DNA from: a bacterium
GTDB taxonomy: Bacteria; Acidobacteriota; Blastocatellia; HR10
Direction of reading: 5' to 3'
Length of the DNA: 64,000 bases
NCBI GenBank assembly: GCA_041640655.1
Contig: JBEPZV010000001.1
Coordinates: 1 to 64,000 of the forward strand
The notes beneath the pieces were generated by a model that was not told the origin of the DNA, ran no database searches, and saw only the letters and a list, made by a program, of their open reading frames with translations. The position numbers and the translations under genes were made by a program. Each line of letters opens with the position of its first letter. Within the stretch, counting starts at the first letter, position 1. This document shows positions 1-64,000 of the stretch, piece after piece.

Positions 1-236
1 CGAAAGTGATAACCCCCATACCCCCTCGGGCTTCGGCCCCCATCTGAAGGGCCATGAAGGGACCGATGTTTCGACCTAACCCTCTGAATCCCCACATCTT
101 AGCCTTCCGGTGATACCCCCCCTTACCCCCCCTCCCAAAACCAGGACCTCCAGGTTGTCAAACACCAAGCCGATTTGGACACGTTCGCCCTTCTTTTACT
201 CCATCTCGCCCAAAAAGTCAATGGTCAAGTAAACGG

Positions 237-404
237 TGTCAACGCCCCGTCAATGCCGTGTCAACGCCCTGTCAACGCCTTGTCAACGTCTTGTCAACGC
301 CCGCCCGGAGGGTGTCAACGCCCTGTCAACGTCTTGTCAACGTCTTGTCAACGTCCTGTCAACGCCTGCCCAAAAAGCGTCAACGCCTTGTCAACGCTCT
401 GTCA
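237..404. repeat. 11-bp tandem repeat array (consensus TGTCAACGYCY), 14 units in three blocks
   Basis: GTCAA(C) starts at 238,249,260,271,282,293 | 314,325,336,347,358 | 379,390,401 (last one GTCAG). Confidence 0.9.
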
Positions 405-912
405 GAAAGCGAAAAATGTAAAACACGCGAAAATTCGCCCGCCTCCTAACCTATTGAACACCAATAACTTCACAATCCCGCCTCAAGCCCCCGAAAATCA
501 TCCCGATTCTTTTTGCCCCTGTCACACAAAACAAAACTTCTCACGACCTTCCCAAAACGCCCGCCGCCGAAGAGGGACCCCTTTGGCCAGGGCTCCCCAC
601 GTGCGGATGCCAAGCGCGGTCTCCAAATCGTGTGGGAACCCCGAGGGCAAGAATCAAGTGCTTGTTCTGGTGTTTTCTCCAAGTCAAAGGTGTGGATGGC
701 GGGGTGGTCACTTTCAGACTTTTGCTTTATCGGACGTAGATTGCCCAATGAGCCGAACCCTACGCTCGCCCATCATTTTACCCATCCCCCCACACCCGGA
801 CGACCATTTTTTCACAATATCTTGTGAAATTCTTTCCCCCTTCCCACGGCCCCAACAGGCCACGACCTCCCTCATCGCCGAATCGCCCGCTCCTCCGCCC
901 GCCTGCCGCTCC

Positions 913-950
913 GGGCACCCCACACGCTCTCCAGATCGCATGGGAACCCC
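913..950. repeat. REP-like palindromic element copy (degenerate; another at ~590-642)
   Basis: gggcaccccacacgctctccagatcgcatgggaacccc matches the reverse complement of the family consensus GGGGTCCCCAYGCGATC..GATCGCRTGGGGTGCCC. Confidence 0.75.
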
Positions 951-1357
951 GCTCACTCCCGAATCCGAAAAATCTCCCCTACATTCCTTCCCACGCTCGC
1001 CAAATTTCGCATCCTTCCTTCTCCGGCTCCGGCCCCCCTTTCCTGTTTAGGGTTATCATGCGTTGGCTCAGAGCGACAGTTGCCTTCAGGATAGCTGTGG
1101 CACCCCTTCAGGGCTCGATGGCTCGGGCGCTCATCGGTCGTGATGCGCTGCACGACCCGACTCACCATCTCCCTGCCCGGAACCGTGGGGGTCAAAAAAT
1201 TTCGCATGGCGTGGCCCCCTTTTGGCCGAAATTGCACATTACTAAACAGAGACGACATGGTGGGGAAGCCGTTGGTCGCGAGACCGATTCCACCGAAGTG
1301 AAACCCGGCGGCCGGTGAGCTTCCACCGTCGCCTCAAAAAGACCAAAAGGAGGACCT

Positions 1358-2440
1358 ATGAAAAAGCAAGCGTTCAGGATTTTCACGATGTTGAGTTTGT
1401 TCGTTACACTGATGGGTGGGGATACGCCACTCCGCGCCGGCAAAAACACCGTCGAGCTTAGCCGCATCGCTTGGGCTGGGCCCACTGCCGCGAAACCTCA
1501 AGAGCTACCCCGCGCCATTGGTACGCTCTGGGTGACGAACACCACCACGAACGACGTGGCCGTGTTCGACGCGGCCACGGGCAACCTCATCACCACCATT
1601 GCGGTGGGAACGAGGCCGATTGGAATTCAGGCTCCCCCTGACACGGGGAAGGTCTACGTGGCCAACGAGCGCAGCAACACAGTCTCGGTCATTTCGAAAT
1701 CGAGCCTGAGCGTTGTGGCCACGATCCCGACAGGCCCGTTGCCTCATCACACGGCTCAGAGTCCGGACGGGAAGTTCGTCTATGTGGCGGAGTTTGGCAC
1801 TAACAAAATTGGTGTCATTGATACAGCGACAGATACGCTGGTCGCAGAGTTTGTGACCGGTCCGCCAGAGGCCCGAACCCATGCCCCCTGGGTAACACAA
1901 GACGGGCAGACGCTTCTAGCAGCAAACCAAGGGGTCAACCAAGTCGCGGCTCTGGACGCTCGCACCGGAGCAATCAAATGGACTCTCAACGTGGGCAATA
2001 CTCCCAGCGATATCGTCACATTACCCAACGGCAAGATCGGCTTCGTGACTTTACAAGGAGAGGATAAGGTGAAGCTCTTGGACCTCGAAACGCCGGCCAT
2101 CCTGGGTGAAATCGGAGTGGGCCCACGGCCGACAACGATGCAGCTCTCGCCGACGGGCCGTTGGTTGGTCGTATCACACGGTGGGAGCCCGGCACAGAGC
2201 GCGATCATTGACCTTCTCGAAGCTCGTTCCGTGAGTCTCATGATGTTGAGTGGAACAGGAACCCAGCACAACGCGATGTCCCAGAGCGGCCGCTTCTCGT
2301 ATGTGGCAGTCGTAGGGGGAGCGGCGCCTGGGGTCGCCGTCATCGATATGACTACGCAGGCTGTGGTGGCCTCCTACGCCTATCCCGGCGGGGGGGCTCC
2401 ACATGGAGTCTTCTACGAGCCGGCTCAGCTCTGTCGGTAG
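1358..2440 (+). CDS. Secreted YncE/YVTN-family beta-propeller protein
   Basis: AGGAGG RBS, signal peptide, repeated YVAN/YVAE...SPDGK blades. Confidence 0.85.
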   Translation: MKKQAFRIFTMLSLFVTLMGGDTPLRAGKNTVELSRIAWAGPTAAKPQELPRAIGTLWVTNTTTNDVAVFDAATGNLITTIAVGTRPIGIQAPPDTGKVYVANERSNTVSVISKSSLSVVATIPTGPLPHHTAQSPDGKFVYVAEFGTNKIGVIDTATDTLVAEFVTGPPEARTHAPWVTQDGQTLLAANQGVNQVAALDARTGAIKWTLNVGNTPSDIVTLPNGKIGFVTLQGEDKVKLLDLETPAILGEIGVGPRPTTMQLSPTGRWLVVSHGGSPAQSAIIDLLEARSVSLMMLSGTGTQHNAMSQSGRFSYVAVVGGAAPGVAVIDMTTQAVVASYAYPGGGAPHGVFYEPAQLCR

Positions 2441-2551
2441 AGACGGCGCCATGTCCTGATGCCCTTCCGGGGAAGCGGGAAGTCGCCTGAGCTGCGTTGT
2501 TCTCTCTGAGACTCAGATCATCAACGAAGAGCACGCGGAGACAGCCACCTC

Positions 2552-5359
2552 CTATCGCCCGGCGGGCGCATAGTGAGCCTTGGCTGCCTCGCACGACTTC
2601 CGCAAATCCTCCATGAACTGCTGGAACTCCGGGTCGCCACGCAGCGGCTGGAGCAGTGGATCGCGCGCATACCAGGGATAGCACGGAAAGCCCGTGTCCA
2701 CGGCTTGGCGAAGCCAACGGAGGGCTTCGCCAGGCTGACCTAGTTGGGCATAGGCCGCACCAAGGCTATGCGCCACGTGGTGATCCATGTACGCTCTGGC
2801 GGCGACGGCCCGCAGCCGTTTTTTCGCCTGCGCTCGCTCGCCACGAGCGGCAAGAAAACTGGCCAGGGTCGCTTGAGCCCGCGAGGCCGCCGACGCTGAG
2901 GAGGACCGGCTCAGTGTCTCAAGTATTCTCTCGGCCCGCGCCCGCTCACCGGAATAATAGTAGGCTTGGGCCAGCCACGAATCGGAGAGGGGCTGATCGC
3001 TCAACCGCTCCACCTCCTCCAGCAGCGGCACCGCTTCGGCATATCGGCCGCTGAGCAGAGCGGTGACGCCCCGCGTCCGCAGCGGCTCGACTTGATTCTC
3101 TGGATTGATGGCGATGCCCGCTTGGAGTTCGCGATCCACAAGCTCCAGCAAGCCCAGATGGTAAAACGCCACCGCGCGATAGAAGTGAGGCAGATCAAGG
3201 TTGGGATTGAGTTCCAGCGCCCGACGGCTTTCTTCAATCGTTCGTTCCCAGTCAAACTCTGTGTGGCGATAAATCGCCGCCAGCGCCAGGTGTGCCTCGG
3301 CCAGATTGGGATCTAACTCCAGGGTGCGGTGTGCTTCCTGTTTGGCCCGTTCACTCCACCGTTTGACTTCTGCTTCGCGGGCAAAGCGTAAGCGCATCTG
3401 GGCGCTGGCCAGGGCCAAGCCCGCGTGCGCCAGGGCATCGTTGGGATCAAGTCGCAGCGCCTCTTCGAACGCCGCTACCGCTGCCAGCGTCCCCTCCTGC
3501 GTGTAGCGGTAAAGATGCCACCGTCCCCGCATATACAGCTCATAGGCCGCGGCGTTCTCGGTGTAGCGACGATAGACTCGTGCCCGCTCGGCCGCCGTCA
3601 TTTGAATCTTGAGGGCTGTAATCACTTTTTCGGAGACCGCGTCCTGAAGGGAAAAGATGTCCGTGAACTTCTCATCGAACTGTCCTGCCCACAGCGGTGT
3701 CCCGTCCTTTACGTTCCACAGCCGCACCGTCACTCTGATTCGGTCACCCGACTTCTGTATGCTCCCATCCAGCACCGCATCCACTCGCAGTTCTCGACCT
3801 GCGGCGAACGGGTCTTGCTCACGCTCGGTGTACTTGCGCACCGCGCTCGTTGGCCGCACCCTGATTTGCCGTATAGCGGTCAGTTTGGTGATCAGCGTAT
3901 CGGTCATCCCCAGCTCAAGTGCTTCGTTTCGACTTTCAGCCGCGAGCGATGCAAATGGCAGCACGGCGAGCGACGTGATCTCGGAAGGCAAGACGGCGAC
4001 CGACTCGATGGCCTGATCGGCCACCTTCTCTTGTCGAAGAAGCGCGGAGAGGGTCATCAAGAGCGCGATCAGCAGCGCCACAAAGAAGGCGGCGGCGATC
4101 ACGCCGACCTTGTTTCTCCTGATGAACTTGGCCATTCGATAGCGGAGCGTGCCTCGACGGGCCAGCACCGGCTGGCCTTCCAAATACCGCCGGATGTCCT
4201 CGGAGAACGCCTCCACCGAGGCATACCGCTTCTCCGGTTCCTTGCGCAGCGCCTTGAGCACAATGGCATCCAGATCACCGGCCAAGTGTCGGCGGAGCTT
4301 CTCAGGCTCTTCCTCGCGCATCCGACGCACGGATTCAGGCCTCAGCGGGGAAGGAGTTTCAGGGCCGGACACCTCCTCGGCGCGACCGATGACACGGCTC
4401 GGCTTTTCCGGCTCTTGCTCGCAGATGGCCCGCTCCAGCTCCGACAGCGAACGACCCGTCAGTCGGTAAGGTCGGCGTCCGGTGAGCAGCTCGTACAAGA
4501 GCACGCCCAGCGAGTAGACATCGCTGGCCGGCGTCACCGCTTCGCCGCGCACCTGCTCCGGGCTGGCATACTCCGGCGTCATGGGCCGCACCATCGGCGT
4601 GGATTCCACCGTTTGCGCGTACAGCTCCGGATCGAGCACCTTGGCGATGCCAAAATCGAGCAGCTTCGGCACGCCCTCGGCGGTCACCAAAATGTTGCTC
4701 GGCTTCAGGTCCCGGTGAACGACCTGGTGCTGATGGGCATAGTGGACGGCCGAGCAGACGGTGCGAAAAAGCTTCAATCGCTCCTGTATGGACAGCTTCT
4801 GCCGGTCCGCGTAGACATCAATGGGAAGCCCGTCCACATAATCCATCACAAAGTAAGGCAGCCCATCGTCGGTTGTGCCGCCGTCGAGCAGCTTGGCAAT
4901 ATTCGGGTGATCCAGACTGGCCAGAATCTGCCGCTCGCGGCGAAAGCGACGGACGACGGCGTCTGTATCCACGCCCCGCTTCACGATTTTGATGGCCACC
5001 TGTTTTTGGTACTCCCGGTCGGCGCGCCTGGCCCGATAGACGACGCCCATCCCGCCCCGGCTGATCTCATCGAGGATTTGGTACGACCCGATCCGCTGCC
5101 CTACCAGGGAGTCGGGTTGATCGTCTGCGGGCAACGGAGTTTCTTCCTCCATCCACAGCGAGTCGCCGTGGGCGACAATCGCCGGCTCCTCCAAGAAGTT
5201 CGTGGCCTGTGCGTCGGCGGCCAGTAGCGCCTCCAGTTGCCGGCGCAACTCGGCATCCCCCGCGCAGGCTTGATCCAGGAACGTCGCGCGCTCCTCGGGC
5301 TCGCGTTCCAGAGCCGCGTGCAGCAGGTCCGTGATTTGTTTCCAGCGTTCCGGCGTCAT
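2552..5359 (-). CDS. Ser/Thr protein kinase with TM, TolB-like and TPR domains
   Basis: GGMGVVY, VAIK, HRDLKPSN, DFG, TPEYASPE motifs; MTPERW start typical of ECF-linked kinases; TPR repeats. Confidence 0.93.
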   Translation of the reverse strand: MTPERWKQITDLLHAALEREPEERATFLDQACAGDAELRRQLEALLAADAQATNFLEEPAIVAHGDSLWMEEETPLPADDQPDSLVGQRIGSYQILDEISRGGMGVVYRARRADREYQKQVAIKIVKRGVDTDAVVRRFRRERQILASLDHPNIAKLLDGGTTDDGLPYFVMDYVDGLPIDVYADRQKLSIQERLKLFRTVCSAVHYAHQHQVVHRDLKPSNILVTAEGVPKLLDFGIAKVLDPELYAQTVESTPMVRPMTPEYASPEQVRGEAVTPASDVYSLGVLLYELLTGRRPYRLTGRSLSELERAICEQEPEKPSRVIGRAEEVSGPETPSPLRPESVRRMREEEPEKLRRHLAGDLDAIVLKALRKEPEKRYASVEAFSEDIRRYLEGQPVLARRGTLRYRMAKFIRRNKVGVIAAAFFVALLIALLMTLSALLRQEKVADQAIESVAVLPSEITSLAVLPFASLAAESRNEALELGMTDTLITKLTAIRQIRVRPTSAVRKYTEREQDPFAAGRELRVDAVLDGSIQKSGDRIRVTVRLWNVKDGTPLWAGQFDEKFTDIFSLQDAVSEKVITALKIQMTAAERARVYRRYTENAAAYELYMRGRWHLYRYTQEGTLAAVAAFEEALRLDPNDALAHAGLALASAQMRLRFAREAEVKRWSERAKQEAHRTLELDPNLAEAHLALAAIYRHTEFDWERTIEESRRALELNPNLDLPHFYRAVAFYHLGLLELVDRELQAGIAINPENQVEPLRTRGVTALLSGRYAEAVPLLEEVERLSDQPLSDSWLAQAYYYSGERARAERILETLSRSSSASAASRAQATLASFLAARGERAQAKKRLRAVAARAYMDHHVAHSLGAAYAQLGQPGEALRWLRQAVDTGFPCYPWYARDPLLQPLRGDPEFQQFMEDLRKSCEAAKAHYAPAGR

Positions 5360-5361
5360 AC

Positions 5362-5399
5362 GATTGCGGATTGCGGATTTCGGATTGCGGATTTTTGAT
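5362..5399. repeat. 7-mer tandem repeat (GATTGCG)n, left flank of four-helix-bundle gene
   Basis: gattgcggattgcggatttcggattgcggatttttgatt. Confidence 0.85.
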
Positions 5400-5755
5400 T
5401 CATCGCTTGCTGCCTCTGGCCGTGTTGATTGACGACACAACGATAGAGAGAATTTGGTTCGCCTCATCCAAGAGATCTGCCACTCGACTCTGTCTCAGCA
5501 AGCCAGCCTCCACAAGCAACTCAATCCAGTAGATGGATTCGTCAGCTCTTCCTCGACAATGCCCAGTTTGGCAATGAGATCGGCGGTGGATTTGGCCCGA
5601 CAAGCGACTCGGTAGTTGGCACCAACCGATGTTCCGCAACGCAACAACTGGCCGCCGAGCACCTTGGCCGTCGGTGTTTGCGGCAGACTTTCAACTAGCT
5701 TGATTATCCTCAATGCAAACGCGCGCGTCCTGGCTTTCATTTCTTCTGGGGTCAT
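5400..5755 (-). pseudogene. Four-helix-bundle protein (23S rRNA IVS/Avd-like family), 1-nt frameshift near 5547
   Basis: QLLRCGTSVGANYRVACRAKSTADLIAKLGIVEEE in one frame continues as ADESIYWIELL...EANQILSIVVSSI in another. Confidence 0.85.
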
Positions 5756-6351
5756 GTTTCTTTTTCTCCAATCCGCAATCCGCAATCCGCATTCCGCAAT
5801 TGGTCATAGAGCCAGGCTTTGGCCACGCGCCACTGGCGTTTGACCGTGCGAGGCGACAAGCCCAGGACTTCCGCCGTCTCGTCCACCGTCAGCCCGCCAA
5901 AGAATCGGAGTTCCACGATCCGGCTTTTCTGAGGGTCGAGCGCGTCCAGGCGGATGAGGGCCTGGTCGAGCGCGACGAGATCCACCACGGGCTCCTCGGA
6001 CAAACCCACCGCGTCCTCAAGAGACACCGAGGAGCGAGCGCCTCCCCGCTTGGCCGCATGGCGACGGCGGGCGTGTTGGACGAGGATCTGGCGCATCAGA
6101 TTCGCAGCGATGCCAAAGAAGTGAGCGCGGTTGTGCCAGCGGACTTTGGTCTGGTCTACCAACTTGAGATATGCCTCGTGAACCAGCGCTGTCGTTTGCA
6201 GCGTGTGACCCGGACGCTCGCGCCGCATGTAGTGACGAGCCAGCCGGCGCAACTCGTCATAGATGAGCGGCATCAATCGGTCGAGCGCCGTCCGATCGCC
6301 GTTGCTCCACCGGATGAGCAACTCGGTCACTTCTCCCGACGATGGGGTCAC
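5752..6351 (-). CDS. ECF sigma-70 factor (TIGR02999-like, kinase-associated)
   Basis: [36 protein letters not shown] motifs. Confidence 0.93.
5769..5802. repeat. 7-mer tandem repeat (CAATCCG)n, inverted relative to 5362-5399
   Basis: caatccgcaatccgcaatccgcattccgcaattg. Confidence 0.85.
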
Positions 6352-6676
6352 CGTTCTCCCCCCTCGCAGGCGATGCGATCAACCTTCGCCACCGCCAATT
6401 GTAGCCGTCTTTTCCCCCTCAGGCGAGGGGCGGCCGTCTGACTCCCTCCCCTCGACCCGCTGCCGGACTTCACGTCCCTCAGCCCTCTCGAGCTGAGCCA
6501 CATTCTCGGCCCAGGAGCGCATCCCATCCGTAGGCGACGCTCCGTTCGTTCGGAGCAGCCGTCCCGGCACCTTATTTCAACGCCTCGTTTGCTCGAAAAA
6601 CGGCCCCCTCTCATCCCGGATCCTGGCACGGTGGAATGCCACCGCCCTGTGTCACAAACAGCAACTGCCCGAAGTC

Positions 6677-7540
6677 TCATGAACCCACGTCTCGATGCCC
6701 CTCCCGCATCCGCTGCCACCATAGGCTGCCCGGTGGAAGAGCCACACCCCCCCGGCGCCGCACCATCCCCACAGTCCAAGCCACGCTCGCCACTATCGTG
6801 AGCACGCGCGGCACCTCGACCCCCAAAGACCCGGAAAACGCCGTCTCACCCATGCGAAACAGTTCCCACCAGAGATTCATGAAGAAATGCAACGCCACCG
6901 GAAGCCACACCTCATACTGCCACGCGACAAAAAGCCAAGCGAACCAAACCGCTCCCACGAACGTCACGGCGAAGATCGCCGCGCCCTGAAGCGGGGTAGA
7001 AGCTTGGTAAAGGTGGCCGAACGCGAAGATCAGGGCATTCAACCCGGCGGCAGGAACGAACCCCCACCGCCCATGGCGGAAAAGTTGACCGAAAAGAAAC
7101 GCCCGGTAGAACACCTCCTCCCGAAACGCCGCGCGAAACTGCGCCAAAACCAGAAGGGGCACCACCGAGACTTCCACCGCCCGACCGGCCCACGCGTACC
7201 CAAACAACATGGGTGAGCTGAACGCCATCGCATATCCAACGGCCCTCCCCACATTCCCAACGAGCCCCAGTTCCCTCCACACCCTCTCCCGCCCGTGGAG
7301 AAGGCATACCACACCAGCGACCGGCAGCACGTACCAGAGAAGGGCTGCCAGTTCGGCCACCACCACGGGGAGAACCCCTGAGCTTTGGGGAAACAACTCG
7401 CGGACCCAAGCATAACCAAAATGAACGTCGGCCCACCGGATCAAGCCAGCACTCGCAATTACAACGGCGGCGAGCTGTAGGGGCTTCGATCGCCGATCCC
7501 GGATCACACCCGCAAGAGGTGCACCCCAAAAGTTGGACAT
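6677..7540 (-). CDS. CPBP/CAAX (Abi) family intramembrane metalloprotease (start uncertain)
   Basis: EEVFYRA, FAFGH, HFFMN motifs; multiple TM segments. Confidence 0.85.
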   Translation of the reverse strand: MSNFWGAPLAGVIRDRRSKPLQLAAVVIASAGLIRWADVHFGYAWVRELFPQSSGVLPVVVAELAALLWYVLPVAGVVCLLHGRERVWRELGLVGNVGRAVGYAMAFSSPMLFGYAWAGRAVEVSVVPLLVLAQFRAAFREEVFYRAFLFGQLFRHGRWGFVPAAGLNALIFAFGHLYQASTPLQGAAIFAVTFVGAVWFAWLFVAWQYEVWLPVALHFFMNLWWELFRMGETAFSGSLGVEVPRVLTIVASVAWTVGMVRRRGGVALPPGSLWWQRMREGHRDVGS

Positions 7541-7663
7541 GGTCGCCCCCGAAATGGGGATGCCTCCGGCCTACCAGTGTGGACATCTTTTCTCTTTGTT
7601 CGCGGGCCGCCGAACGGCTCGCCGAGCGGGCGGTAGAGGCGGCCTATCGAGCATCCACACGAG

Positions 7664-8683
7664 CTACGCTTTCGTCGCCTCCACAACTCCCATGAGTTTC
7701 GAAGGCGGATACCATGTGGTGCGGTATCTCCACCCGGCGTGCTCAAAGAGGCCGGCATATTCTTCCTCCGTGCGCTCCCGACCACCCGTCGCGCACATCA
7801 TGTGAATGTCGAACAGCTTCGCAAAGTGCGGAGCGTCCGGTCCAGGCACCACATACTCGGCGACGAAGACTCGGGCATTCGCCGGTGCCGCTGTGTGGAT
7901 GTTCGAGAGGATCCGCTCACAATCCGCATCGTTCCAGTCGTGGAGAATGTGCTTCAGGAGATAAGCGTCAGCACCCGGAACCTCTGCGAACATGTCGCCC
8001 GCAACGTATTCGCAGCGGCTGGCGACGTTCATCTTCTCGGCCCACAGCAACTCCCCCTGCTCAATGACGCTCGGCAGTTCGAAGACCGTGCCCCGAAGAT
8101 GAGGATGCTTCGCCAGCAGGCTGCAGAGCAGATGGCCGTGCCCGCCCCCGACATCGCAGACGTGAGAGATCGTGGAGAAATCGTACGTGGCCAGCGCCTC
8201 CAGGACCATCGTCGTTTCACCACCCGAGAGACTGCTCATCGCGTCGTTGAAGACCGCACTATAACCGCGATCCTCAACGGCATGGACGAAGATCGGGCGG
8301 CCGAACTCCCGGACGAAGCCGTCTGGTCCCCCCTCACGAACGAGAGCACACAGGTGCTTCCAGACGGCGTAATGTTCCGGGCCTTCCTCCAAGAGCGTGA
8401 TGCCCCGCAGGCTCTGAGGATGATCCGCCCGCAAGAATTCTCCCGAGGCTGTGAGCGAGAACGAGCGGTCTCGATCCTCGCTCAGAAGCCCCAGGCTGGC
8501 GAGAGCACGCAACAGCCGGTAGGTGTGCGGCCCATGGAGCTTAAGCTCAGACGCGACCTCATCAGCTCTCTTAGGTCCGGCACCCAGGGCCTCGAAGACC
8601 CCCAGTCTGACGCCGGCGTAGAGAATCTGACTCCGCCATCGTCCAAGAAGAAGGTCCATCACCGATTGCCGTGGATCATTCAT
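7664..8683 (-). CDS. SAM-dependent O-methyltransferase (integron cassette gene)
   Basis: DVGGGHG, GDMF, ILHDWND motifs; GGAGGAG RBS; begins just after attC 8713-8771. Confidence 0.92.
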   Translation of the reverse strand: MNDPRQSVMDLLLGRWRSQILYAGVRLGVFEALGAGPKRADEVASELKLHGPHTYRLLRALASLGLLSEDRDRSFSLTASGEFLRADHPQSLRGITLLEEGPEHYAVWKHLCALVREGGPDGFVREFGRPIFVHAVEDRGYSAVFNDAMSSLSGGETTMVLEALATYDFSTISHVCDVGGGHGHLLCSLLAKHPHLRGTVFELPSVIEQGELLWAEKMNVASRCEYVAGDMFAEVPGADAYLLKHILHDWNDADCERILSNIHTAAPANARVFVAEYVVPGPDAPHFAKLFDIHMMCATGGRERTEEEYAGLFEHAGWRYRTTWYPPSKLMGVVEATKA

Positions 8684-8712
8684 CGCGCTCCTCCTCCGGT
8701 ACCTGGAATGCC

Positions 8713-8771
8713 GCCTAACGCCAGGGATGAACCGTGAGCGTCTGCGGGTCGGCTCCATCCCCGTGTTAGGC
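8713..8771 (-). other. attC site
   Basis: GCCTAAC...GTTAGGC, 59-bp imperfect palindrome directly downstream of a cassette gene. Confidence 0.9.
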
Positions 8772-8807
8772 CAAAGTTCGAGAAGACATGAGGGGTAATG
8801 TCAGCCC

Positions 8808-9251
8808 CTACTTTGCGGGCACCAAGTCGAACTTGCCGGACGATTCTTCGTAAAAGAGCGCACCCTCTTTCGCGTCCCCGCCGCTCCGGTGCTTGTGCCT
8901 GCCTGGAATCCGGATGAAGTCGCCCGGCCCGACCCGCTTCTCTCCAGCATCGTCCTTGTACAGGAAAGCACCCTTGAGAACCACGATCCAGACATCGTTC
9001 GTGTGCGTGTGCATCCCCGCGTCGAATCCCGGCACGAACTTGGTAAACGCGCCGTAGGGCCCCTTGTCAGGGTCCCCCCAGAGGACAGCCTTGGAAATGC
9101 CTGGAACCACTTCCTTGAAGGTCGCCTTGTCTGCGGGGACAAAGATCAGTGTTTTCTTTTTTGGCTGCCGTTGCTGGCCTTGCGCAAATCCGATCGCGCA
9201 TGTAACGGCTAAGGCAGCCGCTACTCCCACAACCGTCAATGTTCTTTTCAT
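8808..9251 (-). CDS. Secreted cupin-domain (DUF4437-like) protein, cassette gene
   Basis: Signal peptide, HTH...H cupin metal motifs; AAGGAGG RBS; flanked by attC sites. Confidence 0.8.
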   Translation of the reverse strand: MKRTLTVVGVAAALAVTCAIGFAQGQQRQPKKKTLIFVPADKATFKEVVPGISKAVLWGDPDKGPYGAFTKFVPGFDAGMHTHTNDVWIVVLKGAFLYKDDAGEKRVGPGDFIRIPGRHKHRSGGDAKEGALFYEESSGKFDLVPAK

Positions 9252-9284
9252 GTCATCCTCCTTCGCATGTTTGGTTTGTATTTG

Positions 9285-9354
9285 GCTCAACGGTCGGGTT
9301 CAGCCGCGTTGCGGAGCACAGCGGAGCAACGTCGGCTGCAACCCGGTGTTAGGC
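9285..9354 (-). other. attC site
   Basis: Minus strand GCCTAAC...GTTGAGC with GGTTGCAGCCG/CGGCTGAACC arms. Confidence 0.88.
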
Positions 9355-9388
9355 CGCCTGTGGTTTGCAAGGTGACCACCTTACTTGC

Positions 9389-10408
9389 CTACGGGTGCGA
9401 GTGAGTAGCCAAACCTTCGTGCGTGTGCTCTGCTATACAATGGTGTTCTTCCCCTGAGTGATTCGTCGGGTCAACATGAATAGTGACATTCGAAAGGTAG
9501 GGCAAGTGACGCAGGAGTTGATGTCTGACTTCGACTGCAATTGCGTGCCCTTCGACAACCGACAGTTCGGGACTTACGGCAAGATTGACTTCGGCGTACA
9601 AACGATGACCTGACCAGCGCGCCCGCACCTCGGTAACATCGCGTACACCTTGCGTATGATTCACGGCGTGTCTAATCGCATCAATCACTTCAGGGTCAAC
9701 TCAGTCCACCAAGCGGGTAAGAACTGCCTTCCCCGACTTCCAAACAATGCCCAGTATAGCAATTGTGATGAGCAAGCCTACAATTGGGTCTGCTGAGGGA
9801 TAACCGAGCCAGACACCCACTGAGCCGAGCAACACCCCTAAACTGGTCAAGCCATCTACACGGGCATGGTAACCATCTGCAACCAGAGCGGTGCTGTTGA
9901 TTTGTTTACCTACCCGAATGCGGAAATCCGCCACGAGCTCATTGCCTGCGAAACCAATAATGGAGGCAACGACAACAGCCCACAGATGCTGAACGGGTTG
10001 GGGATGCAAAAGACGGTCAACCGATTGATACCCTGCGACAACCGCGCTGAGTAAGATGGTCAGTACGATGATAACTCCCACTACGTCTTCCACACGCCCA
10101 TAACCGTAAGTGAAACGGCGGGAGGGTTGTCGCCGCGCCAGGGTAAACGCAAGCCATAGAGGAAGTGCTGTTGTCGCGCCGCCAAAATTGTGTATCGTGT
10201 CGGCAAGCAGCGCCACGCTACCCGAAAAGAAGACGATGACCACCTGAAATACAGCCGTAGCAGCCAAGCCGATGAGAGACCATTTGACAGCCCAAATGCC
10301 ACGCTGAGTGGTGAGCAGTGCTGGGTCGATTGTGCCGTGCGTGTGATTATGCGTATCGTGATGGCCGTGAGACTGGTCATTTGTGTGCCAGTGTCTGCGA
10401 TTGAACAT
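9389..10408 (-). pseudogene. Cation diffusion facilitator (CDF) metal transporter cassette with in-frame TGA at 9701-9703
   Basis: His-rich N-terminus, SVALLADTIHN, ADGYHARVD; the frame continues RLVD*VDPEVI into the C-terminal dimerisation domain. Confidence 0.85.
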
Positions 10409-10424
10409 TGGTATCTCCTGAGCG

Positions 10425-10474
10425 GCCTAACTATTGTTTATCTGGTTTCCGCCTAACACGCATTTACCACTAAC
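10425..10474 (-). other. attI site of integron A
   Basis: Minus strand GTTAG..GTTAGGCGGAAAC..GATAAACAATAGTTAGGC; near-identical to 14283-14332; R box complements the R'' of the CDF cassette attC. Confidence 0.8.
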
Positions 10475-10481
10475 TGTCGGC

Positions 10482-10510
10482 ATAATACCCATCGGCACCT
10501 TGATTGTCAA
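10482..10510 (-). promoter_or_regulatory. Pc cassette promoter A
   Basis: TTGACA-17 bp-TATTAT pointing into attI and the cassettes. Confidence 0.85.
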
Positions 10511-10596
10511 GTTCTCTGTTTTCATCATATTCCGTTCCTTCAAGAAAATCCTCGCCATGTTATACGGAAACCGTATAACACGCAAAGCGTCTTCGC

Positions 10597-11733
10597 TCAC
10601 AAGGCATCGACCGGACTTTTCACACCTCTCCCACCCCGGTTCAGCACATAGGTATAGACCATCGTCGTCCGCACGTCTTTGTGTCCAAGAAGCTCTTGCA
10701 CGGTGCGAATGTCATAGCCGGCCTCTATCAAGTGCGTGGCAAATGAATGCCTCAGCGTGTGGCACGTCGCTCGCTTGGTCAGCCCTGCCTTCTCAACTGC
10801 CTGCTTGAACGCCTTTTGTAAGATGGACTCATCAACGTGATGGCGCCCTTCGTCACCTGTCCTCAGGTTCCTCCATCTGTTCTCTTGCGGAAACACCCAC
10901 TGCCAACGCCACTCGCGAGAAGCGTTCGGGTACTTCCGGGCCAGCGCATCGGGCAGCGGGACTTGACCCCAACCATCGGCAAGGTCTTTCTCATGCACTG
11001 CTTTCACCTTGTGCAGATGTTCTTTGAGCGTTTTCTTCAGCGAGTCCGGTAATATCGTTACCCGGTCTTTGGCGCCTTTCCCGTCTCGGACAAGAATCTC
11101 GTTGCGAGCGACGTCAATATCCTGCACGCGCAACCGTAGACACTCTATCAAGCGCAAACCTGCACCGTACATCAGCGACGCCATCAGCCGCTTGTCGCCC
11201 TGAAGGTGGCCGAGCACTGCCTTGACTTCCTCGCGTGTCAGAACAACTGGCAACCGCTTCGGCCTACGGGCGCGAACTACATCGCCAAGCTCGCCAACCT
11301 CGCATCCAAGCACGTAGCGGTACAGGAACAGCAAAGCCGAGAATGCCTGATTTTGTGTCGAGCTGCTGACATGTTCTTTCAAGGCAAGATGAGACAGAAA
11401 TGCGTTGATCTCCGGCCCGCCCATCTCGGCCGGATGGCGCACCTTGTGGAAGAAGATGAATCGCTTGATCCACATTACATAGACATCTTCCGTTCGGCGG
11501 CTGTAATGCCGCGCTCGCAATGCCTGGCGCACCTGTTCGAGCCGCCGGGAGTTCGGCGCACGCACAGAGGAAGCCGGACCTTTGACAGACGTCGGCGTGC
11601 CCACCAGGCGTGATCTCGAAGTCCAAGCCCTCAACTCTGCGACCTTCGGCTCCAGCACGGGAACGCTCCCTCCCCGCCCTGCTTTCACTCTACAGGTCGC
11701 CGCCAGTATATCACCGACCGACCCGCACATCAA
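10597..11733 (-). CDS. intI: Integron integrase copy A (start uncertain)
   Basis: YGAGLR, GKGAKDR, IntI-specific patch [38 protein letters not shown]. Confidence 0.95.
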
Positions 11734-11907
11734 CCCCTTCTCACACCCCCGACGACGGCCATCGAATCCGCCCGAACGGCCCCGCCGATAATGGCGAGCA
11801 TGGGCCAGTGCTCGCGCCGCACTCGGCCATCGCCCCGATGAGGTCGAGGTCTTTTCTCTCCCACGCCGTCCACCACCGGTGGACGGCGGCCAGGGGCGTC
11901 TCGGCAT

Positions 11908-11979
11908 GGCGGATCAGCGGCGGGCGGAACCGCGAGCTGGCTCGCGGGAACGACCGTCCGCTGCATGCCGTTGTTAGCT
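11908..11979 (-). other. attC site, truncated (R' end replaced by duplicated DNA)
   Basis: Minus strand AGCTAAC...GCAGCGGACGG...CCGCCCGCCGCTGATCCGCC then an abrupt switch to sequence copied from 16271-16353. Confidence 0.75.
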
Positions 11980-11995
11980 GGCCTTACACCCTCTG

Positions 11996-12484
11996 CTACT
12001 GGCCGCTCTTGGCCACGACGATGTCAGCCTTGGTCGAGCCAACGATCGCAAGGAGCTCCTCGGCCTCCTTCGCAGGCACTTTGTGCTTCGCGAGAATCTC
12101 CTTGAAGATCGTGACCATTCGGTCCCATTCACGCTCTGTGATGTTGAGGTGCGCATGTGCTTCCTTCATCGTACGGCCATGGTACTGGCACGGACCACCC
12201 GTCGCTTGACAGACAAGTGCGGTCACGTGGTACTTGAGGTACGGTGCCGGCACGCGCTTCCTCGCCGCATCGATTGCAGGATTCGCATTGAGGACGGCAT
12301 CCGGCACGAGGGCATCGATGAAGTCGCTCACGATGACCGAAATCGGCGCGAGCCCGCCCAGCCGGTCGTATAGAGACACCTGCTTCTTCTCTGCCACGCC
12401 CTGGGCGAAAACTGTGTGGAAACCCGACGCCATCAGAGCGACGACCGCAAATGCGGCCCAGACTTTCAAAACGCGTGTTGTCAT
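11996..12484 (-). CDS. Group 1 truncated hemoglobin with signal peptide, cassette gene
   Basis: SLYDRLGG, GGPCQYHGRTMKEAHAHLNIT motifs. Confidence 0.9.
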   Translation of the reverse strand: MTTRVLKVWAAFAVVALMASGFHTVFAQGVAEKKQVSLYDRLGGLAPISVIVSDFIDALVPDAVLNANPAIDAARKRVPAPYLKYHVTALVCQATGGPCQYHGRTMKEAHAHLNITEREWDRMVTIFKEILAKHKVPAKEAEELLAIVGSTKADIVVAKSGQ

Positions 12485-12559
12485 GACGGAACTCCTTCCG
12501 TTAGTGGAGAGGGCGTCGCCTCCCCATTGTTTCGTGGTTGCGCAGCCCCGACGCGGGCC

Positions 12560-12624
12560 AGCTAACGACCGGCGTTCAGCGGCGGCGCCGCCTTTGCGCC
12601 GTCCGCTGCAACGCCTCGTTAGAC
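12560..12624 (-). other. attC site
   Basis: Minus strand GTCTAAC...GTTAGCT with GGCGTTGCAGCGG/CCGCTGAACGCC arms. Confidence 0.9.
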
Positions 12625-13062
12625 GGCGGCCTCCCATTCCCTACTGAGCCTTCGCAGCCAGATCCAGTGTCCGGCGAAAAGAGCGATGCATACCGCAATC
12701 AGCAGGCCGTCCACTGTGACCGATCGGTGTGCCTGGAGCCGCACGGACTGAATCTTGTCAGACTTGGCGGCCTCGTACATGGCCCGCAAGGTCTGATCGT
12801 CCGGTACATAGGTTGCCTTCGATGCCTGCTCACCCCCCGGTTGCGGCGATTTCAGGATGTCCATTTTATAGTTCTCGAAGGACGCCAGACTCGGCTCACG
12901 CTGTCCAAAGCTCCCCGTACGCGCGTGCAGGGGGTCGCTCAGATCGAAAAGGGCGCCCACCAGCGATGCCAGCGAGATCAGAAAAACAACAATGGAGACC
13001 AGGCAGACGGAGTACCCGTACCATAGGGCAGCTCTCGGTCGCTTCTTTTTTTCCTCAGCCAT
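12619..13062 (-). CDS. Hypothetical two-TM membrane protein, cassette gene
   Basis: AGGAGG RBS; stop codon lies inside the attC R'' box. Confidence 0.75.
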   Translation of the reverse strand: MAEEKKKRPRAALWYGYSVCLVSIVVFLISLASLVGALFDLSDPLHARTGSFGQREPSLASFENYKMDILKSPQPGGEQASKATYVPDDQTLRAMYEAAKSDKIQSVRLQAHRSVTVDGLLIAVCIALFAGHWIWLRRLSREWEAAV

Positions 13063-13091
13063 GGATTCTCCTCCTTCTGTGCCGCTATACC

Positions 13092-13203
13092 GTCTAACGG
13101 GGCGGCAGATGAGCCGTGACCCGCAGGGTCATCGGTTCCATCCGCTGGTTCAGCCGCCGCAGGCGGCTGCAACCAGCACGGCTCATCCGCCGCCCCGTTC
13201 ACC
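13092..13203 (-). other. attC site (long, nested hairpins) of a gene-less cassette
   Basis: Minus strand GGTGAAC...GTTAGAC with GGGGCGGCGGATGAGCCGTG arms. Confidence 0.7.
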
Positions 13204-13219
13204 CGACCGCCAGCGGTCG

Positions 13220-13283
13220 GGTGAACACTCCGGTTCAGCGGCGGGCCGCACAGCGGATCGTCCGCTACAACCGGTTGTTAGAC
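13220..13283 (-). other. attC site
   Basis: Minus strand GTCTAAC...GTTCACC with CCGGTTGTAGCGG/CCGCTGAACCGG arms. Confidence 0.85.
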
Positions 13284-13303
13284 GGCGCCGTCAACGGGCA
13301 GAA

Positions 13304-13576
13304 CTATTCCGCCGTTGTAGGGTCGATCACGGTCTTGATCTCAGAGACGCGATTGACCGGAAAGCCGCCTTTCTGCGCGTGCTCTCTGATCAATGCTTCG
13401 TTCGGCGCAATATACACACAGTAGATCTTGTCATCCGTAACGTAGCTATGCAGCCACTGGATCTGTGGCCCCATCCCGCGCAGAACATCACATGACTTCT
13501 GCGAGATGCTGTGCAGCTCCTGCGCCGAAAGCTTGCCCGCTCCGGGAAGCTCACGTTCGATCACGTACTTGGGCAT
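13304..13576 (-). CDS. DUF4242-family protein, cassette gene
   Basis: MPKYVIERE...WLHSYVTDDKIYCVYIAP...HA..GGFP; AAGGAG RBS. Confidence 0.88.
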   Translation of the reverse strand: MPKYVIERELPGAGKLSAQELHSISQKSCDVLRGMGPQIQWLHSYVTDDKIYCVYIAPNEALIREHAQKGGFPVNRVSEIKTVIDPTTAE

Positions 13577-13634
13577 CGTTGATCTCCTTTCATTAGGGTT
13601 TGGCTTGACTCCGTTCTCATGACCTCGCTTGGCC

Positions 13635-13698
13635 GTCTAACGGCCTGCCGCTCAGCCGCACCGCCGAAGGCGGTGTCGGCTGGAGCGGCGGGTTAGCC
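13635..13698 (-). other. attC site
   Basis: Minus strand GGCTAAC...GTTAGAC palindrome. Confidence 0.9.
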
Positions 13699-14250
13699 CG
13701 CCGATTTGTTTAGCTTTCCACCTTTGGCACGATCATATTCCCAAATTGCGAGATCAACTTCTTGCACAGCCCATCCTAACTCAGACGCAAGACGTTTTAT
13801 CTCACGAAGGTATCGCTTGTAATCAGAAATTGAGAATGTTGTTCTCTCTTCGTTGAATATCTGTCTCCATCCACGAAAATCAATCACAGCGTATCTTTCA
13901 GGGAACACCAGCGCAAGAATCGCAGATGCTACAGGCACACCTACACCACGAAGACAACACAAAATACCAAGTCGCAACTCTATCTCATAGTCTTCGTCAG
14001 GATGAGTTATAGAAAATGCTACACCTGTAACCGTTCGGATAATGTTTTCTGTGTTTGCTTTCCGCCTTTCTTCCTGTCTTCCATATTGACCGCCCAGTTT
14101 CCAACGCAGAATTTCATCGAATTCTTCAAGAGCCAAGTATAGTGGATAACGTTCACTTCGCAAGCGTGCAAATTTGGCCTTGAGATGCTCAGTAAGGTCA
14201 TGATCGTCGCTCGATGTCCTGTATGGAACGAGTTGAGCTGCTTCTATCAT
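13693..14250 (-). CDS. Hypothetical protein with helix-hairpin-helix (DNA glycosylase-like) motif, first cassette of integron B
   Basis: LRGVGVPVASAIL...YAVID; visibly AT-richer than its flanks. Confidence 0.7.
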   Translation of the reverse strand: MIEAAQLVPYRTSSDDHDLTEHLKAKFARLRSERYPLYLALEEFDEILRWKLGGQYGRQEERRKANTENIIRTVTGVAFSITHPDEDYEIELRLGILCCLRGVGVPVASAILALVFPERYAVIDFRGWRQIFNEERTTFSISDYKRYLREIKRLASELGWAVQEVDLAIWEYDRAKGGKLNKSAG

Positions 14251-14282
14251 CTTCGCTGCGTTCCAGATTATGGGGATAGGCG

Positions 14283-14332
14283 GGCTAACTATTGTTTATA
14301 TAGTTTCCGCCTAACACGCGTTTACTACTAAC
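14283..14332 (-). other. attI site of integron B
   Basis: Minus strand GTTAG..GTTAGGCGGAAAC..TATAAACAATAGTTAGCC; R box complements GGCTAAC of the next attC. Confidence 0.8.
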
Positions 14333-14339
14333 TGTCGGT

Positions 14340-14368
14340 ATAATACGCATCGACGGGTGAATTGTCAA
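14340..14368 (-). promoter_or_regulatory. Pc cassette promoter B
   Basis: TTGACA-17 bp-TATTAT; boxes conserved with promoter A while the spacer differs. Confidence 0.85.
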
Positions 14369-14446
14369 GTTCTTTGTTTTCATTCTCTTTCGGCTCTCTT
14401 GAAACGTCTTTGTCGTGTTATACGGTTTCCGTCTAACATGCACAGC

Positions 14447-15583
14447 TCACGAAGAATCAATTGGGCTTTTTACGCCGCGACCACCTCGGTTTAACACGTG
14501 CGTATAGATCATCGTAGTTCGTACATCACTGTGTCCTAAAAGCTCTTGAACCGTACGAATGTCGTACCCATCTTCCAGCAAGTGCGTTGCAAATGAATGC
14601 CGCAGCGTATGACACGTTGCTCGCTTGGTTAATCCCGCTTTGGTGACCGCTTGTTTGAACGCCTTTTGCACGATGGACTCATCAACGTGGTGCCGCCCTT
14701 GCTCAACAGTTTTGGGATTCGCCCACCGATGCTCTTGCGGAAACACCCACTGCCAACGCCACTCGCGAGAAGCGTTCGGGTACTTCCGGGCCAGCGCATC
14801 GGGCAGCGGGACTTGACCCCAACCATCGGCAAGGTCTTTCTCATGCACTGCTTTCACCTTGTGCAGATGTTCTTTGAGCGTTTTCTTCAGCGAGTCCGGT
14901 AATATCGTTACCCGGTCTTTGGCGCCTTTCCCGTCTCGGACAAGAATCTCGTTGCGAGCGACGTCAATATCCTGCACGCGCAACCGTAGACACTCTATCA
15001 AGCGCAAACCTGCACCGTACATCAGCGACGCCATCAGCCGCTTGTCGCCCTGAAGGTGGCCGAGCACTGCCTTGACTTCCTCGCGTGTCAGAACAACTGG
15101 CAACCGCTTCGGCCTACGGGCGCGAACTACATCGCCAAGCTCGCCAACCTCGCATCCAAGCACGTAGCGGTACAGGAACAGCAAAGCCGAGAATGCCTGA
15201 TTTTGTGTCGAGCTGCTGACATGTTCTTTCAAGGCAAGATGAGACAGAAATGCGTTGATCTCCGGCCCGCCCATCTCGGCCGGATGGCGCACCTTGTGGA
15301 AGAAGATGAATCGCTTGATCCACATTACATAGACATCTTCCGTTCGGCGGCTGTAATGCCGCGCTCGCAATGCCTGGCGCACCTGTTCGAGCCGCCGGGA
15401 GTTCGGCGCACGCACAGAGGAAGCCGGACCTTTGACAGACGTCGGCGTGCCCACCAGGCGTGATCTCGAAGTCCAAGCCCTCAACTCTGCGACCTTCGGC
15501 TCCAGCACGGGAACGCTCCCTCCCCGCCCTGCTTTCACTCTACAGGTCGCCGCCAGTATATCACCGACCGACCCGCACATCAA
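14447..15583 (-). CDS. intI: Integron integrase copy B (start uncertain)
   Basis: Same motifs as copy A; ends [10 protein letters not shown]...LLGH...YTHVLN. Confidence 0.95.
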
Positions 15584-15719
15584 CCCCTTCTCACACCCCC
15601 GACGACGGCCATCGAATCCGCCCGAACGGCCCCGCCGATAATGGCGAGCAGGGGCCAGTGCTCGCGCCGCACTCGGCCATCGCCCTGCGCCCGCCCGATG
15701 AGAGATGAATCCGACGAGA

Positions 15720-15861
15720 AGCGGGGGTCATCTCCACCGCAGAGCAGATAGCAAGATAGATTGCCCCCCAAATGAAATAGATCGCGGCAAAGGCCGCCAC
15801 GACTTTCGAGCGCGGCGTTCGTTCTGACCTTCTTCCGAAACGCATGTGTGCGCTTTCTCAT
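15720..15861 (-). pseudogene. EamA/DMT transporter N-terminal fragment
   Basis: KVVAAFAAIYFIWGAIYLAI resembles EamA TM1; homology stops afterwards. Confidence 0.6.
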
Positions 15862-15907
15862 TCCTGCCGATGAAACGCGGCAACCTCATCGGCTCATCCC
15901 GCTGTAG

Positions 15908-16483
15908 CTACCTTTTACGCCTCATGTCCCTTGAGACTCGCGGCGTGAGCCGCTTGTGTCCTTCAATCGTCCACTCCGTGCGGCGGAGCGGCGTGCTGTG
16001 ATGAGAGAGGTAGCGCCACATGCCCTTTCTCCGGACGAGTACGTCAGTCGCTATCCCTTGCAGGGATAGCGCTCGTCCCTCGAGCGTCGCCTGCTCGGTC
16101 CACCGATATGCCACGACGGCCACGTTGCCTTCCTGCCGGATGACGGGTTCGCTGACCTCCCAGCGCCGGATCGTCGCCCGCGCGAAAGCCCGCCGGGCGA
16201 CTTCCAGGAGGGTGGCGCGGCCGAGTCGGGGGCCATCGGAATTCCCGGTGAACTCGATATAGTCCTCCAGGGCCATCGCCCCGATGAGGTCGAGGTCTTT
16301 TCTCTCCCAGGCCGTCCACCATCGGTGGACGGCGGCCAGGGGCGTCTCGGCATCCGGCGAGCGTGTCTTGAACATGAGCCGTCCTCCAGGACTCACGGCG
16401 ATGAGGGACAGGACGGCCCAAACCCCAAGCCGTCTGAAGAGCACATGGGAACTACCGTTCGGCATCGGTCGTTCTCCCGGCAC
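15908..16483 (-). CDS. NTF2-like/DUF4440 (SnoaL-like) protein
   Basis: WERKDLD...ATDVLVRRKGMWRYLSHHST pattern. Confidence 0.75.
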   Translation of the reverse strand: MPGERPMPNGSSHVLFRRLGVWAVLSLIAVSPGGRLMFKTRSPDAETPLAAVHRWWTAWERKDLDLIGAMALEDYIEFTGNSDGPRLGRATLLEVARRAFARATIRRWEVSEPVIRQEGNVAVVAYRWTEQATLEGRALSLQGIATDVLVRRKGMWRYLSHHSTPLRRTEWTIEGHKRLTPRVSRDMRRKR

Positions 16484-16608
16484 GACTCCCTCTCACGAAG
16501 GTGATTTTCCCAACGGGTGAAGGGCTCCGATCAATGAGCCATCAGGTGGCCCCATTCATCGGCCGGAGCGGATGTCAATTCACGGGCAATTTCCCCGGCG
16601 CGACGTCT

Positions 16609-17097
16609 TCACGCGGCGGGAAAATCGCCCGACGGGCCGTAGATCGCCGGCACGCGCCCGCCCATCGGACGGATGTAGACGCTCAGTTGACCGCGATGGT
16701 GAATCAGGTCGAACAGATACCCCCAGGCCATCTCGCGAAAAGGCGCTTCCCAAACCGGCTCGCCTTGAGCCAGCAGCCGGCCCGTCCATCCATCCCAGCG
16801 ACCATCATCCGCCTTCGCAAGCTCCTGCGCAACAGCCTGAGCCGCGCGGTCGTATGCGGAGAGAATCTCATGGAGAGAAGCCGGAGGCGCTCGTAACTCC
16901 CAGTGAGCTTCTCCCGCGCCGAGAAACTTCGCCAGCAGCGACGTCACATCGGCGATCGTCCAGGCCAGCTCGCGAGCCGAGCGCGACCTCTGGTGAGGCC
17001 GAAAGTCCAAGTGATCTTCGGGCAGCGCCTCCAGCACCCGTCGAAACCGAGGCGCTTCATCTTGCCAGAAACGGACGAAAAGTTCGCGATCGTTCAT
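16609..17097 (-). CDS. DinB family protein
   Basis: DFRPH..SRSARELAW; IHHRGQLSVYIR; VPAIYGPS. Confidence 0.88.
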   Translation of the reverse strand: MNDRELFVRFWQDEAPRFRRVLEALPEDHLDFRPHQRSRSARELAWTIADVTSLLAKFLGAGEAHWELRAPPASLHEILSAYDRAAQAVAQELAKADDGRWDGWTGRLLAQGEPVWEAPFREMAWGYLFDLIHHRGQLSVYIRPMGGRVPAIYGPSGDFPAA

Positions 17098-17317
17098 TGT
17101 TCCCCTCCCGGTCGAGCTTCTTCATTGAGCCGAAGATGTACGAACGAGCTTCGGCGCAAGTTCCAAGATCTCAGAAAACCCATCCTTCTTCTCGTCATAT
17201 CCGTCGCGCCAGTGGATCATCCTCACGACGACCAGATGCTCCTCGGGCAAAATGATGAGATATGGTCCGAGATAGCCCTCCGAGTAACGATCGGCTTTCC
17301 CGGCTCCTCCCTCTTAA

Positions 17318-17881
17318 TCAGAGGTCCACCAAGGTTTGCAAATCGGACCATCCATACCCCACAGCCGGGAGGGAGACTCCTCCGATTTCGACCTCTCGTT
17401 CCCGCACGCGTTGTCCCCCAAGCACTTCGTAGAACCGCCGGTACGGGTTCGCAGAGAGCACCCAAATCAGGAGTGTCTCTACTCCGGCTTGACGAAGTCT
17501 TCGGACGGATGCTCCGATCAGCTTCCGCCCGAGTCCTTGCCGTTGATAGGCGGGCAATATGTAGATGGCGTAGATTTCACCTTTATAAACCTCGTCTCCG
17601 GTTCGCTCCGGCCCCCCGAAGGCGAAACCCACGATCTCCCCTCTCCTCTCCGCTACCAGGAAAAAGCGTCCGAAATCGGCATTCGTTTCGAGAATCTCCC
17701 GTATGCGCTGAGCCCGCTCGTCGTAGGCGAGGCCGGCCAGATATTCGGCCGGCATAATCCCCGCATAGACGCTTCTCCATGTATCTACCCACACCCGTGC
17801 AATAGGAAGGGCGTCCTCAACGGTCGCTTCTCGAATGACCGGCGTGTTGCTCGATCGCTGAGACAGGCCTGGATCGTTCAT
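17318..17881 (-). CDS. GNAT N-acetyltransferase
   Basis: IREAT, QRQGLGRKL, N..RRFYE motifs. Confidence 0.88.
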   Translation of the reverse strand: MNDPGLSQRSSNTPVIREATVEDALPIARVWVDTWRSVYAGIMPAEYLAGLAYDERAQRIREILETNADFGRFFLVAERRGEIVGFAFGGPERTGDEVYKGEIYAIYILPAYQRQGLGRKLIGASVRRLRQAGVETLLIWVLSANPYRRFYEVLGGQRVREREVEIGGVSLPAVGYGWSDLQTLVDL

Positions 17882-17966
17882 GGAACCTCCCACCCCCTCC
17901 GCAGTTTCTTCTCGTTGCTCCGAGTGAACCGCCAGTTCCCGACTTTTTTGAAGAGACGATCGCGAA

Positions 17967-18983
17967 TCATTGCGTCGCCGAACTTCTTCTGTGAAAGCAG
18001 CCATCCAGCGAAAACTTCTCCTCGAAATATCGTTTGCGCCATGTCGGATCGATGCGATCACACACAAGCCCCTCCGCTGCTCCCAGGACATAGAAGGCAA
18101 CGCGCTTGGCTTGATCGAGTTGTACGGACAAGAGTTCCTTTTCGAAGTCGTTCTTGATGGCGCGTGCCTCCCACTCAAACGGAACGTAATCTCCGAGCCG
18201 TCGGAACGCGCGACTCGGCTGATACTGGGCAGCGGCGAGTTCCACCATGCGGTATTCCGTCCAGCGTGCGATACCCTCCTGCCACGCCTGGAACGAAAAG
18301 TACGTGTAGTCGTCGGGGTCAAGCAGAGAACAGAATCTCTCTTTAGCCTCAAGGTAAGCTCGTAGCGCTTGGGCAAAATCCCGTTGGGTCTGAGCCGACA
18401 GTGCCTGTTCGATCAACCGACACAACACGGAGAATCCTCTCGTCACATCCGCTCTCACGTACGGGAAGGAATAGTTGAGCATCCAGTTCCCCGTCTGGTC
18501 TCCCTTGGCGAGACCCAACGCGTTCACCTCGGTGTAATACTCGGGTTGGGAATACTGGAGCTGATGGAAGTGCTCATGTAACAGCGTGATGACCCAGCGT
18601 GTGGAGGTTCTCGCTGAGGTGTTCTCCGCTCGACCGACCACGATGGTCGGAATCCCATTTATGGGGAAAGTGGCTAATAGATTCAGGTCGTATTTCCTCT
18701 TGCGAACCCAAATTTTGGATCTCAAAACGGAATCTTCCCTAATGAGGGTGAAATCGTTTGGAGGCTTTGGGTGCCGAATGAGGAACTCATGCTCGGCTGT
18801 GATCAACAAAATGGCGAAAGGAGTTCTGCTCCAGCCGGGCCAAAGTTCATCCCCGAGGGCGTCAGCCAGTCGAAACGCCTCGGCGATCCGTATGCGGTCA
18901 GCCTGGGGCAGCGTCGGCCGAGCCCGCTCCTGGACCGCGGGAAGGGTCAACATGAGCCACGTGAAGAGAGCCACCAACGGCAT
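17967..18983 (-). CDS. Secreted hypothetical protein with HEXXH motif (possible metallopeptidase)
   Basis: Signal peptide; LLHEHFHQ; QEGIARWTE. Confidence 0.65.
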   Translation of the reverse strand: MPLVALFTWLMLTLPAVQERARPTLPQADRIRIAEAFRLADALGDELWPGWSRTPFAILLITAEHEFLIRHPKPPNDFTLIREDSVLRSKIWVRKRKYDLNLLATFPINGIPTIVVGRAENTSARTSTRWVITLLHEHFHQLQYSQPEYYTEVNALGLAKGDQTGNWMLNYSFPYVRADVTRGFSVLCRLIEQALSAQTQRDFAQALRAYLEAKERFCSLLDPDDYTYFSFQAWQEGIARWTEYRMVELAAAQYQPSRAFRRLGDYVPFEWEARAIKNDFEKELLSVQLDQAKRVAFYVLGAAEGLVCDRIDPTWRKRYFEEKFSLDGCFHRRSSATQ

Positions 18984-19095
18984 TTCTCGCCTCCTTCAGT
19001 CTGGCGAACGCCTTTTGCCCCCTCAGAGGGGGATGAGACAGGATCATTACGCTCACCGCAACGCCGGCTTGTGTCATGGCAGTCCGCGGTATCCC

Positions 19096-20121
19096 TCAAG
19101 ACATCGGGCCATTAACGACACGCCAGAACTCTTCGGATCGAAGTGCTTCCCAAAAGCCGGCACTCCATTGCCAGGACTTCTCCGAGCGGCCGCCGCAAAA
19201 CTCGGAGGTTTGAAAGAAGTGGTTTGCTCCAGGGACCTTCCGGATCACCCATACGGGGCTTTTGGACCGGCTCAAATAGGTCTCCAGCAAGCGGGCATTC
19301 TTGTCCGCATAGACCAGCGGATCGTTCTGGGCGAAGAGGGCCAGCATAGGCTTCGAGATCTTCGCGAGATCGCAACTCGGATCGTAATGGATGATTCGGC
19401 TCACGTATCCGATATGGATGATCCGAGAGATCCCCTGGTAGAGAGTGAGAAGAACCTGCATGACTGATCTTTTGAAGGCGACGAGTTCAGGAGAGTTCCC
19501 AGAGCACCGCCACCGCGCCTCCAGATCATCCAAGATCTGCTCCTTGACCGAGACAGCAGGACCCGCCAGCGTGATCACAAAAGCAACCCGATTAGGCACA
19601 CGCGCGGCCACCAGTTGAGCGATGTACCCACCTTGGCTATGGCCGATCAGCCCAATTTGCGACCCATCTATATCCGCTCGTGACCTGAGGTATTCAATGG
19701 CCGCCATCGCTTCATCGGCTCGATCCTCGAACGAGCGAGTTCGCCAATTGCCCGTTGACCGACCCACCCCTGCTTTGTCGAAGGCAAGTACGGCATAATT
19801 TCTCCCCAAGAAGAACTGGGCGAGATCACGCCAAAACGGAAATGCATCGGTCAACCACTCTCGGATACTCGTGGGACCACTGCCGTGGAGCATGACAATC
19901 GCCGGATGAGGTCCTGGGGTATTCGGCAACATGAGGATGCCAGACAGTGTCTCGCCACCACTCATGAAGGAGACCTCTTCCGCCGTCGTCCTGAGTATGA
20001 GCCTCTCGGTATCCCGTATTGCCATGTCTCTACGACCGTGGGGGAACTCCTGTGCGAAGAGAAGAGGCAAAAGGATGAAGGGGATCCACAGGCCTCTGAG
20101 CAATCTACTTGTATCCTTCAT
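19096..20121 (-). CDS. Alpha/beta hydrolase
   Basis: HGSGP, GHSQGG nucleophile elbow, D and H (GANH). Confidence 0.88.
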   Translation of the reverse strand: MKDTSRLLRGLWIPFILLPLLFAQEFPHGRRDMAIRDTERLILRTTAEEVSFMSGGETLSGILMLPNTPGPHPAIVMLHGSGPTSIREWLTDAFPFWRDLAQFFLGRNYAVLAFDKAGVGRSTGNWRTRSFEDRADEAMAAIEYLRSRADIDGSQIGLIGHSQGGYIAQLVAARVPNRVAFVITLAGPAVSVKEQILDDLEARWRCSGNSPELVAFKRSVMQVLLTLYQGISRIIHIGYVSRIIHYDPSCDLAKISKPMLALFAQNDPLVYADKNARLLETYLSRSKSPVWVIRKVPGANHFFQTSEFCGGRSEKSWQWSAGFWEALRSEEFWRVVNGPMS

Positions 20122-21134
20122 GCGCCCCTCCCATTGCCATACTGAGTCCCGGTCCGCTCCACCGGCTTCCCCACGCGCAGTCTCCAGATCTTGGGCAATT
20201 GGCCGCCCAACATCTCCCAATGCTCCCCGGCATCCCAACTGGCAAAAAGTTGTCCGCGCCGGCCACCGACCTCTCCGCCGTAAAAGAGTAGCTCCGGACA
20301 CTCCGGATGCAGGCTGAAGCTGTCCGCCGAGCCGTTCTCCGGCAATTCCCGAGCCATCGGGTGCCAGTTTCGGCCACCGTCCTCGCTCTTGTAGAGAGGT
20401 GCGGGATCCTTAGCTACATAGGTATACATTCTCTCGGGATGATGTGGATCGAAGTAGATCCCATGCACGTACTTGCCTTCGAGGTGCGCGACAGGAATCC
20501 ATGTCCTTGCCGCGTCTTCGCTGACGAAGAGTCCCTCGCCGGCCCCTGCGAAGATGCGGTCAGGATCTGAGGGATCTATGGCGATTCGATGAAGATCGTG
20601 TCCGACAAGCGCCTCATGCCAAGTTCGTCCACCATCGTGAGAGTAGATGAGCGCACCTTGCTCCACTCCCGCGAAGAGGCGTTGGGGCTGTCGAGGGTGT
20701 AAGGTAATCCCGTGAATGTGCCCGGCATAGAATGGCTCGTAAAAGAACTTCCAGCTCCGGCGACTGGGGAGCCGATCGATCCCTTCAAACGCTTCGAACG
20801 TCTGTCCTCCATCACGGCTTATGTAAAGCATCGGCGGTTCGGTGCCGATGAAAATCGTCTGGGGATCGTTGGGATGGAAGACAACATCCCAAACCCAACG
20901 GTCTTTGAATCCCAACAGATCCCAATGACGCCCGGCGTCTAGGGTGCGATAGAGACCCCAGCCGCGCAATCCGCAAGCGACGTAGGCGATCCGGGAATCT
21001 TCGGGATGAAGGGCAATCGCGCGTACGGCGTGTCCTTCCAATCCTCGACCGATCAGCTCCATCTCCCCCCCACTTACGTGAAAGACCAACACCCCGTCTT
21101 CTGTTCCGATGTACAGCAGACAGGCATGCCTCAT
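20118..21134 (-). CDS. BNR/Asp-box repeat (WD40/YVTN-like) protein
   Basis: Repeated S.DGG.TW Asp-boxes. Confidence 0.85.
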   Translation of the reverse strand: MRHACLLYIGTEDGVLVFHVSGGEMELIGRGLEGHAVRAIALHPEDSRIAYVACGLRGWGLYRTLDAGRHWDLLGFKDRWVWDVVFHPNDPQTIFIGTEPPMLYISRDGGQTFEAFEGIDRLPSRRSWKFFYEPFYAGHIHGITLHPRQPQRLFAGVEQGALIYSHDGGRTWHEALVGHDLHRIAIDPSDPDRIFAGAGEGLFVSEDAARTWIPVAHLEGKYVHGIYFDPHHPERMYTYVAKDPAPLYKSEDGGRNWHPMARELPENGSADSFSLHPECPELLFYGGEVGGRRGQLFASWDAGEHWEMLGGQLPKIWRLRVGKPVERTGTQYGNGRGA

Positions 21135-21740
21135 GTGCTCCTCCCCATGGAGAGATCATAGAGGGGCCTGGGGCTTTCGCCTCGCCCATCATGGTACTCG
21201 TACGCATGAGAGCCTTCGATGTCATTCCACCTCGATGACTGAGCGATCACCGCTCGTCGCGGGCCGACAGCCCAAACGGCAGCCCTTCGCCGCGCGGCCG
21301 ATTTGAAACCGAGAAGGAGATCGTCTCAGGGCGCCGCTCCCCCTCAATTTCAAGGTCTCCCTCCGTCCCTGACCAACAGGCGAGATACCCAATCGCCGAA
21401 CATAGCACACCTGTTACGTGAAAAGTGCCGATGAAGTTCCCTTGAGACTTCGGCACGCGGTCGCTCGTGCGGTGCCCAGGCCGGCGCGCGCACTCCGATG
21501 CGAAGACCCCGCAACTCCCATGTGTATCAAACCCACATAACCTCACCCGCCCATCGTCAGCCCCATCCCCGCCAATCAATGCGGCATGGAAACCGTCACT
21601 CACCTCGTCAAGCCACCTCCAGAAACGGGGCCGTTTTACCTTCGGTTCCGGAAAATTTCCGGCTCAACATTTCGATCGGGGAGAACAGACCGCCGTCCGA
21701 CGTGAGTCCGTCGGGCGAGCGGCCCTCTCCCCGCCGCAGA

Positions 21741-22085
21741 TCACTCGATGGCGACCGATGCGACCTTGATCGTATCGCCCTGACGGTCTCCGGTCACCGT
21801 CACGCGAATGGAGTCTTTCTTCTTCGTCTTCTTGAGGGCATCGAGAGCCTGTCGGTTCCCGGCCTCGTCAAACTTCAAGTAGGTGCCGTCGGACGTGAGA
21901 ATGCCATAGCCGCTCTTGGAGCACTGGATGAGGCACTCGGTGGGATGCTTGTCGGGATTCGCCTTGACCTTGGTCAGGCACATGGTGTCAATGAGCGGAA
22001 CACTCTTCCACGTCTCGGCCCGGACGAGAGCCGGAACCGTTAACCCCAACAGGATAAGCAGCAGCGTTCTGGCCAGCTTTTTCAT
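21741..22085 (-). CDS. Small secreted hypothetical protein
   Basis: AGGAGG RBS, signal peptide, D..C...H..EC..QC..SGYG. Confidence 0.7.
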   Translation of the reverse strand: MKKLARTLLLILLGLTVPALVRAETWKSVPLIDTMCLTKVKANPDKHPTECLIQCSKSGYGILTSDGTYLKFDEAGNRQALDALKKTKKKDSIRVTVTGDRQGDTIKVASVAIE

Positions 22086-22193
22086 ACGCGTTCCTCCTGT
22101 GAAAACAGTTTTGACATCGCGCACGTTCGCGGCGTGCGCGCTCGTGTTCAAGGCCTGTCAGACGAGTGATCCCGTCCATGGTCGAGACGGCTC

Positions 22194-22619
22194 TCACGTT
22201 CCTGCCGAAGCCGGTCCGGTGGCTTCTGTGGGTGCGGCGGCCTGTCGGACCTCGGTCAGACGGGCGAGAGCGTAAGCGGCCACCGCCATGACCAGATCGC
22301 GCACGGCCACGTCGAAGAACATTCCCGTGGACACAAGGTTCACGGCGATGACCGCGAGCCAGCCCATGGCGGCGTAACTGCCCAGGCGCGTCCAGCGCGT
22401 GAGAATGGCCAGACCCACGATCATCTCCACGACGCCGACAAATGACAGGAACACGCCTGGCGAAACAGGCAGCAGACGTTCGACCCAGGGGCTCAGGTAC
22501 ATCTCCCACTGGGTGAGAAGGTTGAAGAACTTATCCAGACCGGCAAGAAAGGCCGCCGCGCCCAGACCGATTTTCAGTCCCCACCACGCGGAGTTGAGTT
22601 TCTCGTCCCGTGCGGTCAT
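22194..22619 (-). CDS. DoxX family membrane protein
   Basis: AGLDKFFNLL..W..YL; GVVEMIVG; DVAVRD. Confidence 0.82.
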   Translation of the reverse strand: MTARDEKLNSAWWGLKIGLGAAAFLAGLDKFFNLLTQWEMYLSPWVERLLPVSPGVFLSFVGVVEMIVGLAILTRWTRLGSYAAMGWLAVIAVNLVSTGMFFDVAVRDLVMAVAAYALARLTEVRQAAAPTEATGPASAGT

Positions 22620-22730
22620 ACTCGTATCCTGCAGCATATAGAGTGAGCGGGTGCCCTTCGGGTTACAGAACGAGGAACGGAAAAACCTTGTAACCTTTCT
22701 GAGCCCGGTGACTCAGTAAAAGGAGCAACA

Positions 22731-23519
22731 ATGGCTACCGACGATATGACCGTGTCCTCGACCGCGGCTTCGCTCACCGACGAAGAAATCGTCGAGCGCG
22801 TGCGGGCGGGCGAGGCGGCGCTCTTTGAAGTTCTCATGCGTCGGTACAATCAGCGGCTCTATCGGGTGGCGCGGGCCATTCTGGGCGATGACAGCGAAGC
22901 CGAAGACGTCATGCAGGAGGCGTATGTGCGCGCCTATCAGCATCTGGATCAATTCACCGGCGCCGCCCGGTTCTCCACCTGGTTGACCAAGATCGCCGTC
23001 TACGAAGCCCGAGCGCGGGTCCGCCAACGGCGCCGCTTTGTCGAAATCGGCGACGTGACCGATCACCAGAATTTCACGGGGAGCGCGACGAAAATGGCCG
23101 GACGTGATCCCGAGCAACACGTTCTGGAGCGCGAGCTGCAGGCTCTGCTCGAAGCGGCTATTGAAGCCTTGCCCCCGTTGTACCGCTCGGTCTTCATGCT
23201 GCGAGAGGTGGAAGGGATGAGTACGGCGGAGACGGCGGCCTGTTTGGGCCTCGGCGAAGACGCCGTGAAAGTTCGATTGCACCGGGCGCGGGCACGACTG
23301 CGCAAATTTCTCTCCGACCGACTAAGAGCGAAAACGACTCAGACGTTTCCTTTTGGTGGGGCACGCTGTGACCGAGTGGTCTCGCGAGTCTTTGAGCGGA
23401 TCCGAACCCTCGGGGTCCCCCGGAAGAGTTCATCCAACGCCACATCATGCCGGGGTCCCCACGTGGGGTCCCCATGCGATGATCGCATGAGGCGCCCGAG
23501 CGCCCTCCCCGAAGACTAA
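22731..23519 (+). CDS. ECF RNA polymerase sigma factor; tail runs through REP-like repeats
   Basis: RRYNQRLYR, AEDVMQEAY, FSTWLTKI, VKVRLHRAR, F.FGG.RCD. Confidence 0.9.
   Translation: MATDDMTVSSTAASLTDEEIVERVRAGEAALFEVLMRRYNQRLYRVARAILGDDSEAEDVMQEAYVRAYQHLDQFTGAARFSTWLTKIAVYEARARVRQRRRFVEIGDVTDHQNFTGSATKMAGRDPEQHVLERELQALLEAAIEALPPLYRSVFMLREVEGMSTAETAACLGLGEDAVKVRLHRARARLRKFLSDRLRAKTTQTFPFGGARCDRVVSRVFERIRTLGVPRKSSSNATSCRGPHVGSPCDDRMRRPSALPED
23412..23497. repeat. Cluster of REP-like element copies/half-copies
   Basis: ggggtcccc x3; ggggtccccatgcgatgatcgcatgaggcgccc. Confidence 0.75.
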
Positions 23520-23691
23520 CCGCCATGAGAGGGCGCATCCGAATACGATCTCGCTCTGCAGAGCGAAGACATGGCTCAGTCAGAGAGCCCCCTGCTCTTT
23601 CCCCCCCTCCCCCGTGGCTCACACAGCGAGACCCCCTACTGTTGATGACCGCTCCCATCCCCAAGCACTGAACGTCCTCCACCCCCTCCAA

Positions 23692-25161
23692 TCACCCCCG
23701 TGAGCGCCGAGATGCCCGGAGTATCCTCGCTGTGACGCGCGCCAGGTCGCGAAAGAGCCCTTCAACCTGAGCCTCCCGCTCCCACGGAGGGAGCCTCAGG
23801 TGGTCCTCGACGCGAGCCGCCATCTCTTCCAGCTCATCACACTCACGCGAATCGGCCAGTGACCGCAAATGCGCGAAGAGCGCCCGATGCGCCCCCCGAC
23901 GCTCCATCACCTCCAACCCATCCAGCATCTGACGATGGGGCGTCCCCTCCCAGATCGTCAAAATCAGCGCTTCGCGCAACCACCGCTCCATCCCGAACTC
24001 AGCCAGCGCCCCGATCCCCCCATAGACCTCTATCCCCCATCGGGCCGTCTCCACGGCGACCTCCGCCGTCCAATACTTGGCCAAGTGGGCGATCAGCCGG
24101 AACAAAGGATACGCCTCCCCATAGGGCGGCGTCTGCTTCCAGACCGCTTCCAGAAGCCGCACGGCCTCCCAGGCCAGCGCAAAGGCCTCCTCCAACCGGG
24201 CCCGCCGCTCCTCAAACTGCCGACGCAGAAGCGGATGCTCGCCGATGGGTCGACCGAAAGCCACCCGCTCCCGAGCGAAACTCCCGGCATCGGCCAGCAC
24301 CCGTTGGGTCAGGGCCACGCTCCCGATGCTATTCGCCACCCGAGAGAGATTCAGCACTTCCAGAATTAAATAAATCCCCCATTCTCGCGAGCCCAGCAAA
24401 TAGGCCTCGCTCTCGCTGAACTCGACCTCACCCGTCGGGACAGAACGCGTGGCGATCTTGTCCTTCAAGCGGCGGATCATGTAGTTGAGCCTCCCATCCT
24501 CCCGATAGCGGGGTACCAGAAAGAGCGCCAAGCCTCGCACGTTCCGGGGCGCCCCCTCGGGACGGGCAGCGACCAGCGCCAGCTCCGCCCCCACATTGCT
24601 CGCGAAGTACTTCTCGCCGGTGAGAGACCACCGGTCGCCCTCCGGCCGAGCCCGCGTCTCCACAGCCGCCCCCAAATCCGAACCGCCCTGCACCTCCGTC
24701 ATCCATGTGGCCCCCTGCCAAACAGAATCATCCCGCCGAAGGAGCGCCGGCAGAAAGCGGGCCTTCACGGCCTCGGATCCGTACTTCTCCAACGCTACGG
24801 CTGTCGCCAGCGAGACCACATACGGACAATAAAGCCCGGGGTCGTAAAACGACGTCACATACCCCAGAAGATAGCTCGGAATCAGAGACTGCTCCTCGAA
24901 GACCCGACCGACGATCCCCGCCCGATATCCCTGATGAAGCAACACCCGATACCCCGGAGGATAGAGAATCTCGTCCACCCGACGGCCGAAGCGGTCGTAC
25001 ATCTTCAGCCAGGGTGTACCCGCGCGATCCACACCCTCCGAGAGCCGCCAGCCCTCGCTCGCCCACCACGCTTCATAAGCCCTCAGAACCGATTCATCGG
25101 CCAGATGTCCGAGACACTCCCCTATGAACGAGACAGGTGAACTGAGCTTCTCCTCATCCAT
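23692..25161 (-). CDS. Acyl-CoA dehydrogenase (AidB-like)
   Basis: WMTEVQGGSD, GEKYFAS, RRLKDK, IWEGT. Confidence 0.9.
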   Translation of the reverse strand: MDEEKLSSPVSFIGECLGHLADESVLRAYEAWWASEGWRLSEGVDRAGTPWLKMYDRFGRRVDEILYPPGYRVLLHQGYRAGIVGRVFEEQSLIPSYLLGYVTSFYDPGLYCPYVVSLATAVALEKYGSEAVKARFLPALLRRDDSVWQGATWMTEVQGGSDLGAAVETRARPEGDRWSLTGEKYFASNVGAELALVAARPEGAPRNVRGLALFLVPRYREDGRLNYMIRRLKDKIATRSVPTGEVEFSESEAYLLGSREWGIYLILEVLNLSRVANSIGSVALTQRVLADAGSFARERVAFGRPIGEHPLLRRQFEERRARLEEAFALAWEAVRLLEAVWKQTPPYGEAYPLFRLIAHLAKYWTAEVAVETARWGIEVYGGIGALAEFGMERWLREALILTIWEGTPHRQMLDGLEVMERRGAHRALFAHLRSLADSRECDELEEMAARVEDHLRLPPWEREAQVEGLFRDLARVTARILRASRRSRG

Positions 25162-25850
25162 CGTACCCCCTCCACACAAAATAAAAGCTGCCCCCGTCAA
25201 GGCCCGCCGCAGGGATCCTCTTCGCTTCATCCGTCATCCCACATCCCCTCACGGAGCGCCCTGCGGCGGGTCTGACGGCCCATCACGGGGCATTCTCTAC
25301 CCCAGGCTTCCTCCCGGCGACGGTGACCACAAGGGCTACAGGATCGTGTGCCGCGCCCTCGCCCCAATCCGGCACAACTCCACAGCTGCACCGAAACGCC
25401 CATGCCGAAATCCCACCGCCGCCGATCGAAGAAGTCGGCGATCATCTGGAGCAGCTCGGCACTCTTCACGATCACCAGCTCAGCAAACACGCCCACCGCA
25501 CGGGATCGTGCCCGCGAGCGGCTTCTCGCGAACAATCGGCGATTGACCGACGGGGACAAGTGTATCGCGCTCGCCGTGGAGAATCAAAAACGGCCGATCA
25601 TCTGACGAACCCCAATTGACCGGACCCATCCGCGTGAGCGCCTCCGATTCGATCTGACTCGCTTGAAATGGCGACCACGTCCTCAGGCGAGGAGAATCAT
25701 CGCCGGGCTCTTGGGCCCGACTGGATTCGACTGGCTTTCTCCAGGATTGACGAAATAAAATTTCGGGGGATGAGCCGCCTGAAGATCAACGCTCTGAAGG
25801 AGAACCATCGTTTTTCCGGGTCCACAGAGCGCAGGGGAGGAGAGAACAAA

Positions 25851-26834
25851 ATGGCCCTCGGTAAGGTCGATCGTCGCCGCTTCTTCGGCCTGATTCTTGC
25901 CGGAGGCGCCGCGAGCGCCATCTCCGTGGGAGAGAGTGTCGGTGCTGTTCCCCCTCAGAGAAGACGCCGGACTCCTCATTTATCGCCCGCTGAGATGGAC
26001 GCCATCGAGCAAGCGCTGGGGAAGAAGGGGAGATATGTCGAAGAGGAAGCGGTCTACACGGTCGCCCTTCCGCGGAACGACCTGAAGGTTCGCATCAAAG
26101 GAGACGAGGTGCCCGTTCCGTTCGGTTTCGGCGGGTGGGTATCGTTCAAGAAGACGCTCGATGGGCGACAGGCCGTTTTGATGAGCGATATCGTGCTGCG
26201 TGAAGAAGAAGTCAATCCCCTGATCTCGTCGGTGCAGGAGCAGGGACTGGAGGTGAGCGCTCTTCACAATCATTTCTTCTACGAGGAGCCGCGCATTTTT
26301 TATCTGCATGTGCACGGGAGGGGTCCAGTCGGAGAATTGGCCCGGCGCTATGCGAATGCGATCCAAGCGACGCCGCTCTTTCCGGCCCATCAACCTGAAG
26401 CCCGGCCTCCGGAACGGTTGGCCAATGAGGTCTTCGACCTCCCGGCTCTTGATCGGATCGTTGGCTTCCGGGGCGTCATCAACGGACCGACCTACAAATA
26501 CACCGTCGGGCGAACGGATCTCCGTGTCCTGGCGATGGGAACGGAGATCACAACGACGATGGGCCTGAATTCGTGGGCGGCGGTGGCAGGCCGGCCCGAG
26601 CGGGCTCATATCGCCGGCGATATGGCCATGCAGGAGTCCGAAGTCAACGCCGTGATTCGAGCGCTGAGGCGACACGATCTGGAAATCGTGGCCCTCCACC
26701 ACCACATGCTCGGAGAGAGGCCCCGCATCATCTTCTTGCATTATTACGGGCGCGGGCCGGTCGAGGCGCTCGTCCGGGGATTTCGGGCCGCCCTCTCCGC
26801 TTTGGGCACGCCTGAAGGTCACGAGAAATCGTAG
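25851..26834 (+). CDS. Tat-exported tandem DUF1259 (LppY/LpqO-like) protein
   Basis: RRRFF twin-arginine signal; two ALHNH/ALHHH...P.I..LH repeats. Confidence 0.85.
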   Translation: MALGKVDRRRFFGLILAGGAASAISVGESVGAVPPQRRRRTPHLSPAEMDAIEQALGKKGRYVEEEAVYTVALPRNDLKVRIKGDEVPVPFGFGGWVSFKKTLDGRQAVLMSDIVLREEEVNPLISSVQEQGLEVSALHNHFFYEEPRIFYLHVHGRGPVGELARRYANAIQATPLFPAHQPEARPPERLANEVFDLPALDRIVGFRGVINGPTYKYTVGRTDLRVLAMGTEITTTMGLNSWAAVAGRPERAHIAGDMAMQESEVNAVIRALRRHDLEIVALHHHMLGERPRIIFLHYYGRGPVEALVRGFRAALSALGTPEGHEKS

Positions 26835-27061
26835 GGGGGAGCCAACATCTGGCCTCCTGGAGCGAAGGAGCACTCGCAATAGGACGCCCCCTCACACCTC
26901 ACGACGTGACGGCCGCATGCCCGATCCCCACGTAGGTGAAACCCGCTCAATATGCGTCTGAAGCCACACGACCAACCGGCACTCGAAGCCCCGTCGGCGC
27001 TGAATCTTCACCACGTCCTTCATCATCGCGTGCCACCATGAAAGCCTTTTTCCTCACCTGC

Positions 27062-27910
27062 TCAAGCTCTCCATGGAATAGTGCCGAACCATTCAGATGC
27101 TCGCGCGCGCAGCTCGCCGAGCGCGAATTGGCACCCGATCTCGATCAATTCGGCGCTGTGGCTGAAATCGAGCAGACTGATGTTTTCGTCCAGGCACGGT
27201 TCGAGCACGATGAAGCGCGTTCGATCCCGATAGGGCTCGATCTGGCCGTCCCATCGGCCGTTGAGACTGATGTCGAACGAACGCGAGAGAATGCCCAGGA
27301 TACCGCGAGGGGTCCGCGCGAGCGGCCGGCGACAGCCGCAGCGCATGGCCAGAACCACCCGGGCGCCCTTTTGCGCCGCCACATCCAGCGGCAGATTGTT
27401 CGCCAGGCCCCCATCCACGATCTCACGCCCCTGGACGATCACCGGCGGCAATATCCCCGGAACGGCCGTACTGGCCATAATCGCCTGGGTGAGATCCCCG
27501 CCCTCCATCAGGACCATCTCCCCGGTTCTCAGGTCCGTGCCGATGATCGTCAGCGGCAAGACGAGGTCTTCAAAGCGAGCCGGGAGGTGCCGCTCTAAGA
27601 ATCGCCGCAGCTTGCCGTTATCGTACAGGCTCGCCGCCTTTCGCGGATTCCATAGAACGCCCCAGTTGAAGGCGAACAAGTCCGAGAACTTCACCCGCTG
27701 CCACAGCGCGATGATCTCGCCGACCGGTATCCCCGCGGCGATGAACGCGCCGTTAACGGCTCCAATTGACGTCCCGACGACGGCGTCAACGGACACCCCG
27801 AGTTCGAGGAGGGCGCGGTAGCACCCCACTTCCACCGCGCCCTTGCTCCCCCCACCACAGAGCACGAGAACGACCCGCTGTGATTCCGTCGGCTTCATGT
27901 TCGACGACAT
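27062..27910 (-). CDS. Patatin-like phospholipase
   Basis: GGGSKG, GTSIG, DGG motifs. Confidence 0.92.
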   Translation of the reverse strand: MSSNMKPTESQRVVLVLCGGGSKGAVEVGCYRALLELGVSVDAVVGTSIGAVNGAFIAAGIPVGEIIALWQRVKFSDLFAFNWGVLWNPRKAASLYDNGKLRRFLERHLPARFEDLVLPLTIIGTDLRTGEMVLMEGGDLTQAIMASTAVPGILPPVIVQGREIVDGGLANNLPLDVAAQKGARVVLAMRCGCRRPLARTPRGILGILSRSFDISLNGRWDGQIEPYRDRTRFIVLEPCLDENISLLDFSHSAELIEIGCQFALGELRARASEWFGTIPWRA

Positions 27911-28683
27911 TATGACTCCCCCTGGAGGCGAAATCTGTAAAAGACTTTACATTCGCTCGCTCGCCGGAGCGGCGGCGCTGCCCCCCGCCTCGAACCGATC
28001 GGACGGAGTCCCCCTTGCCTTCTATAGATCACCCAGGGGGCTCGCTCTATTCCGACTCCGATTTATCATGATCGCCACGCGATCTATAGATCACGTGGGA
28101 GGCCTGGCAGCCGGTCCCTATTGTCTGACGATGAAGGCGAACCTCGCAGACGCTCAAGCCTCCGCTCGGCGTCCGAAAAATCTTCGGCCCACTCGCAGCA
28201 TGAGCAGACAGCAGTGGGAATAAAGGGGATGACAACGGGGTTCCCGACGACCTCTGCGGTGGGTCTTGCGCGAGACTCGAAATCTACCGGACGATCTCGC
28301 GCGCGGCGTCACGATCCACGATCCAGAGGAGTTTGCCCTGAGTCGGGGCGATCAACTGCGCCGGGAGCCTGTCAGGCCGGTCTTCGCCCAGGAGAACTTC
28401 CCTCAGGACGGCGGCTTTCCTCTCTCCGGAGACCAGGAAGATCACGTTGGCCGCGTGATTGAAAACGGCCGCCGTGAGCGTCAGGCGTGACGCACCGAGC
28501 TTTTCCACATAGACGGCTCGCACCATCTCCCTCCGCTCAGAGAGCACAGCCGTGCCCGGGAAAAGAGAGGCCGTGTGTCCGTCTTCTCCCAGGCCGAGCA
28601 GAACGAGATCGAACGCAGGGAGCTCACAGGCAGCAAGCCCGAAGAACGCTCTGAGTGTATGAGCGTACTCGACGGCGGCCTCT

Positions 28684-30021
28684 TCAGGATCTTTTTCCCC
28701 CGGCATGCGGTGAACATTGGCCGGGGGAATGGGCACCGTTCTGTGGCGCATAATCATTTATTTCACCCATGCCGGGTGAAACAAATGACCGGCCACTTCC
28801 TGCTTCACCGACCCATGACTCGTAGACCGACCCGAAGGCCGTTCCGCCGCCAGAGAGGTCTCCACAGGCGTCACTTCCCGGGGAACTCCCGGTAGGGCCG
28901 TTGAGGACGGCCAGCCCGTAAAGCCGTAGATTCAACGCGGCGTTAAAATCCCGGTCGGCCTCAAACCCGCAGGCCAAACACCGGAACACCCGCCGTGAAA
29001 GGGAAAGCTTTGGGCCGAGCGCTCCGCACCGTGAGCAGCTCCGGGTGGATGGGAAATCGCGCGGCGCGATGATAAGCCGCGCTCCATACCAGCTCGACTT
29101 GTATTCCAGCATCCGGCGGAACATCCCCCAACCCGCGTCCGCAACAGAACGGGAAAGACGTCCGCGAGCCAGTGCCTTCACGGAAAGATTCTCCACCACG
29201 ATCACCGACTTGGTTTTCGCCAGCGCCGTGGTGACCTTGTGAAGGAAGTCCCGCCGGATGTTCCGAATCCGCCAGTGCAGCCGGGCCAGGCAAAGAGAAG
29301 CTTTTCGGTGGTTGTTGGAGCCTTTCTGCTTGCGGGAAAGCCGTCGGGAGCGACGGCGCAAGAGGCGAAGCTTCCCGTCAAGCGGCTTCGGCGCTTCGAT
29401 GCGCGTTCCATCGGACAGCACCAGGAAGGACATGAGACCCAGATCCACGCCCACCACGTCGTCGTCCCGGAGAACGCGGGGAACGGGATCAGGCCGCTCC
29501 ACCTCGCAGGTGAGGCTCACAAACCAGCGGTCAGCCTCTCGGGAGATTGTGGCCGAGAGGATGCGGGCTCTCTTTGCTTGAAGAAGCTCCAGAAGCCTGT
29601 CCGTCCGCTCCTTGGTGCGCACCCTGCCGATGCGGGGCAGTTGCACGTGACGGGGGAACATCCGGATGGCGCCGGTCAAGCGCGCCGCGTTGTCGCCCAT
29701 GCCCTTCTTCCGCTTGAAGCGAGGCTTTCCCGCCCGACCCTGCCGCCAGTTGCGGAAAGCTCGCTCCAGGTCACGGAGGGCTTCCTGAAGCGCACACTTG
29801 GACACCTCCACCCACCAGGGGGCGTTCTCTCGTTTCCAGATGTTCCACGCCTTGTGGAGCTGGGCGGCGCATGGGATAGGCTCTCTTCGCTCGATCGCTT
29901 CCAGGCAACGCGCCAGGCCCCAGTTGTAGGCAAAGCGAGCAGCCCCCACGTGCTTGGCCAACGCCACGCGGGCACGGCCGTTGGGATCAAGCTCAAAGCG
30001 AAACGCCTACATCACCAGCAT
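28684..30021 (-). CDS. tnpB: TnpB RNA-guided nuclease; TAG at codon 5 (possible restart at GTG 29967)
   Basis: MLVM*AFRFELDP; ARFAYN; RuvC D (VDLG), E (VENL), D (DRDFNAA); CSRC/CLAC Zn finger. Confidence 0.9.
28736..28900 (-). ncRNA. Putative TnpB omegaRNA scaffold (5' limit approximate)
   Basis: GGAGTTCCCCGGGAAGTGACGCCTGTGGAGA...GAAGCAGGAAG overlapping the tnpB 3' end up to the right end. Confidence 0.6.
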
Positions 30022-30215
30022 CGAGATCGCCTCCAATCGGCGGACAAGACCCGAGCATAGAGCATCGTGCGCCCCCCTCCGGAGATGGCTCTTCCACCAA
30101 GATGGTCCCCGTTGGGAGCTGACGGGCGGGGACGGGAAGCTTGCCCGCTCTGAACCACCGCCCCGGCGGTGATATAGCTCACTCCTTGCTTCCGAGCCCA
30201 GTCGGAGAGTTTCAT
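30012..30215 (-). pseudogene. tnpA: IS607 serine transposase, frameshifted and internally deleted
   Basis: MKLSDWARKQGVSY / WFRAGKLP..ARQLPTGTILV / LYARVLS, then the sequence jumps to tnpB. Confidence 0.82.
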
Positions 30216-30473
30216 GGCTGAAATCGCTGATAACAAAAACGGTAACTGCTGTCAACCCTCGACCAGATCACCCGCTCCCGAAAAGGAGGACTCGCCAGGC
30301 GAGCATATAGTCCCTGCGGGGTTGCGCCTCCGGAGAGAGCGACGCAAAAGCGCCCATTCCGGATGATGAACTCTTCGGCCAACTCGACCAAACGCATCGC
30401 CGCCCGAAAGGCGAGCTCTTCGGCATCCCGGCAGATGAGCAGTTCTCCACGCCGGAGCTCTCTCTTTATGATC

Positions 30474-31733
30474 TCACTCCCCATCGAGAAACGCGGCGGC
30501 CATTTTCACGGATTGTTCGTACACGCGATCATGGCCGAAGAGCTCGAGCGCGCTGCCGACGTCCTGAGCCAAGCTCGTCTGCGGACGGCCGAGCCTCTGG
30601 ACGATCGGATTCATCCCGGCCCGCTCGATTCGGCTCTCGACCGAAGTGGGTTCTCCCGTCTGCGCCACGACGAATCGCGTGGCCGGAGTTCCTTCGGCGT
30701 CCAGCTCCAGGGAGACCAGGTCCCCCCTGGGAACAGATGGCAACCTGAGGGCTCGAAATTCGATCGTGACCGTGCGGGCACCCCACGCGATCGAGAGATC
30801 GCGTGGGGACCCCGTGAGGTGCTCGCCCGGAGACCGCAAGTGCAGTTCGGATCGCGCCTCCTCCGGCCGCACCGCCGAGAACGTCAACCTCGTGAGCGGC
30901 TGCCAGGCCAGGCGACTCGCCAGCCAACCGGCCATGAGTAGCGCTTGGGATGAGGGCGCACAGGCATCGCGCTCTTCAGCGTATCCGATGACGACGCGCT
31001 GGAGGCGAGAAAGGGAAGGTCGGGTCAATGGGCTGTCGAAAAGCCGAGCCACCGCGTGACGCCAGAAGGTCAGGCGGCTCCAGACGACATCACTGAAAGC
31101 GGTGCTCGCCTCCCGACTCAGGATCAAACGGGCGAGCCCGAGAAAATCCACCAGAGGATTCCCCAGTTCGGCCGAGTCAAGGATGACGCGGTCGGCGATG
31201 GCGAGGAAATCCTCCAGCCCTTCAGCCCCAAACGGCAGAGCGCCGCACCACCAGAGGAAAACCGGCACATCCGGAACAAGAATCGGCACGACCAGACGCG
31301 ACAGCCCGCTGATCGGTTCGCCCCGGACATCCAGGCGAATCTGCTCGCAGCAAATCTGCTTCCCCTCCGGCACCGGCTGCACGCAATGCGCAGAGATCCA
31401 GGCGTCCACACGAGATTCCCCACCACTTTCGTCCACCGACATGACGATGGCTCGCAGCGGATGCTCCGGGATGAGCTGAAGGATCACGGCCTCGATCTCT
31501 GACACCCGTTCTGGGGCAGCAACATAGACGACCAGGTTCAACGCGCAGGCTCTCAGGACGGGGAGCGGGGACTCCCCTTCGGCGGGCTGCGCCGCCGTTC
31601 TCCACAATCGTTCGAGTTCCTGCTCAATGGCCTGCACCGGGACGGCTTTCGGTATCCCCCTCAGGACGTTCTCAATGTCGCTCTTTCGGTTCATTGTAGG
31701 CTTGTTCGGAATCGAATGGCCTTGATTGGCCAT
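30474..31733 (-). CDS. opcA: Glucose-6-phosphate dehydrogenase assembly protein OpcA (in-frame REP insert at 30776-30813)
   Basis: HPLRAI, CCEQI, PDVPVFLWW, DRVILDS, W.RL..WR; lies between zwf and pgl. Confidence 0.88.
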   Translation of the reverse strand: MANQGHSIPNKPTMNRKSDIENVLRGIPKAVPVQAIEQELERLWRTAAQPAEGESPLPVLRACALNLVVYVAAPERVSEIEAVILQLIPEHPLRAIVMSVDESGGESRVDAWISAHCVQPVPEGKQICCEQIRLDVRGEPISGLSRLVVPILVPDVPVFLWWCGALPFGAEGLEDFLAIADRVILDSAELGNPLVDFLGLARLILSREASTAFSDVVWSRLTFWRHAVARLFDSPLTRPSLSRLQRVVIGYAEERDACAPSSQALLMAGWLASRLAWQPLTRLTFSAVRPEEARSELHLRSPGEHLTGSPRDLSIAWGARTVTIEFRALRLPSVPRGDLVSLELDAEGTPATRFVVAQTGEPTSVESRIERAGMNPIVQRLGRPQTSLAQDVGSALELFGHDRVYEQSVKMAAAFLDGE

Positions 31734-31748
31734 CGGCTCGATGCCACA

Positions 31749-33281
31749 CTAAAGCCGCTTCCACCGACGACCGTCGCTTTCGATCAAGGCGTCCGCTTCT
31801 TTCGGTCCCCAGCTCCCGGCCGCGTAGTTGGGGAATCCCTCGGGCGGCGTCTCTTCCCACATCTGGAGCAGGGGCGTTACGATCGTCCAGGCCGCTTCCA
31901 CGCCATCGCGCCGCGCAAAAAGCGTGGCATCTCCGAGCAGACAATCGAGCAGGAGGCGCTCATAGGCGTTCATCGGGTCCGCCCCGAACGAGGTCGCGTA
32001 GCGAAAATCCATCAGGACCGACCGGATGCGAATCGCATGACCGGGGAGCTTCGCCTCGACCTTCAACGAAATCCCCTCATCCGGCTGGATGCGTAAGACG
32101 AGGACGTTCGGCTCCACCTGGTCGGCCGGACTCCGACCGAAGAGAAGAAGCGGCGGGTGCTTGAACTGAATGGCAATCTCGGTGATGCGCTTGGGCAGAC
32201 GCTTGCCCGTTCGGAGATAAAAAGGGACGCCCGCCCAGCGCCAGTTCTCGATCGAGAGCTTCAGCGCAGCATACGTCTCTCGGGGTGAATCCGATTTCAC
32301 GCCGGGCTCGGAGCGATAGGCGCGGACTTTCTCGCCGGCCACCCATCCTTCGTCGTACTGTCCTCGAACCGCCTCCTCAAGAGAGATCGGGCGAACGGCC
32401 CGCAGGACCTTCACCTTCTCATCCCGCACGGCATCGGCCTCGAAGGCGACGGGCGGTTCCATGGCCGTCAAGGCCAAAAGCTGGAGCATGTGGTTTTGAA
32501 CCATATCGCGCACCGCTCCCGCTTCCTCGTAATATGCCGCCCGCTCTTCGACGCCGACGGTTTCGGCCATCGTGATCTGGACGTGGTCAACGTAACGCCG
32601 ATTCCACACCGGTTCAAAGATGCTGTTGGCGAACCGAAAGACGAGGATGTTCTGAACCGTCTCCTTCCCCAGGTAGTGATCAATACGATAGACCTGATCC
32701 TCGCGGAAGACACGGCTGACAGTCTGGTTCAAAGCGCGCGCGGAATCGAGGTCTCGGCCAAAGGGCTTTTCGATGACGATTCGCGTCCAGCTCGCCGGGT
32801 TGGAGGGTCGCGCCAATCCCGCCGCATCGAGGCCCCGGATGACGTCACCGTAGAGGCTGGGCGGCAAGGCCAGATAGAAAATCCGGTTGCCGGCAGTGGC
32901 CCGCTCGCGATCAAGTCGGGAGAGCACAGCCCCCAATTGCTGATAACCTTCGGGGCCTCGAAAGTCCGCCGATAAATAAAAAAGGCTTCGAGCGAAATCT
33001 TCCCAGATCGCCGCCTCCGGCGATCCTGTGCCGGAGAAGGCCTCCACACCCGCTCGCATACGCGCGCGAAACTCATCGTCGCTCATCGGACTTCGGGCCA
33101 GACCGACAACGGCGAATCCCATCGGCAGCAGACGTCGGCGGGCCAGCGCGTACAGGGCAGGCACGAGCTTGCGCCGGGCCAAATCCCCAGACGCTCCGAA
33201 GATGACCAGGATGCACGGCTCAGGAGCACGGTCCACGGACAACCCCTCGCGCAAAGGATTGACCAGCGGTGATTCGTTCAT
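31749..33281 (-). CDS. zwf: Glucose-6-phosphate 1-dehydrogenase
   Basis: [27 protein letters not shown]. Confidence 0.97.
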
Positions 33282-33285
33282 CGCC

Positions 33286-34269
33286 TCATTCCCCCGTAGG
33301 CCGCTCGACGTGGCCCCCGAAGAGATACCGCATGGCCGACAGCAGCTTCTCGGCGAAGGTATGCTCCTGCCGGGACCGGAATCGCGCATAGAGCGCGGCC
33401 GAGAGGACCTCCGCCGGCACGGCCTGCTCAATCGCCGTCATGATCGTCCAGCGCCCTTCCCCCGAATCCTGAACGATGCCCGTGTAGCGCGACAGCTCCG
33501 GGTCTTCCACCAGACCCCGCGCGATCAGGTCCAGCAACCAGGAGCGAATGACACTGCCCCGCCGCCACAGCTCGGCGATGTCCGCGAGATCGAACTCGTA
33601 GCGCGCCTCCTCCGGCAGATCGTGCGACCGCGCCGCGTGCAAAATATCGAAGCCCTCGGCATACGCCTGCATCACTCCGTATTCGATGCCATTATGAATC
33701 ATCTTGACGAAATGCCCGGCTCCCGACGGACCGCAATAGAGGTATCCCTCCTCCGCCGTGCTCGGGCGGGCGTCGCGTCCGGGCGTGCGCGGGATCGAGC
33801 CGCGACCCGGCGCCAGAGCGCGAAAGATCGGCTCCAGGAAGTCGAAGATCTCCTTCTCTCCGCCGACCATCAGGCAGTATCCCTGCTCCAATCCCCAGAG
33901 GCCTCCGCTTGTGCCCACATCGAGATAGTGAAGGCCCTTGCGCTTGAGGATCTGTGCTCGCCGCACATCATCTTTGAAGTAGGAGTTGCCGCCATCAACG
34001 AGGATGTCGCCGGGTTCCAGCCGCTCGGCCAGCGCAGCGATCGTCTGCTCGGTGGGATTCCCGGCGGGAACCATGAGCCACGCCACGCGGGGCGGGCGCA
34101 GGCATTGCACGAATTCCTCCAGCGAAGCCGCCCCCGTTGCCCCTTCGGCCACCAGCGACGCCACCCGATCCGGATTCCGGTCGAAAACGACGCATTCATG
34201 GCCGGCCCGCATCAGCCGCCGTACCATGTTCGCCCCCATCCTTCCTAAACCGATCATGCCGACTTGCAT
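33286..34269 (-). CDS. gnd: 6-phosphogluconate dehydrogenase (short, decarboxylating)
   Basis: [31 protein letters not shown]. Confidence 0.95.
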
Positions 34270-34279
34270 ACTCGCTCCT

Positions 34280-34544
34280 CCCTCCTTCAAGTGGCAGATC
34301 ATAGCCATAAACGTACAGCAGGGTATAGAGCAATGCCGAGCCATGTCCGGCCGACAGACGGGAAGCGGTCGCGGTTGAACCACGACGGGTTTCGCGGATT
34401 GTGCCGCAGGAAGCGATCCCATAAAACATAAGCCATCGGCGCGGCTCCCAAAGGCAGACCCGGATGCCCGGAGTGAGCGTGCTCCACCGCATCCACAGCC
34501 AGGAAACGCAAGGTGTTCACACAGAGTTCATCCACGCTGTTCAT
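34280..34544 (-). pseudogene. tkt: Transketolase N-terminal remnant
   Basis: [25 protein letters not shown], frameshift, LSAGH..LLY; only ~90 codons remain. Confidence 0.88.
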
Positions 34545-34630
34545 GAAGGCCCCCCAAATAATCCCTTGATTAAAAATCCCCGCTGTAACTAGATTCGTTG
34601 CCAATGACACATTCTCGCAGGTTTGTTCTT

Positions 34631-37030
34631 TCATCGCTTTCGAACTCTCACTTCGTAATCTCGGCCTTCCCATCGTTGGCCGTCGGTCCAAAAAAATGTG
34701 AAACGAACGGGCGCACTTTGTCCCCTGGCCACGGGGATGTCCACAAAGTAGATCCCGAGACCGCTGGGGCGAGAATCTGTGTCCTGGAAACTTTGCCATT
34801 CGTCCACAGTCCATCTGAGGCGAAACGGCGCCGGCGCCTGAACGCGCAGCACCTGTCCGGGCGCCGCTTGTCGCACCTGGCGGTTTGGTTTCCACACCTG
34901 AAGGTCTTTCCGTCCCCGCCCGGCACGATAGCGGTCGGCGACAATCGGGATCAGATCGAACACCTGACCATCGGCCGTAGACCGGAGCAGCTTGATGTAT
35001 TCGGCGTGCGCCCACATCAGGGGCATCGCAGAGCCTGCTGGCCGGCCCAGGTACAAGCCCAGCTCAGGTCTGTCCGGTTCGTCCCACACCTGCTCGGGAA
35101 GCATGCCTCCACGAGAAGCGAAACCCTCCATCGCGCGGATGTATCGCCGTACATCGCGGCCCGCCGCCAGCTCGTAATGGCCTCGTTCCCCCGTAAGAAG
35201 CGGCCACGCTCGCCCTCTTCCCCATCCTTCAAACGGGCCGCCGTCCGAACGCGTCCCGTATCCATCGTGGTTATAGCGCCGCCAGCAGGGACCGACGGGC
35301 GTCTCCACCTTGAGCACAGCGTCCACAACTTGAAGCGAATCCTCGATGAGCGGATCTCCCGGCTTGCGTATGCCGTATCGCACCAGCTCCAAAAAACCCG
35401 CATCCACGATGTCCTTGGCCGGAAACTCCCACGGCTCTCCCGGAGGCCGATTGCGAATCTGAAGCACGCCGCGATTCGGGTCTTCCTCCGGGGCAGGGTC
35501 GTTGATGTCGGTGGGAAGGATGCGGATGTAATGCCTTGAGATTCCCGGAACCAAACTTCCTTGTGTCGTCACGGTCCAGCGCTCGATGTGCGATTCCAGG
35601 AAGCCGGCATACTCTTCGAGAAAAACAGCAGACTGTTCCTGACCGCGAGACCGGGCGAAGTCGGCAGCGCAGATCAGCGCGGCAATCGTCGCGGCCAACG
35701 TCGAAGGCGAATAGCCGCTGTTTTCCTCCCACCGTTCCTGCTGCGTCGCCGGACCCTGTCGGATCAAGTACGCGGCGGCCGCCGTGACCATCGGATAAGG
35801 ATCGAAATCGCCCAGCGCATCGGCCCTCCACAGTCGCCAGGCAAGCATCACCGGGAACGCCACCTCGTCAAGCTGAATGCCGCTCCAGTACGGCGTGCCA
35901 TCAAGCCAGAAGTTTTGCGGAAAGCCTCCGTCAGGACGTTGCGAGCAGGCCAGATAGATGAGCGCCCGGCGCGGCGTGACCGTGTTGCCGCTGGCCAGAA
36001 GGCCGGTCGCGCTCTGAACCATGTCGCGCGTCCAGACCAAATGATAGCCGCCGAGATCCTCGTCCCCCTTGACCTCTCCCCAGGGAATGCTCGCGGAGGC
36101 GATCAGCGCCCCCGCGAACGTTTTATCCTCGTGCGCCAGCAACAAACTGTGACTGATGCGGTAGAGTCGCCCACGATCGCCGGAGTAACGGTCCAGATCG
36201 AGAATCTCACAGCAGACGCGGTGCCACTGCTCGATGTACCTCTCTCTGTGTTCAACAAAAGGCACGCTCAGCGATTGAAAGAGGGTGGTCACAGCGGCAT
36301 GCTCCGTGTCGCCGAAGGCTAATCCCACGGTGAACTCCCCACCGTTGGAGAGCGCGAGCTGCCCGATGGCAGCGACGTTGCCGTCGTCCGCCCGGTCGAA
36401 TTCCCAATCCATGCGAAAGTTCTCTTTGAGGTCCTGCCAGCCGTCGCTTGCGCCCACGTATCCGCAGGATGTCCTGCTGAACCCGACCTGGGCGCCCATC
36501 GCCAGAAAGGTCTGTCCCTTCCAGGCCACGAGAATGTCATGGCCGGCGACGCGAACCCTCCGGACCGAGTTGCCCCAACCGCCGACCTCCAGATGAGGGG
36601 CGAGCAGCGCGTACACCTGCAGCCGGTCCCGCCAGTCACCCTCGGCGTCGAGGCGGGCGCGGATCAGAACACACGGTTCGTGAGGGTCCGAGATGACCTC
36701 CTTGATGATTCGATAGCGGCCTTCTTTGTCGGCGCTTTCGATCCGATAGCCCAGCGTGTGGCGCTCGATGTACTCGATCCGGTGGATGAGGTCTCGCTTT
36801 TCCTCGTGAAAGAAGGTCTCCCCATCGGTGATGAGAAATTGAAAGTCCCGGATTTGGGGACGGTCAATCCTCGGATAATAGACTTCGTTGCGGATGCCGT
36901 GCGATATCGTGAACCACACGCGGCTGGACGTGTTGTAGGCGGTTCCCACTCCCTCCTTCGAGCTGGACGTCCATCGGGGCGGAATCCCCGGGGAGCCGAA
37001 GGCACTTCCCCCCTTCACACCATCACTCAT
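34631..37030 (-). CDS. Glucoamylase/glucodextranase (GH15)
   Basis: [32 protein letters not shown]. Confidence 0.93.
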
Positions 37031-37382
37031 CGTTCACCTCACACCTTCCTCGACATCGGCGGCCATCACTCTCCAGTCGCCCTTCGGCGGGCCGACCCGA
37101 CGACGCGGATAAATCTCCCACAAAAAGCCACCGAACTCCAGCGCTCCGGCAACGACCATGAGGATCTCACTCGGAAAAGGGAGGCCGATCATATCCCGGA
37201 GGACGCCGAGAATAACCGGTCTTGAGCCGTTGCCGCATATCACCACTCACTGTCGGCGATTCAGCCGATGAAATCCGTAAGAGACCTCACACTCACATGC
37301 GATGAGAAGCCGAGGCCATCCCCATCCTCTGCCCTTGAGCCACCAACTCAGGAAAGAAGCCGAACCAAAGGAGCGCCCAGCC

Positions 37383-38132
37383 TCAGTTTGCCTGAGACCG
37401 TCGAACACCGATAGCAATGATGATCTTCCCCGGAGTGTAGGTCGTGCCGTTGACCGAGACCTGACGACCGCCCGCGAGTCGGGCCCAACCGCGAATGAGC
37501 GTGATGTTGGGATAGACATCCATCACGTTGATGTATTTGCCCTGCCGCAGTGCCGCCACCAACTCATCCTTCTGCTCGATGACGCGCCGCCAATCCGACG
37601 GCGGCGGGCAGGCGGTGAGTCCTTCGAATTTCGGATAGGCGGAGCGGTAGCAGAGCTCCGCCGCTTTGATCAATGTCTTCGAGGGCACGCAGCCGATGTT
37701 CACACAAGTGCCGCCGATGGTGCCGCCCTCGACAATGGCCACGTTCGCGCCCAACTCTGCGCCTTTGATCGCGGCCGCAAACGCCGCCGACCCGCCGCCG
37801 ATGATCATGAGATCGTAATCGGCGCCTTCCGGCTTCGGTGCTCGACGCTCCCCTTCCACCGGGGTCCCCATGCGATCTATAGATCGCATGGGGTGCCCGA
37901 GTGGTCGTCGTTCGCGCACCAGCGCGCGATAGCCCGCGTCTCTGACGGCGCTCATCAACGCTTCATCAGCGACCGCCGTTTCAGCGATGACCGTGGCGTG
38001 CCCCGAGCGCCAGCCGGGCACGTGAGCTTCCACACCCCCCATGACGCCCTTCAACGCCTCGGTCACATGCCGGGCGCAACCGTCGCAGGTCATCCCTTCA
38101 ATGCGTAAAGTGAGATGTGTTCTTTCCGTCAT
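37383..38132 (-). pseudogene. merA: Mercuric reductase, truncated (HMA domain plus N-terminal FAD domain only); REP insert at 37861-37898
   Basis: GMTCDGC; GGGSAAFAAA; GGTCVNIGCVPSK; stops just after KIIIAIG. Confidence 0.85.
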
Positions 38133-38145
38133 TTTACCGACCTCC

Positions 38146-39198
38146 TCAGGTCTGATTTTCTTCAGAAACATAGCCTGCACATCCATCACCAGAAGTTCTC
38201 GCATCCGCAAACCATGCGGCGGTTGGCGCAGTGACCGGCTGGACTCGTCGCTTGGCTACGGCTGAGAAAACAATCAAACTCGGAATTTCCAGCACCGGCT
38301 CGATCAACTGGCTGAGAGCCACGACCGGATGCGCGGGAAACAAGACGACCGCCAGCGGCAGCGCCAGCGGCGAGTTCCGCGCCGTGGTCGTACAGGCCAG
38401 GGCGATGAACCTCTCTCGTGGATAATGCAGCCACCGGGACACGAGCCAGGACAAAGAGAAGGAGATCAGATAGAAGCTCAGCATGGGTGGTCCCATCCTC
38501 AGAAAGAGGGTCGGGCGCTTCAGCACGATCTCCCCATGGCTGGTGAACATCGCCATCACAGTCAGCGCCAGCGCCGCAAAACCGAGCCGAGTTAGCCGCC
38601 CGGACACGGCCACCCGCGGACGACGCCAGCGCACGAGTTGCGCGGCCACAAGCGGAATCGCCACATACAGGGCGAAAGCCCGCGCCAACGTGCTCAGGTC
38701 CACCGGCATCAGGGTTTGCGTGAAGACCAACAAGTAGACCGGCAGCAAGACGAGTTGGAGAATCAGATTCCATGGCAACAGCGCCAGATTGCGGTGCACG
38801 TCGCCCCCGGCCAAGTCGGTGAAGATCAGGTACCAATCAGTGCAGGGAGTAATGAGCGCCAGCACCAGTCCCACCCAGAGCGCCGGCTCATCCCGCAGGA
38901 ACACCCAGCCCAAGCAAAAGGCAATGAGCGGCGTACTCACAAAGTTCAATCCCACCGCCGTCAAAAGGTAGCGCCAATCGCGGGCGGCCTCCCGGAGCCG
39001 TCCCAGTGACACGCGGGCGAAGAGCGTAAACAACACAACCATCAAAAAAGGCGTAATGAGTCGTTGAGCTCCATCTTCCGCTCCAGGTAGCCACACGGCC
39101 AAGCCCACGCCAACGGCTGCCGCGCCCAGCAAGACTGCTGGTTCAGCCAGATCTCGCACAAGGTGAGAGAGCATGATCGCCTCATTCCGTTGTTTCAT
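38146..39198 (-). CDS. acr3: ACR3-family arsenite/bile-acid:Na symporter
   Basis: LNFV.TPL, TPCTDW, ARNSPLAL, LEIP. Confidence 0.85.
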   Translation of the reverse strand: MKQRNEAIMLSHLVRDLAEPAVLLGAAAVGVGLAVWLPGAEDGAQRLITPFLMVVLFTLFARVSLGRLREAARDWRYLLTAVGLNFVSTPLIAFCLGWVFLRDEPALWVGLVLALITPCTDWYLIFTDLAGGDVHRNLALLPWNLILQLVLLPVYLLVFTQTLMPVDLSTLARAFALYVAIPLVAAQLVRWRRPRVAVSGRLTRLGFAALALTVMAMFTSHGEIVLKRPTLFLRMGPPMLSFYLISFSLSWLVSRWLHYPRERFIALACTTTARNSPLALPLAVVLFPAHPVVALSQLIEPVLEIPSLIVFSAVAKRRVQPVTAPTAAWFADARTSGDGCAGYVSEENQT

Positions 39199-39240
39199 CG
39201 AATCACCAGTTTCTCCTGATCCTCAACAAGGGCTGAAAGA

Positions 39241-40080
39241 TTACGTCAGAAACATAGCATGCACAATCATCACCGTTCCAACCAGGACGAAGAGAAGCGA
39301 CAGCCCTCGTTTCAGCGCCTCCGATTCGATGTGGCTGGCCAGATAGCTCCCCAATTGCCCGCCGAGGATGGCACCGGGAATGGTCCAGAGAGCAAGGTTC
39401 CAAACGGGCCGACCAACAAGGACGCGCGTGCTGGCCCCCGCCATGACGGTCAGGGCCATGGTGAACACAGCCGTCGCCGCCGCGATGCGAACGGGAATTT
39501 TGCAACGGAGCACCATCGCCGGCGTGTTCAGTTCGCCGCCGCCGATGGCGACCAGCCCCGACCCTAATCCGGCGAGCACGCTGATGCCCAGGAGTTGTCC
39601 TCGCCGACACACCCGGTACGAGAAGACTCGACCCTGACGATCAATGAGCGTGCGCACGCCGGGCGATCCAGGATTCCGTATCACCTCCTGAGTGACGAGG
39701 GCGGTCTCGCTCGGCGAGCGATAGAGCAACCACGCGATGAGCAAGATAGCCCCGCCGAAAATCATCTGGAGTAAAGCCCCCGGTGCCCGCACCGACAGCC
39801 ATGACCCGAGAATCGCTGCTGGCACAGCTCCCAGGGCCAAAAACAATGCCAGTTTGTAGTCTATCAGCTTGCGCCGCCCGTAGCCGATGACGCCGCTCGA
39901 CATGCTGAAGACTTCGGTGACCAACGCCGTTCCAATTGCCGCTTCCGGTGATAATTTCAGCACCAGGATGAAAAACGGCCCGCAGACGACATTGCCCCCG
40001 ACACCGCCCATGATCGTCATCGTGCAGCCGAGCACCACAACCGGGAAGGCAAACCAGTACTCGGTGAGGTACTCAATCAC
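39241..40080 (-). CDS. Sulfite exporter TauE/SafE (TSUP) family
   Basis: GVGG..P, AIGTAL, AIGGG..P, AAATA; multi-TM. Confidence 0.87.
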   Translation of the reverse strand: MIEYLTEYWFAFPVVVLGCTMTIMGGVGGNVVCGPFFILVLKLSPEAAIGTALVTEVFSMSSGVIGYGRRKLIDYKLALFLALGAVPAAILGSWLSVRAPGALLQMIFGGAILLIAWLLYRSPSETALVTQEVIRNPGSPGVRTLIDRQGRVFSYRVCRRGQLLGISVLAGLGSGLVAIGGGELNTPAMVLRCKIPVRIAAATAVFTMALTVMAGASTRVLVGRPVWNLALWTIPGAILGGQLGSYLASHIESEALKRGLSLLFVLVGTVMIVHAMFLT

Positions 40081-40704
40081 AGGTGTTGCCGCTACGAGTC
40101 ATTCTGTTTTGAAGTCCTCCGGCCACCATGGCCGTTGAGTTCTGCGTTCTCGCCAAGCCAAGGCGATCTCAGGAGAATCGCCTCTGAGATAATCAACCAG
40201 GCGAGCTCACTGAGCCGCTAGGAGCACCTCGCCCCGAAGCGCGCGATGAGCCACGGGCCGAGACCACAGACAACCGCCGTGGCGGAAGCACAACCGATGA
40301 TCCTCCAACCGCTCAACTGCACGCCAACCAACGACAGCAAGGGATTCCCGCTCGCCCCTTGGGCGAGCTATTCGGATGACACCTCGGGCAACACCCTCAC
40401 TCGGCCTGCCTCGCCACCCAATGCCCAAACCAGTTACACGCATCGCCGTGCGCACGTCTTGATCCTGACCCTCCCCCTCACGGACGACGAAGAGCATTTC
40501 CCAATTCCATTTGCCCCTCGCCGCCTTGCCCCCCAATCCACCGCTTGAGCGCAGCCGCCACGGGTCATCCGCGTGACCCCCGGGCTGAAACAAATGCGGC
40601 AATGGCTGGAGGACAGTACGGTGTGTGACTTCGCCATCGCCGTCTGCTGCTTTCACGGTACATCCAGCCGTGATTGTTTTCCCCTTTCTCAGCACCAAAG
40701 GCTC

Positions 40705-40736
40705 AGTATAAACTCTGGAGTTGAGTCTTGAGTCAA
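40705..40736 (-). promoter_or_regulatory. MerR/ZntR-type promoter-operator
   Basis: TTGACT-20 bp-TATACT with partial dyad. Confidence 0.7.
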
Positions 40737-40799
40737 GCGCCTTTCCCTTCAACGCCCCGATTTGGGCCTCCCGGGATGGCGGATCACTTTTCCGGCGAT

Positions 40800-40815
40800 T
40801 GTGAAATGGTTTACA
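40800..40815. promoter_or_regulatory. Possible CRP/FNR-type binding site
   Basis: TGTGA-N6-TTACA near a Crp/Fnr gene. Confidence 0.4.
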
Positions 40816-40988
40816 GAGATGATCGAGCGCATAGGTAAAATGGGGGTGGCGACAGAAAAGGGGCGATCATGTTGTTGAGTCTGTTACGAGATCGGGAAAG
40901 CCCCTGTGAAATCGTCTATGAGCGACGCTCCACGCAATACAGGAAGACCCATCGCCCGCCCAGTTGAGGTGGGAGAAAGGAGGACGAA

Positions 40989-41195
40989 ATGACGCTCGAT
41001 AGACCGGATCATGTCATCTTCGGAGCCATCGTCATCGGCATTCTCGCGGTGATCGTGATGGCGGCGATCCGATGGCATCGCGGACGATGCCCAACGGTGA
41101 TCTCGATCCTCCCGGACGAGGAGGCGCGACCCTTCGACCGAGCGCCATCCGGGCCGATCGGGGAAATGGGCCCGTCGCCGAAGAAATCACTCTGA
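40989..41195 (+). CDS. Small single-TM hypothetical protein
   Basis: AGGAGG RBS; one hydrophobic helix. Confidence 0.5.
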   Translation: MTLDRPDHVIFGAIVIGILAVIVMAAIRWHRGRCPTVISILPDEEARPFDRAPSGPIGEMGPSPKKSL

Positions 41196-41302
41196 GAACA
41201 TGGCCGGCTCGACGCCCGTCAGATCAAACACCACCGGCGGCGTCACGAGCGGCCCGCCATCGGCTACGGGTTCACCGTGCCCCCCCGTGGGGGATGCTCT
41301 GT

Positions 41303-42052
41303 TCAGAACCCGGACGTCGGACACCTCAAGGAGGGACCCCCCTGCATGAGCCACGACTCCATCTCCACTTCCCGCTGAACGACACGCCGCAGGTGATCTC
41401 GATCAACGATCAGGGAGCCGTAACGCGACTGCAGGACGCCTTGCCTCTTGAACTCATTCACGATGGCGTTCACGCGCTCGCGGGTGACCCCGAGCATCCG
41501 CGCGAGTTCGTCTTGAGAGAATCTGACGATGCACACGGACGCGCTCGCCTGTTCTCGATCTCCCGCGCAGAGCCGATCGAGGAGCTTCAGGAATCGCTGC
41601 CGCGCCGTCGAGAACGCCAGGTCCTCGATCTCCTCTTGCAGCTCGTGCACCCGTCGCATGAGCACGCGGATGAAGTTGATGGCGACTTGTGGTCGCCGCG
41701 CGCACAGCGAGAGGAAATCCCGCTCCGTGAGCGCGCAGAGCCAGACATCGGTACGCGCTCTCGCTTCGGTCTGTCCCCGGTCCTCTGCCGGCACAAACAG
41801 CTCACCAAAGACATCGCCACTTTTGAGCAGGCCGAGAATGATCTCCTTCCCTTCGCACGTGACCGCCTGAATGGTCACCTCTCCCTCTCCGATGATGTAG
41901 AGAGCGGGATCCGACCGGCCCATAGGGTAAATGAACTGACCTGCGGAGAAATAGCGCATCGGCGCGATCCGCGAGAGCTCTTGCAGCTCTCGCTCGCTCA
42001 AGCCGTCGAGGATGCACACCTGGCGCAAGCACCAGAAACTTTCTCTGGTCAT
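41303..42052 (-). CDS. Crp/Fnr family transcriptional regulator
   Basis: cNMP-binding GDVFGE; HTH SQDELARMLGVTRERVN. Confidence 0.92.
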   Translation of the reverse strand: MTRESFWCLRQVCILDGLSERELQELSRIAPMRYFSAGQFIYPMGRSDPALYIIGEGEVTIQAVTCEGKEIILGLLKSGDVFGELFVPAEDRGQTEARARTDVWLCALTERDFLSLCARRPQVAINFIRVLMRRVHELQEEIEDLAFSTARQRFLKLLDRLCAGDREQASASVCIVRFSQDELARMLGVTRERVNAIVNEFKRQGVLQSRYGSLIVDRDHLRRVVQREVEMESWLMQGGPSLRCPTSGF

Positions 42053-42209
42053 AATCCCCTCCTTTGAGGAGTGGTCCGCGATGGTGTTCAGCGGCAGGGA
42101 CTACAACTACTCCCGCCTCCTCCAGCCGTCTCCCCTCTCACTGGATTTGCCCGCTGCCCCACTGGCCGGCTGCCCTGGCACTGCCCGCAGGCTTTCTGTC
42201 CCTGAGGGG

Positions 42210-43028
42210 TTAAGAGGGTTTCCCCATCGAGAGATCGTGTGCTTTCCTTGAACGAAGCGCTTCGCCAAAGAGCGTGAAGATGCTTCCGGCGTGACGGACG
42301 TACCGCTCCAGCAAAAGCCCCAGCATCACCCCGTAAGCGATGTGGGCCGTGAGGCTCACCATGAGGATTCCGTAGCCCTGCTTGAGACCAAAGTAGCCGG
42401 TGTCCATCGCCACGACCATCGGTGGAGTGGTCATCATCCCGAGCTCGATGATCAAGCCCCAGATCAATCCTCCCCACCAGCGAGATTTTCCAACCACTAA
42501 GGCATAGGTCAACCCGAAGCAGGCCCCGACCCAATAGTGGTAGAGATAGCCGACGCTATCCGAAAACGTTGATGGTCCAACGGCCATCTGATCAAGCAGC
42601 AGCACGCCAAACATTCTGGGCATATTGCCCGGCATCAGCCCCATCTGAAACCCGGTCAATCGAATCGTGTCGAGGACAGCCGTCGTTGCGGCTCCGACCC
42701 AGAGGCCCGTCCAGATCCGGTTCGTGAGCCGTGTCATCTCCAAGCTTTTCGCAGTGATCCCGACCAGCACCAGCAATACCAGCGAGGGGATCAACGCCCA
42801 CTTCGCCAGCAACGGCATCTCAGGCATTCCCGGCGTCAGAGCTACGACCAAACTATTCGGTCCGATCGCCGCGACCACCAGCGCCAGCGCCGTGAGAATC
42901 AGTTCCAAGAGAGTAGCGCGGTGTGGGTAGGCTTCGGGTGGAGGGACCTCCCACCGCCTCCGCCACATGAAGATCGTGACGAGCCACCCGACCGCGACAA
43001 ACAAGATGTCAATCCAGGTGATCGGCAT
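42210..43028 (-). CDS. Met/His-rich multi-TM membrane protein
   Basis: MPGNMPRMFG, YHYW, AHIAYG. Confidence 0.75.
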   Translation of the reverse strand: MPITWIDILFVAVGWLVTIFMWRRRWEVPPPEAYPHRATLLELILTALALVVAAIGPNSLVVALTPGMPEMPLLAKWALIPSLVLLVLVGITAKSLEMTRLTNRIWTGLWVGAATTAVLDTIRLTGFQMGLMPGNMPRMFGVLLLDQMAVGPSTFSDSVGYLYHYWVGACFGLTYALVVGKSRWWGGLIWGLIIELGMMTTPPMVVAMDTGYFGLKQGYGILMVSLTAHIAYGVMLGLLLERYVRHAGSIFTLFGEALRSRKAHDLSMGKPS

Positions 43029-43044
43029 ACTCCCGCAACGGCGA

Positions 43045-43554
43045 TTACCGGGTTGCCTTTTCCACAATTTGAGCCACCATCGTGTCCATCATCTCCCCGG
43101 CCTTTTTGACTCCCTCATCACCGTAGCTGGAATAACCCGGTGAAAACTTGTAATAACTCACCACGGTCTTCCCATCCGACCGCTCCCAGACGTAAATCTT
43201 CCCTGGCATTTCGAGCCCGACCTCGGGATGCATCGGGAGTAACATCTTCCCCATGTCTGGCTTGCCGAACTCGATGGTCTTTGATCCCTTAATCCTCGCG
43301 CCTACCATGGTGAGCATGTTCTGGTGGTCAATAGTGGCGACGATCATCATCCCCCGCTCCTTGAGCGCCTTGATGAGATTGTCAACCGTCTGAGCAAAGG
43401 GATGCGCGGACACGACGTCTACTCGATTCCCCCTCTCCGTGCGCTGCGCCGGTTCGACAGGGGTCGCTCCCATCGGAGGCTTTTCCGAGGCGGCAACAAA
43501 AACCAAGCTTCCAGTGAGGACAACGAGCAACATGATGCGGTTCATGCTCTTCAT
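43045..43554 (-). CDS. Secreted DUF302 protein
   Basis: TIDHQ, FGKP, GLEMP.KIYVWE. Confidence 0.85.
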   Translation of the reverse strand: MKSMNRIMLLVVLTGSLVFVAASEKPPMGATPVEPAQRTERGNRVDVVSAHPFAQTVDNLIKALKERGMMIVATIDHQNMLTMVGARIKGSKTIEFGKPDMGKMLLPMHPEVGLEMPGKIYVWERSDGKTVVSYYKFSPGYSSYGDEGVKKAGEMMDTMVAQIVEKATR

Positions 43555-43660
43555 AGTCTTTCCTCCTTTCGTTGATTTTTTGCTGAGCCGTTTCCTGTCA
43601 TGCTCGAAGCGAATCTCTCACTCATCACCAATAACGTTCTACCACTGGTCCTACGCCTCC

Positions 43661-44029
43661 TTAATGGGCGCAGCAGGCGTCGTCGGTGATCGTCGCGGGT
43701 CGCCGCTGCGCCTGGCTTTCATACAGCAGCAGAGCCTTATGCACCCAGGCTTCGCCCGGGCAGCCGCCCATCGCCATCGCGACGTTCAGTATCTCGATCA
43801 TCTCTTCCCGCGTGACGCCGAGAGCGATCGCTTTCTCGACGTACATCCGCACGCACGGCTCGCACTTGATGATGGTGGAGATGGCCAGCGCCGTGAGCAC
43901 CTTCACCTTCGCGGGAAAGAGACCATCGGCATAGGCGACTTCCCGAATGCGAGCCAGGGCGTCATGAATCTCAGGACTCAACTCTGCCAAATCTACGGTG
44001 ATCATTCCCGTTCTTGTGTCTCTCGCCAT
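43661..44029 (-). CDS. AhpD/carboxymuconolactone decarboxylase family protein
   Basis: CEPC motif, GVTREE; C-terminal CCAH. Confidence 0.85.
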   Translation of the reverse strand: MARDTRTGMITVDLAELSPEIHDALARIREVAYADGLFPAKVKVLTALAISTIIKCEPCVRMYVEKAIALGVTREEMIEILNVAMAMGGCPGEAWVHKALLLYESQAQRRPATITDDACCAH

Positions 44030-44127
44030 CTTTTCTCCCTCCGAAAATGTTCCTGCGGCGCAAGCTCGACAGCTTGCGCTCCCTCTCTCCTCTCCCGGTT
44101 CGGATCAACCGGAGAAGACGTTCACCG

Positions 44128-45012
44128 TCACGGTTGAACCGCGCGCACCGCTCCGACTTTGTAGCCGAGCCGGTCAATCGCGGCTTTGAGCTGCTCCGCA
44201 TTGACTTTCGCCGGATCGTACTCAACCACGGCTTGACCTTTTTCATAGCTCGCCTCTACGGACTTGACGCCCGGCAACCGCGTGAGCGCTTGCTCGACGT
44301 TCACCGCACAGCCGGCGCAGTCCATGCCACGAATTTCGATCGTCGCGCGAGCCAGAACGGGCACGTCTTGCGGATGGCGGTTTGTGGCGGTGGTGAATGG
44401 CGCGCTCGCTGCCGAGGTTTTGGCGGCTGAGCCCGCACTCCGAAGAGCCTCTCCGTTCGCTTTCGATGCGGAGCCCGATCGCGCAACGGCATCTCGCGCC
44501 GATTCGGCCGCCAGCGCGGGCGAGTCGGTTTGAGGAGGTTGGGATGGCGCTCGCTCAACAGGTTCCGCCCCCGTCAGCTTGTTCGTTTGTGACTGCAAAT
44601 CGCCTGCCGGATCAGTGTCGGGCGCCCCATGGGAACCCCGTATCGCCTGCGTCTTCTGCTTGGGTGAGAGGAGCGCCCAGACCGCCCCGGAGTAATACGG
44701 AAACGCGGCGAAGGCGATGACAAGACCCGTGGCCAGCCACAGCAGGATCTTATTCCACCGACCCACCGACGGGCGCGTCGCGCACACGCTCCCATCGGCG
44801 CAATGTACTTCCTGCTTGCGATAGGTGAAGTAAAACCCCAGCCCGAGCAGACCGAAAGTCAGCGCCAGCAGATAGGGCCGCCAGGCCTCGAACACGGCCG
44901 CCGCGCCGAAACTCCCCAACCCGGCGACCGCAGCCACAATCGGCCCCAGGCAGCAAAGCGACGCCGTAATGGCCGCCATCACGGATGCGACGAGCGTTGT
45001 CTCTCTTTTCAT
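44128..45012 (-). CDS. merT: MerT-HMA (MerP-like) fusion
   Basis: ASLCCLGP, WRPY, C.DG.VC, FPYY; C-terminal GMDCAGC. Confidence 0.88.
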   Translation of the reverse strand: MKRETTLVASVMAAITASLCCLGPIVAAVAGLGSFGAAAVFEAWRPYLLALTFGLLGLGFYFTYRKQEVHCADGSVCATRPSVGRWNKILLWLATGLVIAFAAFPYYSGAVWALLSPKQKTQAIRGSHGAPDTDPAGDLQSQTNKLTGAEPVERAPSQPPQTDSPALAAESARDAVARSGSASKANGEALRSAGSAAKTSAASAPFTTATNRHPQDVPVLARATIEIRGMDCAGCAVNVEQALTRLPGVKSVEASYEKGQAVVEYDPAKVNAEQLKAAIDRLGYKVGAVRAVQP

Positions 45013-45029
45013 GGTTTGTACCCTCCATT

Positions 45030-45496
45030 GCTTGTTCGTTGAGAGAAGCCCCGAAGAAAATGCTCGATGACCGGACAGGCTTTGTTGTCGGCGATAGCCC
45101 ACTCGCAGGTGGCTTCGTATCCCGCCAACTCGCGCCTCCGTCGGGGGTGAGCGCAGCATATCGGCGGTGCCGATCCTCAAGTTCCCTCGTTCGCCACCTA
45201 TGAGAGCAGTGATCCGAGTCCGTCGGCTCGGCCCCGACCGGCGCGCCGATTTCCTCCAGCGTGAACCCGAATCTCCTGACCCGCTCGATCAAGGTGATCC
45301 GTTCGATCACGCGCGGGCACTCCACGCGATTCGGAGATCGCGTGGGGACCCCGTTCGGATCAAAGAGACGATAGCCGCTCCGGCTCCGCGCCGCTTGAGG
45401 CCACAAGCCCCGTTGCTCAGAGCAACAGAGCCCGCCCCGGCTGACGCCGCTTCGCGCCTCCACCTCGCCGATCTTGAGCCCGGCCTTGTCCGTCAT
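45030..45496 (-). pseudogene. Degenerate MerR-family regulator with REP insert at 45315-45352
   Basis: LKIGEV...SGYRLFDP[14 aa]RVIER...GFTLEEI, then frameshifted relative to paralog 49851-50291. Confidence 0.78.
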
Positions 45497-45516
45497 CGCT
45501 CGGTTCTCACGCTCCG

Positions 45517-45548
45517 AGTGTAAGCCCTGGAACGAACTCCAGAGTCAA
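45517..45548 (-). promoter_or_regulatory. MerR/ZntR-type promoter-operator
   Basis: TTGACT-20 bp-TACACT, dyad CTGGA..TCCAG. Confidence 0.82.
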
Positions 45549-45574
45549 GGGCCTTTTGGACGAGACCGACCCTC

Positions 45575-45689
45575 GGGGTTCCCACGCGATCCCTCCGATC
45601 GCGTAGGGTGCTCCCGGCGTGTGTCCGGTTCTCATGCTCCAAAGGGACGACGTGATGGAGTACCCATCTCTAGATCGCCTGGGGTGCCC
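45575..45689. repeat. Two REP-like element copies
   Basis: ggggttcccacgcgatc..gatcgcgtagggtgctc and ...ctagatcgcctggggtgccc. Confidence 0.72.
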
Positions 45690-45933
45690 TTCATAGCCCG
45701 GCGTAGCACGCTGGAGAGGCAATGGTTCGGTTCGATCAAGTCCCCATCGGAAACGCCATCAATCGCCTTCCCGACGGTTTTTATTTCGCCGCTTCGGGGC
45801 TCCAATGATGAACCGGTGGCTTCTTCAGCGTGGTGGGCTTGGGCTCTTGCAGGTCCCCCTTTGGGGGCCGAAGACCCCTCCACCTTCACACTCAACCCGG
45901 ACTTTCCGACCTCCTCCCGGTGAACTAACCGGG

Positions 45934-46467
45934 TTATTGGTTGGGGCGTTGTGATGTTAAGTCGAAACTCTCTACGGCCAGGACGAACACGCCGTCTTTT
46001 CGTTCGAGCAGTTTCCCCCTCAGCGTGACGTCCTGATTCTGAATTCCTTCTGTTGCCTTCAGCTTCCTGAACTGTTCGTTCTTGGCGAGTACGAACACCT
46101 CTCCAGCGTTTCGGGGTCTAATGGTCCACTCCTTCGAGGTTGAGTTGACCCGCCCAATGACCGTGATTTCGATCTCTTTGACGGGATCAAAACCCAACTC
46201 GTCCTTGAGCACCGAGAGGATTCTCCTCACCTCGAAGGGAGTTTGGGCGCTGGCCTCAAGCTCAACAACACCGGAGCGCGAATAAGTGGCCTTTTCGACG
46301 CCAGCCTGGCGCCGGAGCGCAGCCCTCATCGTCTCCGGTCAAAGGAACTTCAGGGACTTATTCGCTCCGACGTCCCCGACAACCGTGAGGCGAATCGGCG
46401 CCTCCTGTGCTCCCACTGGTAAAGAGGCACAAAACAAGAGCAGTACGATCATTGAGACCCTCGTCAT
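45934..46467 (-). CDS. Putative selenoprotein: secreted HMA-like protein (Sec codon 46339-46341)
   Basis: ORFs 46339-46524 and 45934-46329 are in one frame joined by TGA; the TGA aligns with the CPLU Sec of paralog 53017-53580; hairpin 46296-46314. Confidence 0.72.
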
Positions 46468-46616
46468 AATCGCCCCCTCCTCAGAAAAGAGTGGCGCAGA
46501 CTTCAGTCTGCGCGAGGTTTTCATCGTTTCTGGGCGTCCTCATGGACGCCATGGATAACTCCCCGAAACTCATAAGTCTGGAGAGAAACCCGGCAGCTCG
46601 CTTCACCCGACCGATC

Positions 46617-47015
46617 TCATCGGCCGCAGGAATTCCCCCGCCAATACTTTCCCCATACTCGTTCCGGCAAGAGAGTCAACGCGCAGCCGCCCAGGATCAC
46701 GGCCAGGCCGATCCCCATCCACCCCGTGGCCGAGAGCGACACCAGCCCCACACCGTGAGCCAAAGAGACGCCCGCCCCGATCAAAAACAACGGCCCCGTG
46801 AAATAACAATGCACTCGCCCACAGCGAGCGGCATTCACAAGGCATCCCGCTCCGGCTACACCAAGCGAAACCGACCAGAGCACCGCCCGAAGGCTCGGGC
46901 TTGTGAAAAAGCCAACGGCGAAGACCGCGAGCGGCAGTTTCCATACAATCAGCGAAACCCACTTGCTCGCGACGAGATCTTTCGGCTCAGCGCCACCACA
47001 ACAGTCTGCACTCAT
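46617..47015 (-). CDS. Cys-rich membrane protein (mer-operon-associated type)
   Basis: N-terminal CC; CLVNAARCGRVHC; 4 TM. Confidence 0.75.
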   Translation of the reverse strand: MSADCCGGAEPKDLVASKWVSLIVWKLPLAVFAVGFFTSPSLRAVLWSVSLGVAGAGCLVNAARCGRVHCYFTGPLFLIGAGVSLAHGVGLVSLSATGWMGIGLAVILGGCALTLLPERVWGKYWRGNSCGR

Positions 47016-47024
47016 GGCTTCACC

Positions 47025-47552
47025 TCACGTCTCCGTCACGGCGTAGCCATCGGGCATCGGGGCCGCGACAGCTTCCTCCCGCCTTCTTGTCGAATCCGAT
47101 CGCTTCAGCGCTCTGAGCACAACCCCGGTCACCACGCCGAGGCAACACCGGCCCGACGGATTCATGATCTCACAGGCGCATCGGCCGGCCTTGACCTGCG
47201 CCTTGATGTAATCGGGAATCGTCGTTCGTCCCGTCGCCGCGATCTCATCGCGCACCATCTTCTCCGTGACGCCGAAGCAATAGCAGATCGGCACCGGGTC
47301 TTCGGTCTCCTTCACCCCCACCCGCACGCGCACGTCACTTTTGTAGAAGTACGCGTCGGCCTCGTTGGAGAAGTACACGACCGGACACGTGGGCGTCGCG
47401 CAGAAGAAGTGGGGATGATCGGTCAGACGCGCTACCGCCGACTCCACAAGCAGATGCTCCATCGTCCGCCGCGTGACGGGCTTCCCCTTCCGCCCACACA
47501 AGCGGCAGTGGGCGGAATGGACCACGATCGGCACCTGGCAACATTCGGACAT
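47025..47552 (-). CDS. CopZ zinc-binding/BFD-like [2Fe-2S] metallochaperone
   Basis: CRLCG, FC.TPTCPVVYF, ICYCF, CACE..NPSGRCC. Confidence 0.85.
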   Translation of the reverse strand: MSECCQVPIVVHSAHCRLCGRKGKPVTRRTMEHLLVESAVARLTDHPHFFCATPTCPVVYFSNEADAYFYKSDVRVRVGVKETEDPVPICYCFGVTEKMVRDEIAATGRTTIPDYIKAQVKAGRCACEIMNPSGRCCLGVVTGVVLRALKRSDSTRRREEAVAAPMPDGYAVTET

Positions 47553-47588
47553 GCGTCTTTCACCTCCTTGAGCGACCGGGCTCGTCTG

Positions 47589-48941
47589 TCAGACCATGTA
47601 GCTCACGTCTGAGCAACTGCTCGGATAGGCATAAGGCATCCGCTTCAGATCAGCCGCGCGAAGCCCCAATCTAATGGCCAGGCCAAACAGATTGATGACC
47701 TCCTCGGCATGAGGCCCCAGCAAATGCGCGCCGAGAATCCGATCGCTCCCCTCCTCGACGAGCACCTTGAATCCTGAATGCGTCATTCCCACTCGGCGCG
47801 ACGAATACCAGCCGGATGTATCCTCGCGCTTGACCCTGAACGTCAACCCCTCCGCGCGAGCCTTCTCTTCGTGCAACCCCACCGATGCCAGAGGCGGGAT
47901 CGTGAAGACGACCGTGGGCACCCCCGTGTAATCCGGGCGGCGGTGATTCCCTTCGAGGAGATTACTGGCCACGACCTGCCCTTCGATGGCGGCCACAGGC
48001 GTCAGCGGCGGGCCGCCGCTCGCCGCCACATCGCCGGCCGCGTAGACCGCCGGATTCGAGATGCTCTGGAGATATTCGTTGACGAGGACGCCTCGCCGAT
48101 CGCTCGCCACGCCCGCCACGTCCAGGTTGAGATCCTCGATGTCCGGCGCGCGCCCCGCACCGTGCACCACGAGATCGGCTTCAAACGTGTGCTCCACGCC
48201 TCCAGCGCGAGCCTTCACGATCAGGCCGCCCGATCGCCGCTCGATGGCCTCAACCGAGGTGTCGAGTCGAACGTCTATGCCGATGTCTCGCGTCGCCTGC
48301 ACGAGTCTCTCCACCAGATCCGGATCGAACCCTTTCAGCGGGCGCGACCCGCGATGGAGGATCCGAGCGTGAGCGCCCGCCCGCGCCGCCACATGCGCGA
48401 ACTCGAAGGAGATGTATCCTCCGCCGACGAAGACGATGCGCTCCGGGAGCCGGTCCAACTCCAGGAAGTCATCGCTCGTCGTCAGGAACTCTTCACCCGG
48501 AATCCCGAGCCGGGCCGGGCGCGCGCCCGTCGCGATGACAACATGCCGGGCCACCAACTCTTCATCCCCCACGGCCACAGCCGTCGGAGCCACGAAGCGG
48601 GCTCGACCGTGCACGGTCACGATCCCGGCTTGAGCGAATCGCTTCTCTCGGTTTTCCGGAATCGGATCGGTAAACGTGCGCTTGAAGCGCATCAAGTCCG
48701 ACCACTCGATCCGACACCCATCCGAGGCGATCCCTTTGCCCGTCATTCTGCGCGCCCAGTCCACGACTTCGGCGGCTCCCACGAGAACTTTCTTCGGATC
48801 GCAACCGCGCAAGGCACACGTCCCGCCAAACGGCCTCGAATCAATGACGGCGACGCTCCATCCGGCTGCCCGACACCGATAGGCCACCGTCGCAGCCGCC
48901 GTTCCCGTCCCGATGACGATGAGATCGAATTGTCGCCCCAT
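47589..48941 (-). CDS. Pyridine nucleotide-disulfide oxidoreductase (class I; lacks the MerA C-terminal CC)
   Basis: GGTCALRGCDPKK, GGGYI, GDV, ILGAH; ends YPSSCSDVSYMV. Confidence 0.9.
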   Translation of the reverse strand: MGRQFDLIVIGTGTAAATVAYRCRAAGWSVAVIDSRPFGGTCALRGCDPKKVLVGAAEVVDWARRMTGKGIASDGCRIEWSDLMRFKRTFTDPIPENREKRFAQAGIVTVHGRARFVAPTAVAVGDEELVARHVVIATGARPARLGIPGEEFLTTSDDFLELDRLPERIVFVGGGYISFEFAHVAARAGAHARILHRGSRPLKGFDPDLVERLVQATRDIGIDVRLDTSVEAIERRSGGLIVKARAGGVEHTFEADLVVHGAGRAPDIEDLNLDVAGVASDRRGVLVNEYLQSISNPAVYAAGDVAASGGPPLTPVAAIEGQVVASNLLEGNHRRPDYTGVPTVVFTIPPLASVGLHEEKARAEGLTFRVKREDTSGWYSSRRVGMTHSGFKVLVEEGSDRILGAHLLGPHAEEVINLFGLAIRLGLRAADLKRMPYAYPSSCSDVSYMV

Positions 48942-48952
48942 GATCGCCTCCC

Positions 48953-49801
48953 TCACAGGACGGCCTTGAAGCCGGTCCTGTTGATCGCGTCGGCCACCTG
49001 CTCGAGCGTGACGCGTGCCGGATCGAACGTCACGACGGCGTGCTTCTTCTCGACACTGACCTCTACAGCCTTCACCCCATCGCGCCGCATGAGCGCCTGC
49101 CGGACCGACGCCGCACACCCGGCACAGGTCATCCCTTCGACGGGAATGGTCGCCGTCACGGCCTCGATCGTGAAGCCGGCTTCCTTGACCGCCTCCACAA
49201 GCTTTTCTAACCGGATCCGCTCGGGATCGTACTCGACCAGGGCTTCGCCCTTTTCGTAGCTGGCCGTCGCCGAGCGCACTCCGGGAAGAGCTCCAAGCGC
49301 CGACTCCAGAGCGGCCGCGCACCCGCCGCAGGTCATGCCGCCGACTTCCAGCCGCACGGGGTCCCCACGCGATCCGGAGATCGCGTGGGGTGCCCGCACG
49401 CTTATCGGCCGCTCGACCGCAGCCGATGCGACCGATCCCCCTTGCTCCTTCGACGGACCGTTCAACGCCGCCCAGAATCGCCCGGAATAATAGGGAAACG
49501 CGGCAAAGAGCACGATCACGACCGTAGCGATCCACAGGATCGTCTTCTGCCATCGCGAGGCCTTCCTGGTCGCGCATGCCCCATCGGCGCACGCCGCCTC
49601 TTTCCGGCGATAGGTGAGATAAAACGCCGCCGCCAGCAGCGCGAACGTCACGACGAGCAAATAGGGTCGCCACGCCTCGAAGGCGGCCGCCGCGCCGAAA
49701 CTCCCCAACCCCACGACCGCAGCTACAATCGGCCCCAAGCAACAGAGCGAAGCCGTGATCGCCCCAATGAGCGAAGCTCCAAGTGCGATCTTCTCCCTCA
49801 T
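48953..49801 (-). CDS. merT: MerT-HMA-HMA fusion (REP insert at 49358-49395)
   Basis: ASLCCLGP; GMTCGGC and GMTCAGC. Confidence 0.9.
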   Translation of the reverse strand: MREKIALGASLIGAITASLCCLGPIVAAVVGLGSFGAAAAFEAWRPYLLVVTFALLAAAFYLTYRRKEAACADGACATRKASRWQKTILWIATVVIVLFAAFPYYSGRFWAALNGPSKEQGGSVASAAVERPISVRAPHAISGSRGDPVRLEVGGMTCGGCAAALESALGALPGVRSATASYEKGEALVEYDPERIRLEKLVEAVKEAGFTIEAVTATIPVEGMTCAGCAASVRQALMRRDGVKAVEVSVEKKHAVVTFDPARVTLEQVADAINRTGFKAVL

Positions 49802-49850
49802 CGTCCCTCCTTTCACACGGGGGTCCCCATGGGGCGCCCCCGACATCCCT

Positions 49851-50291
49851 TCACTCCCGTTTCCGCCCCCGCCGGGGCTTTGACGCGCGAGAGGAAGGGT
49901 GAAGAAAATCCTCGATGACCGGACAGCTCTTCCGCCCGGCGACGGCGCGCTCGCACTCGGCCTTATAGGCCGAGAGCTCGCGACGCAATCGTTTGATCTC
50001 CTCGTACCGCCGATCGAGATCCTCGAGCTTGCGCGCGATCACCTGCAGAACCTCCGCGCACGTCCGCGGTTCGGCCGTCGGTAATTGGAGCAATTGTTTG
50101 ATCTCCTCGAGCGTGAAGCCGAAGCTCTGCGCCCGCTTGATGAAGCGCAGGCGCTCGATCACGCGCGGATCGTACAGCCGATACCCGCTCTGCGTCCGAG
50201 CAGCTCTCGGCAAAAGCCCCAACCGTTCGTAGTAGCGGAGCGTATCCACGCTCACGCCACATTCGGTGGCCACCTGGCCGATCTTCAACAC
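49851..50291 (-). CDS. Heavy-metal MerR-family regulator
   Basis: LKIGQVA..TLRYYE..GYRLY..GFTLEEI; C...C..CP metal ligands. Confidence 0.92.
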   Translation of the reverse strand: MLKIGQVATECGVSVDTLRYYERLGLLPRAARTQSGYRLYDPRVIERLRFIKRAQSFGFTLEEIKQLLQLPTAEPRTCAEVLQVIARKLEDLDRRYEEIKRLRRELSAYKAECERAVAGRKSCPVIEDFLHPSSRASKPRRGRKRE

Positions 50292-50325
50292 CGCCGCTTC
50301 CCCTCCGCTCGTTTTCACAACCGCC

Positions 50326-50357
50326 AGTATAAACCCTGGACCTATCTCCAGAGTCAA
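50326..50357 (-). promoter_or_regulatory. MerR/ZntR-type promoter-operator
   Basis: TTGACT-20 bp-TATACT, dyad CTGGA..TCCAG. Confidence 0.85.
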
Positions 50358-50536
50358 GCGAAAGCTTCAGGTGTGCCACCCCAAGCCAGGCACGAGCGGT
50401 TCCCTGGCGGCCATCGCATCTACAGCGATGACGTGCCGATTGCGTATCACCGAATATGTCGAGCGGGGTCTCGCCGGCGCGTGAGTTCGAGCTCCATCGT
50501 TTCACCCGAACATGGGTGACTTGTTGAGTCGCCCCT

Positions 50537-52720
50537 TCAATTGGGTCGGCGCGCGCGTTCGATCGCCTCCAGCGCTGCTGCCAACCACTTCTCGCCCTGG
50601 CCGCCGAAGCCCACCTGCTCCAGGACCACGGTGCCTTCTTGACCGATCAGCCAGCTGCGCGGGATGCTCACAAGCGGCAAGACGCTCTCCACATACGAAG
50701 AGGCCGGGATGACCGGGAAACTGAAGCCGTGCTTGTTGACGTAAGGCTCCACCAATCCGAGATCCGCATCCACGTTGAACGTCAGCACGAGCACATCCGG
50801 GTGATCTTTCAGGCGTTCATAGAGCTTCTGCACGTAGGGCAGTTCCTCGCGGCAGGGGCCGCACCACGTCGCCCAGATATTGATGAACGTGATCTTGCCT
50901 CGGAGATCGGCCAGCCGCCAGGTTCGTCCTCGAAGGTCTTGAAGCTCGAAATCGGGAAGGGGCATCTGGCGCTCCTCCCATGCGCCGGGAGAGGCTTCCC
51001 CAATCGGGGCCGTTGCCCGCGCCAACCACGCATGCCATCCCTCAGTCGTTCCCCCAAGCTCTCTCCACAAGCGCTCGACTCGCTTCGTCAGGTCTTCTCT
51101 CGATGCGCCTCTCTCATCCGGCTCGGGCCCCTCCAGCAGCGCCTTTTGATAAAAGGCGAGGGCATCGAGCTTTCGGTTTTCGGCCTCGGCCAGCCGCGCC
51201 ATCCACTCCCAGTAGATCGCCTGACGTCGAGCGTGGAGGCGCTTTTCTTCGCTCGGAGCCGACTCTTGCGGTCTTCGCCGGACCAGAAAGTCTTCCATCT
51301 GAATGAGCACTTCGCGCGCCTTCTCCCGCCGGTTCATCTTCAGGTAGGCGTCGAGCAAGATCGGCCATCCGCGCCAGTAGCTGTAGTCCACGTTGCCTTG
51401 AAGGGCTTTTTTCGCCTCGGCCGAAAGGTCGTCGCGTCGGACGTCCCGCTCCGTTCTCCGTTCGATCTCGCGGAAGCCGCGCTCAATCAGTTCCGGGATG
51501 CGTTCGAGTCGAACGCCGCGCTTGAGATAGAGCTGAGCGACCTGAAGGGCCGGGGGCGGCAGGGCATAAAAGAGGTCGGACTGTTTTTCCGAAGCGCTCA
51601 GCAGGCGCTCGCCGATCGTCTCGATCTCGACAGAAGGGAGATCGTCCAGCTCGCTCGCGGCCTCAAGTCGTCTCAGCCATGGAGCGGGATGATCGGGCCA
51701 GCGCTGAATCCATTCCTCGGTTGCGCGGAAGAGGGCGCGATAGTACGCTCGACGCTTCTCCGGAGGGTCGGTCTCGCCGGGGCGAGGGTGAGCCGCGTTC
51801 CATCGGTCGTAGACGATGAGGGACATCACGCCGCTGGAGTGAGGGAATCGGCGCAGCATCTCCTCTTCCACCCAGCGAAGGCCCTGGGCGTCGCCGGTCA
51901 TCTCGTAGCCCGTGCGAAGCGTCAAAAGCCCGCGCAAGGTGTTGCCCAGCCCCAGATCGCGCAATCGCGTGAGGTCTTCTGCGATCTGTTTTCGGAGCCG
52001 CGGATGTTCCGTCACGGGCTTCGCCTGGAACTCCAGTCGCCACAGGGTTTGGTAATAGGAGAGGTCTTCGGGATCGGTCCGGCTCCGAAGCCGTACGCGC
52101 AGCTTTTGGGCGGCCTCGGCGAGGAACTCCCGATCGTCCATCCGGCCGGCAAGCTCATACGCCTCCACGCTCGAGGGGCAGAGCCTCATGAACGTCTCCA
52201 GATGGGCGCGCGCTTTCTGCAGATCTTTCCAGGGGCCCTGCAGATGGATTCGGGCCAGCGCCAGGTGAGCCAGCGGGAAGTCGGGCGCTCGCTCGATGGC
52301 CTTTTCGAGAAGCGCGATCGCCAGGTCGGTCTGTCGGCCGATGAGGCTGTTGCCGTACAGGTACAAAGCGAGAGGATCATGGGGCTGTCGTTCGAGTCGT
52401 GCCTTGTACTCGGCGATCAGCGAATCCAGCTCATCGTCCATGACCTGCTCGATGAAGCCCAGGTAGCGACGGTGGACGAAGGGATCGTCGGGAAATTGTC
52501 TCAACAGGGGGCGCAGGATGGCCAATCCTCGCTCTCGGCGTTGCTCTCGTCCCGTGCGCGCGTCATCATCGAAGGACAATTTCCGGAGGGCCAGTTTTAC
52601 TTCGGGAGATGGCTCACAAGGAGAGTTCACCGCTTGTGGCCACACAGAGGCTTTAAGCGTCACGGCGAGGACGCCGCTTAAAACGACCTGTCGCCACGTG
52701 ATCTTCTTGTTGGCCTTCAT
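50537..52720 (-). CDS. Secreted TPR protein with C-terminal TlpA/redoxin domain
   Basis: Signal peptide, TPR-like helices, WATWCGPC. Confidence 0.87.
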   Translation of the reverse strand: MKANKKITWRQVVLSGVLAVTLKASVWPQAVNSPCEPSPEVKLALRKLSFDDDARTGREQRRERGLAILRPLLRQFPDDPFVHRRYLGFIEQVMDDELDSLIAEYKARLERQPHDPLALYLYGNSLIGRQTDLAIALLEKAIERAPDFPLAHLALARIHLQGPWKDLQKARAHLETFMRLCPSSVEAYELAGRMDDREFLAEAAQKLRVRLRSRTDPEDLSYYQTLWRLEFQAKPVTEHPRLRKQIAEDLTRLRDLGLGNTLRGLLTLRTGYEMTGDAQGLRWVEEEMLRRFPHSSGVMSLIVYDRWNAAHPRPGETDPPEKRRAYYRALFRATEEWIQRWPDHPAPWLRRLEAASELDDLPSVEIETIGERLLSASEKQSDLFYALPPPALQVAQLYLKRGVRLERIPELIERGFREIERRTERDVRRDDLSAEAKKALQGNVDYSYWRGWPILLDAYLKMNRREKAREVLIQMEDFLVRRRPQESAPSEEKRLHARRQAIYWEWMARLAEAENRKLDALAFYQKALLEGPEPDERGASREDLTKRVERLWRELGGTTEGWHAWLARATAPIGEASPGAWEERQMPLPDFELQDLRGRTWRLADLRGKITFINIWATWCGPCREELPYVQKLYERLKDHPDVLVLTFNVDADLGLVEPYVNKHGFSFPVIPASSYVESVLPLVSIPRSWLIGQEGTVVLEQVGFGGQGEKWLAAALEAIERARRPN

Positions 52721-53016
52721 CGTGCCCTCCCGATCGGAAGGAACTCTGCCAGAAGATAATGCCACATTCAAGCGCGGCGAGGCTATGTACGTCACCGGCT
52801 CGACAAGGGCTGCCGCCATGGCACGTGAGGCATCGAACCAGGGCGTTCCGTCGTGCGGCGGCACTCGGGCCTGTCTGCCGACAGGCGGATGACCGTGATG
52901 GCCGCCGTGCTCTCGCATCCTGGGTCAAGGGAGAACCCTTGCTCTTCGCCTTTTCGAGCGCGTTATTGAGAGGGTTACTTTTTGCGCCGCGGCTCTAGAG
53001 CTCGCTCGGACTCAGA

Positions 53017-53580
53017 TCAGATTCCCCGCCGCAACAGGCGCAACACCACTTTCCCGCCAAGTCCAAGACCATCCTCGCCCAATGGCTCAAAGTTCTCAAC
53101 GGTGAGACCGGGCGGACGATCTGCATGGCTGGGATGAAGCTTCCCAGTCACGCGGATTTTCTTCCCCACGAGGTCAGTCCGTTTGCTGAGTGCGGCTGCC
53201 TCTGCTCCACCGGCCAACACAAACGGATGGTCCAACCCGGGAACATCGAGCGTCGGGAATTCTCCCTGCGCAATCAATGTCCCATCAACCACCACCACAA
53301 TAGCGGCTGGGGTGAAGCCCGCATCCCGGAGCGCCTGGGGGATCCGAACGGGATCGAAGGATTTTCCGGGCCGGGGAAACACCTCCACTTCTCCTCTCGC
53401 CAGGTTCACGTCGGCACGATCAACGCCTTCCAGGCGCTGGAGGGCTTTCTGTGCCCCTCGCGCTCAAAGGGGACAGAAGAGGCCGTCAATTTTAACCGTC
53501 GCCCTCACCACCTGAGCCGATACCGGCGCGGCGGAAAAAAAGCCAAGCAGAAGCAAAAGCCATAGGCTTGGTCTGTTCAT
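53017..53580 (-). CDS. Putative selenoprotein: secreted HMA-domain protein with CxxU (Sec codon 53464-53466)
   Basis: MNRPSLWLL..VKIDGLFCPL-TGA-ARGAQKALQRLEGV; in frame with ORF 53017-53409; hairpin 53421-53439. Confidence 0.85.
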
Positions 53581-53635
53581 CAGCTTTCTCATGTTCAAAC
53601 CCTCCGAAGAAATCGGGTCGCGTCATCCGGAGCTC

Positions 53636-54649
53636 CTAGAACAAAAATCGGAATCCGAGAAGAAAGGTCGAACCAGGCTCCGGTTGCCTCCCGTTGAGGG
53701 CCCGGACGACCGGAATCGGAGCCGAGAATTCGACCAAAAATCGGTCGCTGAGGAAGTACTGGATTCCCGGTGAGACCGAAAGCGTCGTCCCGCCGGTGTC
53801 AGGCACTTCCTTGCCCTGGCGGCGGGCGCGAGCTTGCCAGGTGCCGTTCATTTCCACGACGAGATACGCCCCATGGCGGAACAACCGATCAAGGGCCCTG
53901 CGCGGCCACCCGGCCCGAGCGCCTGCCGCCACGTTGTTCGATGAGATGACAAAGCGCGACAGCGCGGCGTCAAACCGGAGCCGGTCGCCCACGGACAGAC
54001 CCCCGCGGTTCTTGGTCGCATGAGTGTACTCGAAATCGCCACTGAAGACGTACTTCAACCTCACCGCCTTCTGGAAGATCATCCCGCCGGTGTACTCGAC
54101 CGCCCCCGTCGAGAACCGGTCAGCGCCCGTCGGCACCTGCAATCCAAAAACTCCCGACAGCCGCGTCATCCCACCGGGGGCGTTGCGACTGTAGAGCCCA
54201 TCGTACTGAACGAACACTCGCGCGTCGGCCAACCCACTCACGCGCTCTCGCTCTGCTTCACCTCCCATCCGATGGGTCACATCTACGATCGCGTAAGGCT
54301 GAGCCAGGATGACCATCCAGCCCGGAGAAAATCCGTAGACAACGGTCACCGCCGGAACATACTGAGTGACGCCGACCGATCCTTCCTCCATTCGAAGAGA
54401 AGAATGCCGAATTTCAACGGATGAGCGGATGAGCGTCGCCCGATTGAAGAGCGTCCGGGCGCTCGGCGCCACGATGGTCTGCGCGCGCCCGTCGGCCGAT
54501 GAAAGCCCCATGCCGCCGATGAGCACGAGCGCGATGCTCCAGGACGCCGGTCTCCGAAATCGCGCAGGCTTCCCGGCCGGCTTTCCCCAAGGCCCAGCCG
54601 TCGAGGCGAAGGCCGCTACAAATTCCGACGTTTCCGACCGACGCGGCAT
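53636..54649 (-). CDS. Outer-membrane beta-barrel 'transporter' (MetA-pathway/phenol degradation-like); start uncertain
   Basis: GLAD, PTG, TGGTTLSVSPG, terminal F. Confidence 0.75.
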   Translation of the reverse strand: MPRRSETSEFVAAFASTAGPWGKPAGKPARFRRPASWSIALVLIGGMGLSSADGRAQTIVAPSARTLFNRATLIRSSVEIRHSSLRMEEGSVGVTQYVPAVTVVYGFSPGWMVILAQPYAIVDVTHRMGGEAERERVSGLADARVFVQYDGLYSRNAPGGMTRLSGVFGLQVPTGADRFSTGAVEYTGGMIFQKAVRLKYVFSGDFEYTHATKNRGGLSVGDRLRFDAALSRFVISSNNVAAGARAGWPRRALDRLFRHGAYLVVEMNGTWQARARRQGKEVPDTGGTTLSVSPGIQYFLSDRFLVEFSAPIPVVRALNGRQPEPGSTFLLGFRFLF

Positions 54650-54663
54650 GTGACGACCCGTTG

Positions 54664-54963
54664 TCAAAAGAGGCGGAGGCTCCAAAGTAAGGCCGAGACG
54701 CCCGTCCCCGCCCACACCGTGAAGCGAGCCGTTCGCCCTCCCTGCCCCTTCACGTTCACCAGATAATGCGCGCGCAGCAGAGCGTACACGGTGAGGGCCC
54801 CGAAGATCGCCTTCCCGCGGGCGAAGATCACGTGCGCGGCGACGGCCCCTGCTGTCCCGAGCAGGGCGAACACCGTTGGCGCCAGTCAGCACCAGGGGAG
54901 CGACGCCAGTACCGCCACCCCACTGCAGATCGGCCCCCACCGCCAAGCGCGCCGCTTCTCCAT
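54664..54963 (-). CDS. Putative selenoprotein: MerT-like transporter with CU (Sec codon 54886-54888)
   Basis: AAGGAGG RBS; MEKRR..LASLPWC-TGA-LAPTVFALLG; 3 TM; hairpin 54847-54866. Confidence 0.78.
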
Positions 54964-55053
54964 CTCGGCCTCCTTTGATCCACCGGGGAGTGCCCGCGCA
55001 GACGCTCCCCGGGGCACCCACTGCGATCTATACTCGAGTAGTGACTGACGCCG

Positions 55054-55227
55054 TCACTTCTTCAGCGGACAGGCATCGCGGCAGATGATCTTGCCCGTGA
55101 GCGGGCAGACGATCCGACCCGGGCAGCTCGATGGGCTCTCGGACGATGCCTTGAACCCATAGAGCGCTCCCGATCCGATCGCTCCGCTCAACACGAGCAG
55201 CAACACGATCCGGCGCATTCGTCGCAT
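55054..55227 (-). CDS. 57-aa secreted/anchored Cys-rich peptide (below ORF track cutoff)
   Basis: MRRMRRIVLLLVLSGAIGSGALYGFKASSESPSSCPGRIVCPLTGKIICRDACPLKK; GGAGG RBS right after merR. Confidence 0.72.
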   Translation of the reverse strand: MRRMRRIVLLLVLSGAIGSGALYGFKASSESPSSCPGRIVCPLTGKIICRDACPLKK

Positions 55228-55230
55228 CGG

Positions 55231-55680
55231 TCATCCCTCCTTTCCGTGATCTGGGCGGTGATGCCCGGCCAGCGTCATGATGAGCGAGCAGACGTAGGGC
55301 GAGGAGTCTGCTTGATCGGGCATCGCGTCCAGTTGGGCGAGCAGAGCGGATAGCTCCCGGCGAAAGGCTCGCAGTTCGGCGATCTTTCGATCCAGCGCCC
55401 GAAGCTTTTCCCGAAGCAAGGCTCGGACTCGCGCACATGGCGATCGCCCCTCGCGGCTGAGCATGACAAGCTCTCGAATCTCCGCCAGCGACAGCCCCAG
55501 CGCCTGCGCCGCTCGAATGAAGCGCAGCCGCATGAGCGCCGCCTCATCGTAGAGGCGATAGCCCGAACGCGTCCGCGCCGCCCGCCCCAACAATCCCTCC
55601 CGCTCGTAATAGCGAACCGTCTGAGGCTTCACCCCCACGGCCCGCGCCAGCTCGCCGATGTAAAACGTCCGACCCGACAT
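55231..55680 (-). CDS. Heavy-metal MerR-family regulator
   Basis: YIGELA..TVRYYE..GYRLY..GLSLAEI; SPC, VC. Confidence 0.92.
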   Translation of the reverse strand: MSGRTFYIGELARAVGVKPQTVRYYEREGLLGRAARTRSGYRLYDEAALMRLRFIRAAQALGLSLAEIRELVMLSREGRSPCARVRALLREKLRALDRKIAELRAFRRELSALLAQLDAMPDQADSSPYVCSLIMTLAGHHRPDHGKEG

Positions 55681-55704
55681 CTCACGCCTCCTTTCACACT
55701 CGCT

Positions 55705-55736
55705 ATTCTAAACCTTGCAGCCAACTGCAAGGTCAA
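55705..55736 (-). promoter_or_regulatory. MerR-type promoter-operator
   Basis: TTGACC-20 bp-TAGAAT with perfect dyad ACCTTGCAG-N4-CTGCAAGGT. Confidence 0.88.
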
Positions 55737-55817
55737 GCCCCATTTTTCAGCGCGGGCAGAGGGAGCGCCCCTGGAGAGCTTCGGTGTGTAATCTCGATTA
55801 CTGAACGGCTCGGTCGG

Positions 55818-56594
55818 ATGGCGTTAAGCTGGTGGCTCGATGCGAATTTCCGATCTCTGCGAATTTCCAATCTGCCGGAGACGATCATGACCGATCGAAG
55901 AATACCGGACGGCATTGTCCGAGGCCGGAACGCGAGGCCCTCCATCCGGCCGCGCCTACGGCCGACTATTTCGGCCCACACGATACTCTCGACAGCCGCG
56001 CTGAGATGCTCAGGAGCACGAGGGACCGTCCGCCTCTCGCATGCACGCGTTGTTGTGATCGCTGTCTCCCTGGTTGCCGGAATATCGTTCACTGCCGGCA
56101 GCAGGGGCGCATGGTCACGCGTCTCGGCTCATGATTCGACTCTCGCCGTTGCCGCCGACAAGGATGCTGATGAGAGGGGTCGGCCCGCGCCGGAGCTCGA
56201 GCTTGTGGATGTTCGCGGTCGCCCGGTGCGTTTGGCCGCCCTCCGGGGTAAAGTCGTGATCGTGAATTTGTGGGCGACCTGGTGCCCTCCCTGCGTGATG
56301 GAAGTCCCGACCTTCAAGAAGCTCCACGCGACGTATCGAGATCGGGGGCTGGAGATCATCGCCATCTCTCTAGACGAGGACGAACGAGAGGTCAAAACGT
56401 TCATCCGGGAACACGCCCTCCCCTACACCGTCATCCTCGGCGATGAACAGATCGCGGAGAAGTTCGGCGCGTTGACGGGACTCCCCATGACGTTTTTCAT
56501 TGATCGGAAAGGGCGCATCCGTGCCGAGCACGCCGGTTTCATGGACGAGGAAGATTTCGTCCGCGAGGTCGAACGATTGCTGTCGGAGCCGTGA
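55818..56594 (+). CDS. TlpA-family thiol:disulfide oxidoreductase (true start probably downstream)
   Basis: NLWATWCPPC, GLP.TF.IDRKG. Confidence 0.85.
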   Translation: MALSWWLDANFRSLRISNLPETIMTDRRIPDGIVRGRNARPSIRPRLRPTISAHTILSTAALRCSGARGTVRLSHARVVVIAVSLVAGISFTAGSRGAWSRVSAHDSTLAVAADKDADERGRPAPELELVDVRGRPVRLAALRGKVVIVNLWATWCPPCVMEVPTFKKLHATYRDRGLEIIAISLDEDEREVKTFIREHALPYTVILGDEQIAEKFGALTGLPMTFFIDRKGRIRAEHAGFMDEEDFVREVERLLSEP

Positions 56595-56715
56595 TTCATC
56601 CCGGCTCCGCTTCTCCTCTCGATGATGCGAATGTGGTAGACTCATGTTCCGTGACTCGCCGAAAACGGCCGACACGGGGTACAGATCGCAAGGGATGCCC
56701 TGAAGGAGGTGAGGA

Positions 56716-57828
56716 ATGATCGTGACGCTTCGACGATTCGGCCGGCTGACCGCGCCGCTTGTCGCTCTGTTGACGATGGGACTTATGAGCGCTGCTTCTC
56801 AGTTCCAGAAAGACAAACTCTTTGTCGTCACCCAATTTCCCCCGGAGTTGAACGATCCGGAGTTCATCCCCGCCACCCATCCCGACGGTGGCTACCTGGA
56901 TGACACCGAGACGGTGATGGGCATTGCGCTCGAGGGAGAGAGCCGGGCCTATCCGCTCCGGATCATGGCCTATCATCATGTGGTCAATGACGTCGTCAGG
57001 GGCCGCCCCATCGTCCTGGCCTACTGACCGGTCTGCGGGACGGGAGTCGGGTTCGACTCCGTGACACAGCAGGGGAGGCGGCTCATGTTTAAGCCGCACG
57101 GATTGTACAACGCCGAACTCGTGTTCGCCGACACCGAGACGGGAAGCGTCTGGTCGCTGACGAGCGGCGAGGCGATGGAGGGTCCGCTCGCAGGCCAAAG
57201 ACTCAACAAACTCGCGGTCGTGCAGACAACCTGGGCGAAGTGGAAACAGCTCCATCCCGACACGCTGATCGTTTCCAACCGGACGCCCCATCAAGCCCAC
57301 TACAAGCCGTTTCGCTGGCAGCCGCGCCAGCTCAGCTCCGTTTTCGAGCGCACGCTCACGCATCGAGATGAGCGACTGGGAAGAATGGAGCTGGTCCTGG
57401 CGGTGGCCCTGGGCGATGAACGCAAAGCCTATCCCTTATCCACGCTCAAGCAAGCGGGCGGCGTGGTGAACGATGTCGTCGGCGGCGTGCCGATCGTCGT
57501 CTTCTACGATCCACAGACGAACACCGCCGCCGCTTACGAGCGCAAGCTGGGCAAACGGGTGCTCCGCTTCGAGAACGCAGATCGGCAGGGCGAACGGGCA
57601 CCCCACGCGACCTCCAGTTCGCGTGGGGACCCCATACGGCTCGAGGCGGTGGATACGGCGACGCGTTCCCGGTGGAACCTGGCCGGTCGCGCCGAGTCGG
57701 GCCGACTGCGCGGCGAGCAACTTGCAGCCGTGCCGGCTCACACGGGAGCCTGGTACGCCTGGGCCGCCTACTTCCCGGATACGAAGATTTACACCTCGGC
57801 CGCTCGTCAAAGGGAGCGCCAGAAGTAG
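56716..57828 (+). CDS. Putative selenoprotein: DUF3179 protein, UPVC (Sec codon 57025-57027); REP insert at 57596-57633
   Basis: RAYP...HHVVND..PIVLAY-TGA-PVCGTG continues in frame into ORF 57061-57828; hairpin 57043-57060. Confidence 0.87.
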
Positions 57829-57844
57829 AGGCATATGACTGCGC

Positions 57845-57882
57845 GGGGTCCCCATGCGATCTATAGATCGCATGGGGTGCCC
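57845..57882. repeat. REP-like element (identical to 37861-37898)
   Basis: ggggtccccatgcgatctatagatcgcatggggtgccc. Confidence 0.9.
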
Positions 57883-57990
57883 GAGCGCCCATGTCACGTC
57901 TTTCGCGATCGCCGCCATCGGGTGTTCAAGCGGAGGTTCACGGAAAGGGACTCCGCATTCGGCCAAAATAGATTATGTGGAGGTCAACCG

Positions 57991-58488
57991 ATGAACAGCG
58001 CTGTGGTTTATCGTTCGCGGGTACGGATTGAGCGCGTCGCGGGTCCGCTCCGGCGGGCTTATCTTCCGGCGGAAGCGCTGCCCGTTCTCTTCGGCGTCCA
58101 TTCCGAAGTCGCCGCGCACTACGGCGTTGATCCGCGTGTCCATGAACCGCACGCCACGACGCTCGATTATCTGGTGGCGGCGGCGGCGGGCTGACTCACC
58201 GGCACCTTCGGTGGCGCGCTGGAAGCGCGCGGGATCCCCGCCGGAGAAGGACGGCTCACCTCGGAGGCCACGGGCGAAGTGGAAGCCGACGGGCGCGTGC
58301 TCATCGTGCGGCGCATTCACGTGACGTATCACCTGCGCCTGAGACCGGACAAGCGCGAGGCCGCCATCCGGGCTCACGAAAAGCACGCCGAATACTGCCC
58401 CGTCGCTCGAACCATCGGCGGCTGCGTGACCATCACGACTTCGCTCGAGATGGAGGACCTCGCTGAGGATGCTGCCGATACCGGTTGA
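57991..58488 (+). CDS. Putative selenoprotein: OsmC-like protein (Sec codon 58192-58194)
   Basis: LDYLVAAAAG-TGA-LTGTF...YCPVARTI; hairpin 58214-58230. Confidence 0.87.
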
Positions 58489-58520
58489 GCCGACACCGGG
58501 GAGAAGTTCATTCGGCAGAG

Positions 58521-58559
58521 GAGTGCCCCATGCGATCTCCGAATCGCATGAGGATCCCC
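58521..58559. repeat. REP-like element
   Basis: gagtgccccatgcgatctccgaatcgcatgaggatcccc. Confidence 0.75.
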
Positions 58560-58637
58560 GTGCGGTTTCTCCGCCGAAAGCCGGGGCGTGAGTCCTTTCG
58601 ACAGCATTTTCAGCAACCCCATGGTGGGAGGTCAACG

Positions 58638-59642
58638 ATGAAGACATCGGTTCTGATTGCCGCTCTCTGTTTCATGATGGGTCCGGGCGGGCTCATCGCG
58701 TTCGTTCAAGAGAAACAATACCTCGATGCGGGTCCGGGCCAGCGCCCGTTCGACGTCACCAAGCGCTCGGTTCCGCTCGAAGACATTCAAGGCGGCGGAC
58801 CGCCTAAAGACGGCATCCCGGCTCTCGACTCGCCCACATTCGTCTCGGCTCGCGAGGCCGAAAAATTCCTGCGTCCTTGGGATCGCGTCTTAGGCGTTTC
58901 GCTCGCCGGCGCGGCCAAAGCCTACCCGATCAAGATTCTCAACTGGCACGAGATCGTCAACGATCAGGTTGGGGATCGGCCCATTCTCGTCACCTGGTGA
59001 CCGCTCTGCAGTTCGGGCGTCGTGTACGACCCGATCATTGACGGCAAGCGATTCACCTTCGGCGTGTCGGGCAAGCTCTACAAGGCGGCTCTGGTCATGT
59101 ACGACCGCCAGACCGAGAGCCTCTGGTCGCAGCTCATGCAAGAAGCCATCGCCGGCCCGATGACAGGAGCGAAGCTCGCCATCCTGCCGAGCCTCCACAC
59201 GACGTGGGAGCACTGGCGGGCGCAACATCCTCAGACGCTCGTCCTCTCGCCCGAGACGGGATTCCGCCGCGATTACGGCTTGAATCCCTATCAAGAATAC
59301 TGGGAGATGGGCCAGCCGCCCCGTTTCCGGCGCCCGCCCAAAGAGAAGAAGTCGGATGTCAAACTCAGGCCCATGGAGCGCGTGCTCGGCCTCTCAGTGG
59401 ACGGCGTGAAGAAGGCCTATCCCTTCTCCGTGTTGAAGAAGAAGCCCGAGCGATTTGAGGATCATGTCAGCGGGAAGAAGGTCATCATCCACTTCGACAA
59501 AAAATCGGAGACCGGATACGTCACCGATGAGCGTGGGATTCTCATCCCTTCGATCGCGCTCTTCTGGTTCGCGTGGAGCGATTTTTATCCCGATACGGAG
59601 GTCTACGGCGAGGAGCCGTCACAGCAACAGCCGGTCCGCTGA
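58638..59642 (+). CDS. Putative selenoprotein: DUF3179 protein, UPLC (Sec codon 58998-59000)
   Basis: GGPPKDGIPA, KAYP..WHEIVND..ILVTW-TGA-PLCSSG..FGVSGKLY; hairpin 59013-59034. Confidence 0.9.
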
Positions 59643-59766
59643 CATCCGGTAGGCCGCCCTGAAGAGGGCCTCCGGCTCACAGGGACGCGGGCGCAGCCGC
59701 CGCGCCTTCATCGAGCTGTCATCTTTGCGTGCAGGCATCATATCCCTTGGGAGGATCTCGCACGAA

Positions 59767-60230
59767 TCAACGACGCCCTGCCCTCGAATCTGCCCACGCC
59801 GTTGGCGCGATGACCGTCACGGCCAAATCGCTCGGCGCAGGCATCCCGCTGCGCGGATCAATGATGTGAGCGATGCGCCGACCGGCCACTCGCGTCGCGT
59901 TCTCACATACGAATCGGAAGAGCCAATGGCCATATCGCTCAGCGCGAGCGTCAAGGCCATGCGCTCGGGCCGGGCCGGATCCCTCACGGAGACGCGCCAA
60001 GGACGATCATCCGGCCCCTTCCCCAGAGCGTAGATCGAGCTTTCGCCGAAGTTGATGAAGGCTCGCGCATGCCCCCGGGCGCGCGCGGCGCTACAGCCCC
60101 CGACGGAACATCGTCTCTCGCGACCGGCGCGATCTCAGGCGCTTGGCGTCGCCGACGCTTCACCGCGCCCCCAGCGATCTCCACGAGGCCGGCGATTTCT
60201 TCGTCTCCACCTCCGCTCACCTCCTCGGAA
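59767..60230 (-). pseudogene. apbE: ApbE (FAD:protein FMN transferase) remnants
   Basis: HIIDPRSG.P...VTVIAPTA..AD and FINFGESSIYALG found in different frames. Confidence 0.6.
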
Positions 60231-60649
60231 AATAACCACGGATGCACACGGATCAACACGGATGGCTCCTGTGGAAATGTGGCACGGGCGTCCCGCCTGT
60301 GTGCCATTTTCATCGTGTGTGGCGTGCATTCGCACATGAGCGATTCCTGAGGGAGAAATAGCGCGACACCCGGGCGACAAGCAGCGGATGATTTGCTCCC
60401 GATGGGCCGATCCATGAGAGACGCCCTCGGCCGCGTCACCTCTCGACCCGCTCGACCTCCGCCTCCTCACCCGGCTGTCCCCTGCGCTGTCGGCGGTGAG
60501 ATCCCCTGCGCACCAATACTGCACCCACGACGAGCCGATGGAGCCAGGCACTCACGGTCACCCCGCTCTCGCCCGCCGTGGGGTCACCGGACGAGGGTTG
60601 ATCAGGACTCACACGGTCAAAAGCCGGAGGCGACGACGGTCATGCCGTC

Positions 60650-61036
60650 TCACTTGAGATCCGACTCGACGCGCAATCCATCGAGAAACTTGTTGATCCC
60701 CATGAAGAGATCCACGACGGCGAGGGCCTCCAGCAATTCTTCAGTGGAAACACCCATTCGTCGCAATCCCGCCGTATGAGCGTTGATACAGTATTCGCAG
60801 TTATTGACGGTGGAGACGGCCAGGGCCAGAAACTCTTTCGTCTTCGGGTCCAGCTTGCCCGGCCCCATGATCACTTTGAAACGATTCCAGCTCGCTTCGA
60901 GATAGGCTGGATGATTCGCCATCGCTCTGAAGAGATTCGGGACAAAAGGCAAATTAAAGGTGCGCTTGATGTCATCAAAAATGTCTTTCACCTTCCCTGT
61001 TGCTTGCTGTTCAGAAGTCAAAGGTACTGTTGCCAT
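60650..61036 (-). CDS. AhpD-like peroxidase/CMD protein
   Basis: VPNLFRAMA, KE.LALAVS..NNCEYCINAH. Confidence 0.88.
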   Translation of the reverse strand: MATVPLTSEQQATGKVKDIFDDIKRTFNLPFVPNLFRAMANHPAYLEASWNRFKVIMGPGKLDPKTKEFLALAVSTVNNCEYCINAHTAGLRRMGVSTEELLEALAVVDLFMGINKFLDGLRVESDLK

Positions 61037-61190
61037 TTTGTTCCTCCATGAGTTTTTGATCAGATTCCTGCATGCGTGAAGATGGTACCCGCTGGCCCGA
61101 AGAGCTTAAGTAGTCAGGGTTACAGAACGCTTCCTCTCCCTTCGGCTAAGCTACACCCTGTGATGACCACGCCGAAAGGAGAGCAAAGTC

Positions 61191-61922
61191 ATGAGAAACA
61201 CCTGGCCTCAGATTGATCTGCCTGCAGGCTTGGGCACCGCCGAGGGGCTCACGGCAATCAATGGGATCATCTCCGGGCGACGGTACGCCAGCGGTCAGAT
61301 AATTTACAATGTCGGCGATAAGGCTGACGCGCTCCACATCATCGAAGAAGGGCAGGTGACGTTATCGGTCTTCTCTCTCGACGGCAAGGAAAAGATTCTG
61401 GAGATCCTCCACCACGGCGACATTTTCGGCGAGATGTTTCTCGACGAGAAGGACCGAGGCCAACAGCAAGCGCGAGCCATCACCGATGTGCTTGTGTCAA
61501 TAGTGACTCGCCGCGCCTTTCTGGAACTTTGCCGGCACACTCCCCACGGGGTCCCCAGGCGATCTATAGATCGCCTGGGGGGCCCGCAGGTGGTGGCGGC
61601 CCTTATGGGGGCGCTCATGAAACGGCTCCGAAACTTGCAAAGAGAGGTAGAGGATTTGGCCTTCTCCACCGCGCGAGAACGGTTCATCAAGTGGCTGGGC
61701 AAGTTGTGCGATGAATACGAGACCACGAAAGACCGTGACCCCCAGACGTGCATTGTGCGATTTTCCCAGGATGAACTGGCCCATCTGCTGGGCTTGACCC
61801 GCGAACGCGTGAATGCGCTGATACAGGAATTTAAGGGCGAGGGACTGGTCCAGTCGCATTACGGCTACGTCACCGTGAATCGAGATCAACTCCAGCGTTA
61901 TTTGCACCAATATCTGGTCTGA
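61191..61922 (+). CDS. Crp/Fnr family regulator (paralog of 41303-42052; REP insert at 61548-61585)
   Basis: GDIFGE, EDLAFSTAR.RF, CIVRFSQDELA..LG.TRERVN. Confidence 0.9.
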   Translation: MRNTWPQIDLPAGLGTAEGLTAINGIISGRRYASGQIIYNVGDKADALHIIEEGQVTLSVFSLDGKEKILEILHHGDIFGEMFLDEKDRGQQQARAITDVLVSIVTRRAFLELCRHTPHGVPRRSIDRLGGPQVVAALMGALMKRLRNLQREVEDLAFSTARERFIKWLGKLCDEYETTKDRDPQTCIVRFSQDELAHLLGLTRERVNALIQEFKGEGLVQSHYGYVTVNRDQLQRYLHQYLV

Positions 61923-62144
61923 GGCCGGTCCATCGCCGGATCGTTATCTAACCTCGTCGCCTCGAGCGCGAATCCGTGGTGGGAAATAGCGCATAACGAG
62001 AACCCGGAGGAGGGAGCGCCTCGGATCTGAGGAATCGGCCTCTTCCCCGCTCGACGTTTCATACCCCTTATGAGGACGAAAACGCCGGAGGGCACGCTCG
62101 GAGCACGAGTTCACTCGGCCCACCGGCGCTGATGCGAGAAAGAG

Positions 62145-62200
62145 AGACAAGGCCGTCAATCGAAGGGTCGGGGTCGGGGAACGATTGAGGCCTTGTCTCT
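62145..62200 (-). terminator. Probable stem-loop terminator after the TonB receptor gene
   Basis: gagacaaggcc.tcaatcg ... cgattgaggccttgtctc inverted repeat, U-rich tail on minus strand. Confidence 0.55.
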
Positions 62201-62221
62201 CGCCTTATCTTCCACCCCCGC

Positions 62222-64000
62222 TCAGAAATTCACCTTGAATGCAAACTGAATGATGCGCGGGTCGAATGTTTGTGTAATCCGACCAAAGCTGGTGCTGTTG
62301 ATGTTATGGCTCTCGCCAACGAAGAAGTTAGGCACGTTGAAAATATTGAAGAACTCGGCCCGGAACTCCAGCTCCGTTTGCTCATTGAGCGGCGTGGCGA
62401 AGCGAGTGCGCTTCAGAAGCCCGAAATCGGCATTGAAGAACTGGGGCCCGCTCGCCTGCGTTAATCCCAACGTGCCTAACTGCCCGGCGTTCGGGTTCTG
62501 GAAGAGGTCCGTCTTGGCTCGCCCATCGGGACCGATCAAGCGGGGATCGAACAATAACTTCTCCCCGTTGGGCCCAGTGAACACGCCGGTGTTTTCGCTC
62601 AATTGGTTTCGGGTCAGTGAGGTGAGCACCGTGTTCTTATTCGAGCGGCCACCGCCAGTGCGATTGACCGTACCGCGCGCCGAGACGATCGAGATCGGGC
62701 GCCCGGACCGGCCCTGGACAATGCCGGTGATGGACCATCCGCCGAGCAGCTTGCCCGCCAAGCCGCCGGTGGCGCCCAACCAATGTCGTCCGGGCCCAAT
62801 CGGCAGGTCGTAGACGAAGTTGAAATTGAACACATGCGTCACATCGAACGACGCCCGTTTGAGCTCCAGCGCTCGACCACCTCGAATATCCAGAAACGCG
62901 GAGAAGTTCGTTTGACTGCCCTCGAAATCGGTCAGCACCTTGCTGAAGGTGTAGTTGAACTGCGCCCACAACCCCTGAGAGAAACGGCGGCGCACTTCTG
63001 CCTGCAAGCCATGATAGGTTGATCCCGAGCTGTTGGTCACCAGATCGGTGAACAGTGCGTTGGGGTTGGGCGAGAAGAAATCTCGGGTCAGTTGCGCTCC
63101 GAACTGCTCGCCGCCAAACCCCTTGAAGAACAGGTTCGCGTTGAGCAGGTAGATCGCGGCCAATTGACCGGCCTCGCCCTGAGCAATCAGATTGCGAATG
63201 GTCGCGTTACTGAGCAGGCCGCCCAGTCCGAGCCGGGGAAAGATCTGCAAGGGTTCGCCCCGCGCCGGATCACCGGTGGCAGCCAGGTTGCGCTGCGCCC
63301 GCAGCACATCCTCCACAAAGCCATTCTCCCGCACGATGACTTGATTGAAATCCAAGGCACGGGTCAACTTCACAGCGTGGTTGCCGACATACCGGATTTC
63401 CGCCACCGTATCGCGAGCGATCTCGCGCTGAATGCTCAGTGTCCACTGCTGGACATAAGGCACGCGCAGGTCATCATCAAGGGTGAACAGACCGTTGGCG
63501 AAGTCTAGCGATTGATTGTCCAGGAGCGTTCGCGGCACTTTGAAGGCTGGAGGGGGAACCGTGATGATCCCTCCACGGCCGACGCTGCCGCTCAGGTTGC
63601 GGAGCACAGCCGTTTGCTGCAACCCTTGATTGGAGTTGACCGCATTACTGACGGTGGTGAGGTTATTGTCCACGACATAGGAGAGGCTGTAGCCGGCGCG
63701 AATGGCCGTCTTGCCGGTGCCAAACGGGTCCCAGGAGAAACTGAAGCTGGGGGCGAAGTTGTTGTTGTCATTGCTGAAGAAAGCTCGGCCCACATCATCG
63801 CCCGCGAAATCGAAGACGGCGTTCGGATCGAAGACGACGCCCTGGTCTCGCCGCTTCGGCAAAAGCGCCAGACTATTGGCTTCCGTCGGCACGCCGTACC
63901 ATTCGTAGCGAATGCCGTAACTGAACGTCAGATTGGGCCGGACGCGCCAGGTGTCGCCGCCGTGGAAGGCAAAAATATTCTGCCGCAGTTGCCGGACGTT
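62222..64000 (-). CDS. TonB-dependent receptor (Oar-like), 5' part outside window
   Basis: D.NNFAP, AIRAGY, PYVQQW, FRAEFFNIFN.PNF, PRIIQFAFKVNF. Confidence 0.92.
   Translation of the reverse strand, partial: NVRQLRQNIFAFHGGDTWRVRPNLTFSYGIRYEWYGVPTEANSLALLPKRRDQGVVFDPNAVFDFAGDDVGRAFFSNDNNNFAPSFSFSWDPFGTGKTAIRAGYSLSYVVDNNLTTVSNAVNSNQGLQQTAVLRNLSGSVGRGGIITVPPPAFKVPRTLLDNQSLDFANGLFTLDDDLRVPYVQQWTLSIQREIARDTVAEIRYVGNHAVKLTRALDFNQVIVRENGFVEDVLRAQRNLAATGDPARGEPLQIFPRLGLGGLLSNATIRNLIAQGEAGQLAAIYLLNANLFFKGFGGEQFGAQLTRDFFSPNPNALFTDLVTNSSGSTYHGLQAEVRRRFSQGLWAQFNYTFSKVLTDFEGSQTNFSAFLDIRGGRALELKRASFDVTHVFNFNFVYDLPIGPGRHWLGATGGLAGKLLGGWSITGIVQGRSGRPISIVSARGTVNRTGGGRSNKNTVLTSLTRNQLSENTGVFTGPNGEKLLFDPRLIGPDGRAKTDLFQNPNAGQLGTLGLTQASGPQFFNADFGLLKRTRFATPLNEQTELEFRAEFFNIFNVPNFFVGESHNINSTSFGRITQTFDPRIIQFAFKVNF

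Follow-up and report, generated by a model that had tools for sequence, protein, structure and literature searches.

The window, by which is meant the whole 64-kb stretch of DNA that was analysed, comes from a thermophilic Acidobacteriota lineage and carries one short palindrome many times over, in opcA, mer, DUF3179 and crp genes as well as between genes. With the motif as originally read, allowing up to three mismatches, 8 full copies were found in the window and none in 100 dinucleotide shuffles. An nhmmer profile built on these 8 added 6 degenerate copies (E 4e-4 to 7e-7), and with two 20-nt short forms, which nhmmer recovers weakly (E 0.2-1.9), the total is about 16 (8 full and 8 partial). 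A dispersed family of about 17 copies had been predicted; the family is real, and the count is nearer 16. The copies are the following:

30776-30813 (-): opcA copy, 0 mismatches, host 30474-31733 (-), encodes TGSPRDLSIAWGAR
37861-37898 (+): merA-fragment copy, 0 mismatches, antisense to host 37383-38210 (-), encodes GHPMRSIDRMGTP
45315-45352 (-): merR copy, 2 mismatches, host 44750-45496 (-), which looks decayed, encodes GVPTRSPNRVECP
49358-49395 (+): merT-HMA-HMA copy, 0 mismatches, antisense to host 48953-49801/49846 (-), encodes RAPHAISGSRGDP
57596-57633 (-): DUF3179 copy, 2 mismatches, antisense to host 56716-57828 (+), encodes RAPHATSSSRGDP
61548-61585 (+): crp copy, 3 mismatches, a compensated G-C stem variant, host 61191-61922 (+), encodes (PH)GVPRRSIDRLGG
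57845-57882 (+): intergenic full copy, 17 nt past the DUF3179 stop, identical at 38/38 positions to 37861-37898
913-950 (-): full copy, 3 mismatches, in a region without Pfam support, probably non-coding
615-644 (-): degenerate copy, nhmmer E 4e-4
23464-23500 (+): degenerate copy, 5 nt of the loop region missing, a partial copy just before it
28075-28104 (+): degenerate copy from the nhmmer profile, intergenic, between the patatin gene and the 3' part of pgl
45574-45611 (+): degenerate copy from the nhmmer profile, intergenic, upstream of merR 44750-45496
45666-45689 (+): right-arm half copy from the nhmmer profile, intergenic
58526-58561 (-): degenerate copy from the nhmmer profile, upstream of the second DUF3179 gene (about 58635-59642)
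44620-44639 (-): short form, central 18 nt gone, in the linker of merT-HMA 44128-45180
49820-49839 (+): short form, between merR (49851-50357) and the likely true merT start (49801)

A further half copy lies near 28020-28040, beside the degenerate copy at 28075-28104. The degenerate copy at 23464-23500 forms the C-terminal tail of a sigma-70 ORF (22731-23519), and synteny with HR08 ends there.

The insert is 42 nt long and adds 14 amino acids. It is laid out as (N)AC, a 38-nt core (GGGGTCCCCAYGCGATC-N4-GATCGCRTGGGGTGCCC) and a G, and within it lies an imperfect 40-nt hairpin, predicted to fold as single-stranded DNA into an outer stem of 4 bp, a 2x2 internal loop, a stem of 12 bp and a loop of 4 nt, with computed energies of -14 to -22 kcal/mol (z -2.6 to -7.7). 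Changes in the stem are compensated: pair 12/29 of the hairpin is C-G in 24 of 29 copies, T-A in 3, G-C in 1 and T-G in 1. The arms, of 17-18 nt, are inverted repeats, as they trivially are in any palindrome. Like REPs, the element is a short (20-40 nt), repeated, imperfect palindrome; no conserved position in the consensus and flanks of the 29 copies holds GTAG/CTAC or CGTC/GACG. No Rfam family matches at gathering thresholds, and there is no T-run terminator at the hairpin.

The six copies originally named as lying in frame inside genes do so, each in a Pfam-supported ORF, with the reservation that the merA host is a fragment and that merR looks decayed. The former (37383-38210) keeps only the N-terminal part, an HMA domain and about 140 aa of oxidoreductase (Pyr_redox_2), with the insert in the linker past the HMA domain; the latter misses the Pfam cut-offs, and the conserved RYYE motif is gone from it. 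Judged from their sequences, these two hosts, truncated merA and decayed merR, look like dead genes. In merT-HMA-HMA the insert sits in the linker ahead of the first HMA domain, and in crp between the cNMP-binding domain and the long helix, where an AF2 model places it in coil (pLDDT <50) between helices 107-115 and 131-175, the model itself being weak (mean pLDDT 62.8). The DUF3179 host contains an in-frame TGA, read as Sec, at 57025-57027; that it is a broken gene was considered and rejected, as the protein is of a known selenoprotein type.

Relatives of the hosts lack the added peptide. The same 14 aa occur in 0 of 11 aligned OpcA homologs, 0 of 12 Crp relatives, 0 of 11 MerT-HMA2 orthologs and 0 of 106 DUF3179 homologs, distant orthologs included; in DUF3179, 13 insert columns hold no residue in 90 homologs, one in 11 and two in 5. 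The gap is exactly 14 aa in Crp against P0122 (91% identity) and in MerT-HMA2 against the HR10 ortholog (91%) and P0140 (90%). These empty sites come from protein-level comparison, and the merR paralog (49851-50357) supplies one at the DNA level, GATCCG^CGCGTG, with an insert of exactly 42 nt; both 14-aa gaps predicted against paralogs within the window are real. Neither the close orthologs (Crp and MerT-HMA2, 90-91% identical) nor the paralogs have the inserts, which are therefore insertions rather than ancestral sequence, and the original prediction that they graft peptides into host proteins, 14 codons each, is upheld.

The element also undergoes later in-frame internal deletions, of 18 nt and of 30 nt. 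The closest OpcA homolog, P0002 (87% identity), lacks 10 aa and keeps T-G-A-R, a 4-aa remnant that fits what a 30-nt internal deletion would leave. Both short forms, each said to keep the frame, exist. The one at 44620-44639 lies in merT-HMA 44128-45180, which is 10 aa longer than its HR10 ortholog at that point. The other, at 49820-49839, is probably not coding but part of a 5' untranslated region, since merT most likely begins downstream of it, at the ATG at 49801, which has AAGGAGG in front of it; orthologs begin MREK.

Beyond the window, the survey took in 2.5-kb flanks around 18 perfect matches. The 38-nt core was found in four MAGs (HR08, HR10, one Pseudomonadota and one Thermoflexus), with 18 perfect-stem copies, and it lies inside ORFs in HR08 and HR10; the in-frame copies of HR08 are in FG-GAP, BatA-VWA, M61 peptidase and TPR ORFs. 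The two adjacent pairs seen in HR08 (L006, L016) are in direct orientation. Pfam scans of about 96 window ORFs (all called genes plus the largest ORF per gap) and about 90 ORFs from the flanks of the 18 loci showed neither a Y1/RAYT nor a DDE transposase. In the window, transposon-type genes are limited to two tyrosine recombinases and an IS605-family element with tnpB alone, none of them flanked there by the motif, and nhmmer placed no copy at the ends of the tnpB element (about 28.7-30.2 kb).

Here it is proposed, with a probability of about 0.6, that the copies form a family of non-autonomous hairpin mini-elements, making fixed 42-nt insertions, which would be mobilised in trans as a folded single strand. 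A selected 14-aa peptide module, with the DNA repeat as its by-product, is close to refuted already. The peptides are hydrophilic and loop-like and the same forms recur (GxPxRSxDRxGxP, RAPHAISxSRGDP, TGSPRDLxIAWGAR); however, the coding copies of the window use at least four frames and strands, the other two frames occur in HR08 ORFs, and the resulting peptides are unrelated. Intergenic copies are equally conserved (57845 is identical to 37861), and two of the hosts are the apparently dead genes. Since one DNA is read in four frames, it is the DNA that is conserved and not the peptide, and the preservation of frame follows from the fixed 42-nt length and the G+C-richness. The predicted reading of copies in different frames and strands without stops was borne out, although freedom from stops in all six frames is not unusual, being found also in 27-51% of composition-matched shuffles. 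More probable than a peptide module, yet still improbable, is a non-transposon origin, in which the hairpin would serve as a site of binding or processing (by a regulator or a gyrase-like or nucleoid protein, for instance, or as an uptake signal or RNA element), propagated through recombination, gene conversion or repair-mediated capture and retained by host selection. The almost invariant core across MAGs labelled as three phyla would suit such a site, as would its place at the tip of a longer inverted repeat of about 140 nt in the Pseudomonadota MAG, as if it were itself the functional module, the density of copies in the metal-resistance part of the window and the one copy at the HR08 synteny breakpoint. 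Against it, clean 42-nt presence/absence at unrelated sites and genes (crp, merT, merR, opcA and DUF3179; FG-GAP, M61 and TPR in HR08) is characteristic of insertion rather than of evolution in situ or homologous exchange, positions within ORFs are not consistently related to promoters or gene ends, and the hairpin has neither a T-run terminator nor an Rfam match at gathering thresholds.

The flanks bear on the remaining alternative, a very small MITE whose arms would be terminal inverted repeats for a DDE transposase encoded elsewhere, 36-38 nt plus a target duplication of 4-6 bp (preferred about CCGCAC) making up the 42 nt; this is unlikely, but the strongest of the three. In its favour, flank similarity is maximal at offset 42 (80/162 matches, against 39-61 at offsets 39-45) and exceeds permutation for 6-mers (mean 69.3, p=0.003) and for 4-mers (p=0.007; 3/27 perfect against 0.49 expected). 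Perfect 6-mer repeats occur in 2 of 27 copies, at W49358, where the predicted CCGCAC direct repeat at 49352/49394, 42 nt apart on either side of the insert, is real, and at L009 (CCGCCC/CCGCCC); W30776 and L016-4636 match at 5 of 6 bases. The left-right correlation (p=0.003) is expected also under true target duplication, favouring a DDE-type MITE, and subfamily structure could give it too. A duplication should, however, conserve both sides equally, whereas the right-hand CC is present in 27-29 of 29 copies and the G in 20 of 27, against left-hand CCG counts of 14, 18 and 10 of 27. The right CCC, moreover, pairs with the left GGG in the hairpin, about 20 of the 27 copies match at four or fewer of six flank bases, no parent IS with these ends was seen in the window or the flanks of the 18 loci, as no DDE transposase was, and 42 nt is far under the usual MITE size of 70-300 bp given in PMC3733652. 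Around the 27 non-redundant copies, position -1 is C in 24, -2 is A in 13 and +1 is G in 20, and the left flank is C-enriched at -6 (14/27, p=0.02) and -5 (18/27, p=2e-4); CC(G), the sequence at the 3' end of the element itself, is over-represented in left flanks. Empty sites end CCG in merR, merT and DUF3179 and CC(C/G) in crp. That coding inserts are followed by CCG is true but trivial, CC being the end of the motif and G the usual next base.

For the hairpin mini-elements mobilised in trans, we infer a mechanism in which the element would move as a folded single strand, acted on by an enzyme encoded elsewhere in the genome, most likely an HUH/Y1 transposase of the IS200/IS605-RAYT kind. Such an enzyme would cleave the target and the 3' end of the element alike, in each case after CC(G); this would explain why the length is fixed, why empty sites are clean and why the left flank, rich in CC(G), mimics a direct repeat spaced by 42 nt. 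Elements of the IS200/IS605 family have imperfect hairpins at their ends and no classical inverted ends, insert beside a short specific sequence that is the cleavage site, excise precisely, carry two different hairpins (left and right) and need TnpA. The imperfect hairpin and the want of classical inverted ends are common to both, and insertion by a short specific sequence and precise excision may be as well; here, in contrast, there is a single hairpin, and the IS605-family element of the window has tnpB alone. Survival inside genes is attributed to the length of 14 codons, to a G+C-rich palindrome free of stop codons in most frames, and to Gly/Pro/Arg/Ser/Asp-rich peptides that fall in linkers and loops.

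The 42-nt element belongs, as a new family, to the known class of in-frame palindromic mini-elements. The Rickettsia palindromic elements (RPEs; Ogata et al. 2000, as cited in PMC3733652 and PMC3184786), named in the original prediction as the analogue, are in-frame palindromic repeats in genes, and as those two papers describe them they share with the present family the palindrome, in-frame insertion into functional-looking genes, absence from orthologs, an added peptide and intergenic copies. They are set apart by size and host: compared by description, RPEs measure about 105-146 nt (table in PMC3184786) against 42 nt with a single hairpin, and they live in an obligate intracellular alpha-proteobacterium rather than in a free-living thermophilic Acidobacteriota lineage. 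According to Di Nocera, De Gregorio and Rocco 2013 (PMC3733652), GTAG- or CGTC-tagged REPs are stem-loops of 20-40 nt, found as single units and adjacent pairs, some of them intragenic and adding amino acids in Opitutus terrae, Thauera and R. conorii, and the tag marks most RAYT-associated REPs. The present element resembles them in these respects but has no such tag in its consensus and no flanking RAYT (window and 2.5-kb flanks of 18 loci), and while the tagged REPs are described there as mostly extragenic, 6 of the 8 full window copies, a small sample, lie in ORFs. REPINs, as presented by Bertels and Rainey 2011 (PMC3116915), are likewise short palindromes that a single-copy HUH tyrosine transposase is believed to mobilise in trans, with excision and deletion derivatives in both cases; they are, however, inverted REP doublets, whereas the 42-nt element occurs as singlets and its HR08 pairs are direct. 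The predicted label "REP/MITE-like" thus holds as likeness and not as membership, the target duplication being ambiguous. "Active" is supported on an evolutionary timescale only, by presence/absence in close relatives and two identical copies.

Tentatively, the element may be smaller than any self-contained, single-hairpin mobile unit yet described, and in it one hairpin would supply both cleavage sites, after CC(G), each hop would add 14 codons, and length and composition would be adapted to life inside genes; the 38-nt module would then have crossed phyla (Acidobacteriota, Pseudomonadota, Chloroflexota) together with its enzyme and been built into the longer palindromic element of the Pseudomonadota MAG. 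Gene-internal palindromic mini-elements, known from Rickettsia and a few REP-rich bacteria, now extend to free-living thermophilic (heat-spring) Acidobacteriota. The material is unusually clean, with natural filled and empty alleles of Crp and MerT-HMA2 at 90-91% identity, an insert of constant size (14 codons), in-frame decay forms (-18 nt, -30 nt), and a hairpin short enough for synthesis and cleavage assays. In annotation, proteins that carry such inserts come out longer, their profile matches are split, and the inserts may pass for lineage-specific loops.

Eight matches to the palindromic pattern are present in the window at <=3 mismatches, whereas 100 dinucleotide-preserving shuffles gave none; the motif is real. 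A profile built from the eight full copies added six degenerate copies (E 4e-4 to 7e-7), and two short forms of 20 nt, in which the central 18 nt are gone, are both visible in the sequence, with weak profile scores:

615-644, degenerate copy
23464-23500, degenerate copy
28075-28104, degenerate copy
45574-45611, degenerate copy
45666-45689, degenerate copy
58526-58561, degenerate copy
44620-44639, short form
49820-49839, short form

The count is therefore ~16 copies in 64 kb (8 full, 6 degenerate, 2 short), slightly below the ~17 of the original prediction, and eleven of them are located in 44-62 kb. The closest OpcA, Crp and MerT proteins belong to uncultured Acidobacteriota and to the MAGs 'bacterium HR08' and 'bacterium HR10', and an HR08 contig has 89% identity to the window across a 2-kb stretch; therefore, the window comes from a relative of HR08/HR10. 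This identity (window 21486-23447 with 2687-4658 of the HR08 locus L011) stops <=~20 nt from the degenerate copy at 23464-23500, so that the repeat marks a rearrangement boundary there, and HR08's own full copy is found ~150 nt past the HR08 side of the breakpoint.

By Pfam, the window includes a zwf-opcA-pgl cluster, several mer-type metal modules, Crp-family regulators, ECF sigma factors, a Ser/Thr kinase with TPRs and a CarboxypepD_reg-type outer-membrane barrel. The 37-62 kb region is rich in metal/redox modules, having three merR, two merT-HMA, a merA-like oxidoreductase and a merA fragment, as well as a CopZ zinc-finger protein, two AhpD-like CMD genes, AhpC/TSA, DUF302 and an ACR3-like SBF gene. 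Selenoproteins are known in several of these families. A CDF cation-efflux gene at 9389-10408 (-) is interrupted by an in-frame TGA (9701-9703, LVD*VDP) that separates the membrane domain from ZT_dimer and may be either a nonsense mutation or a recoded codon. Two tyrosine recombinase paralogs (10597-11907 and 14447-15583 (-), Phage_int_SAM_4 and Phage_integrase) are separated by 4 kb that include globin and SCO4226-like genes; the region is possibly a mobile cassette or an integron-like one, and no hairpin copies adjoin the two recombinases. The window has a single IS, a tnpB-only IS605-family element (28684-29967) located where the zwf-opcA-pgl cluster ends. This element splits the 6-phosphogluconolactonase gene (28284-30484) into an N-terminal part at 30212-30484 (Pfam positions 2-60) and a C-terminal part at 28284-28757 (Pfam positions 88-225), and has no copies of the motif at its ends. 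The degenerate copy at 28075 was considered as part of this element and rejected, the tnpB being inside the split pgl and the copy outside.

Full copies of the window and of related loci were aligned with their flanks (29 copies, or 27 once two redundant ones were removed). The 38-nt core is preceded by C in 24/27 and followed by G in 20/27; because these conserved bases bracket the core, the palindrome measures 40 nt. Folded as single-stranded DNA, it has an outer stem of 4 bp and an inner stem of 12 bp, separated by a 2x2 internal loop (GT/TG), and a 4-nt loop at the tip, with folding energies of -14 to -22 kcal/mol (z -2.6 to -7.7). Only its two loops, the internal one and the variable apical one, give it an orientation. 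One stem pair is compensated (C-G in 24, T-A in 3, G-C in 1 and T-G in 1 of the 29 copies); the remaining pairs are near-invariant and therefore uninformative on structure.

The six copies that had been described as in-frame insertions all sit in Pfam-supported ORFs, and are read as follows:

opcA, copy at 30776, sense, frame 0, peptide TGSPRDLSIAWGAR
merR, copy at 45315, sense, frame 2, peptide GVPTRSPNRVECP
crp, copy at 61548, sense, frame 2, peptide GVPRRSIDRLGGP
merT-HMA2, copy at 49358, antisense, frame 1, peptide RAPHAISGSRGDP
DUF3179, copy at 57596, antisense, frame 1, peptide RAPHATSSSRGDP
merA fragment, copy at 37861, antisense, frame 2, peptide GHPMRSIDRMGTP

As had been proposed, different frames and strands are used, four of the six possible ones in the window. 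Because a single DNA consensus gives peptides that are unrelated to each other, it is the DNA that is conserved, and because each defined insertion measures 42 nt, it leaves the frame unshifted. Reading without stops was also part of the original prediction; the consensus is open in all six frames, and the only stops come from the loops CTATAG and CTAGAG, in two frames in 5/29 copies. Six-frame openness as a special adaptation was rejected, since 27% of element shuffles, 51% of same-composition shuffled palindromes and 14.5% of random window 42-mers are open in all six frames too. Of the short forms, 44620 is in coding sequence and keeps the frame; 49820 is probably 5' of the real merT start. 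The coding decay forms have lengths in multiples of three (-18 nt at 44620 and an inferred -30 nt in the OpcA relative P0002), in what is a tiny sample.

Empty sites give the evidence for insertion. The same 14 residues do not occur in distant orthologs, being found in 0/11 aligned OpcA homologs (11 among 120 listed), 0/12 Crp relatives, 0/11 MerT-HMA2 relatives and 0/106 DUF3179 homologs. In Crp, exactly 14 residues are absent between LCRHT and PQVV from the closest relative P0122 (91% identity), ten more database homologs (11/17 non-self matches were aligned) and the in-window paralog. Exactly 14 residues are likewise absent from the MerT-HMA2 relatives P0140 (90%), HR10 (91%), HR08 (74%) and eight more, from a set of 14 aligned among 120 matches listed, three of which are a paralogous family. 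The gap noted in the MerR paralogs is also present, with 14 residues missing from two in-window paralogs, and at the DNA level the empty site is GATCCG^CGCGTG and the insert exactly 42 nt. For DUF3179 (106 of the best 150 representatives, kept at 300-460 aa), the 13 insert columns have no residues in 90 homologs, one in 11 and two in 5. The closest of the aligned OpcA homologs (P0002, 87%) lacks just 10 residues and retains T-G-A-R, which would fit a 30-nt hairpin deletion between GGG runs. From these alignments, some insertions postdate the split from the 90-91%-identical relatives, and at least one is older and was trimmed later.

The opcA, crp and merT-HMA2 hosts are intact in appearance. 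The DUF3179 gene (56716-57828) has an in-frame TGA at 57025-57027, which aligns with the first Cys of CxxC, a Cys in 100/106 homologs, and recurs in the paralog at ~58635-59642; a hairpin then follows both TGAs, whose contexts are Y-U-PVCGTG and W-U-PLCSSG, respectively. A broken gene was rejected on account of this conserved position and its repetition in the paralog, and both genes are probably selenoproteins. DUF3179 of the UxxC type is already tabulated as a selenoprotein family in PMC9312934, and the host is therefore taken as intact. The merA ORF has just the N-terminal part of the gene, and merR (44750-45496) is below Pfam cut-offs, with the RYYE motif gone; both genes are probably dead. 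Each of the four intact hosts has its insert in a linker or variable loop. For Crp, an AF2 model, although weak (mean pLDDT 62.8, alignment of 13 rows), suggests a low-confidence coil between two helices.

An exact scan with the 28-position stem pattern (one genome per species, the window's own genome not being among the matches) gave 18 distinct matches in MAGs, 11 in HR08, three in HR10, three in a Pseudomonadota (SAR270) and one in Thermoflexus, all with the full 38-nt core. The single Thermoflexus contig may be mis-binned. In HR08, the in-frame host ORFs encode FG-GAP, BatA-VWA (adjacent pair), M61 peptidase and TPR/peptidase-MA (four copies) proteins, and the intragenic copies give the same peptide types as those of the window; other copies are intergenic or near N-termini. 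The HR08 locus L016 (contig BEHK01000124.1) has eight copies or part-copies within 5 kb (81-4710), four of them in one TPR/peptidase-MA ORF and the others in overlapping Pfam-less ORFs that may not be genes. The three Pseudomonadota copies are intergenic, each being the tip of a longer inverted repeat of ~140 nt (loci L012, L013 and L018, ~2430-2600 in each; -68 kcal/mol, z -4.7). The 64-kb window has four perfect-stem copies against 11 across the whole HR08 MAG, and this higher density is either regional or reflects an expansion. No Rfam family was found at gathering thresholds across the whole window, and blastn with one 44-nt copy gave no match in plasmid and phage collections.

The left flank is biased (C at -1 in 24, A at -2 in 13, C at -5 in 18 and C at -6 in 14 of 27; binomial p from 1e-9 to 0.02). 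When it was compared with the base 39-45 nt downstream, matches peaked at an offset of 42 (80/162, against 39-61 at other offsets), and permutation of left and right flanks from different copies gave a mean of 69.3 (p=0.003). The CCGCAC direct repeat reported 42 nt apart at the 49358 copy is indeed a perfect 6-mer, and a second one (CCGCCC) flanks the copy in locus L009. This pattern fits a genuine 4-6-bp target duplication, which would account for the flank matching at offset 42; however, CCG is conserved far better at the right than at the left, and the hairpin joins the right CCC to the left GGG by base pairing. For these reasons, and because the empty sites terminate in CCG (merR, merT, DUF3179) or CC(C/G) (crp), insertion directly 3' of a CC(G) similar to the 3' end of the element, the (N)AC being element sequence, is favoured over duplication. 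An HUH/Y1 enzyme that cuts a single-hairpin element at one short word on both sides could leave such flanks. The RAYT gene anticipated by the original prediction was not found, as neither Y1_Tnp/RAYT nor DDE transposases were present among the ORFs scanned in the window and the 18 loci.

Palindromic repeats inserted in frame are established, as Rickettsia RPEs and as GTAG/CGTC-tagged REPs in Opitutus, Thauera and others (PMC3733652); PMC3184786 reviews in-frame repeat fusions in general and PMC3116915 describes RAYT-driven REPINs. The element works like the RPEs and tagged REPs, as a palindromic repeat in frame within genes, but differs from REPs in having no GTAG/CGTC tag and in not being mainly extragenic, falling outside them in the membership tests run, and is far smaller than RPEs or MITEs. 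Literature searches that covered palindromic elements, insertion in frame and Acidobacteria gave only general REP/RPE/MITE papers, and those on four 12-nt stem words only eukaryote papers; within this literature, to which subscription-only papers do not belong, the family is not in print. Its main value is as clean material on the way these elements move and proteins accommodate them.

Follow-up and report, generated by a model that had tools for sequence, protein, structure and literature searches.

Do six neighboring genes in an uncultured, Acidobacteria-like bacterium, each interrupted by a single in-frame TGA, encode selenoproteins, and what would such proteins do beside MerR-type regulators? 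The window analyzed here, the whole stretch of 64,000 nucleotides, had been predicted to contain in-frame TGAs in six genes, and all six were found at the positions given. Frame reading detected exactly one internal stop in each of the six frames, always TGA. On the minus strand, these are g1 (45934..46467; TGA at 46339-46341, context KFL-TGA-PETM), g2 (53017..53598; TGA at 53464-53466, FCPL-TGA-ARG), and g3 (54664..54963; TGA at 54886-54888, PWC-TGA-LAP). On the plus strand, they are g4 (56716..57828; TGA at 57025-57027, LAY-TGA-PVC), g5 (57991..58488; TGA at 58192-58194, AAG-TGA-LTG), and g6 (58638..59642; TGA at 58998-59000, VTW-TGA-PLC).

The genome was searched for the machinery of selenocysteine (Sec) insertion, and all four components were present above their cut-offs. 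Profile searches yielded selA (586.5 bits, contig C50), selB (372 bits, contig C17), and selD (365.4 bits, contig C2), the last with one TGA in the gene itself. The tRNA-Sec gene selC (75.2 bits) was located on contig C3, and its anticodon was determined by ARAGORN as tca (UCA). All four thus lie outside the window, in agreement with the original prediction. TGA closes 1069 of 1344 long ORFs (80%), and since it is the main stop codon of the genome, the genetic code was taken as standard.

A changed genetic code, with TGA read as Trp or Gly, was considered because public protein sets give W at this position, namely in 97 of the 120 listed g5 homologs (12 others have Cys) and in P0013 of the g2 family. 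However, the contigs behind all but one cluster of the W forms were no longer than 3483 nt, as expected if gene callers change to code 4 on such short pieces. In whole genomes, the g5 site was TGA in 10 of 10 cases and never TGG, and the residue aligned with it in a solved OsmC is the catalytic Cys. These observations, together with the use of TGA as a stop, contradict recoding, which we regard as having practically no chance of being correct.

It was also considered that the TGAs are true stops, the marks of pseudogenes, of split genes, or of faulty sequencing. Each of the six genes is cut up by gene callers, and the g1 copy of the bacterium HR10 is frameshifted by the loss of 1 nt after the signal peptide and before the TGA, being either broken or mis-assembled. 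As had been foreseen, public databases hold almost only post-TGA pieces: all nine g1 homologs are such fragments of 126-131 aa, as are most of the 120 listed g2 homologs (105-127 aa). Against true stops, the same TGA recurred in up to 10 other genomes, with the protein conserved on both sides. All six TGAs are present in HR10 and five in HR08 (where g1 is missing), with protein identities of 69-96% on either side of them; the gene order of the island, proposed earlier as a check, was unchanged in both genomes. The predicted placement of the TGAs at family Cys positions was borne out for all six genes, each TGA aligning with Cys or a second Sec in homologs amid conserved flanking protein. Two independent assembly records, 99.99% identical to the window and with coverage reaching no further than 54397, both contained the g1 TGA, and one of them contained the g2 TGA.

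Conservation, Cys/Sec pairing, the Sec machinery, and the further assemblies contradict the true-stop explanation, which is therefore very improbable. Because the Sec machinery is complete, the TGAs are conserved, and homologs carry Cys or Sec at the paired positions, the six TGAs were assigned as Sec codons. The conclusion that the island holds six genuine selenoprotein genes is strongly supported by these sequence comparisons.

A hairpin had been claimed downstream of each TGA, and all six were recovered, starting 12-24 nt past the TGA. They are located at 46296-46314 (g1), 53421-53439 (g2), and 54847-54866 (g3) on the minus strand, and at 57043-57060 (g4), 58214-58230 (g5), and 59013-59034 (g6, bulged) on the plus strand. 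A G occurred among the first two bases of every apical loop, and the T-GGA-A apex said to be shared by two hairpins was found as U-GGA-A in g2 and g5. The bSECIS rules of Zhang and Gladyshev reportedly call for a hairpin that closely follows the UGA and has a G in its apical loop, and all six sites conform to them.

When a strict hairpin model was applied to 3000 random in-frame coding positions of the same genome, five of the six hairpins fell within the best 3.4-6.1% of positions; this model misses the bulged g6 hairpin, whose score was 56.8%. Under a permissive model, 19, 41, 10, 28, 96, and 61 of 300 controls folded equally well, so hairpin energy alone is modest evidence in a genome of 61% G+C. 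No Rfam match was obtained in the region 45500-60000. The hairpins are kept in orthologs, and in g1 and g5 one base pair each was altered on both sides among them; this covariation is thin, as the observed scores were reached by 49 of 500 and 80 of 500 shuffles. SelB and tRNA-Sec would read each TGA with the aid of the hairpin 12-24 nt downstream.

The products of g1 and g2 are predicted exported proteins combining an HMA or HMA-like domain with an OB fold. For g2, which bears a CPLU motif, the Pfam HMA model (PF00403) scored 37.1 bits, above its cut-off of 24.8. In its predicted structure (pLDDT 85.0), Foldseek matched the N-terminal domain to CopZ/MerP/HMA7 (E 1.6e-4 to 1e-3) and the C-terminal domain to OB folds. 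Within one order, members of the g2 family carry CPLU, UGLU, UPFC, CPFU, and CPFC, that is, CxxU, UxxU, UxxC, and CxxC.

For g1, with a lone Sec (KFLU), the Pfam search gave no match, HMA (PF00403) included. The protein nevertheless aligns over its full length with the g2 family (BLASTP g1 versus g2, E 2e-4). Its predicted structure (pLDDT 86.7) shows the order beta-alpha-beta-beta-alpha-beta followed by a beta domain, and Foldseek returned only weak OB-fold matches, from the C-terminal domain. Orthologs in genomes G302 and G307 (52-53% identity) have the signal peptide, the frame, and one TGA in the same place. Sequence and structure models suggest that the Cys-x-x-Sec of g2 and the lone Sec of g1 lie at the same helix start of the HMA-like domain.

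The closest known counterparts are the UxxU metal-binding family NF041115, which appears as 'putative mercuric reductase' in an Olavius symbiont list, and the HMA domains of MerP and CopZ. The likeness lies in Sec at the putative HMA metal-ligand positions and in the UxxU of relatives. The g1/g2 family differs in its conserved C-terminal OB-fold domain and signal peptide, and g1 additionally in having a single Sec without a partner Cys. Against NF041115, g2 scored 36 bits (cut-off 95). Neither HMA nor PF00403 was found in the 2026 review searched, and an HMA+OB selenoprotein family was not found in the literature searched. The family was thus not found in print, and it lies below NCBIfam cut-offs.

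The g3 product is a 99-aa membrane protein with the motif PWCU. All four of its orthologs keep PWC-TGA, at identities down to 45%, and the 28 aligned full-length Cys-form homologs all have PWCC, with C25 and C26 invariant. Only MerT-type models were matched by this family, 18 of the 29 members scanned matching NCBIfam merT_RC607 at E<=0.01. The g3 protein itself gave no Pfam match to MerT (PF02411) and, like g2, fell far below all NCBIfam cut-offs, those of the MerT models NF033560 and NF010314 included, with 21.6-22.4 bits against the 130 of NF033560. Its C-U pair aligns with the CC of the MerTP fusion of the window. With the pair in place and the scores below the MerT cut-offs, g3 is probably MerT-like in its working, though not a MerT member by score.

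MerT-family selenoproteins with a CU motif have been described as a 'small group' in a preprint by Haft (10.1101/2022.07.06.499078), and a 'putative mercuric transport protein' is entered in the selenoprotein tables of PMC9312934 and PMC13188914. As in those proteins, g3 has Cys-Sec where MerT has the Cys-Cys of its first helix; it too is a small protein that spans the membrane with three helices, and its operon is headed by a merR gene. As far as the description of that group goes, g3 differs in that its PWCC/PWCU family, with members of about 95-125 aa, stands apart.

Both g4 (UPVC) and g6 (UPLC) encode DUF3179 proteins. The Pfam model PF11376 (cut-off 27) scored 240 bits for g4, over a span that includes the TGA, and 299.4 bits for g6. 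The g4 TGA is kept in HR10 and HR08. The g6 site is TGA in G302, G303, and G307, and TGC or TGT in five Cys-form homologs in G308-G310. DUF3179 selenoproteins with the motif UxxC/T are listed in the tables of PMC9312934 and PMC13188914. As in these, Sec in g4 and g6 would occupy the first Cys of CPxC behind an N-terminal signal or anchor, and there is no essential difference, except that the two paralogs share an operon with a TlpA gene and an OsmC-like selenoprotein gene, and that g4 alone bears a 42-nt in-frame repeat insert (57598-57639).

The OsmC-like gene g5 scored 51.1 bits with Pfam OsmC (PF02566; cut-off 27.5). In an alignment with Thermus OsmC 1UKK, the U of g5 falls on the AGC Cys, the peroxidatic position, and g5 also retains the second Cys (EYCPV). 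Among 300 other genomes of the class, all 10 with a match at E<=1e-20 had one TGA at the site; five of these are new class-level loci. An OsmC-like selenoprotein (PF02566) is likewise listed, as 'UxxT', in PMC9312934 and PMC13188914. Compared with the OsmC-like selenoprotein family NF041052, g5 belongs to the same fold family, carries Sec in the peroxidatic position, and retains the resolving Cys, whereas its motif is GULTGT and its score 17.8 bits (cut-off 95). It represents a different OsmC subfamily, almost always with Sec in the genomes searched, and its product is a putative cytoplasmic OsmC-like peroxidase. The original prediction of a largely envelope-located system held for five of the six proteins but not for g5, which has no signal peptide.

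Four of these protein kinds, namely DUF3179, OsmC-like, MerT-CU, and UxxU metal-binding proteins, are already listed as selenoproteins (PMC9312934, PMC13188914, bioRxiv 10.1101/2022.07.06.499078), and the novelty claimed earlier was overstated to that extent.

The neighboring genes were then assigned to units by their anatomy. MerR-family activators work at promoters whose -35 and -10 hexamers lie 19-20 nt apart, with a dyad within the spacer, and such a layout was read upstream of all three merR genes. The first unit comprises, on the minus strand, merR_c (55231..55680; Pfam MerR_1 and MerR-DNA-bind), a Cys-rich mini-protein, g3, an outer-membrane barrel, and g2. Its promoter consists of TTGACC (55731-55736), a 20-nt spacer, and TAGAAT (55705-55710), with the perfect 9-bp dyad ACCTTGCAG-N4-CTGCAAGGT at 55712-55733. 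The predicted exported or anchored mini-protein of 57 aa (55054..55227), with four Cys (CPx5CPx7Cx3CP), is 91-98% identical in HR08 and HR10 and has no Pfam or NCBIfam family match. The barrel (53636..54652) is Phenol_MetA_deg-like (PF13557, 37.2 bits, cut-off 22); it adjoins an HMA+OB gene in HR10, HR08 (G302), G307, G308, and G309, and a g3-like gene is also linked to this pair in all of these except G307.

The second unit, also on the minus strand, runs from merR_b (49851..50291; Pfam MerR_1 and MerR-DNA-bind) to g1 as its last gene. Its promoter, at about 50326-50357, reads TTGACT-20 nt-TATACT and contains an imperfect dyad. It includes an all-Cys MerT-HMA-HMA fusion, MerTP (48953..49801; Pfam MerT and two HMA), which scored 141 bits with NF041115 (cut-off 95), and a FAD pyridine-nucleotide disulfide reductase (47589..48944; Pfam Pyr_redox_2, 188.7 bits). 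These are followed by a CopZ N-terminal-type Zn/2Fe-2S metallochaperone-like protein (47025..47552; Pfam zf_CopZ, 66.5 bits; NCBIfam CopZ_Nterm_CC, 139.6 bits, cut-off 100) and a 132-aa Cys-rich membrane protein with an N-terminal CC (46617..47015), which has no Pfam or NCBIfam match and whose gene adjoins g1 in HR10 and G307. Between the two units lies, on the same strand, a gene for a TPR and TlpA/ResA-like thioredoxin-fold protein with WCGPC (50537..52723; Pfam AhpC-TSA, Redoxin, TPR).

A third MerR-type unit (44128..45550, minus strand) has the promoter TTGACT-20 nt-TACACT (45517-45548) and a second MerT-HMA fusion (44128-45015; Pfam MerT and HMA). Its merR looks disrupted, with a weak MerR-DNA-bind match, the C-terminal part in another frame, and a palindromic repeat at 45320. 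AhpD-like genes were observed at 43661-44029 and 60650-61036.

Divergently from merR_c run g4, g5, g6, and a gene for a membrane-anchored TlpA/ResA-like thiol-disulfide oxidoreductase with WCPPC (55818..56594, plus strand; AhpC-TSA 97.9 bits, Redoxin 87.9 bits), whose start may lie further downstream. The proposed MerR control has anatomical support for g3 and g2, which share strand and close spacing with merR_c behind the long-spacer dyad promoter, but it is only plausible for g1 and for the TlpA-g4-g5-g6 group. Three of six other genomes of the genus (94-98% complete) are without g1, g3, g5, and g6. Nor do the six genes form an obligate unit, since g5 of G307 lies on a separate contig.

In mer operons of the Bacillus RC607 type, merR is the first gene. 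The island resembles them in the sequence of long-spacer dyad promoter, merR, and membrane or periplasmic metal-binding proteins. In contrast, it has no MerA above the cut-off and no MerB, it has putative Sec for Cys at hand-off sites, and it adds the outer-membrane barrel and the Cys-rich mini-protein.

When considered together, the six neighboring genes appear MerR-linked, with putative Sec at metal-binding or redox sites, and their families make a dedicated selenol system for soft metals a reasonable proposal. We consider it likely that these genes are Sec-decoded and lie in or beside MerR-type units, which would serve a soft-metal relay. A thiophilic metal ion, with Hg(II) as the best guess, would cross the outer-membrane barrel and be captured, in the fashion of MerP, by the selenolate/thiolate site of the HMA+OB protein. 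It would then be handed to the Cys-Sec pair of g3 and into the cell, where the MerT-HMA fusion, the CopZ-N-type chaperone, and the flavin reductase would receive it. TlpA would keep the exported Sec-x-x-Cys DUF3179 proteins reduced, and g5 would remove peroxides arising under metal stress. Compared with Cys, Sec may bind soft metals more tightly and faster. A bolder proposal, put forward tentatively, is a mer-like selenium relay of the envelope in which a metal-sensing MerR controls the barrel, the HMA+OB carriers, and g3, with selenolates at each hand-off and TlpA-maintained DUF3179 proteins as redox or metal partners.

It is possible, though less likely than the main reading, that the selenoproteins handle another thiophilic ion, such as Cu(I), Ag(I), Cd(II), or Zn(II), or serve envelope sequestration or export rather than import for reduction. 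The HMA, CopZ-N, and MerR-family matches are as near to CopZ, CueR, and ZntR models as to MerP and MerR. ZntR-type models score best for merR_c (111.9 bits, below the cut-off of 143), which has two Cys only, and its dyad presumably resembles CueR-type boxes, which we counted in favor of another ion. The flavin reductase fell below the cut-offs for both MerA (304.1 bits, 454.45) and glutathione reductase (311.5 bits, 480), and its translated C-terminus has no Cys pair of the MerA kind. On the side of mercury, MerTP exceeded the MerTP_fusion cut-off (190.2 bits, 180), and the g3 family matched MerT-type models exclusively. In merR_b (NCBIfam MerR 121 bits, below the cut-off of 150.85), a hand count on the translation gave Cys78, Cys113, and Cys123, spacings of 35 and 10 residues that we take to be near the MerR pattern of Tn501 and therefore counted against another ion.

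An alternative less probable still is that the island serves mainly envelope thiol/selenol redox and peroxide defense, through the TlpA and TPR-TlpA proteins, DUF3179, OsmC, and the neighboring AhpD-like genes, with metal as a trigger only and the HMA proteins as redox clients more than carriers. The two TlpA-like genes, the OsmC-like gene, the AhpD-like genes, and the adjacency of TlpA and g4 agree with it; the MerT-like and MerTP genes, three MerR genes, the CopZ-N chaperone, and the HMA folds point instead to metal ions.

If the selenium relay outlined above is correct, it would be the first selenium-dependent pathway for the uptake and detoxification of soft metals of the Hg type, and it would provide the first functions for DUF3179 and for the HMA+OB family.

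Translation of the six putative selenoprotein genes in the island (45934-59642) gave a single internal stop per frame, always TGA and always at the predicted coordinate. Three genes lie on the minus strand: g1 (45934-46467, TGA starting at 46339, context KFL-U-PETM, where U denotes selenocysteine, Sec), g2 (53017-53598, TGA at 53464, FCPL-U-ARG) and g3 (54664-54963, TGA at 54886, PWC-U-LAP). The plus strand carries g4 (56716-57828, TGA at 57025, LAY-U-PVC), g5 (57991-58488, TGA at 58192, AAG-U-LTG) and g6 (58638-59642, TGA at 58998, VTW-U-PLC). Hairpins were found at all six positions named in the original prediction, starting 12-24 nt 3' of the TGA, and the U-GGA-A apex claimed for two of them was indeed common to g2 and g5. 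In all six, a G occurred within the first two loop bases.

Under a strict hairpin model, five of the six ranked in the best 3.4-6.1% when compared with 3000 random in-frame coding positions of the same genome; the bulged g6 hairpin was missed by this model (56.8% against the same controls). Under a permissive model, 19, 41, 10, 28, 96 and 61 of 300 controls folded equally well for the six hairpins, respectively. Since many controls fold as well in a genome of 61% G+C, folding energy counts as modest evidence only. Rfam gave no match anywhere in the island. The hairpins were retained in orthologs: in the g5 alignment 97.1% of 70 cells pair (10 distinct sequences, one G-C to A-U double change), and in the g1 alignment all 32 cells do so (100%), a single pair being altered on both sides. 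These covariation scores were equalled by 49 of 500 and 80 of 500 shuffles, respectively, so that covariation is consistent with the hairpin structures and not decisive for them.

Codon-usage scoring of the short stretches preceding the TGA was too noisy to be used, g4 alone passing the first filter. Two other read-through frames in the window, with TGA at 17122 and 37034, were rejected as selenoprotein genes because their Pfam domains begin 3' of the TGA.

The assembly (3.13 Mb in 128 contigs, 89.8% complete), in which the window lies on contig C1, was searched for the Sec machinery, and selA, selB, selC and selD were all present above their cut-offs: selB on C17 (372 bits), selA on C50 (586.5 bits), selD on C2 (365.4 bits, carrying one TGA of its own) and tRNA-Sec on C3 (75.2 bits, anticodon tca by ARAGORN). 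The genetic code is unchanged, as 1069 of 1344 long ORFs end in TGA. Taken at the level of sequence, the six island TGAs are very probably Sec codons.

A crude and incomplete genome-wide screen, requiring a hairpin and a good downstream coding score, yielded 155 candidates, including five of the six island genes. Fifteen candidates had a Cys no more than three residues away, and the convincing ones among them were SelD (C2:48233-49294, GUAC), a protein disulfide oxidoreductase (C15:1946-2656, TIGR02187 at 284.7 bits, UPYC) and one AhpD-like gene (C1:217820-218461, TIGR01926 at 178.6 bits, CFYU). An AhpD/YciW-like candidate (C1:148218-148799, CAYU) was weaker, remaining below the cut-offs, and a candidate on C18 was dropped as two separate genes. 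By this screen, just three or four more selenoprotein genes lie outside the island.

Conservation was followed first in named relatives, which with g2 as query were Bacterium HR10 (87% identity) and Bacterium HR08 (69%). The synteny check, which had been proposed beforehand, found every island gene in the same order in HR10; HR08 lacked g1, the reductase and the TPR-TlpA gene in this comparison. HR10 retained all six TGAs and HR08 five of them. A metagenome scan with g1 returned solely two records, both spanning the g1 site and one also the g2 site; being 99.99% identical to the window, they are extra assemblies of these sites and bring zero new diversity. A phylum-wide search with g1 found it in 0 of 300 other genomes, a result that points no further than to a narrow family or a weak query.

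Within the order, 12 genomes were compared, our own included. Orthologs of g1 in G302 (the HR08 genome) and G307, at 52-53% identity, keep the signal peptide, the single TGA and the frame. In the HR10 ortholog (17292-17470 of its locus), 1 nt is missing between the signal-peptide region and the Sec codon, and the 130 nt upstream are nearly identical to the window; either this copy is broken or the assembly is at fault. The PWC-TGA of g3 was present in four of four orthologs, at identities as low as 45%. For g5, five orthologs had a single TGA and a distant homolog in G310 had Cys. At the g6/g4 site, TGA was seen in G302, G303 and G307, and TGC or TGT in five homologs from G308-G310. Motifs of the g2 family were CPLU in the window and HR10, UGLU in HR08 and G310, CPFU in G307, CPFC in G308, and UPFC with CPFC in tandem in G309. 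The anticipated U/C pairing was borne out for g2, g3, g5 and g6/g4, whose Sec sites match Cys (or Sec) in homologs. Between the two tandem copies of G309 (contig C87, 471-1998) lies a short MerT-like gene.

The proteins themselves could be assigned with differing clarity. g2 matched Pfam HMA at 37.1 bits (cut-off 24.8) and scored 36 bits, below the cut-off of 95, with the UxxU metal-binding model (NF041115). In Foldseek searches with its structure model (pLDDT 85.0), the N-domain matched CopZ, MerP and HMA7 and the C-domain matched OB folds. g1 had no Pfam match; it was linked to g2 by BLASTP (E 2e-4), aligned end to end with the g2 family in the multiple alignment, and its model (pLDDT 86.7) has structural elements in the same order as g2, with Sec at the start of helix 1. 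Foldseek returned nothing for g1 at E<=0.001, with weak OB-fold matches including YgiW and NlpE. g1 has a single Sec and no partner Cys. Pairwise BLASTP places this Sec on the first Cys of the g2 motif and the multiple alignment on the second ligand position; the latter is preferred because the 12-residue spacing from Sec to a conserved Gly-Val is that of g2 and of the MerTP HMA domains.

g3 had no Pfam match, and 18 of 29 family members scanned matched the MerT model of Bacillus RC607 type at E<=0.01 (best 6.6e-11); its C-U pair falls opposite the CC of the MerT-HMA fusion encoded in the window. g4 and g6 are DUF3179 proteins (240 and 299 bits in Pfam). g5 is OsmC-like (Pfam, 51.1 bits) and reached 17.8 bits, below the cut-off of 95, with the NCBIfam OsmC-related selenoprotein model. 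In Thermus OsmC 1UKK, the residue opposite this Sec is the Cys of the AGC motif, which we take to be the peroxidatic Cys, and g5 also keeps the second Cys. The comparisons place Sec at predicted metal-ligand positions in g1, g2 and g3, at the first position of CxxC in g4 and g6, and at the putative peroxidatic position in g5.

As had been expected of standard annotation, these genes are broken in public databases: all nine g1 homologs are fragments of 126-131 aa starting after the TGA, as are most of the 120 listed g2 homologs (105-127 aa). For g3, 39 representative proteins matched at E<=0.001, and both Cys of PWCC were invariant in 28 of 28 aligned. g5 gave 678 protein matches, and among the 120 listed the Sec site was W in 97 and C in 12; S stood there in 3, A and L in 2 each, R and G in 1 each, and 2 had a gap. 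With the exception of one cluster, the W forms all lie on contigs no longer than 3483 nt. When whole genomes of the class were searched (300 others), each of the 10 with a match had one TGA at the Sec site, never TGG. Given the short-contig origin and the TGA in these 10 genomes, Trp at the g5 site was rejected as an artefact. Likewise, a g2 homolog (P0013) has WGLW opposite the UGLU of HR08. Gene callers on short contigs probably switch to code 4, hiding selenoproteins as false Trp proteins.

Each of the six genes belongs to a known kind of selenoprotein or is a close variant of one. The selenoprotein tables of two reviews list DUF3179 (UxxC/T), OsmC-like protein (UxxT), a putative mercuric transport protein (PF02411) and the UxxU metal-binding protein (NF041115) (PMC9312934, PMC13188914), and a preprint by Haft mentions a small group of selenoproteins in the MerT family that have a CU motif (10.1101/2022.07.06.499078). 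In the literature searched, neither an HMA+OB selenoprotein family nor the operon was found, and the main text of the 2026 review contains neither 'HMA' nor 'PF00403'. Three features are new: the HMA+OB family, which shows all Cys/Sec combinations and also has a single-Sec form; an OsmC subfamily that, among the genomes searched, almost invariably carries Sec; and the grouping of six Sec genes within a single MerR-linked island.

Pfam and NCBIfam scans defined three minus-strand units. The first comprises merR_c, a 57-aa four-Cys mini-protein, g3, an outer-membrane barrel (Phenol_MetA_deg-like, 37.2 bits) and g2. The second runs from merR_b through a MerT-HMA-HMA fusion (190.2 bits with MerTP_fusion, cut-off 180), a flavin disulfide reductase and a chaperone of the CopZ-N type (139.6 bits against a cut-off of 100) to a membrane protein and g1; a TPR-TlpA gene sits between these two units. 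The third (44128-45550) holds a disrupted-looking merR, merR_a, and a second MerT-HMA fusion. Between the membrane-protein gene and the g1 ribosome-binding site, a terminator-like hairpin with a T-run was noted (46494-46513, minus strand), and g1 may be transcribed separately or under attenuation.

A long spacer containing a dyad is a hallmark of promoters activated by MerR-family proteins. On reading the sequence, every merR was found to have a 5' promoter-like element with a 20-nt (or 19-nt) spacer containing a dyad: TTGACC-20-TAGAAT for merR_c, with the perfect dyad ACCTTGCAG-N4-CTGCAAGGT, TTGACT-20-TATACT for merR_b and TTGACT-20-TACACT for merR_a. The proposed MerR control of the island stands in part: gene layout favours it for g3 and g2, and it is only plausible for g1 and for TlpA, g4, g5 and g6, which run divergently from merR_c.

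In merR_a (44750-45550, minus strand), the Pfam MerR-DNA-bind match is weak and the C-terminal part is in another frame; a palindromic repeat copy (45320) lies inside it and the long-spacer promoter is intact. This 28-nt repeat, CCCCAYGCGATC-N4-GATCGCRTGGGG, occurs 19 times in the 3.13-Mb genome, nine of these copies being in the 64-kb window (about 23-fold enriched), at 30781, 37866, 45320, 45580, 49363, 57601, 57850, 58526 and 61553. One copy falls within a 42-nt in-frame insert of g4 (57598-57639) that is absent from HR10 and HR08, and another within the linker-coding part of the MerTP fusion gene. The repeat has the look of a REP/MITE-like element tolerated in coding sequence. Just after g6, a 76-aa ORF (59767-60000, minus strand) matches only positions 203-238 of 266 of the ApbE profile and is probably a gene remnant.

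The same genes recur in partial clusters. In G308 and G309, from another family of the order, the barrel, the HMA+OB genes and a g3-like gene are clustered, and G309 additionally has a merR_b-like gene, a MerTP gene and a reductase at 72% identity. In G307 the barrel adjoins the CPFU HMA+OB gene, the order merR, membrane protein, g1, MerTP is also seen, and g5 is on a different contig. g1, g3, g5 and g6 were absent from three of the six other genomes of the genus, these being 94-98% complete. The island is accessory. A phage-type integrase gene (14447-15583, minus strand, Phage_integrase 132 bits) lies about 30 kb from it.

From this gene content we infer a relay, switched by MerR, for handling a thiophilic ion, which would enter through the outer-membrane barrel, bind the HMA+OB selenolate site as in MerP, be handed to the Cys-Sec pair of the MerT-like g3, and then reach the cytoplasmic HMA domains, chaperone and flavin reductase. 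TlpA would maintain the exported proteins with Sec-x-x-Cys in their reduced state, and peroxides would be dealt with by the OsmC-like enzyme. Rival readings are that the system serves export or sequestration, or that its role is mainly one of redox. As for the ion, Hg(II) is the best guess, because merR_b has three Cys whose spacing we take to be like that of MerR and because g3 matches MerT-type models only. Another metal as substrate is the rival here: against Hg(II), the reductase is not MerA by score (304 bits, below 454) and merR_c is closest to ZntR-type models.

With these assignments, six broken gene calls are corrected, and the same annotation error spans whole families in public data. 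Through gene linkage, testable roles can be proposed for DUF3179, for the PWCC/PWCU membrane proteins and for the barrel, all of them orphan families. Within one bacterial order, the HMA+OB family presents CC, CU, UC, UU and a lone U at one metal site, a natural series in which to ask what selenium adds to metal binding, and the UPFC/CPFC tandem of G309 is a natural Sec/Cys pair inside one operon. If the Hg(II) or soft-metal relay is true, selenium supply would be tied to mercury or soft-metal handling in Acidobacteria-like bacteria.

Follow-up and report, generated by a model that had tools for sequence, protein, structure and literature searches.

Two genes on the minus strand of the window, that is, the whole stretch of 64,000 nucleotides that was analysed, appear with a probability of about 0.8 to be intact selenoprotein genes encoding exported, selenocysteine (Sec)-bearing metal carriers in which a heavy-metal-associated (HMA) fold is joined to an OB-like domain. 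These genes, called gene A and gene B here, belong to a large, mostly unannotated family of Acidobacteria that sits in mercury-type metal-handling clusters, and their selenolates would most likely serve in the envelope as ligands that relay soft metals of the Hg(II) type. The features of the two genes are as follows.

45934..46467, minus strand: gene A, with signal peptide, HMA-like fold with a lone Sec (KFLU, U43), and OB-like C-terminal domain
46339..46341, minus strand: in-frame TGA at residue 43 of gene A, predicted Sec codon, in the column of the second Cys of CxxC
46296..46314, minus strand: hairpin of gene A, candidate bacterial SECIS, CGGCGCCA-GGC-TGGCGTCG, 8 bp, loop GGC
53017..53592, minus strand: gene B, with signal peptide, HMA domain with C-P-L-U (U43), and OB-like C-terminal domain
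53464..53466, minus strand: in-frame TGA at residue 43 of gene B, predicted Sec codon (TGA in 6/6 B-type genes)
53421..53439, minus strand: hairpin of gene B, candidate bacterial SECIS, CAGCGCCT-GGA-AGGCGTTG, 8 bp, loop GGA

The coding span of gene A runs from 46467 to 45937 on the minus strand (177 aa; stop codon TAA at 45934-45936), and that of gene B runs from 53592 to 53020 on the same strand (191 aa; stop codon TGA at 53017-53019); GGAGGGGG and GGAGGG, respectively, precede the ATG codons. Pairwise BLASTP similarity was weak, with 29 of 88 residues identical (33% over 88 aa; E value of 2e-4). The peptides quoted in the preliminary description of this DNA were exact, and its gapless alignment of A with B from U onward was recovered. 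At the position of the first Cys of gene B (CPLU), gene A has K (KFLU), in agreement with the proposed loss of that Cys and retention of a lone Sec. F.LA, GKL, and VE(N/S)F are common to both genes as described, but the motif L.D..GF.P, also given for both, fits gene A only (LKDELGFDP), gene B (LRDAGFTP) being shorter there by a 1-residue indel.

Both proteins begin with a signal peptide that ends in a nearly invariant A-Q, as befits the secretion that had been proposed. The proposed HMA likeness also held: gene B matched Pfam HMA at 37.1 bits (cut-off, 24.8), and CopZ, CsoZ, and MerP superposed on the AlphaFold models of both proteins; no Pfam HMA match was obtained for gene A. The model of gene A (pLDDT, 88.6; pTM, 0.80) resembled CsoZ over residues 23-98 (6ff1; Z, 9.3; VIA) and PriB over residues 99-177 (3fhw; Z, 7.9; VIA), and that of gene B (pLDDT, 81.9; pTM, 0.73) resembled CopZ (6ff2; TM, 0.87) and MerP (1osd; TM, 0.81) in Foldseek. 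In these predicted structures the extra C-terminal domain, likewise claimed earlier, is real and has an OB-like fold.

Gene A lies within the following cluster, whose genes upstream of the adjacent membrane protein gene occupy 47025..50357 on the minus strand.

49851-50357, minus strand: MerR
48953-49846, minus strand: MerT with two HMA domains (MerTP_fusion, 189.9 bits; cut-off, 180)
47589 to about 48950, minus strand: pyridine-nucleotide disulfide oxidoreductase
47025-47552, minus strand: CopZ_Nterm_CC/BFD protein (CopZ_Nterm_CC, 142.9; cut-off, 100)
46617..47015, minus strand: 132-aa membrane protein with motif C..NA..C.R.HC..TGP, directly upstream of gene A and its likely partner
44128..45012, minus strand: another MerT-HMA fusion, encoded downstream of gene A (Pfam MerT and HMA; NCBIfam MerTP_fusion, 134 bits, under the cut-off of 180)

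The 132-aa membrane protein had no match in Pfam or NCBIfam; it has 44 homologues, and its motif is invariant. It is 43% identical over 87 aa (E value of 5e-17) to the N-terminal module of P0092, a protein in which that membrane module is fused to an HMA-OB-HMA protein. A homologue of its gene lies upstream of the A-type genes in genomes G002 and G006, and the order MerR, membrane protein, A, MerTP, and AhpD-like protein was found again in G006. The oxidoreductase scored under both the MerA and the GR cut-offs, and its C terminus is without the Cys pair that is a feature of MerA.

The module of gene B and the thioredoxin-like genes of the island are arranged as follows.

55231..55680, minus strand: MerR-family regulator at the head of the module (Pfam MerR_1 and MerR-DNA-bind)
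55054..55227, minus strand: gene for a Cys-rich mini-peptide of 57 aa, flanked by the MerR and C-U membrane protein genes
54664..54963, minus strand: small MerT-like membrane protein of the gene B module with W-C-U, in-frame TGA at 54886-54888
53636..54649, minus strand: outer-membrane barrel gene, directly upstream of gene B and its likely partner (Pfam Phenol_MetA_deg, 1.2e-8)
50537-52918 and 55818-56594: TlpA/ResA-like thioredoxin genes

A homologous barrel gene was present upstream in eight of eight other B/C-type loci. Open frames of about 480-520 aa occur in about 64 relatives and in most of those of the D type; a barrel-like C-terminal extension was read in two D-type relatives, one of which (L024) matched Pfam Phenol_MetA_deg. 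The TGA of the W-C-U gene is itself followed by a hairpin, and CU selenoproteins of the MerT family are mentioned in a preprint (bioRxiv 10.1101/2022.07.06.499078). The MerR-family regulator scored under the NCBIfam ZntR, MerR, and CadR cut-offs. DUF3179 selenoproteins and TlpA-like reductases were also observed near genes A and B.

From fold and gene context, we infer that A and B are metallochaperones, and the following model is put forward for their metal and direction of transfer. The products would reach the periplasm, where a ferredoxin-like HMA domain with a selenol in its metal-binding loop, joined directly to the OB-like beta domain, would bind a thiophilic metal ion and hand it over between envelope partners. 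Gene B would use a Cys-x-x-Sec pair, often Sec-x-x-Sec in its orthologues, and gene A a lone Sec. The partners of gene B would be the outer-membrane barrel just upstream and the C-U MerT-like inner-membrane protein; under a MerR-type regulator, gene A would cooperate with the MerT-HMA importers and with the neighbouring membrane protein that bears the Cys/His motif. The metal would most likely be Hg(II), with Cu(I), Ag(I), or Au(I) as alternatives.

That the metal of these metal-binding selenoproteins is instead Cu(I), Ag(I), or Au(I), or that they take up or sequester metal and do not detoxify Hg(II), is unlikely but retains an appreciable chance of being correct. The best curated match of B is a CopZ-family model (NF047957, 36.8 bits), the A cluster includes a gene for a CopZ_Nterm_CC protein, the MerR-type regulators all scored under cut-offs with close values for MerR, ZntR, CueR, and CadR, and an intact MerA was not found in the island. 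However, both genes are flanked by MerT-type transporters, one of them above the MerTP cut-off, the NmerA-MerA gene at 37383-38210 is a truncated remnant, and the MerR at 49851-50357 has three Cys with spacings of 34 and 9 residues, which we take to be Hg-MerR-like.

We consider it rather improbable that genes A and B, as genuine selenoproteins, act in redox chemistry, either as a periplasmic selenol/thiol oxidoreductase or as a selenium/sulfur carrier working with the TlpA-like reductases. Prokaryotic selenoproteins are mostly thought to be redox acting according to two sources (PMC9312934; PMC13188914, motif table), the island has two TlpA/ResA-like thioredoxin genes, an AhpD-like CxxC protein follows the A cluster, and metal chelation by a lone Sec alone is impossible. 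Nonetheless, the predicted fold is that of HMA and not thioredoxin, with Sec at a metal-ligand position, the neighbours are metal sensors and transporters (MerR, MerT-HMA, and the CopZ-type protein), and catalogued Sec-HMA families are named as metal binding. The TlpA-like proteins could merely keep the selenol and thiol reduced.

The residues at the TGA column were tabulated, as had been proposed, with a family profile run against 401 genomes of the same class. The profile matched in 99 genomes and gave 84 two-domain matches, 83 of which were examined. At the second CxxC position, 76 of the 83 relatives have TGA, 6 have Cys, and 1, a D-type relative, has TAA; at the first, 73 have Cys, 5 have TGA, and 5 have another residue; CxxC, CxxU, UxxC, UxxU, and xxxU all occur. 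In two MAFFT alignments (A1, 14 rows; A2, 25 rows), the U of A and the U of B share one invariant "C43" column, occupied by Cys in homologues, and the non-equivalence of the two TGAs that the preliminary description had named as a refutation was not found. All five A-type genes have TGA at this column (orthologues in G002, G005, G006, and G194), four of six B-type genes also have it at the first Cys position (UGLU), and CPFC, CPFU, and UPFC alternate among C-type relatives of the same order of bacteria. Genes A and B fell together on one side of a branch (SH-aLRT, 83), although gene A is on a very long branch and support for the A+B grouping is only moderate.

If the TGAs were true stops, genes A and B would be pseudogenes, or each would be a short signal-peptide open reading frame (ORF) followed by a separately translated ORF, and we regard this as very improbable. 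Gene callers do split the genes: among the matches listed, at least 120 public relatives of B, most are fragments 105-131 aa in length (51-66% of B), and the five inspected (P0154, P0155, P0156, P0182, and P0211) correspond to the portion after the TGA. Start codons are available as well, with GTG or ATG 12 nt after the TGA in five of five A-type genes and GTG 57 nt after that of gene B (ORF 53017-53409), and, besides the TAA-bearing D-type copy, the first ~40 codons of the G002 orthologue of A lie in another frame. Against this stand the recurrence of TGA at the exact column and the Cys forms, which are single uninterrupted proteins (68 of the best 150 representatives are 155-200 aa with G..C..C). 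Furthermore, the 42 codons before the TGA show in-frame conservation and specify the signal peptide and strand beta-1, both of which independent downstream translation, the other refutation named beforehand, would omit; the downstream pieces alone are without an export signal, the B-type start codon after the TGA would remove helix 1, and AlphaFold confidently models the whole fold as one chain.

As described earlier, both hairpins (46296-46314 and 53421-53439) start exactly 24 nt after the TGA. None of the 11 natural A/B-type genes has lost any of the seven inner pairs; among synonymous recodings drawn under the genome's codon usage, all seven were kept in 1150 of 20000 for gene A and in 575 of 20000 for gene B, and hairpin retention is more than chance. 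Across the 11 genes, pair 28-44 shows a compensatory change (A-U in nine and G-C in two), and pair 34-38 is U-A in three, A-U in five, and unpaired in three. The stem Val codon is GTT, a rare codon (10.3% of Val codons in the genome), in six of six B and three of five A genes; in the other two A genes, GTC for GTT covaries with CGG for CAG/CAA, GTC pairing with the changed G. The B-type stem codons CGC, CTG, GGC, and GTT are invariant in all six genes, whereas flanking four-fold codons vary, and between +15 and +30 nt past the TGA, D-type relatives show 95-100% conservation at third codon positions, as opposed to 35-59% for flanking four-fold codons. Exceptional stability of the hairpins was not found, as 447 (gene A) and 681 (gene B) of 2000 synonymous recodings folded locally as well or better. 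A hairpin was also predicted after the TGA of each of four benchmarks from this genome, namely SelD, the C-U MerT-like gene, and two DUF3179 genes, with a G-containing apical loop of 4-6 nt and stems of 5-7 bp (RNAfold); from the U of the UGA to the hairpin start there are 27 nt in A and B versus about 17-22 nt in the benchmarks. An Rfam search gave no match, and to our knowledge Rfam holds no general bacterial SECIS model.

The full Sec machinery is encoded, with a tRNA-Sec (75.2 bits; gathering score, 47) with anticodon TCA, SelA (483 bits), a SelB wing domain (70.3 bits), and a Sec-type SelD (365 bits), whose gene itself carries one in-frame TGA. At codon 43 of A and B, SelB and tRNA-Sec would most likely insert selenocysteine for UGA under the direction of the hairpin 24 nt downstream. 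That the UGA is instead translated as Trp, Cys, or Gly, whether through near-cognate suppression or through an alternative code, is scarcely credible: the public calls P0157 and P0159, B-type relatives that span the site, do have W at both TGAs, but TGA terminates many genes here, including gene B and its neighbours, and the genome is therefore without a TGA-sense code, homologues form a classic Sec/Cys pair at the column, SelB is encoded in 369 of 401 genomes of the class alongside the full machinery in this one, and the conserved hairpin downstream of the UGA has constrained synonymous sites. A and B are probably ancient paralogues, with the Sec codon and the hairpin both inherited from their ancestor.

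The suggestion that the family was undescribed stood in part. Sec-bearing HMA and MerP-type proteins are already catalogued, as NCBIfam NF041115 and NF045683 and as a selenoprotein row "Mercuric transport protein MerP" with two sequences in the GOS selenoproteome table (PMC2398784). The two-domain family, by contrast, reached no curated cut-off in the profile matches of B and its orthologues, and neither it nor its lone-Sec form was found in the profile libraries and selenoprotein reviews searched. Like MerP (TIGR02052; PDB 1osd and 1afi), A and B are predicted to be exported and to have a single HMA fold with ligands at the loop/helix-1 junction, and they too are encoded beside MerT-type transporters under a MerR-type regulator. 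However, the MerP model scores B at 25.5 and A at 12.5 bits (cut-off, 92.55), A and B differ from MerP by an additional OB-like domain (about 80 residues) and by Sec for the second Cys, gene A is without the first Cys, and gene B is paired with an outer-membrane barrel.

NF041115 "UxxU_metal_bind" is listed as a "putative mercuric reductase" (seleno)protein with UxxU in PMC13188914 and PMC9312934. It shares an HMA domain with selenocysteine at the metal site, UxxU occurs in four of six B-type genes, and it is the best curated match of the G005 orthologue (49.3 bits, with B at 36 bits; cut-off, 95). It is nevertheless a 74-position single-domain model without the signal peptide and OB-domain architecture, and the genes of the window are CxxU (B) and xxxU (A). 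A "putative mercuric transport protein" with C/SxxU and a P-type ATPase Sec-HMA with UxxC are on record as well. The Sec MerT family (NF045683, MerT/CopZ fusion-like) and the P-type ATPase form resemble A and B in Sec ligands and soft-metal transport, and the C-U MerT-like gene at 54664-54963 belongs to the gene B module, but they are membrane transporters, whereas A and B would be soluble exported two-domain proteins, and B scores 19.2 bits against the NF045683 cut-off of 375. The Cys-form periplasmic HMA-OB proteins (such as P0004, P0008, and P0017) share the architecture, length, and conserved G, F.L, and GKL positions, differing in CxxC and the absence of a TGA; their annotation goes no further than "heavy-metal-associated domain-containing protein" or "copper chaperone CopZ", and no functional study of them was found in the literature searched on selenoproteins. 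Members of Phenol_MetA_deg are known as channels for hydrophobic molecules. These COG4313/Phenol_MetA_deg channels (PF13557) match the gene upstream of B and the extension of the D-type L024, but the barrels seen here belong to metal-sensor operons and are coupled to, or fused with, a Sec-HMA-OB module.

When the in-frame TGA was read as a codon, both members of the pair, here called gene A and gene B, were intact, and a GGAGG-type ribosome-binding site lay ahead of the start codon in each. The limits of the two genes and the points at which translation table 11 cuts them were as follows.

46467 (ATG) to 45934-45936 (stop TAA), minus strand: gene A, 177 aa
46339-46341, minus strand: in-frame TGA of gene A, codon 43, cut point under table 11
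53592 (ATG) to 53017-53019 (stop TGA), minus strand: gene B, 191 aa
53464-53466, minus strand: in-frame TGA of gene B, codon 43, cut point under table 11

In both read-through products, a signal peptide with an A-Q end was followed by a strand, the site motif (KFL-U in gene A and CPL-U in gene B, where U is Sec), the remainder of an HMA-like domain, and a further domain, ~80 residues long. The peptide sequences given for A and B in the preliminary description were exact, and its observation that the 45934 copy (gene A) had lost the first Cys, leaving a lone Sec, extended beyond the window, as the motif of gene A is K-F-L-U and the first ligand was missing in all five A-type orthologues. A two-Cys ligand pair (CxxC) at the loop-1/helix-1 junction was found in neither A nor B, the second ligand being Sec. 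The pattern 'L.D..GF.P', which had been taken as common to both, needs the one correction, as A and B are separated there by a 1-residue indel.

The organism is equipped to make selenoproteins. Its genome contains a tRNA-Sec (75.2 bits; reported by ARAGORN as tRNA-SeC with anticodon TCA) together with SelA, SelB and SelD, and the SelD gene carries its own in-frame TGA, at GAGU. The presence of SelB was dropped as a discriminator, since 369 of the 401 class genomes have it (a tally that includes five genomes flagged as unpublished) and it therefore was of no use for separating carriers from non-carriers. Among the genomes listed as having no SelB-wing match (all but 12 of those without one), two TGA carriers (G170 and G191) each had a match to SelA and to tRNA-Sec. 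An alternative genetic code was ruled out, because TGA also serves as an ordinary stop that terminates gene B and the neighboring MerR, mini-peptide and C-U genes. The window also contains two DUF3179 genes with in-frame TGA codons.

56716-57828, plus strand: DUF3179 gene 1, in-frame TGA, AYUPVC at residue 104
58722-59642, plus strand: DUF3179 gene 2, in-frame TGA, TWUPLC at residue 93

The U-P-x-C motifs of these two genes agree with the UxxC DUF3179 selenoprotein family catalogued in PMC13188914, and splitting of both genes by gene callers is to be expected.

In pairwise comparison A and B resemble each other only weakly (E = 2e-4, with 33% identity across 88 aa), and relatives were therefore collected, reading through stop codons, from genomes that share the genus, order or class. 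In two MAFFT alignments of these family members (A1, 14 rows; A2, 25 rows), the TGAs of A and B fell in one invariant column, in agreement with the equivalence first proposed for them, and that column corresponds to the second Cys of the HMA CxxC site. A family profile run over the 401 class genomes gave matches in 99 genomes, and 84 matches spanned both domains; 83 of the 84 were examined, one in genome G373, which is flagged as unpublished, being left out. At the second position of the site, TGA was present in 76 genes, Cys in 6 and TAA in 1, and at the first position Cys was present in 73, TGA in 5 and another residue in 5. On the strength of this conservation of the TGA column, the reading of A and B as pseudogenes was rejected. 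The relatives were divided into subtypes by their motifs.

Site motifs by subtype of the two-domain HMA-OB family
A-type, 5 genes: lone Sec, K/A/N-x-L-U
B-type, 6 genes: CPLU 2, UGLU 4
C-type, 4 genes: CPFC 2, CPFU 1, UPFC 1
D-type, 66 genes: CGNU 60, CGMU 3, CGFU 1, CGYC 1, CGN-TAA 1
CSMC relatives grouped with D-type, 2 genes, besides the 66

By the same profile, the genome of the window contained exactly one A-type and one B-type gene. Two tandem C-type paralogues in genome G010 (L017/L031; G010:C87:46108-47632) carry UPFC, with TGA at the first Cys, and CPFC, and their closest relative, in genome G006, carries CPFU; therefore, the position of Sec varies between near neighbors in the tree. 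The single TAA at the site belongs to a D-type gene (L051; G235:C1:91603-92085) in a genome that has a second copy with TGA. In the gene A orthologue of genome G002 (L026/L030; G002:C7:36053-36582), the first ~40 codons lie in another frame, as a result of either a frameshift or an assembly error. Public relatives of B, among the 120 listed of 152, were mostly pieces of 105 to 131 aa that covered 51 to 66% of B, and all five pieces that were read (P0154, P0155, P0156, P0182 and P0211) consisted of the part after the TGA. Two other proteins (P0157 and P0159) span the site, with W placed at both TGAs by the gene calls. Uninterrupted Cys forms were common, accounting for 68 of the best 150 representatives (155 to 200 aa, with G..C..C).

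Both genes belong, as paralogues, to a single two-domain family. A quick maximum-likelihood tree was built from 104 rows, comprising all A-, B- and C-type genes, 18 of the 64 U-form D-type genes chosen at random, the CGYC gene, the two CSMC genes and the 68 Cys-form representatives; 46 D rows and the TAA copy stayed outside it. Support was 100 for the A clade, whose branch is very long, and 87 for the B clade, and at least five changes between the Sec and Cys states were needed. A and B together formed one side of a branch (SH-aLRT of 83), but a tree that lacks a root and draws on few columns is consistent with descent of A and B from one Sec-bearing ancestor rather than proof of it. Such an ancestor would explain the hairpin position common to the two genes.

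The hairpins start exactly 24 nt past the TGA in both A (46296-46314) and B (53421-53439), as had been reported from the sequence, and each has 8 bp, with the loop GGC in gene A and GGA in gene B. Seven base pairs were kept in all 11 A- and B-type genes, with two compensatory pairs. Pair 28-44 was A-U in nine genes and G-C in two; pair 34-38 was U-A in three, A-U in five and unpaired in three; pair 29-43 alternated between G-U and A-U. The codons spanned by the stem encode Q/R-R-L/Q ... G-V, and its Val codon was GTT, which makes up 10.3% of the Val codons of the genome, in 6/6 B and 3/5 A genes; GTC was used in two A genes, the same two in which the pairing position holds G. The Arg CGC, Leu CTG and Gly GGC codons of the stem were invariant in B-type genes, with variation in the flanking Ala and Leu codons. 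Hairpin stability was dropped as a test because the native energies lay inside the spread of synonymous recodings, of which 447/2000 for A and 681/2000 for B were locally as stable or more, so that the folding energy was unremarkable. Stem-specific retention and codon usage were tested in its place, and all seven pairs were retained by only 5.8% of the recodings of A (1150/20000) and 2.9% of those of B (575/20000). The hairpin evidence is that of a specific conserved stem and not of stem strength.

The bSECISearch model is said to allow ~16 to 37 nt from the UGA to an apical loop with G, and the hairpins of A and B agree with it. Benchmark selenoprotein genes of the same genome had comparable predicted hairpins, with stems of 5 to 7 bp and apical loops with G, that start ~17 to 22 nt from the U of UGA, and the hairpins of A and B, which start 27 nt from that U, lie beyond the benchmark range. 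A second hairpin was found nearer the UGAs, with 7 and 6 bp in the UxxU orthologues versus 5 bp in CxxU genes. In D-type genes (63 genes), third codon positions were 95 to 100% conserved between +15 and +30 nt past the TGA, and flanking four-fold codons were 35 to 59% conserved, which is the signature expected of an RNA element that overlaps a coding sequence. An Rfam scan of positions 43000 to 60000 of the window at E values up to 1 gave no matches.

Gene B matched the Pfam HMA profile (PF00403) with 37.1 bits over residues 32 to 93 (gathering score, 24.8), and the sequence of gene A gave no match to this profile. Structure prediction with AlphaFold gave confident models for both proteins (B, pLDDT 81.9 and pTM 0.73; A, pLDDT 88.6 and pTM 0.80), in which residues ~25 to 95 adopt the ferredoxin-like beta-alpha-beta-beta-alpha-beta fold; the HMA-like character and the extra C-terminal domain attributed to the pair in the preliminary description were both recovered in the models. 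The HMA part of the B model matched CopZ (6ff2; TM 0.87) and MerP (1osd; TM 0.81), and that of the A model matched CsoZ (6ff1; Z 9.3, rmsd 1.9 over 67 residues) and Hg-NmerA (2kt3; Z 6.8). In the predicted models, Sec occupies the ligand position, where helix 1 begins, and A has a 6-residue insert ahead of the motif that forms a short helix. Strand 4 continues into the C-terminal beta domain, whose strand and helix order by DSSP is OB-like (five strands, with a helix after the third). The beta domain matched PriB (3fhw; Z 7.9), SSB (5gqo; 7.6) and the NlpE C-domain (2z4h; 7.3), with scores below 8 that may mean a common arrangement only; matches of this domain to Pfam DUF4431 and DUF5818 were under the cut-off. 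A and B are real exported HMA-OB proteins that almost certainly contain Sec.

Gene B closes a run of genes in the order MerR, mini-peptide, C-U MerT-like protein, outer-membrane barrel and B.

55231-55680, minus strand: MerR gene of the gene B run
55054-55227, minus strand: Cys-rich mini-peptide gene, 57 aa, ahead of the C-U gene
54664-54963, minus strand: C-U MerT-like membrane protein gene, 98 aa, W-C-U with TGA at 54886-54888, then a hairpin
53636-54649, minus strand: outer-membrane barrel gene, Phenol_MetA_deg type, directly upstream of B

In 8/8 other loci of B- or C-type genes, the gene immediately upstream encodes a homologous barrel. Most D-type copies have open frames of ~480 to 520 aa, and a barrel-like C-terminal extension was seen in two of them, with a Pfam Phenol_MetA_deg match in one of the two. 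The MerR, mini-peptide and C-U genes all lie in one frame, through TGA stops.

The run of gene A is in the order MerR, MerT with two HMA domains, disulfide oxidoreductase, CopZ_Nterm_CC/BFD protein, 132-aa membrane protein, A, MerT-HMA and AhpD-like protein.

49851-50357, minus strand: MerR gene of the gene A run
46617-47015, minus strand: 132-aa membrane protein gene, no family name, directly upstream of gene A

The MerT protein with two HMA domains scored over the NCBIfam MerTP cut-off. MerA has a C-terminal Cys pair; the disulfide oxidoreductase of this run is without that pair and scored below the MerA and GR cut-offs. In the 132-aa membrane protein, the motif C..NA..C.R.HC..TGP was invariant in 26/26 aligned homologues. 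A homologue lies upstream of the A-type gene in G002 and in G006. The G006 cluster is compact and runs MerR, membrane protein, A, MerTP and AhpD-like protein; the G005 locus gave no match, and the G194 locus did not extend far enough to show a homologue either way. The 132-aa protein shares 43% identity with the N-terminal module of P0092 (382 aa), in which this module is fused to an HMA-OB-HMA chain.

Two further open reading frames and a repeat were noted in the window. The MerR-like frame at 44750-45496 (minus strand), which has gene A on one side and the second MerT-HMA gene on the other, gave a weak MerR-DNA-bind match (23 bits, under the cut-off). This frame holds a copy of a palindromic repeat and may be the remnant of a regulator. 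The frame at 37383-38210 (minus strand), followed by a glucodextranase gene, encodes an NmerA-type HMA domain and only the first ~140 residues of mercuric reductase and, from its sequence, looks like a truncated merA. The repeat, of ~40 nt, occurs at eight places in the window (about 912, 30771, 37860, 45322, 49343-49405, 57595, 57844 and 61545) and gave 20 blastn-short matches in the genome, and its 63-nt copy folds at -42.8 kcal/mol. Several copies lie in frame within genes; one forms the 'RAPHAISGSRGDPVR' linker of a MerT-HMA protein, and similar peptides occur in a DUF3179 gene, the weak MerR-like frame and the NmerA-MerA remnant.

In the proposed mechanism, Sec would be inserted at the UGA of A and B, and the selenolate would bind a soft metal, with Hg(II) favored because the neighbors are of the MerT type. 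The metal of A and B may instead be Cu, Ag or Au, and A and B may have a redox role. With metal binding as the preferred function, B would shuttle between the outer-membrane barrel and the inner-membrane carrier; A, with one ligand, may complete its coordination via a partner or as a dimer; and TlpA-like proteins may hold the site reduced. More tentatively, at a probability of roughly 0.3, A and B would be parts of a selenium-lined relay that spans the entire Gram-negative envelope and carries soft metals of the Hg(II) kind. The Sec-HMA-OB protein would be docked to the COG4313-type outer-membrane barrel, to which it would be fused in ~64 relatives on this reading, and would pass the ion to the inner-membrane C-U MerT-like and C..NA..C.R.HC proteins, with their Sec or Cys clusters. 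The OB domain would serve as the docking module, and lone-Sec A would be a monodentate selenolate shuttle whose coordination is completed only in a transient complex with a membrane partner. If such a relay exists, then the family also records repeated switching among CxxC, CxxU, UxxC, UxxU and xxxU sites.

To our knowledge, the use of Sec as a metal ligand instead of a redox center is still rare in bacteria. The close relatives of A and B form a natural series at one site (CxxC, CxxU, UxxC, UxxU and lone U), and therefore the benefit of selenium versus sulfur in soft-metal binding and transfer is directly testable, which makes the HMA-OB family a good natural system for asking what part selenium plays in metal transfer. 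An abundant envelope protein family of Acidobacteria is split in two by annotation (76 of the 83 genes examined have the TGA; 401 genomes sampled), and both gene callers and surveys of mer genes overlook these genes unless read-through of TGA is permitted. The links of the family to the barrel and to two unnamed membrane proteins suggest an outer-membrane passage for metal, a feature that classical mer systems lack.

Sec in HMA-type metal sites has been catalogued, as NF041115 (UxxU_metal_bind) and NF045683 (MerT/CopZ selenoprotein). In addition, the GOS paper (PMC2398784) has an entry of 2 selenoprotein sequences under the name 'Mercuric transport protein MerP', and the Haft preprint (bioRxiv 10.1101/2022.07.06.499078) mentions MerT-family CU selenoproteins. 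A selenoprotein family with HMA plus OB domains or fused to a barrel was not found in the selenoprotein literature searched, though supplements may list such sequences, and the available text of PMC13188914 contained no mention of PF00403, PF13557 or Acidobacteri. When A, B and four relatives were scanned against Pfam and NCBIfam, HMA was the only family whose cut-off was reached. Against NF041115 (cut-off, 95 bits), B scored 36.0 and the B-type orthologue of G005 scored 49.3 bits, and A had no match; against the MerP model (NCBIfam TIGR02052; cut-off, 92.55 bits), B scored 25.5 and A scored 12.5 bits. The comparison with the setting of MerP was mixed. MerR and MerT-HMA genes flank gene A, and a C-U MerT-like gene lies in the module of gene B, but no intact merA is present, and unlike the single-domain MerP, both A and B have a second domain.
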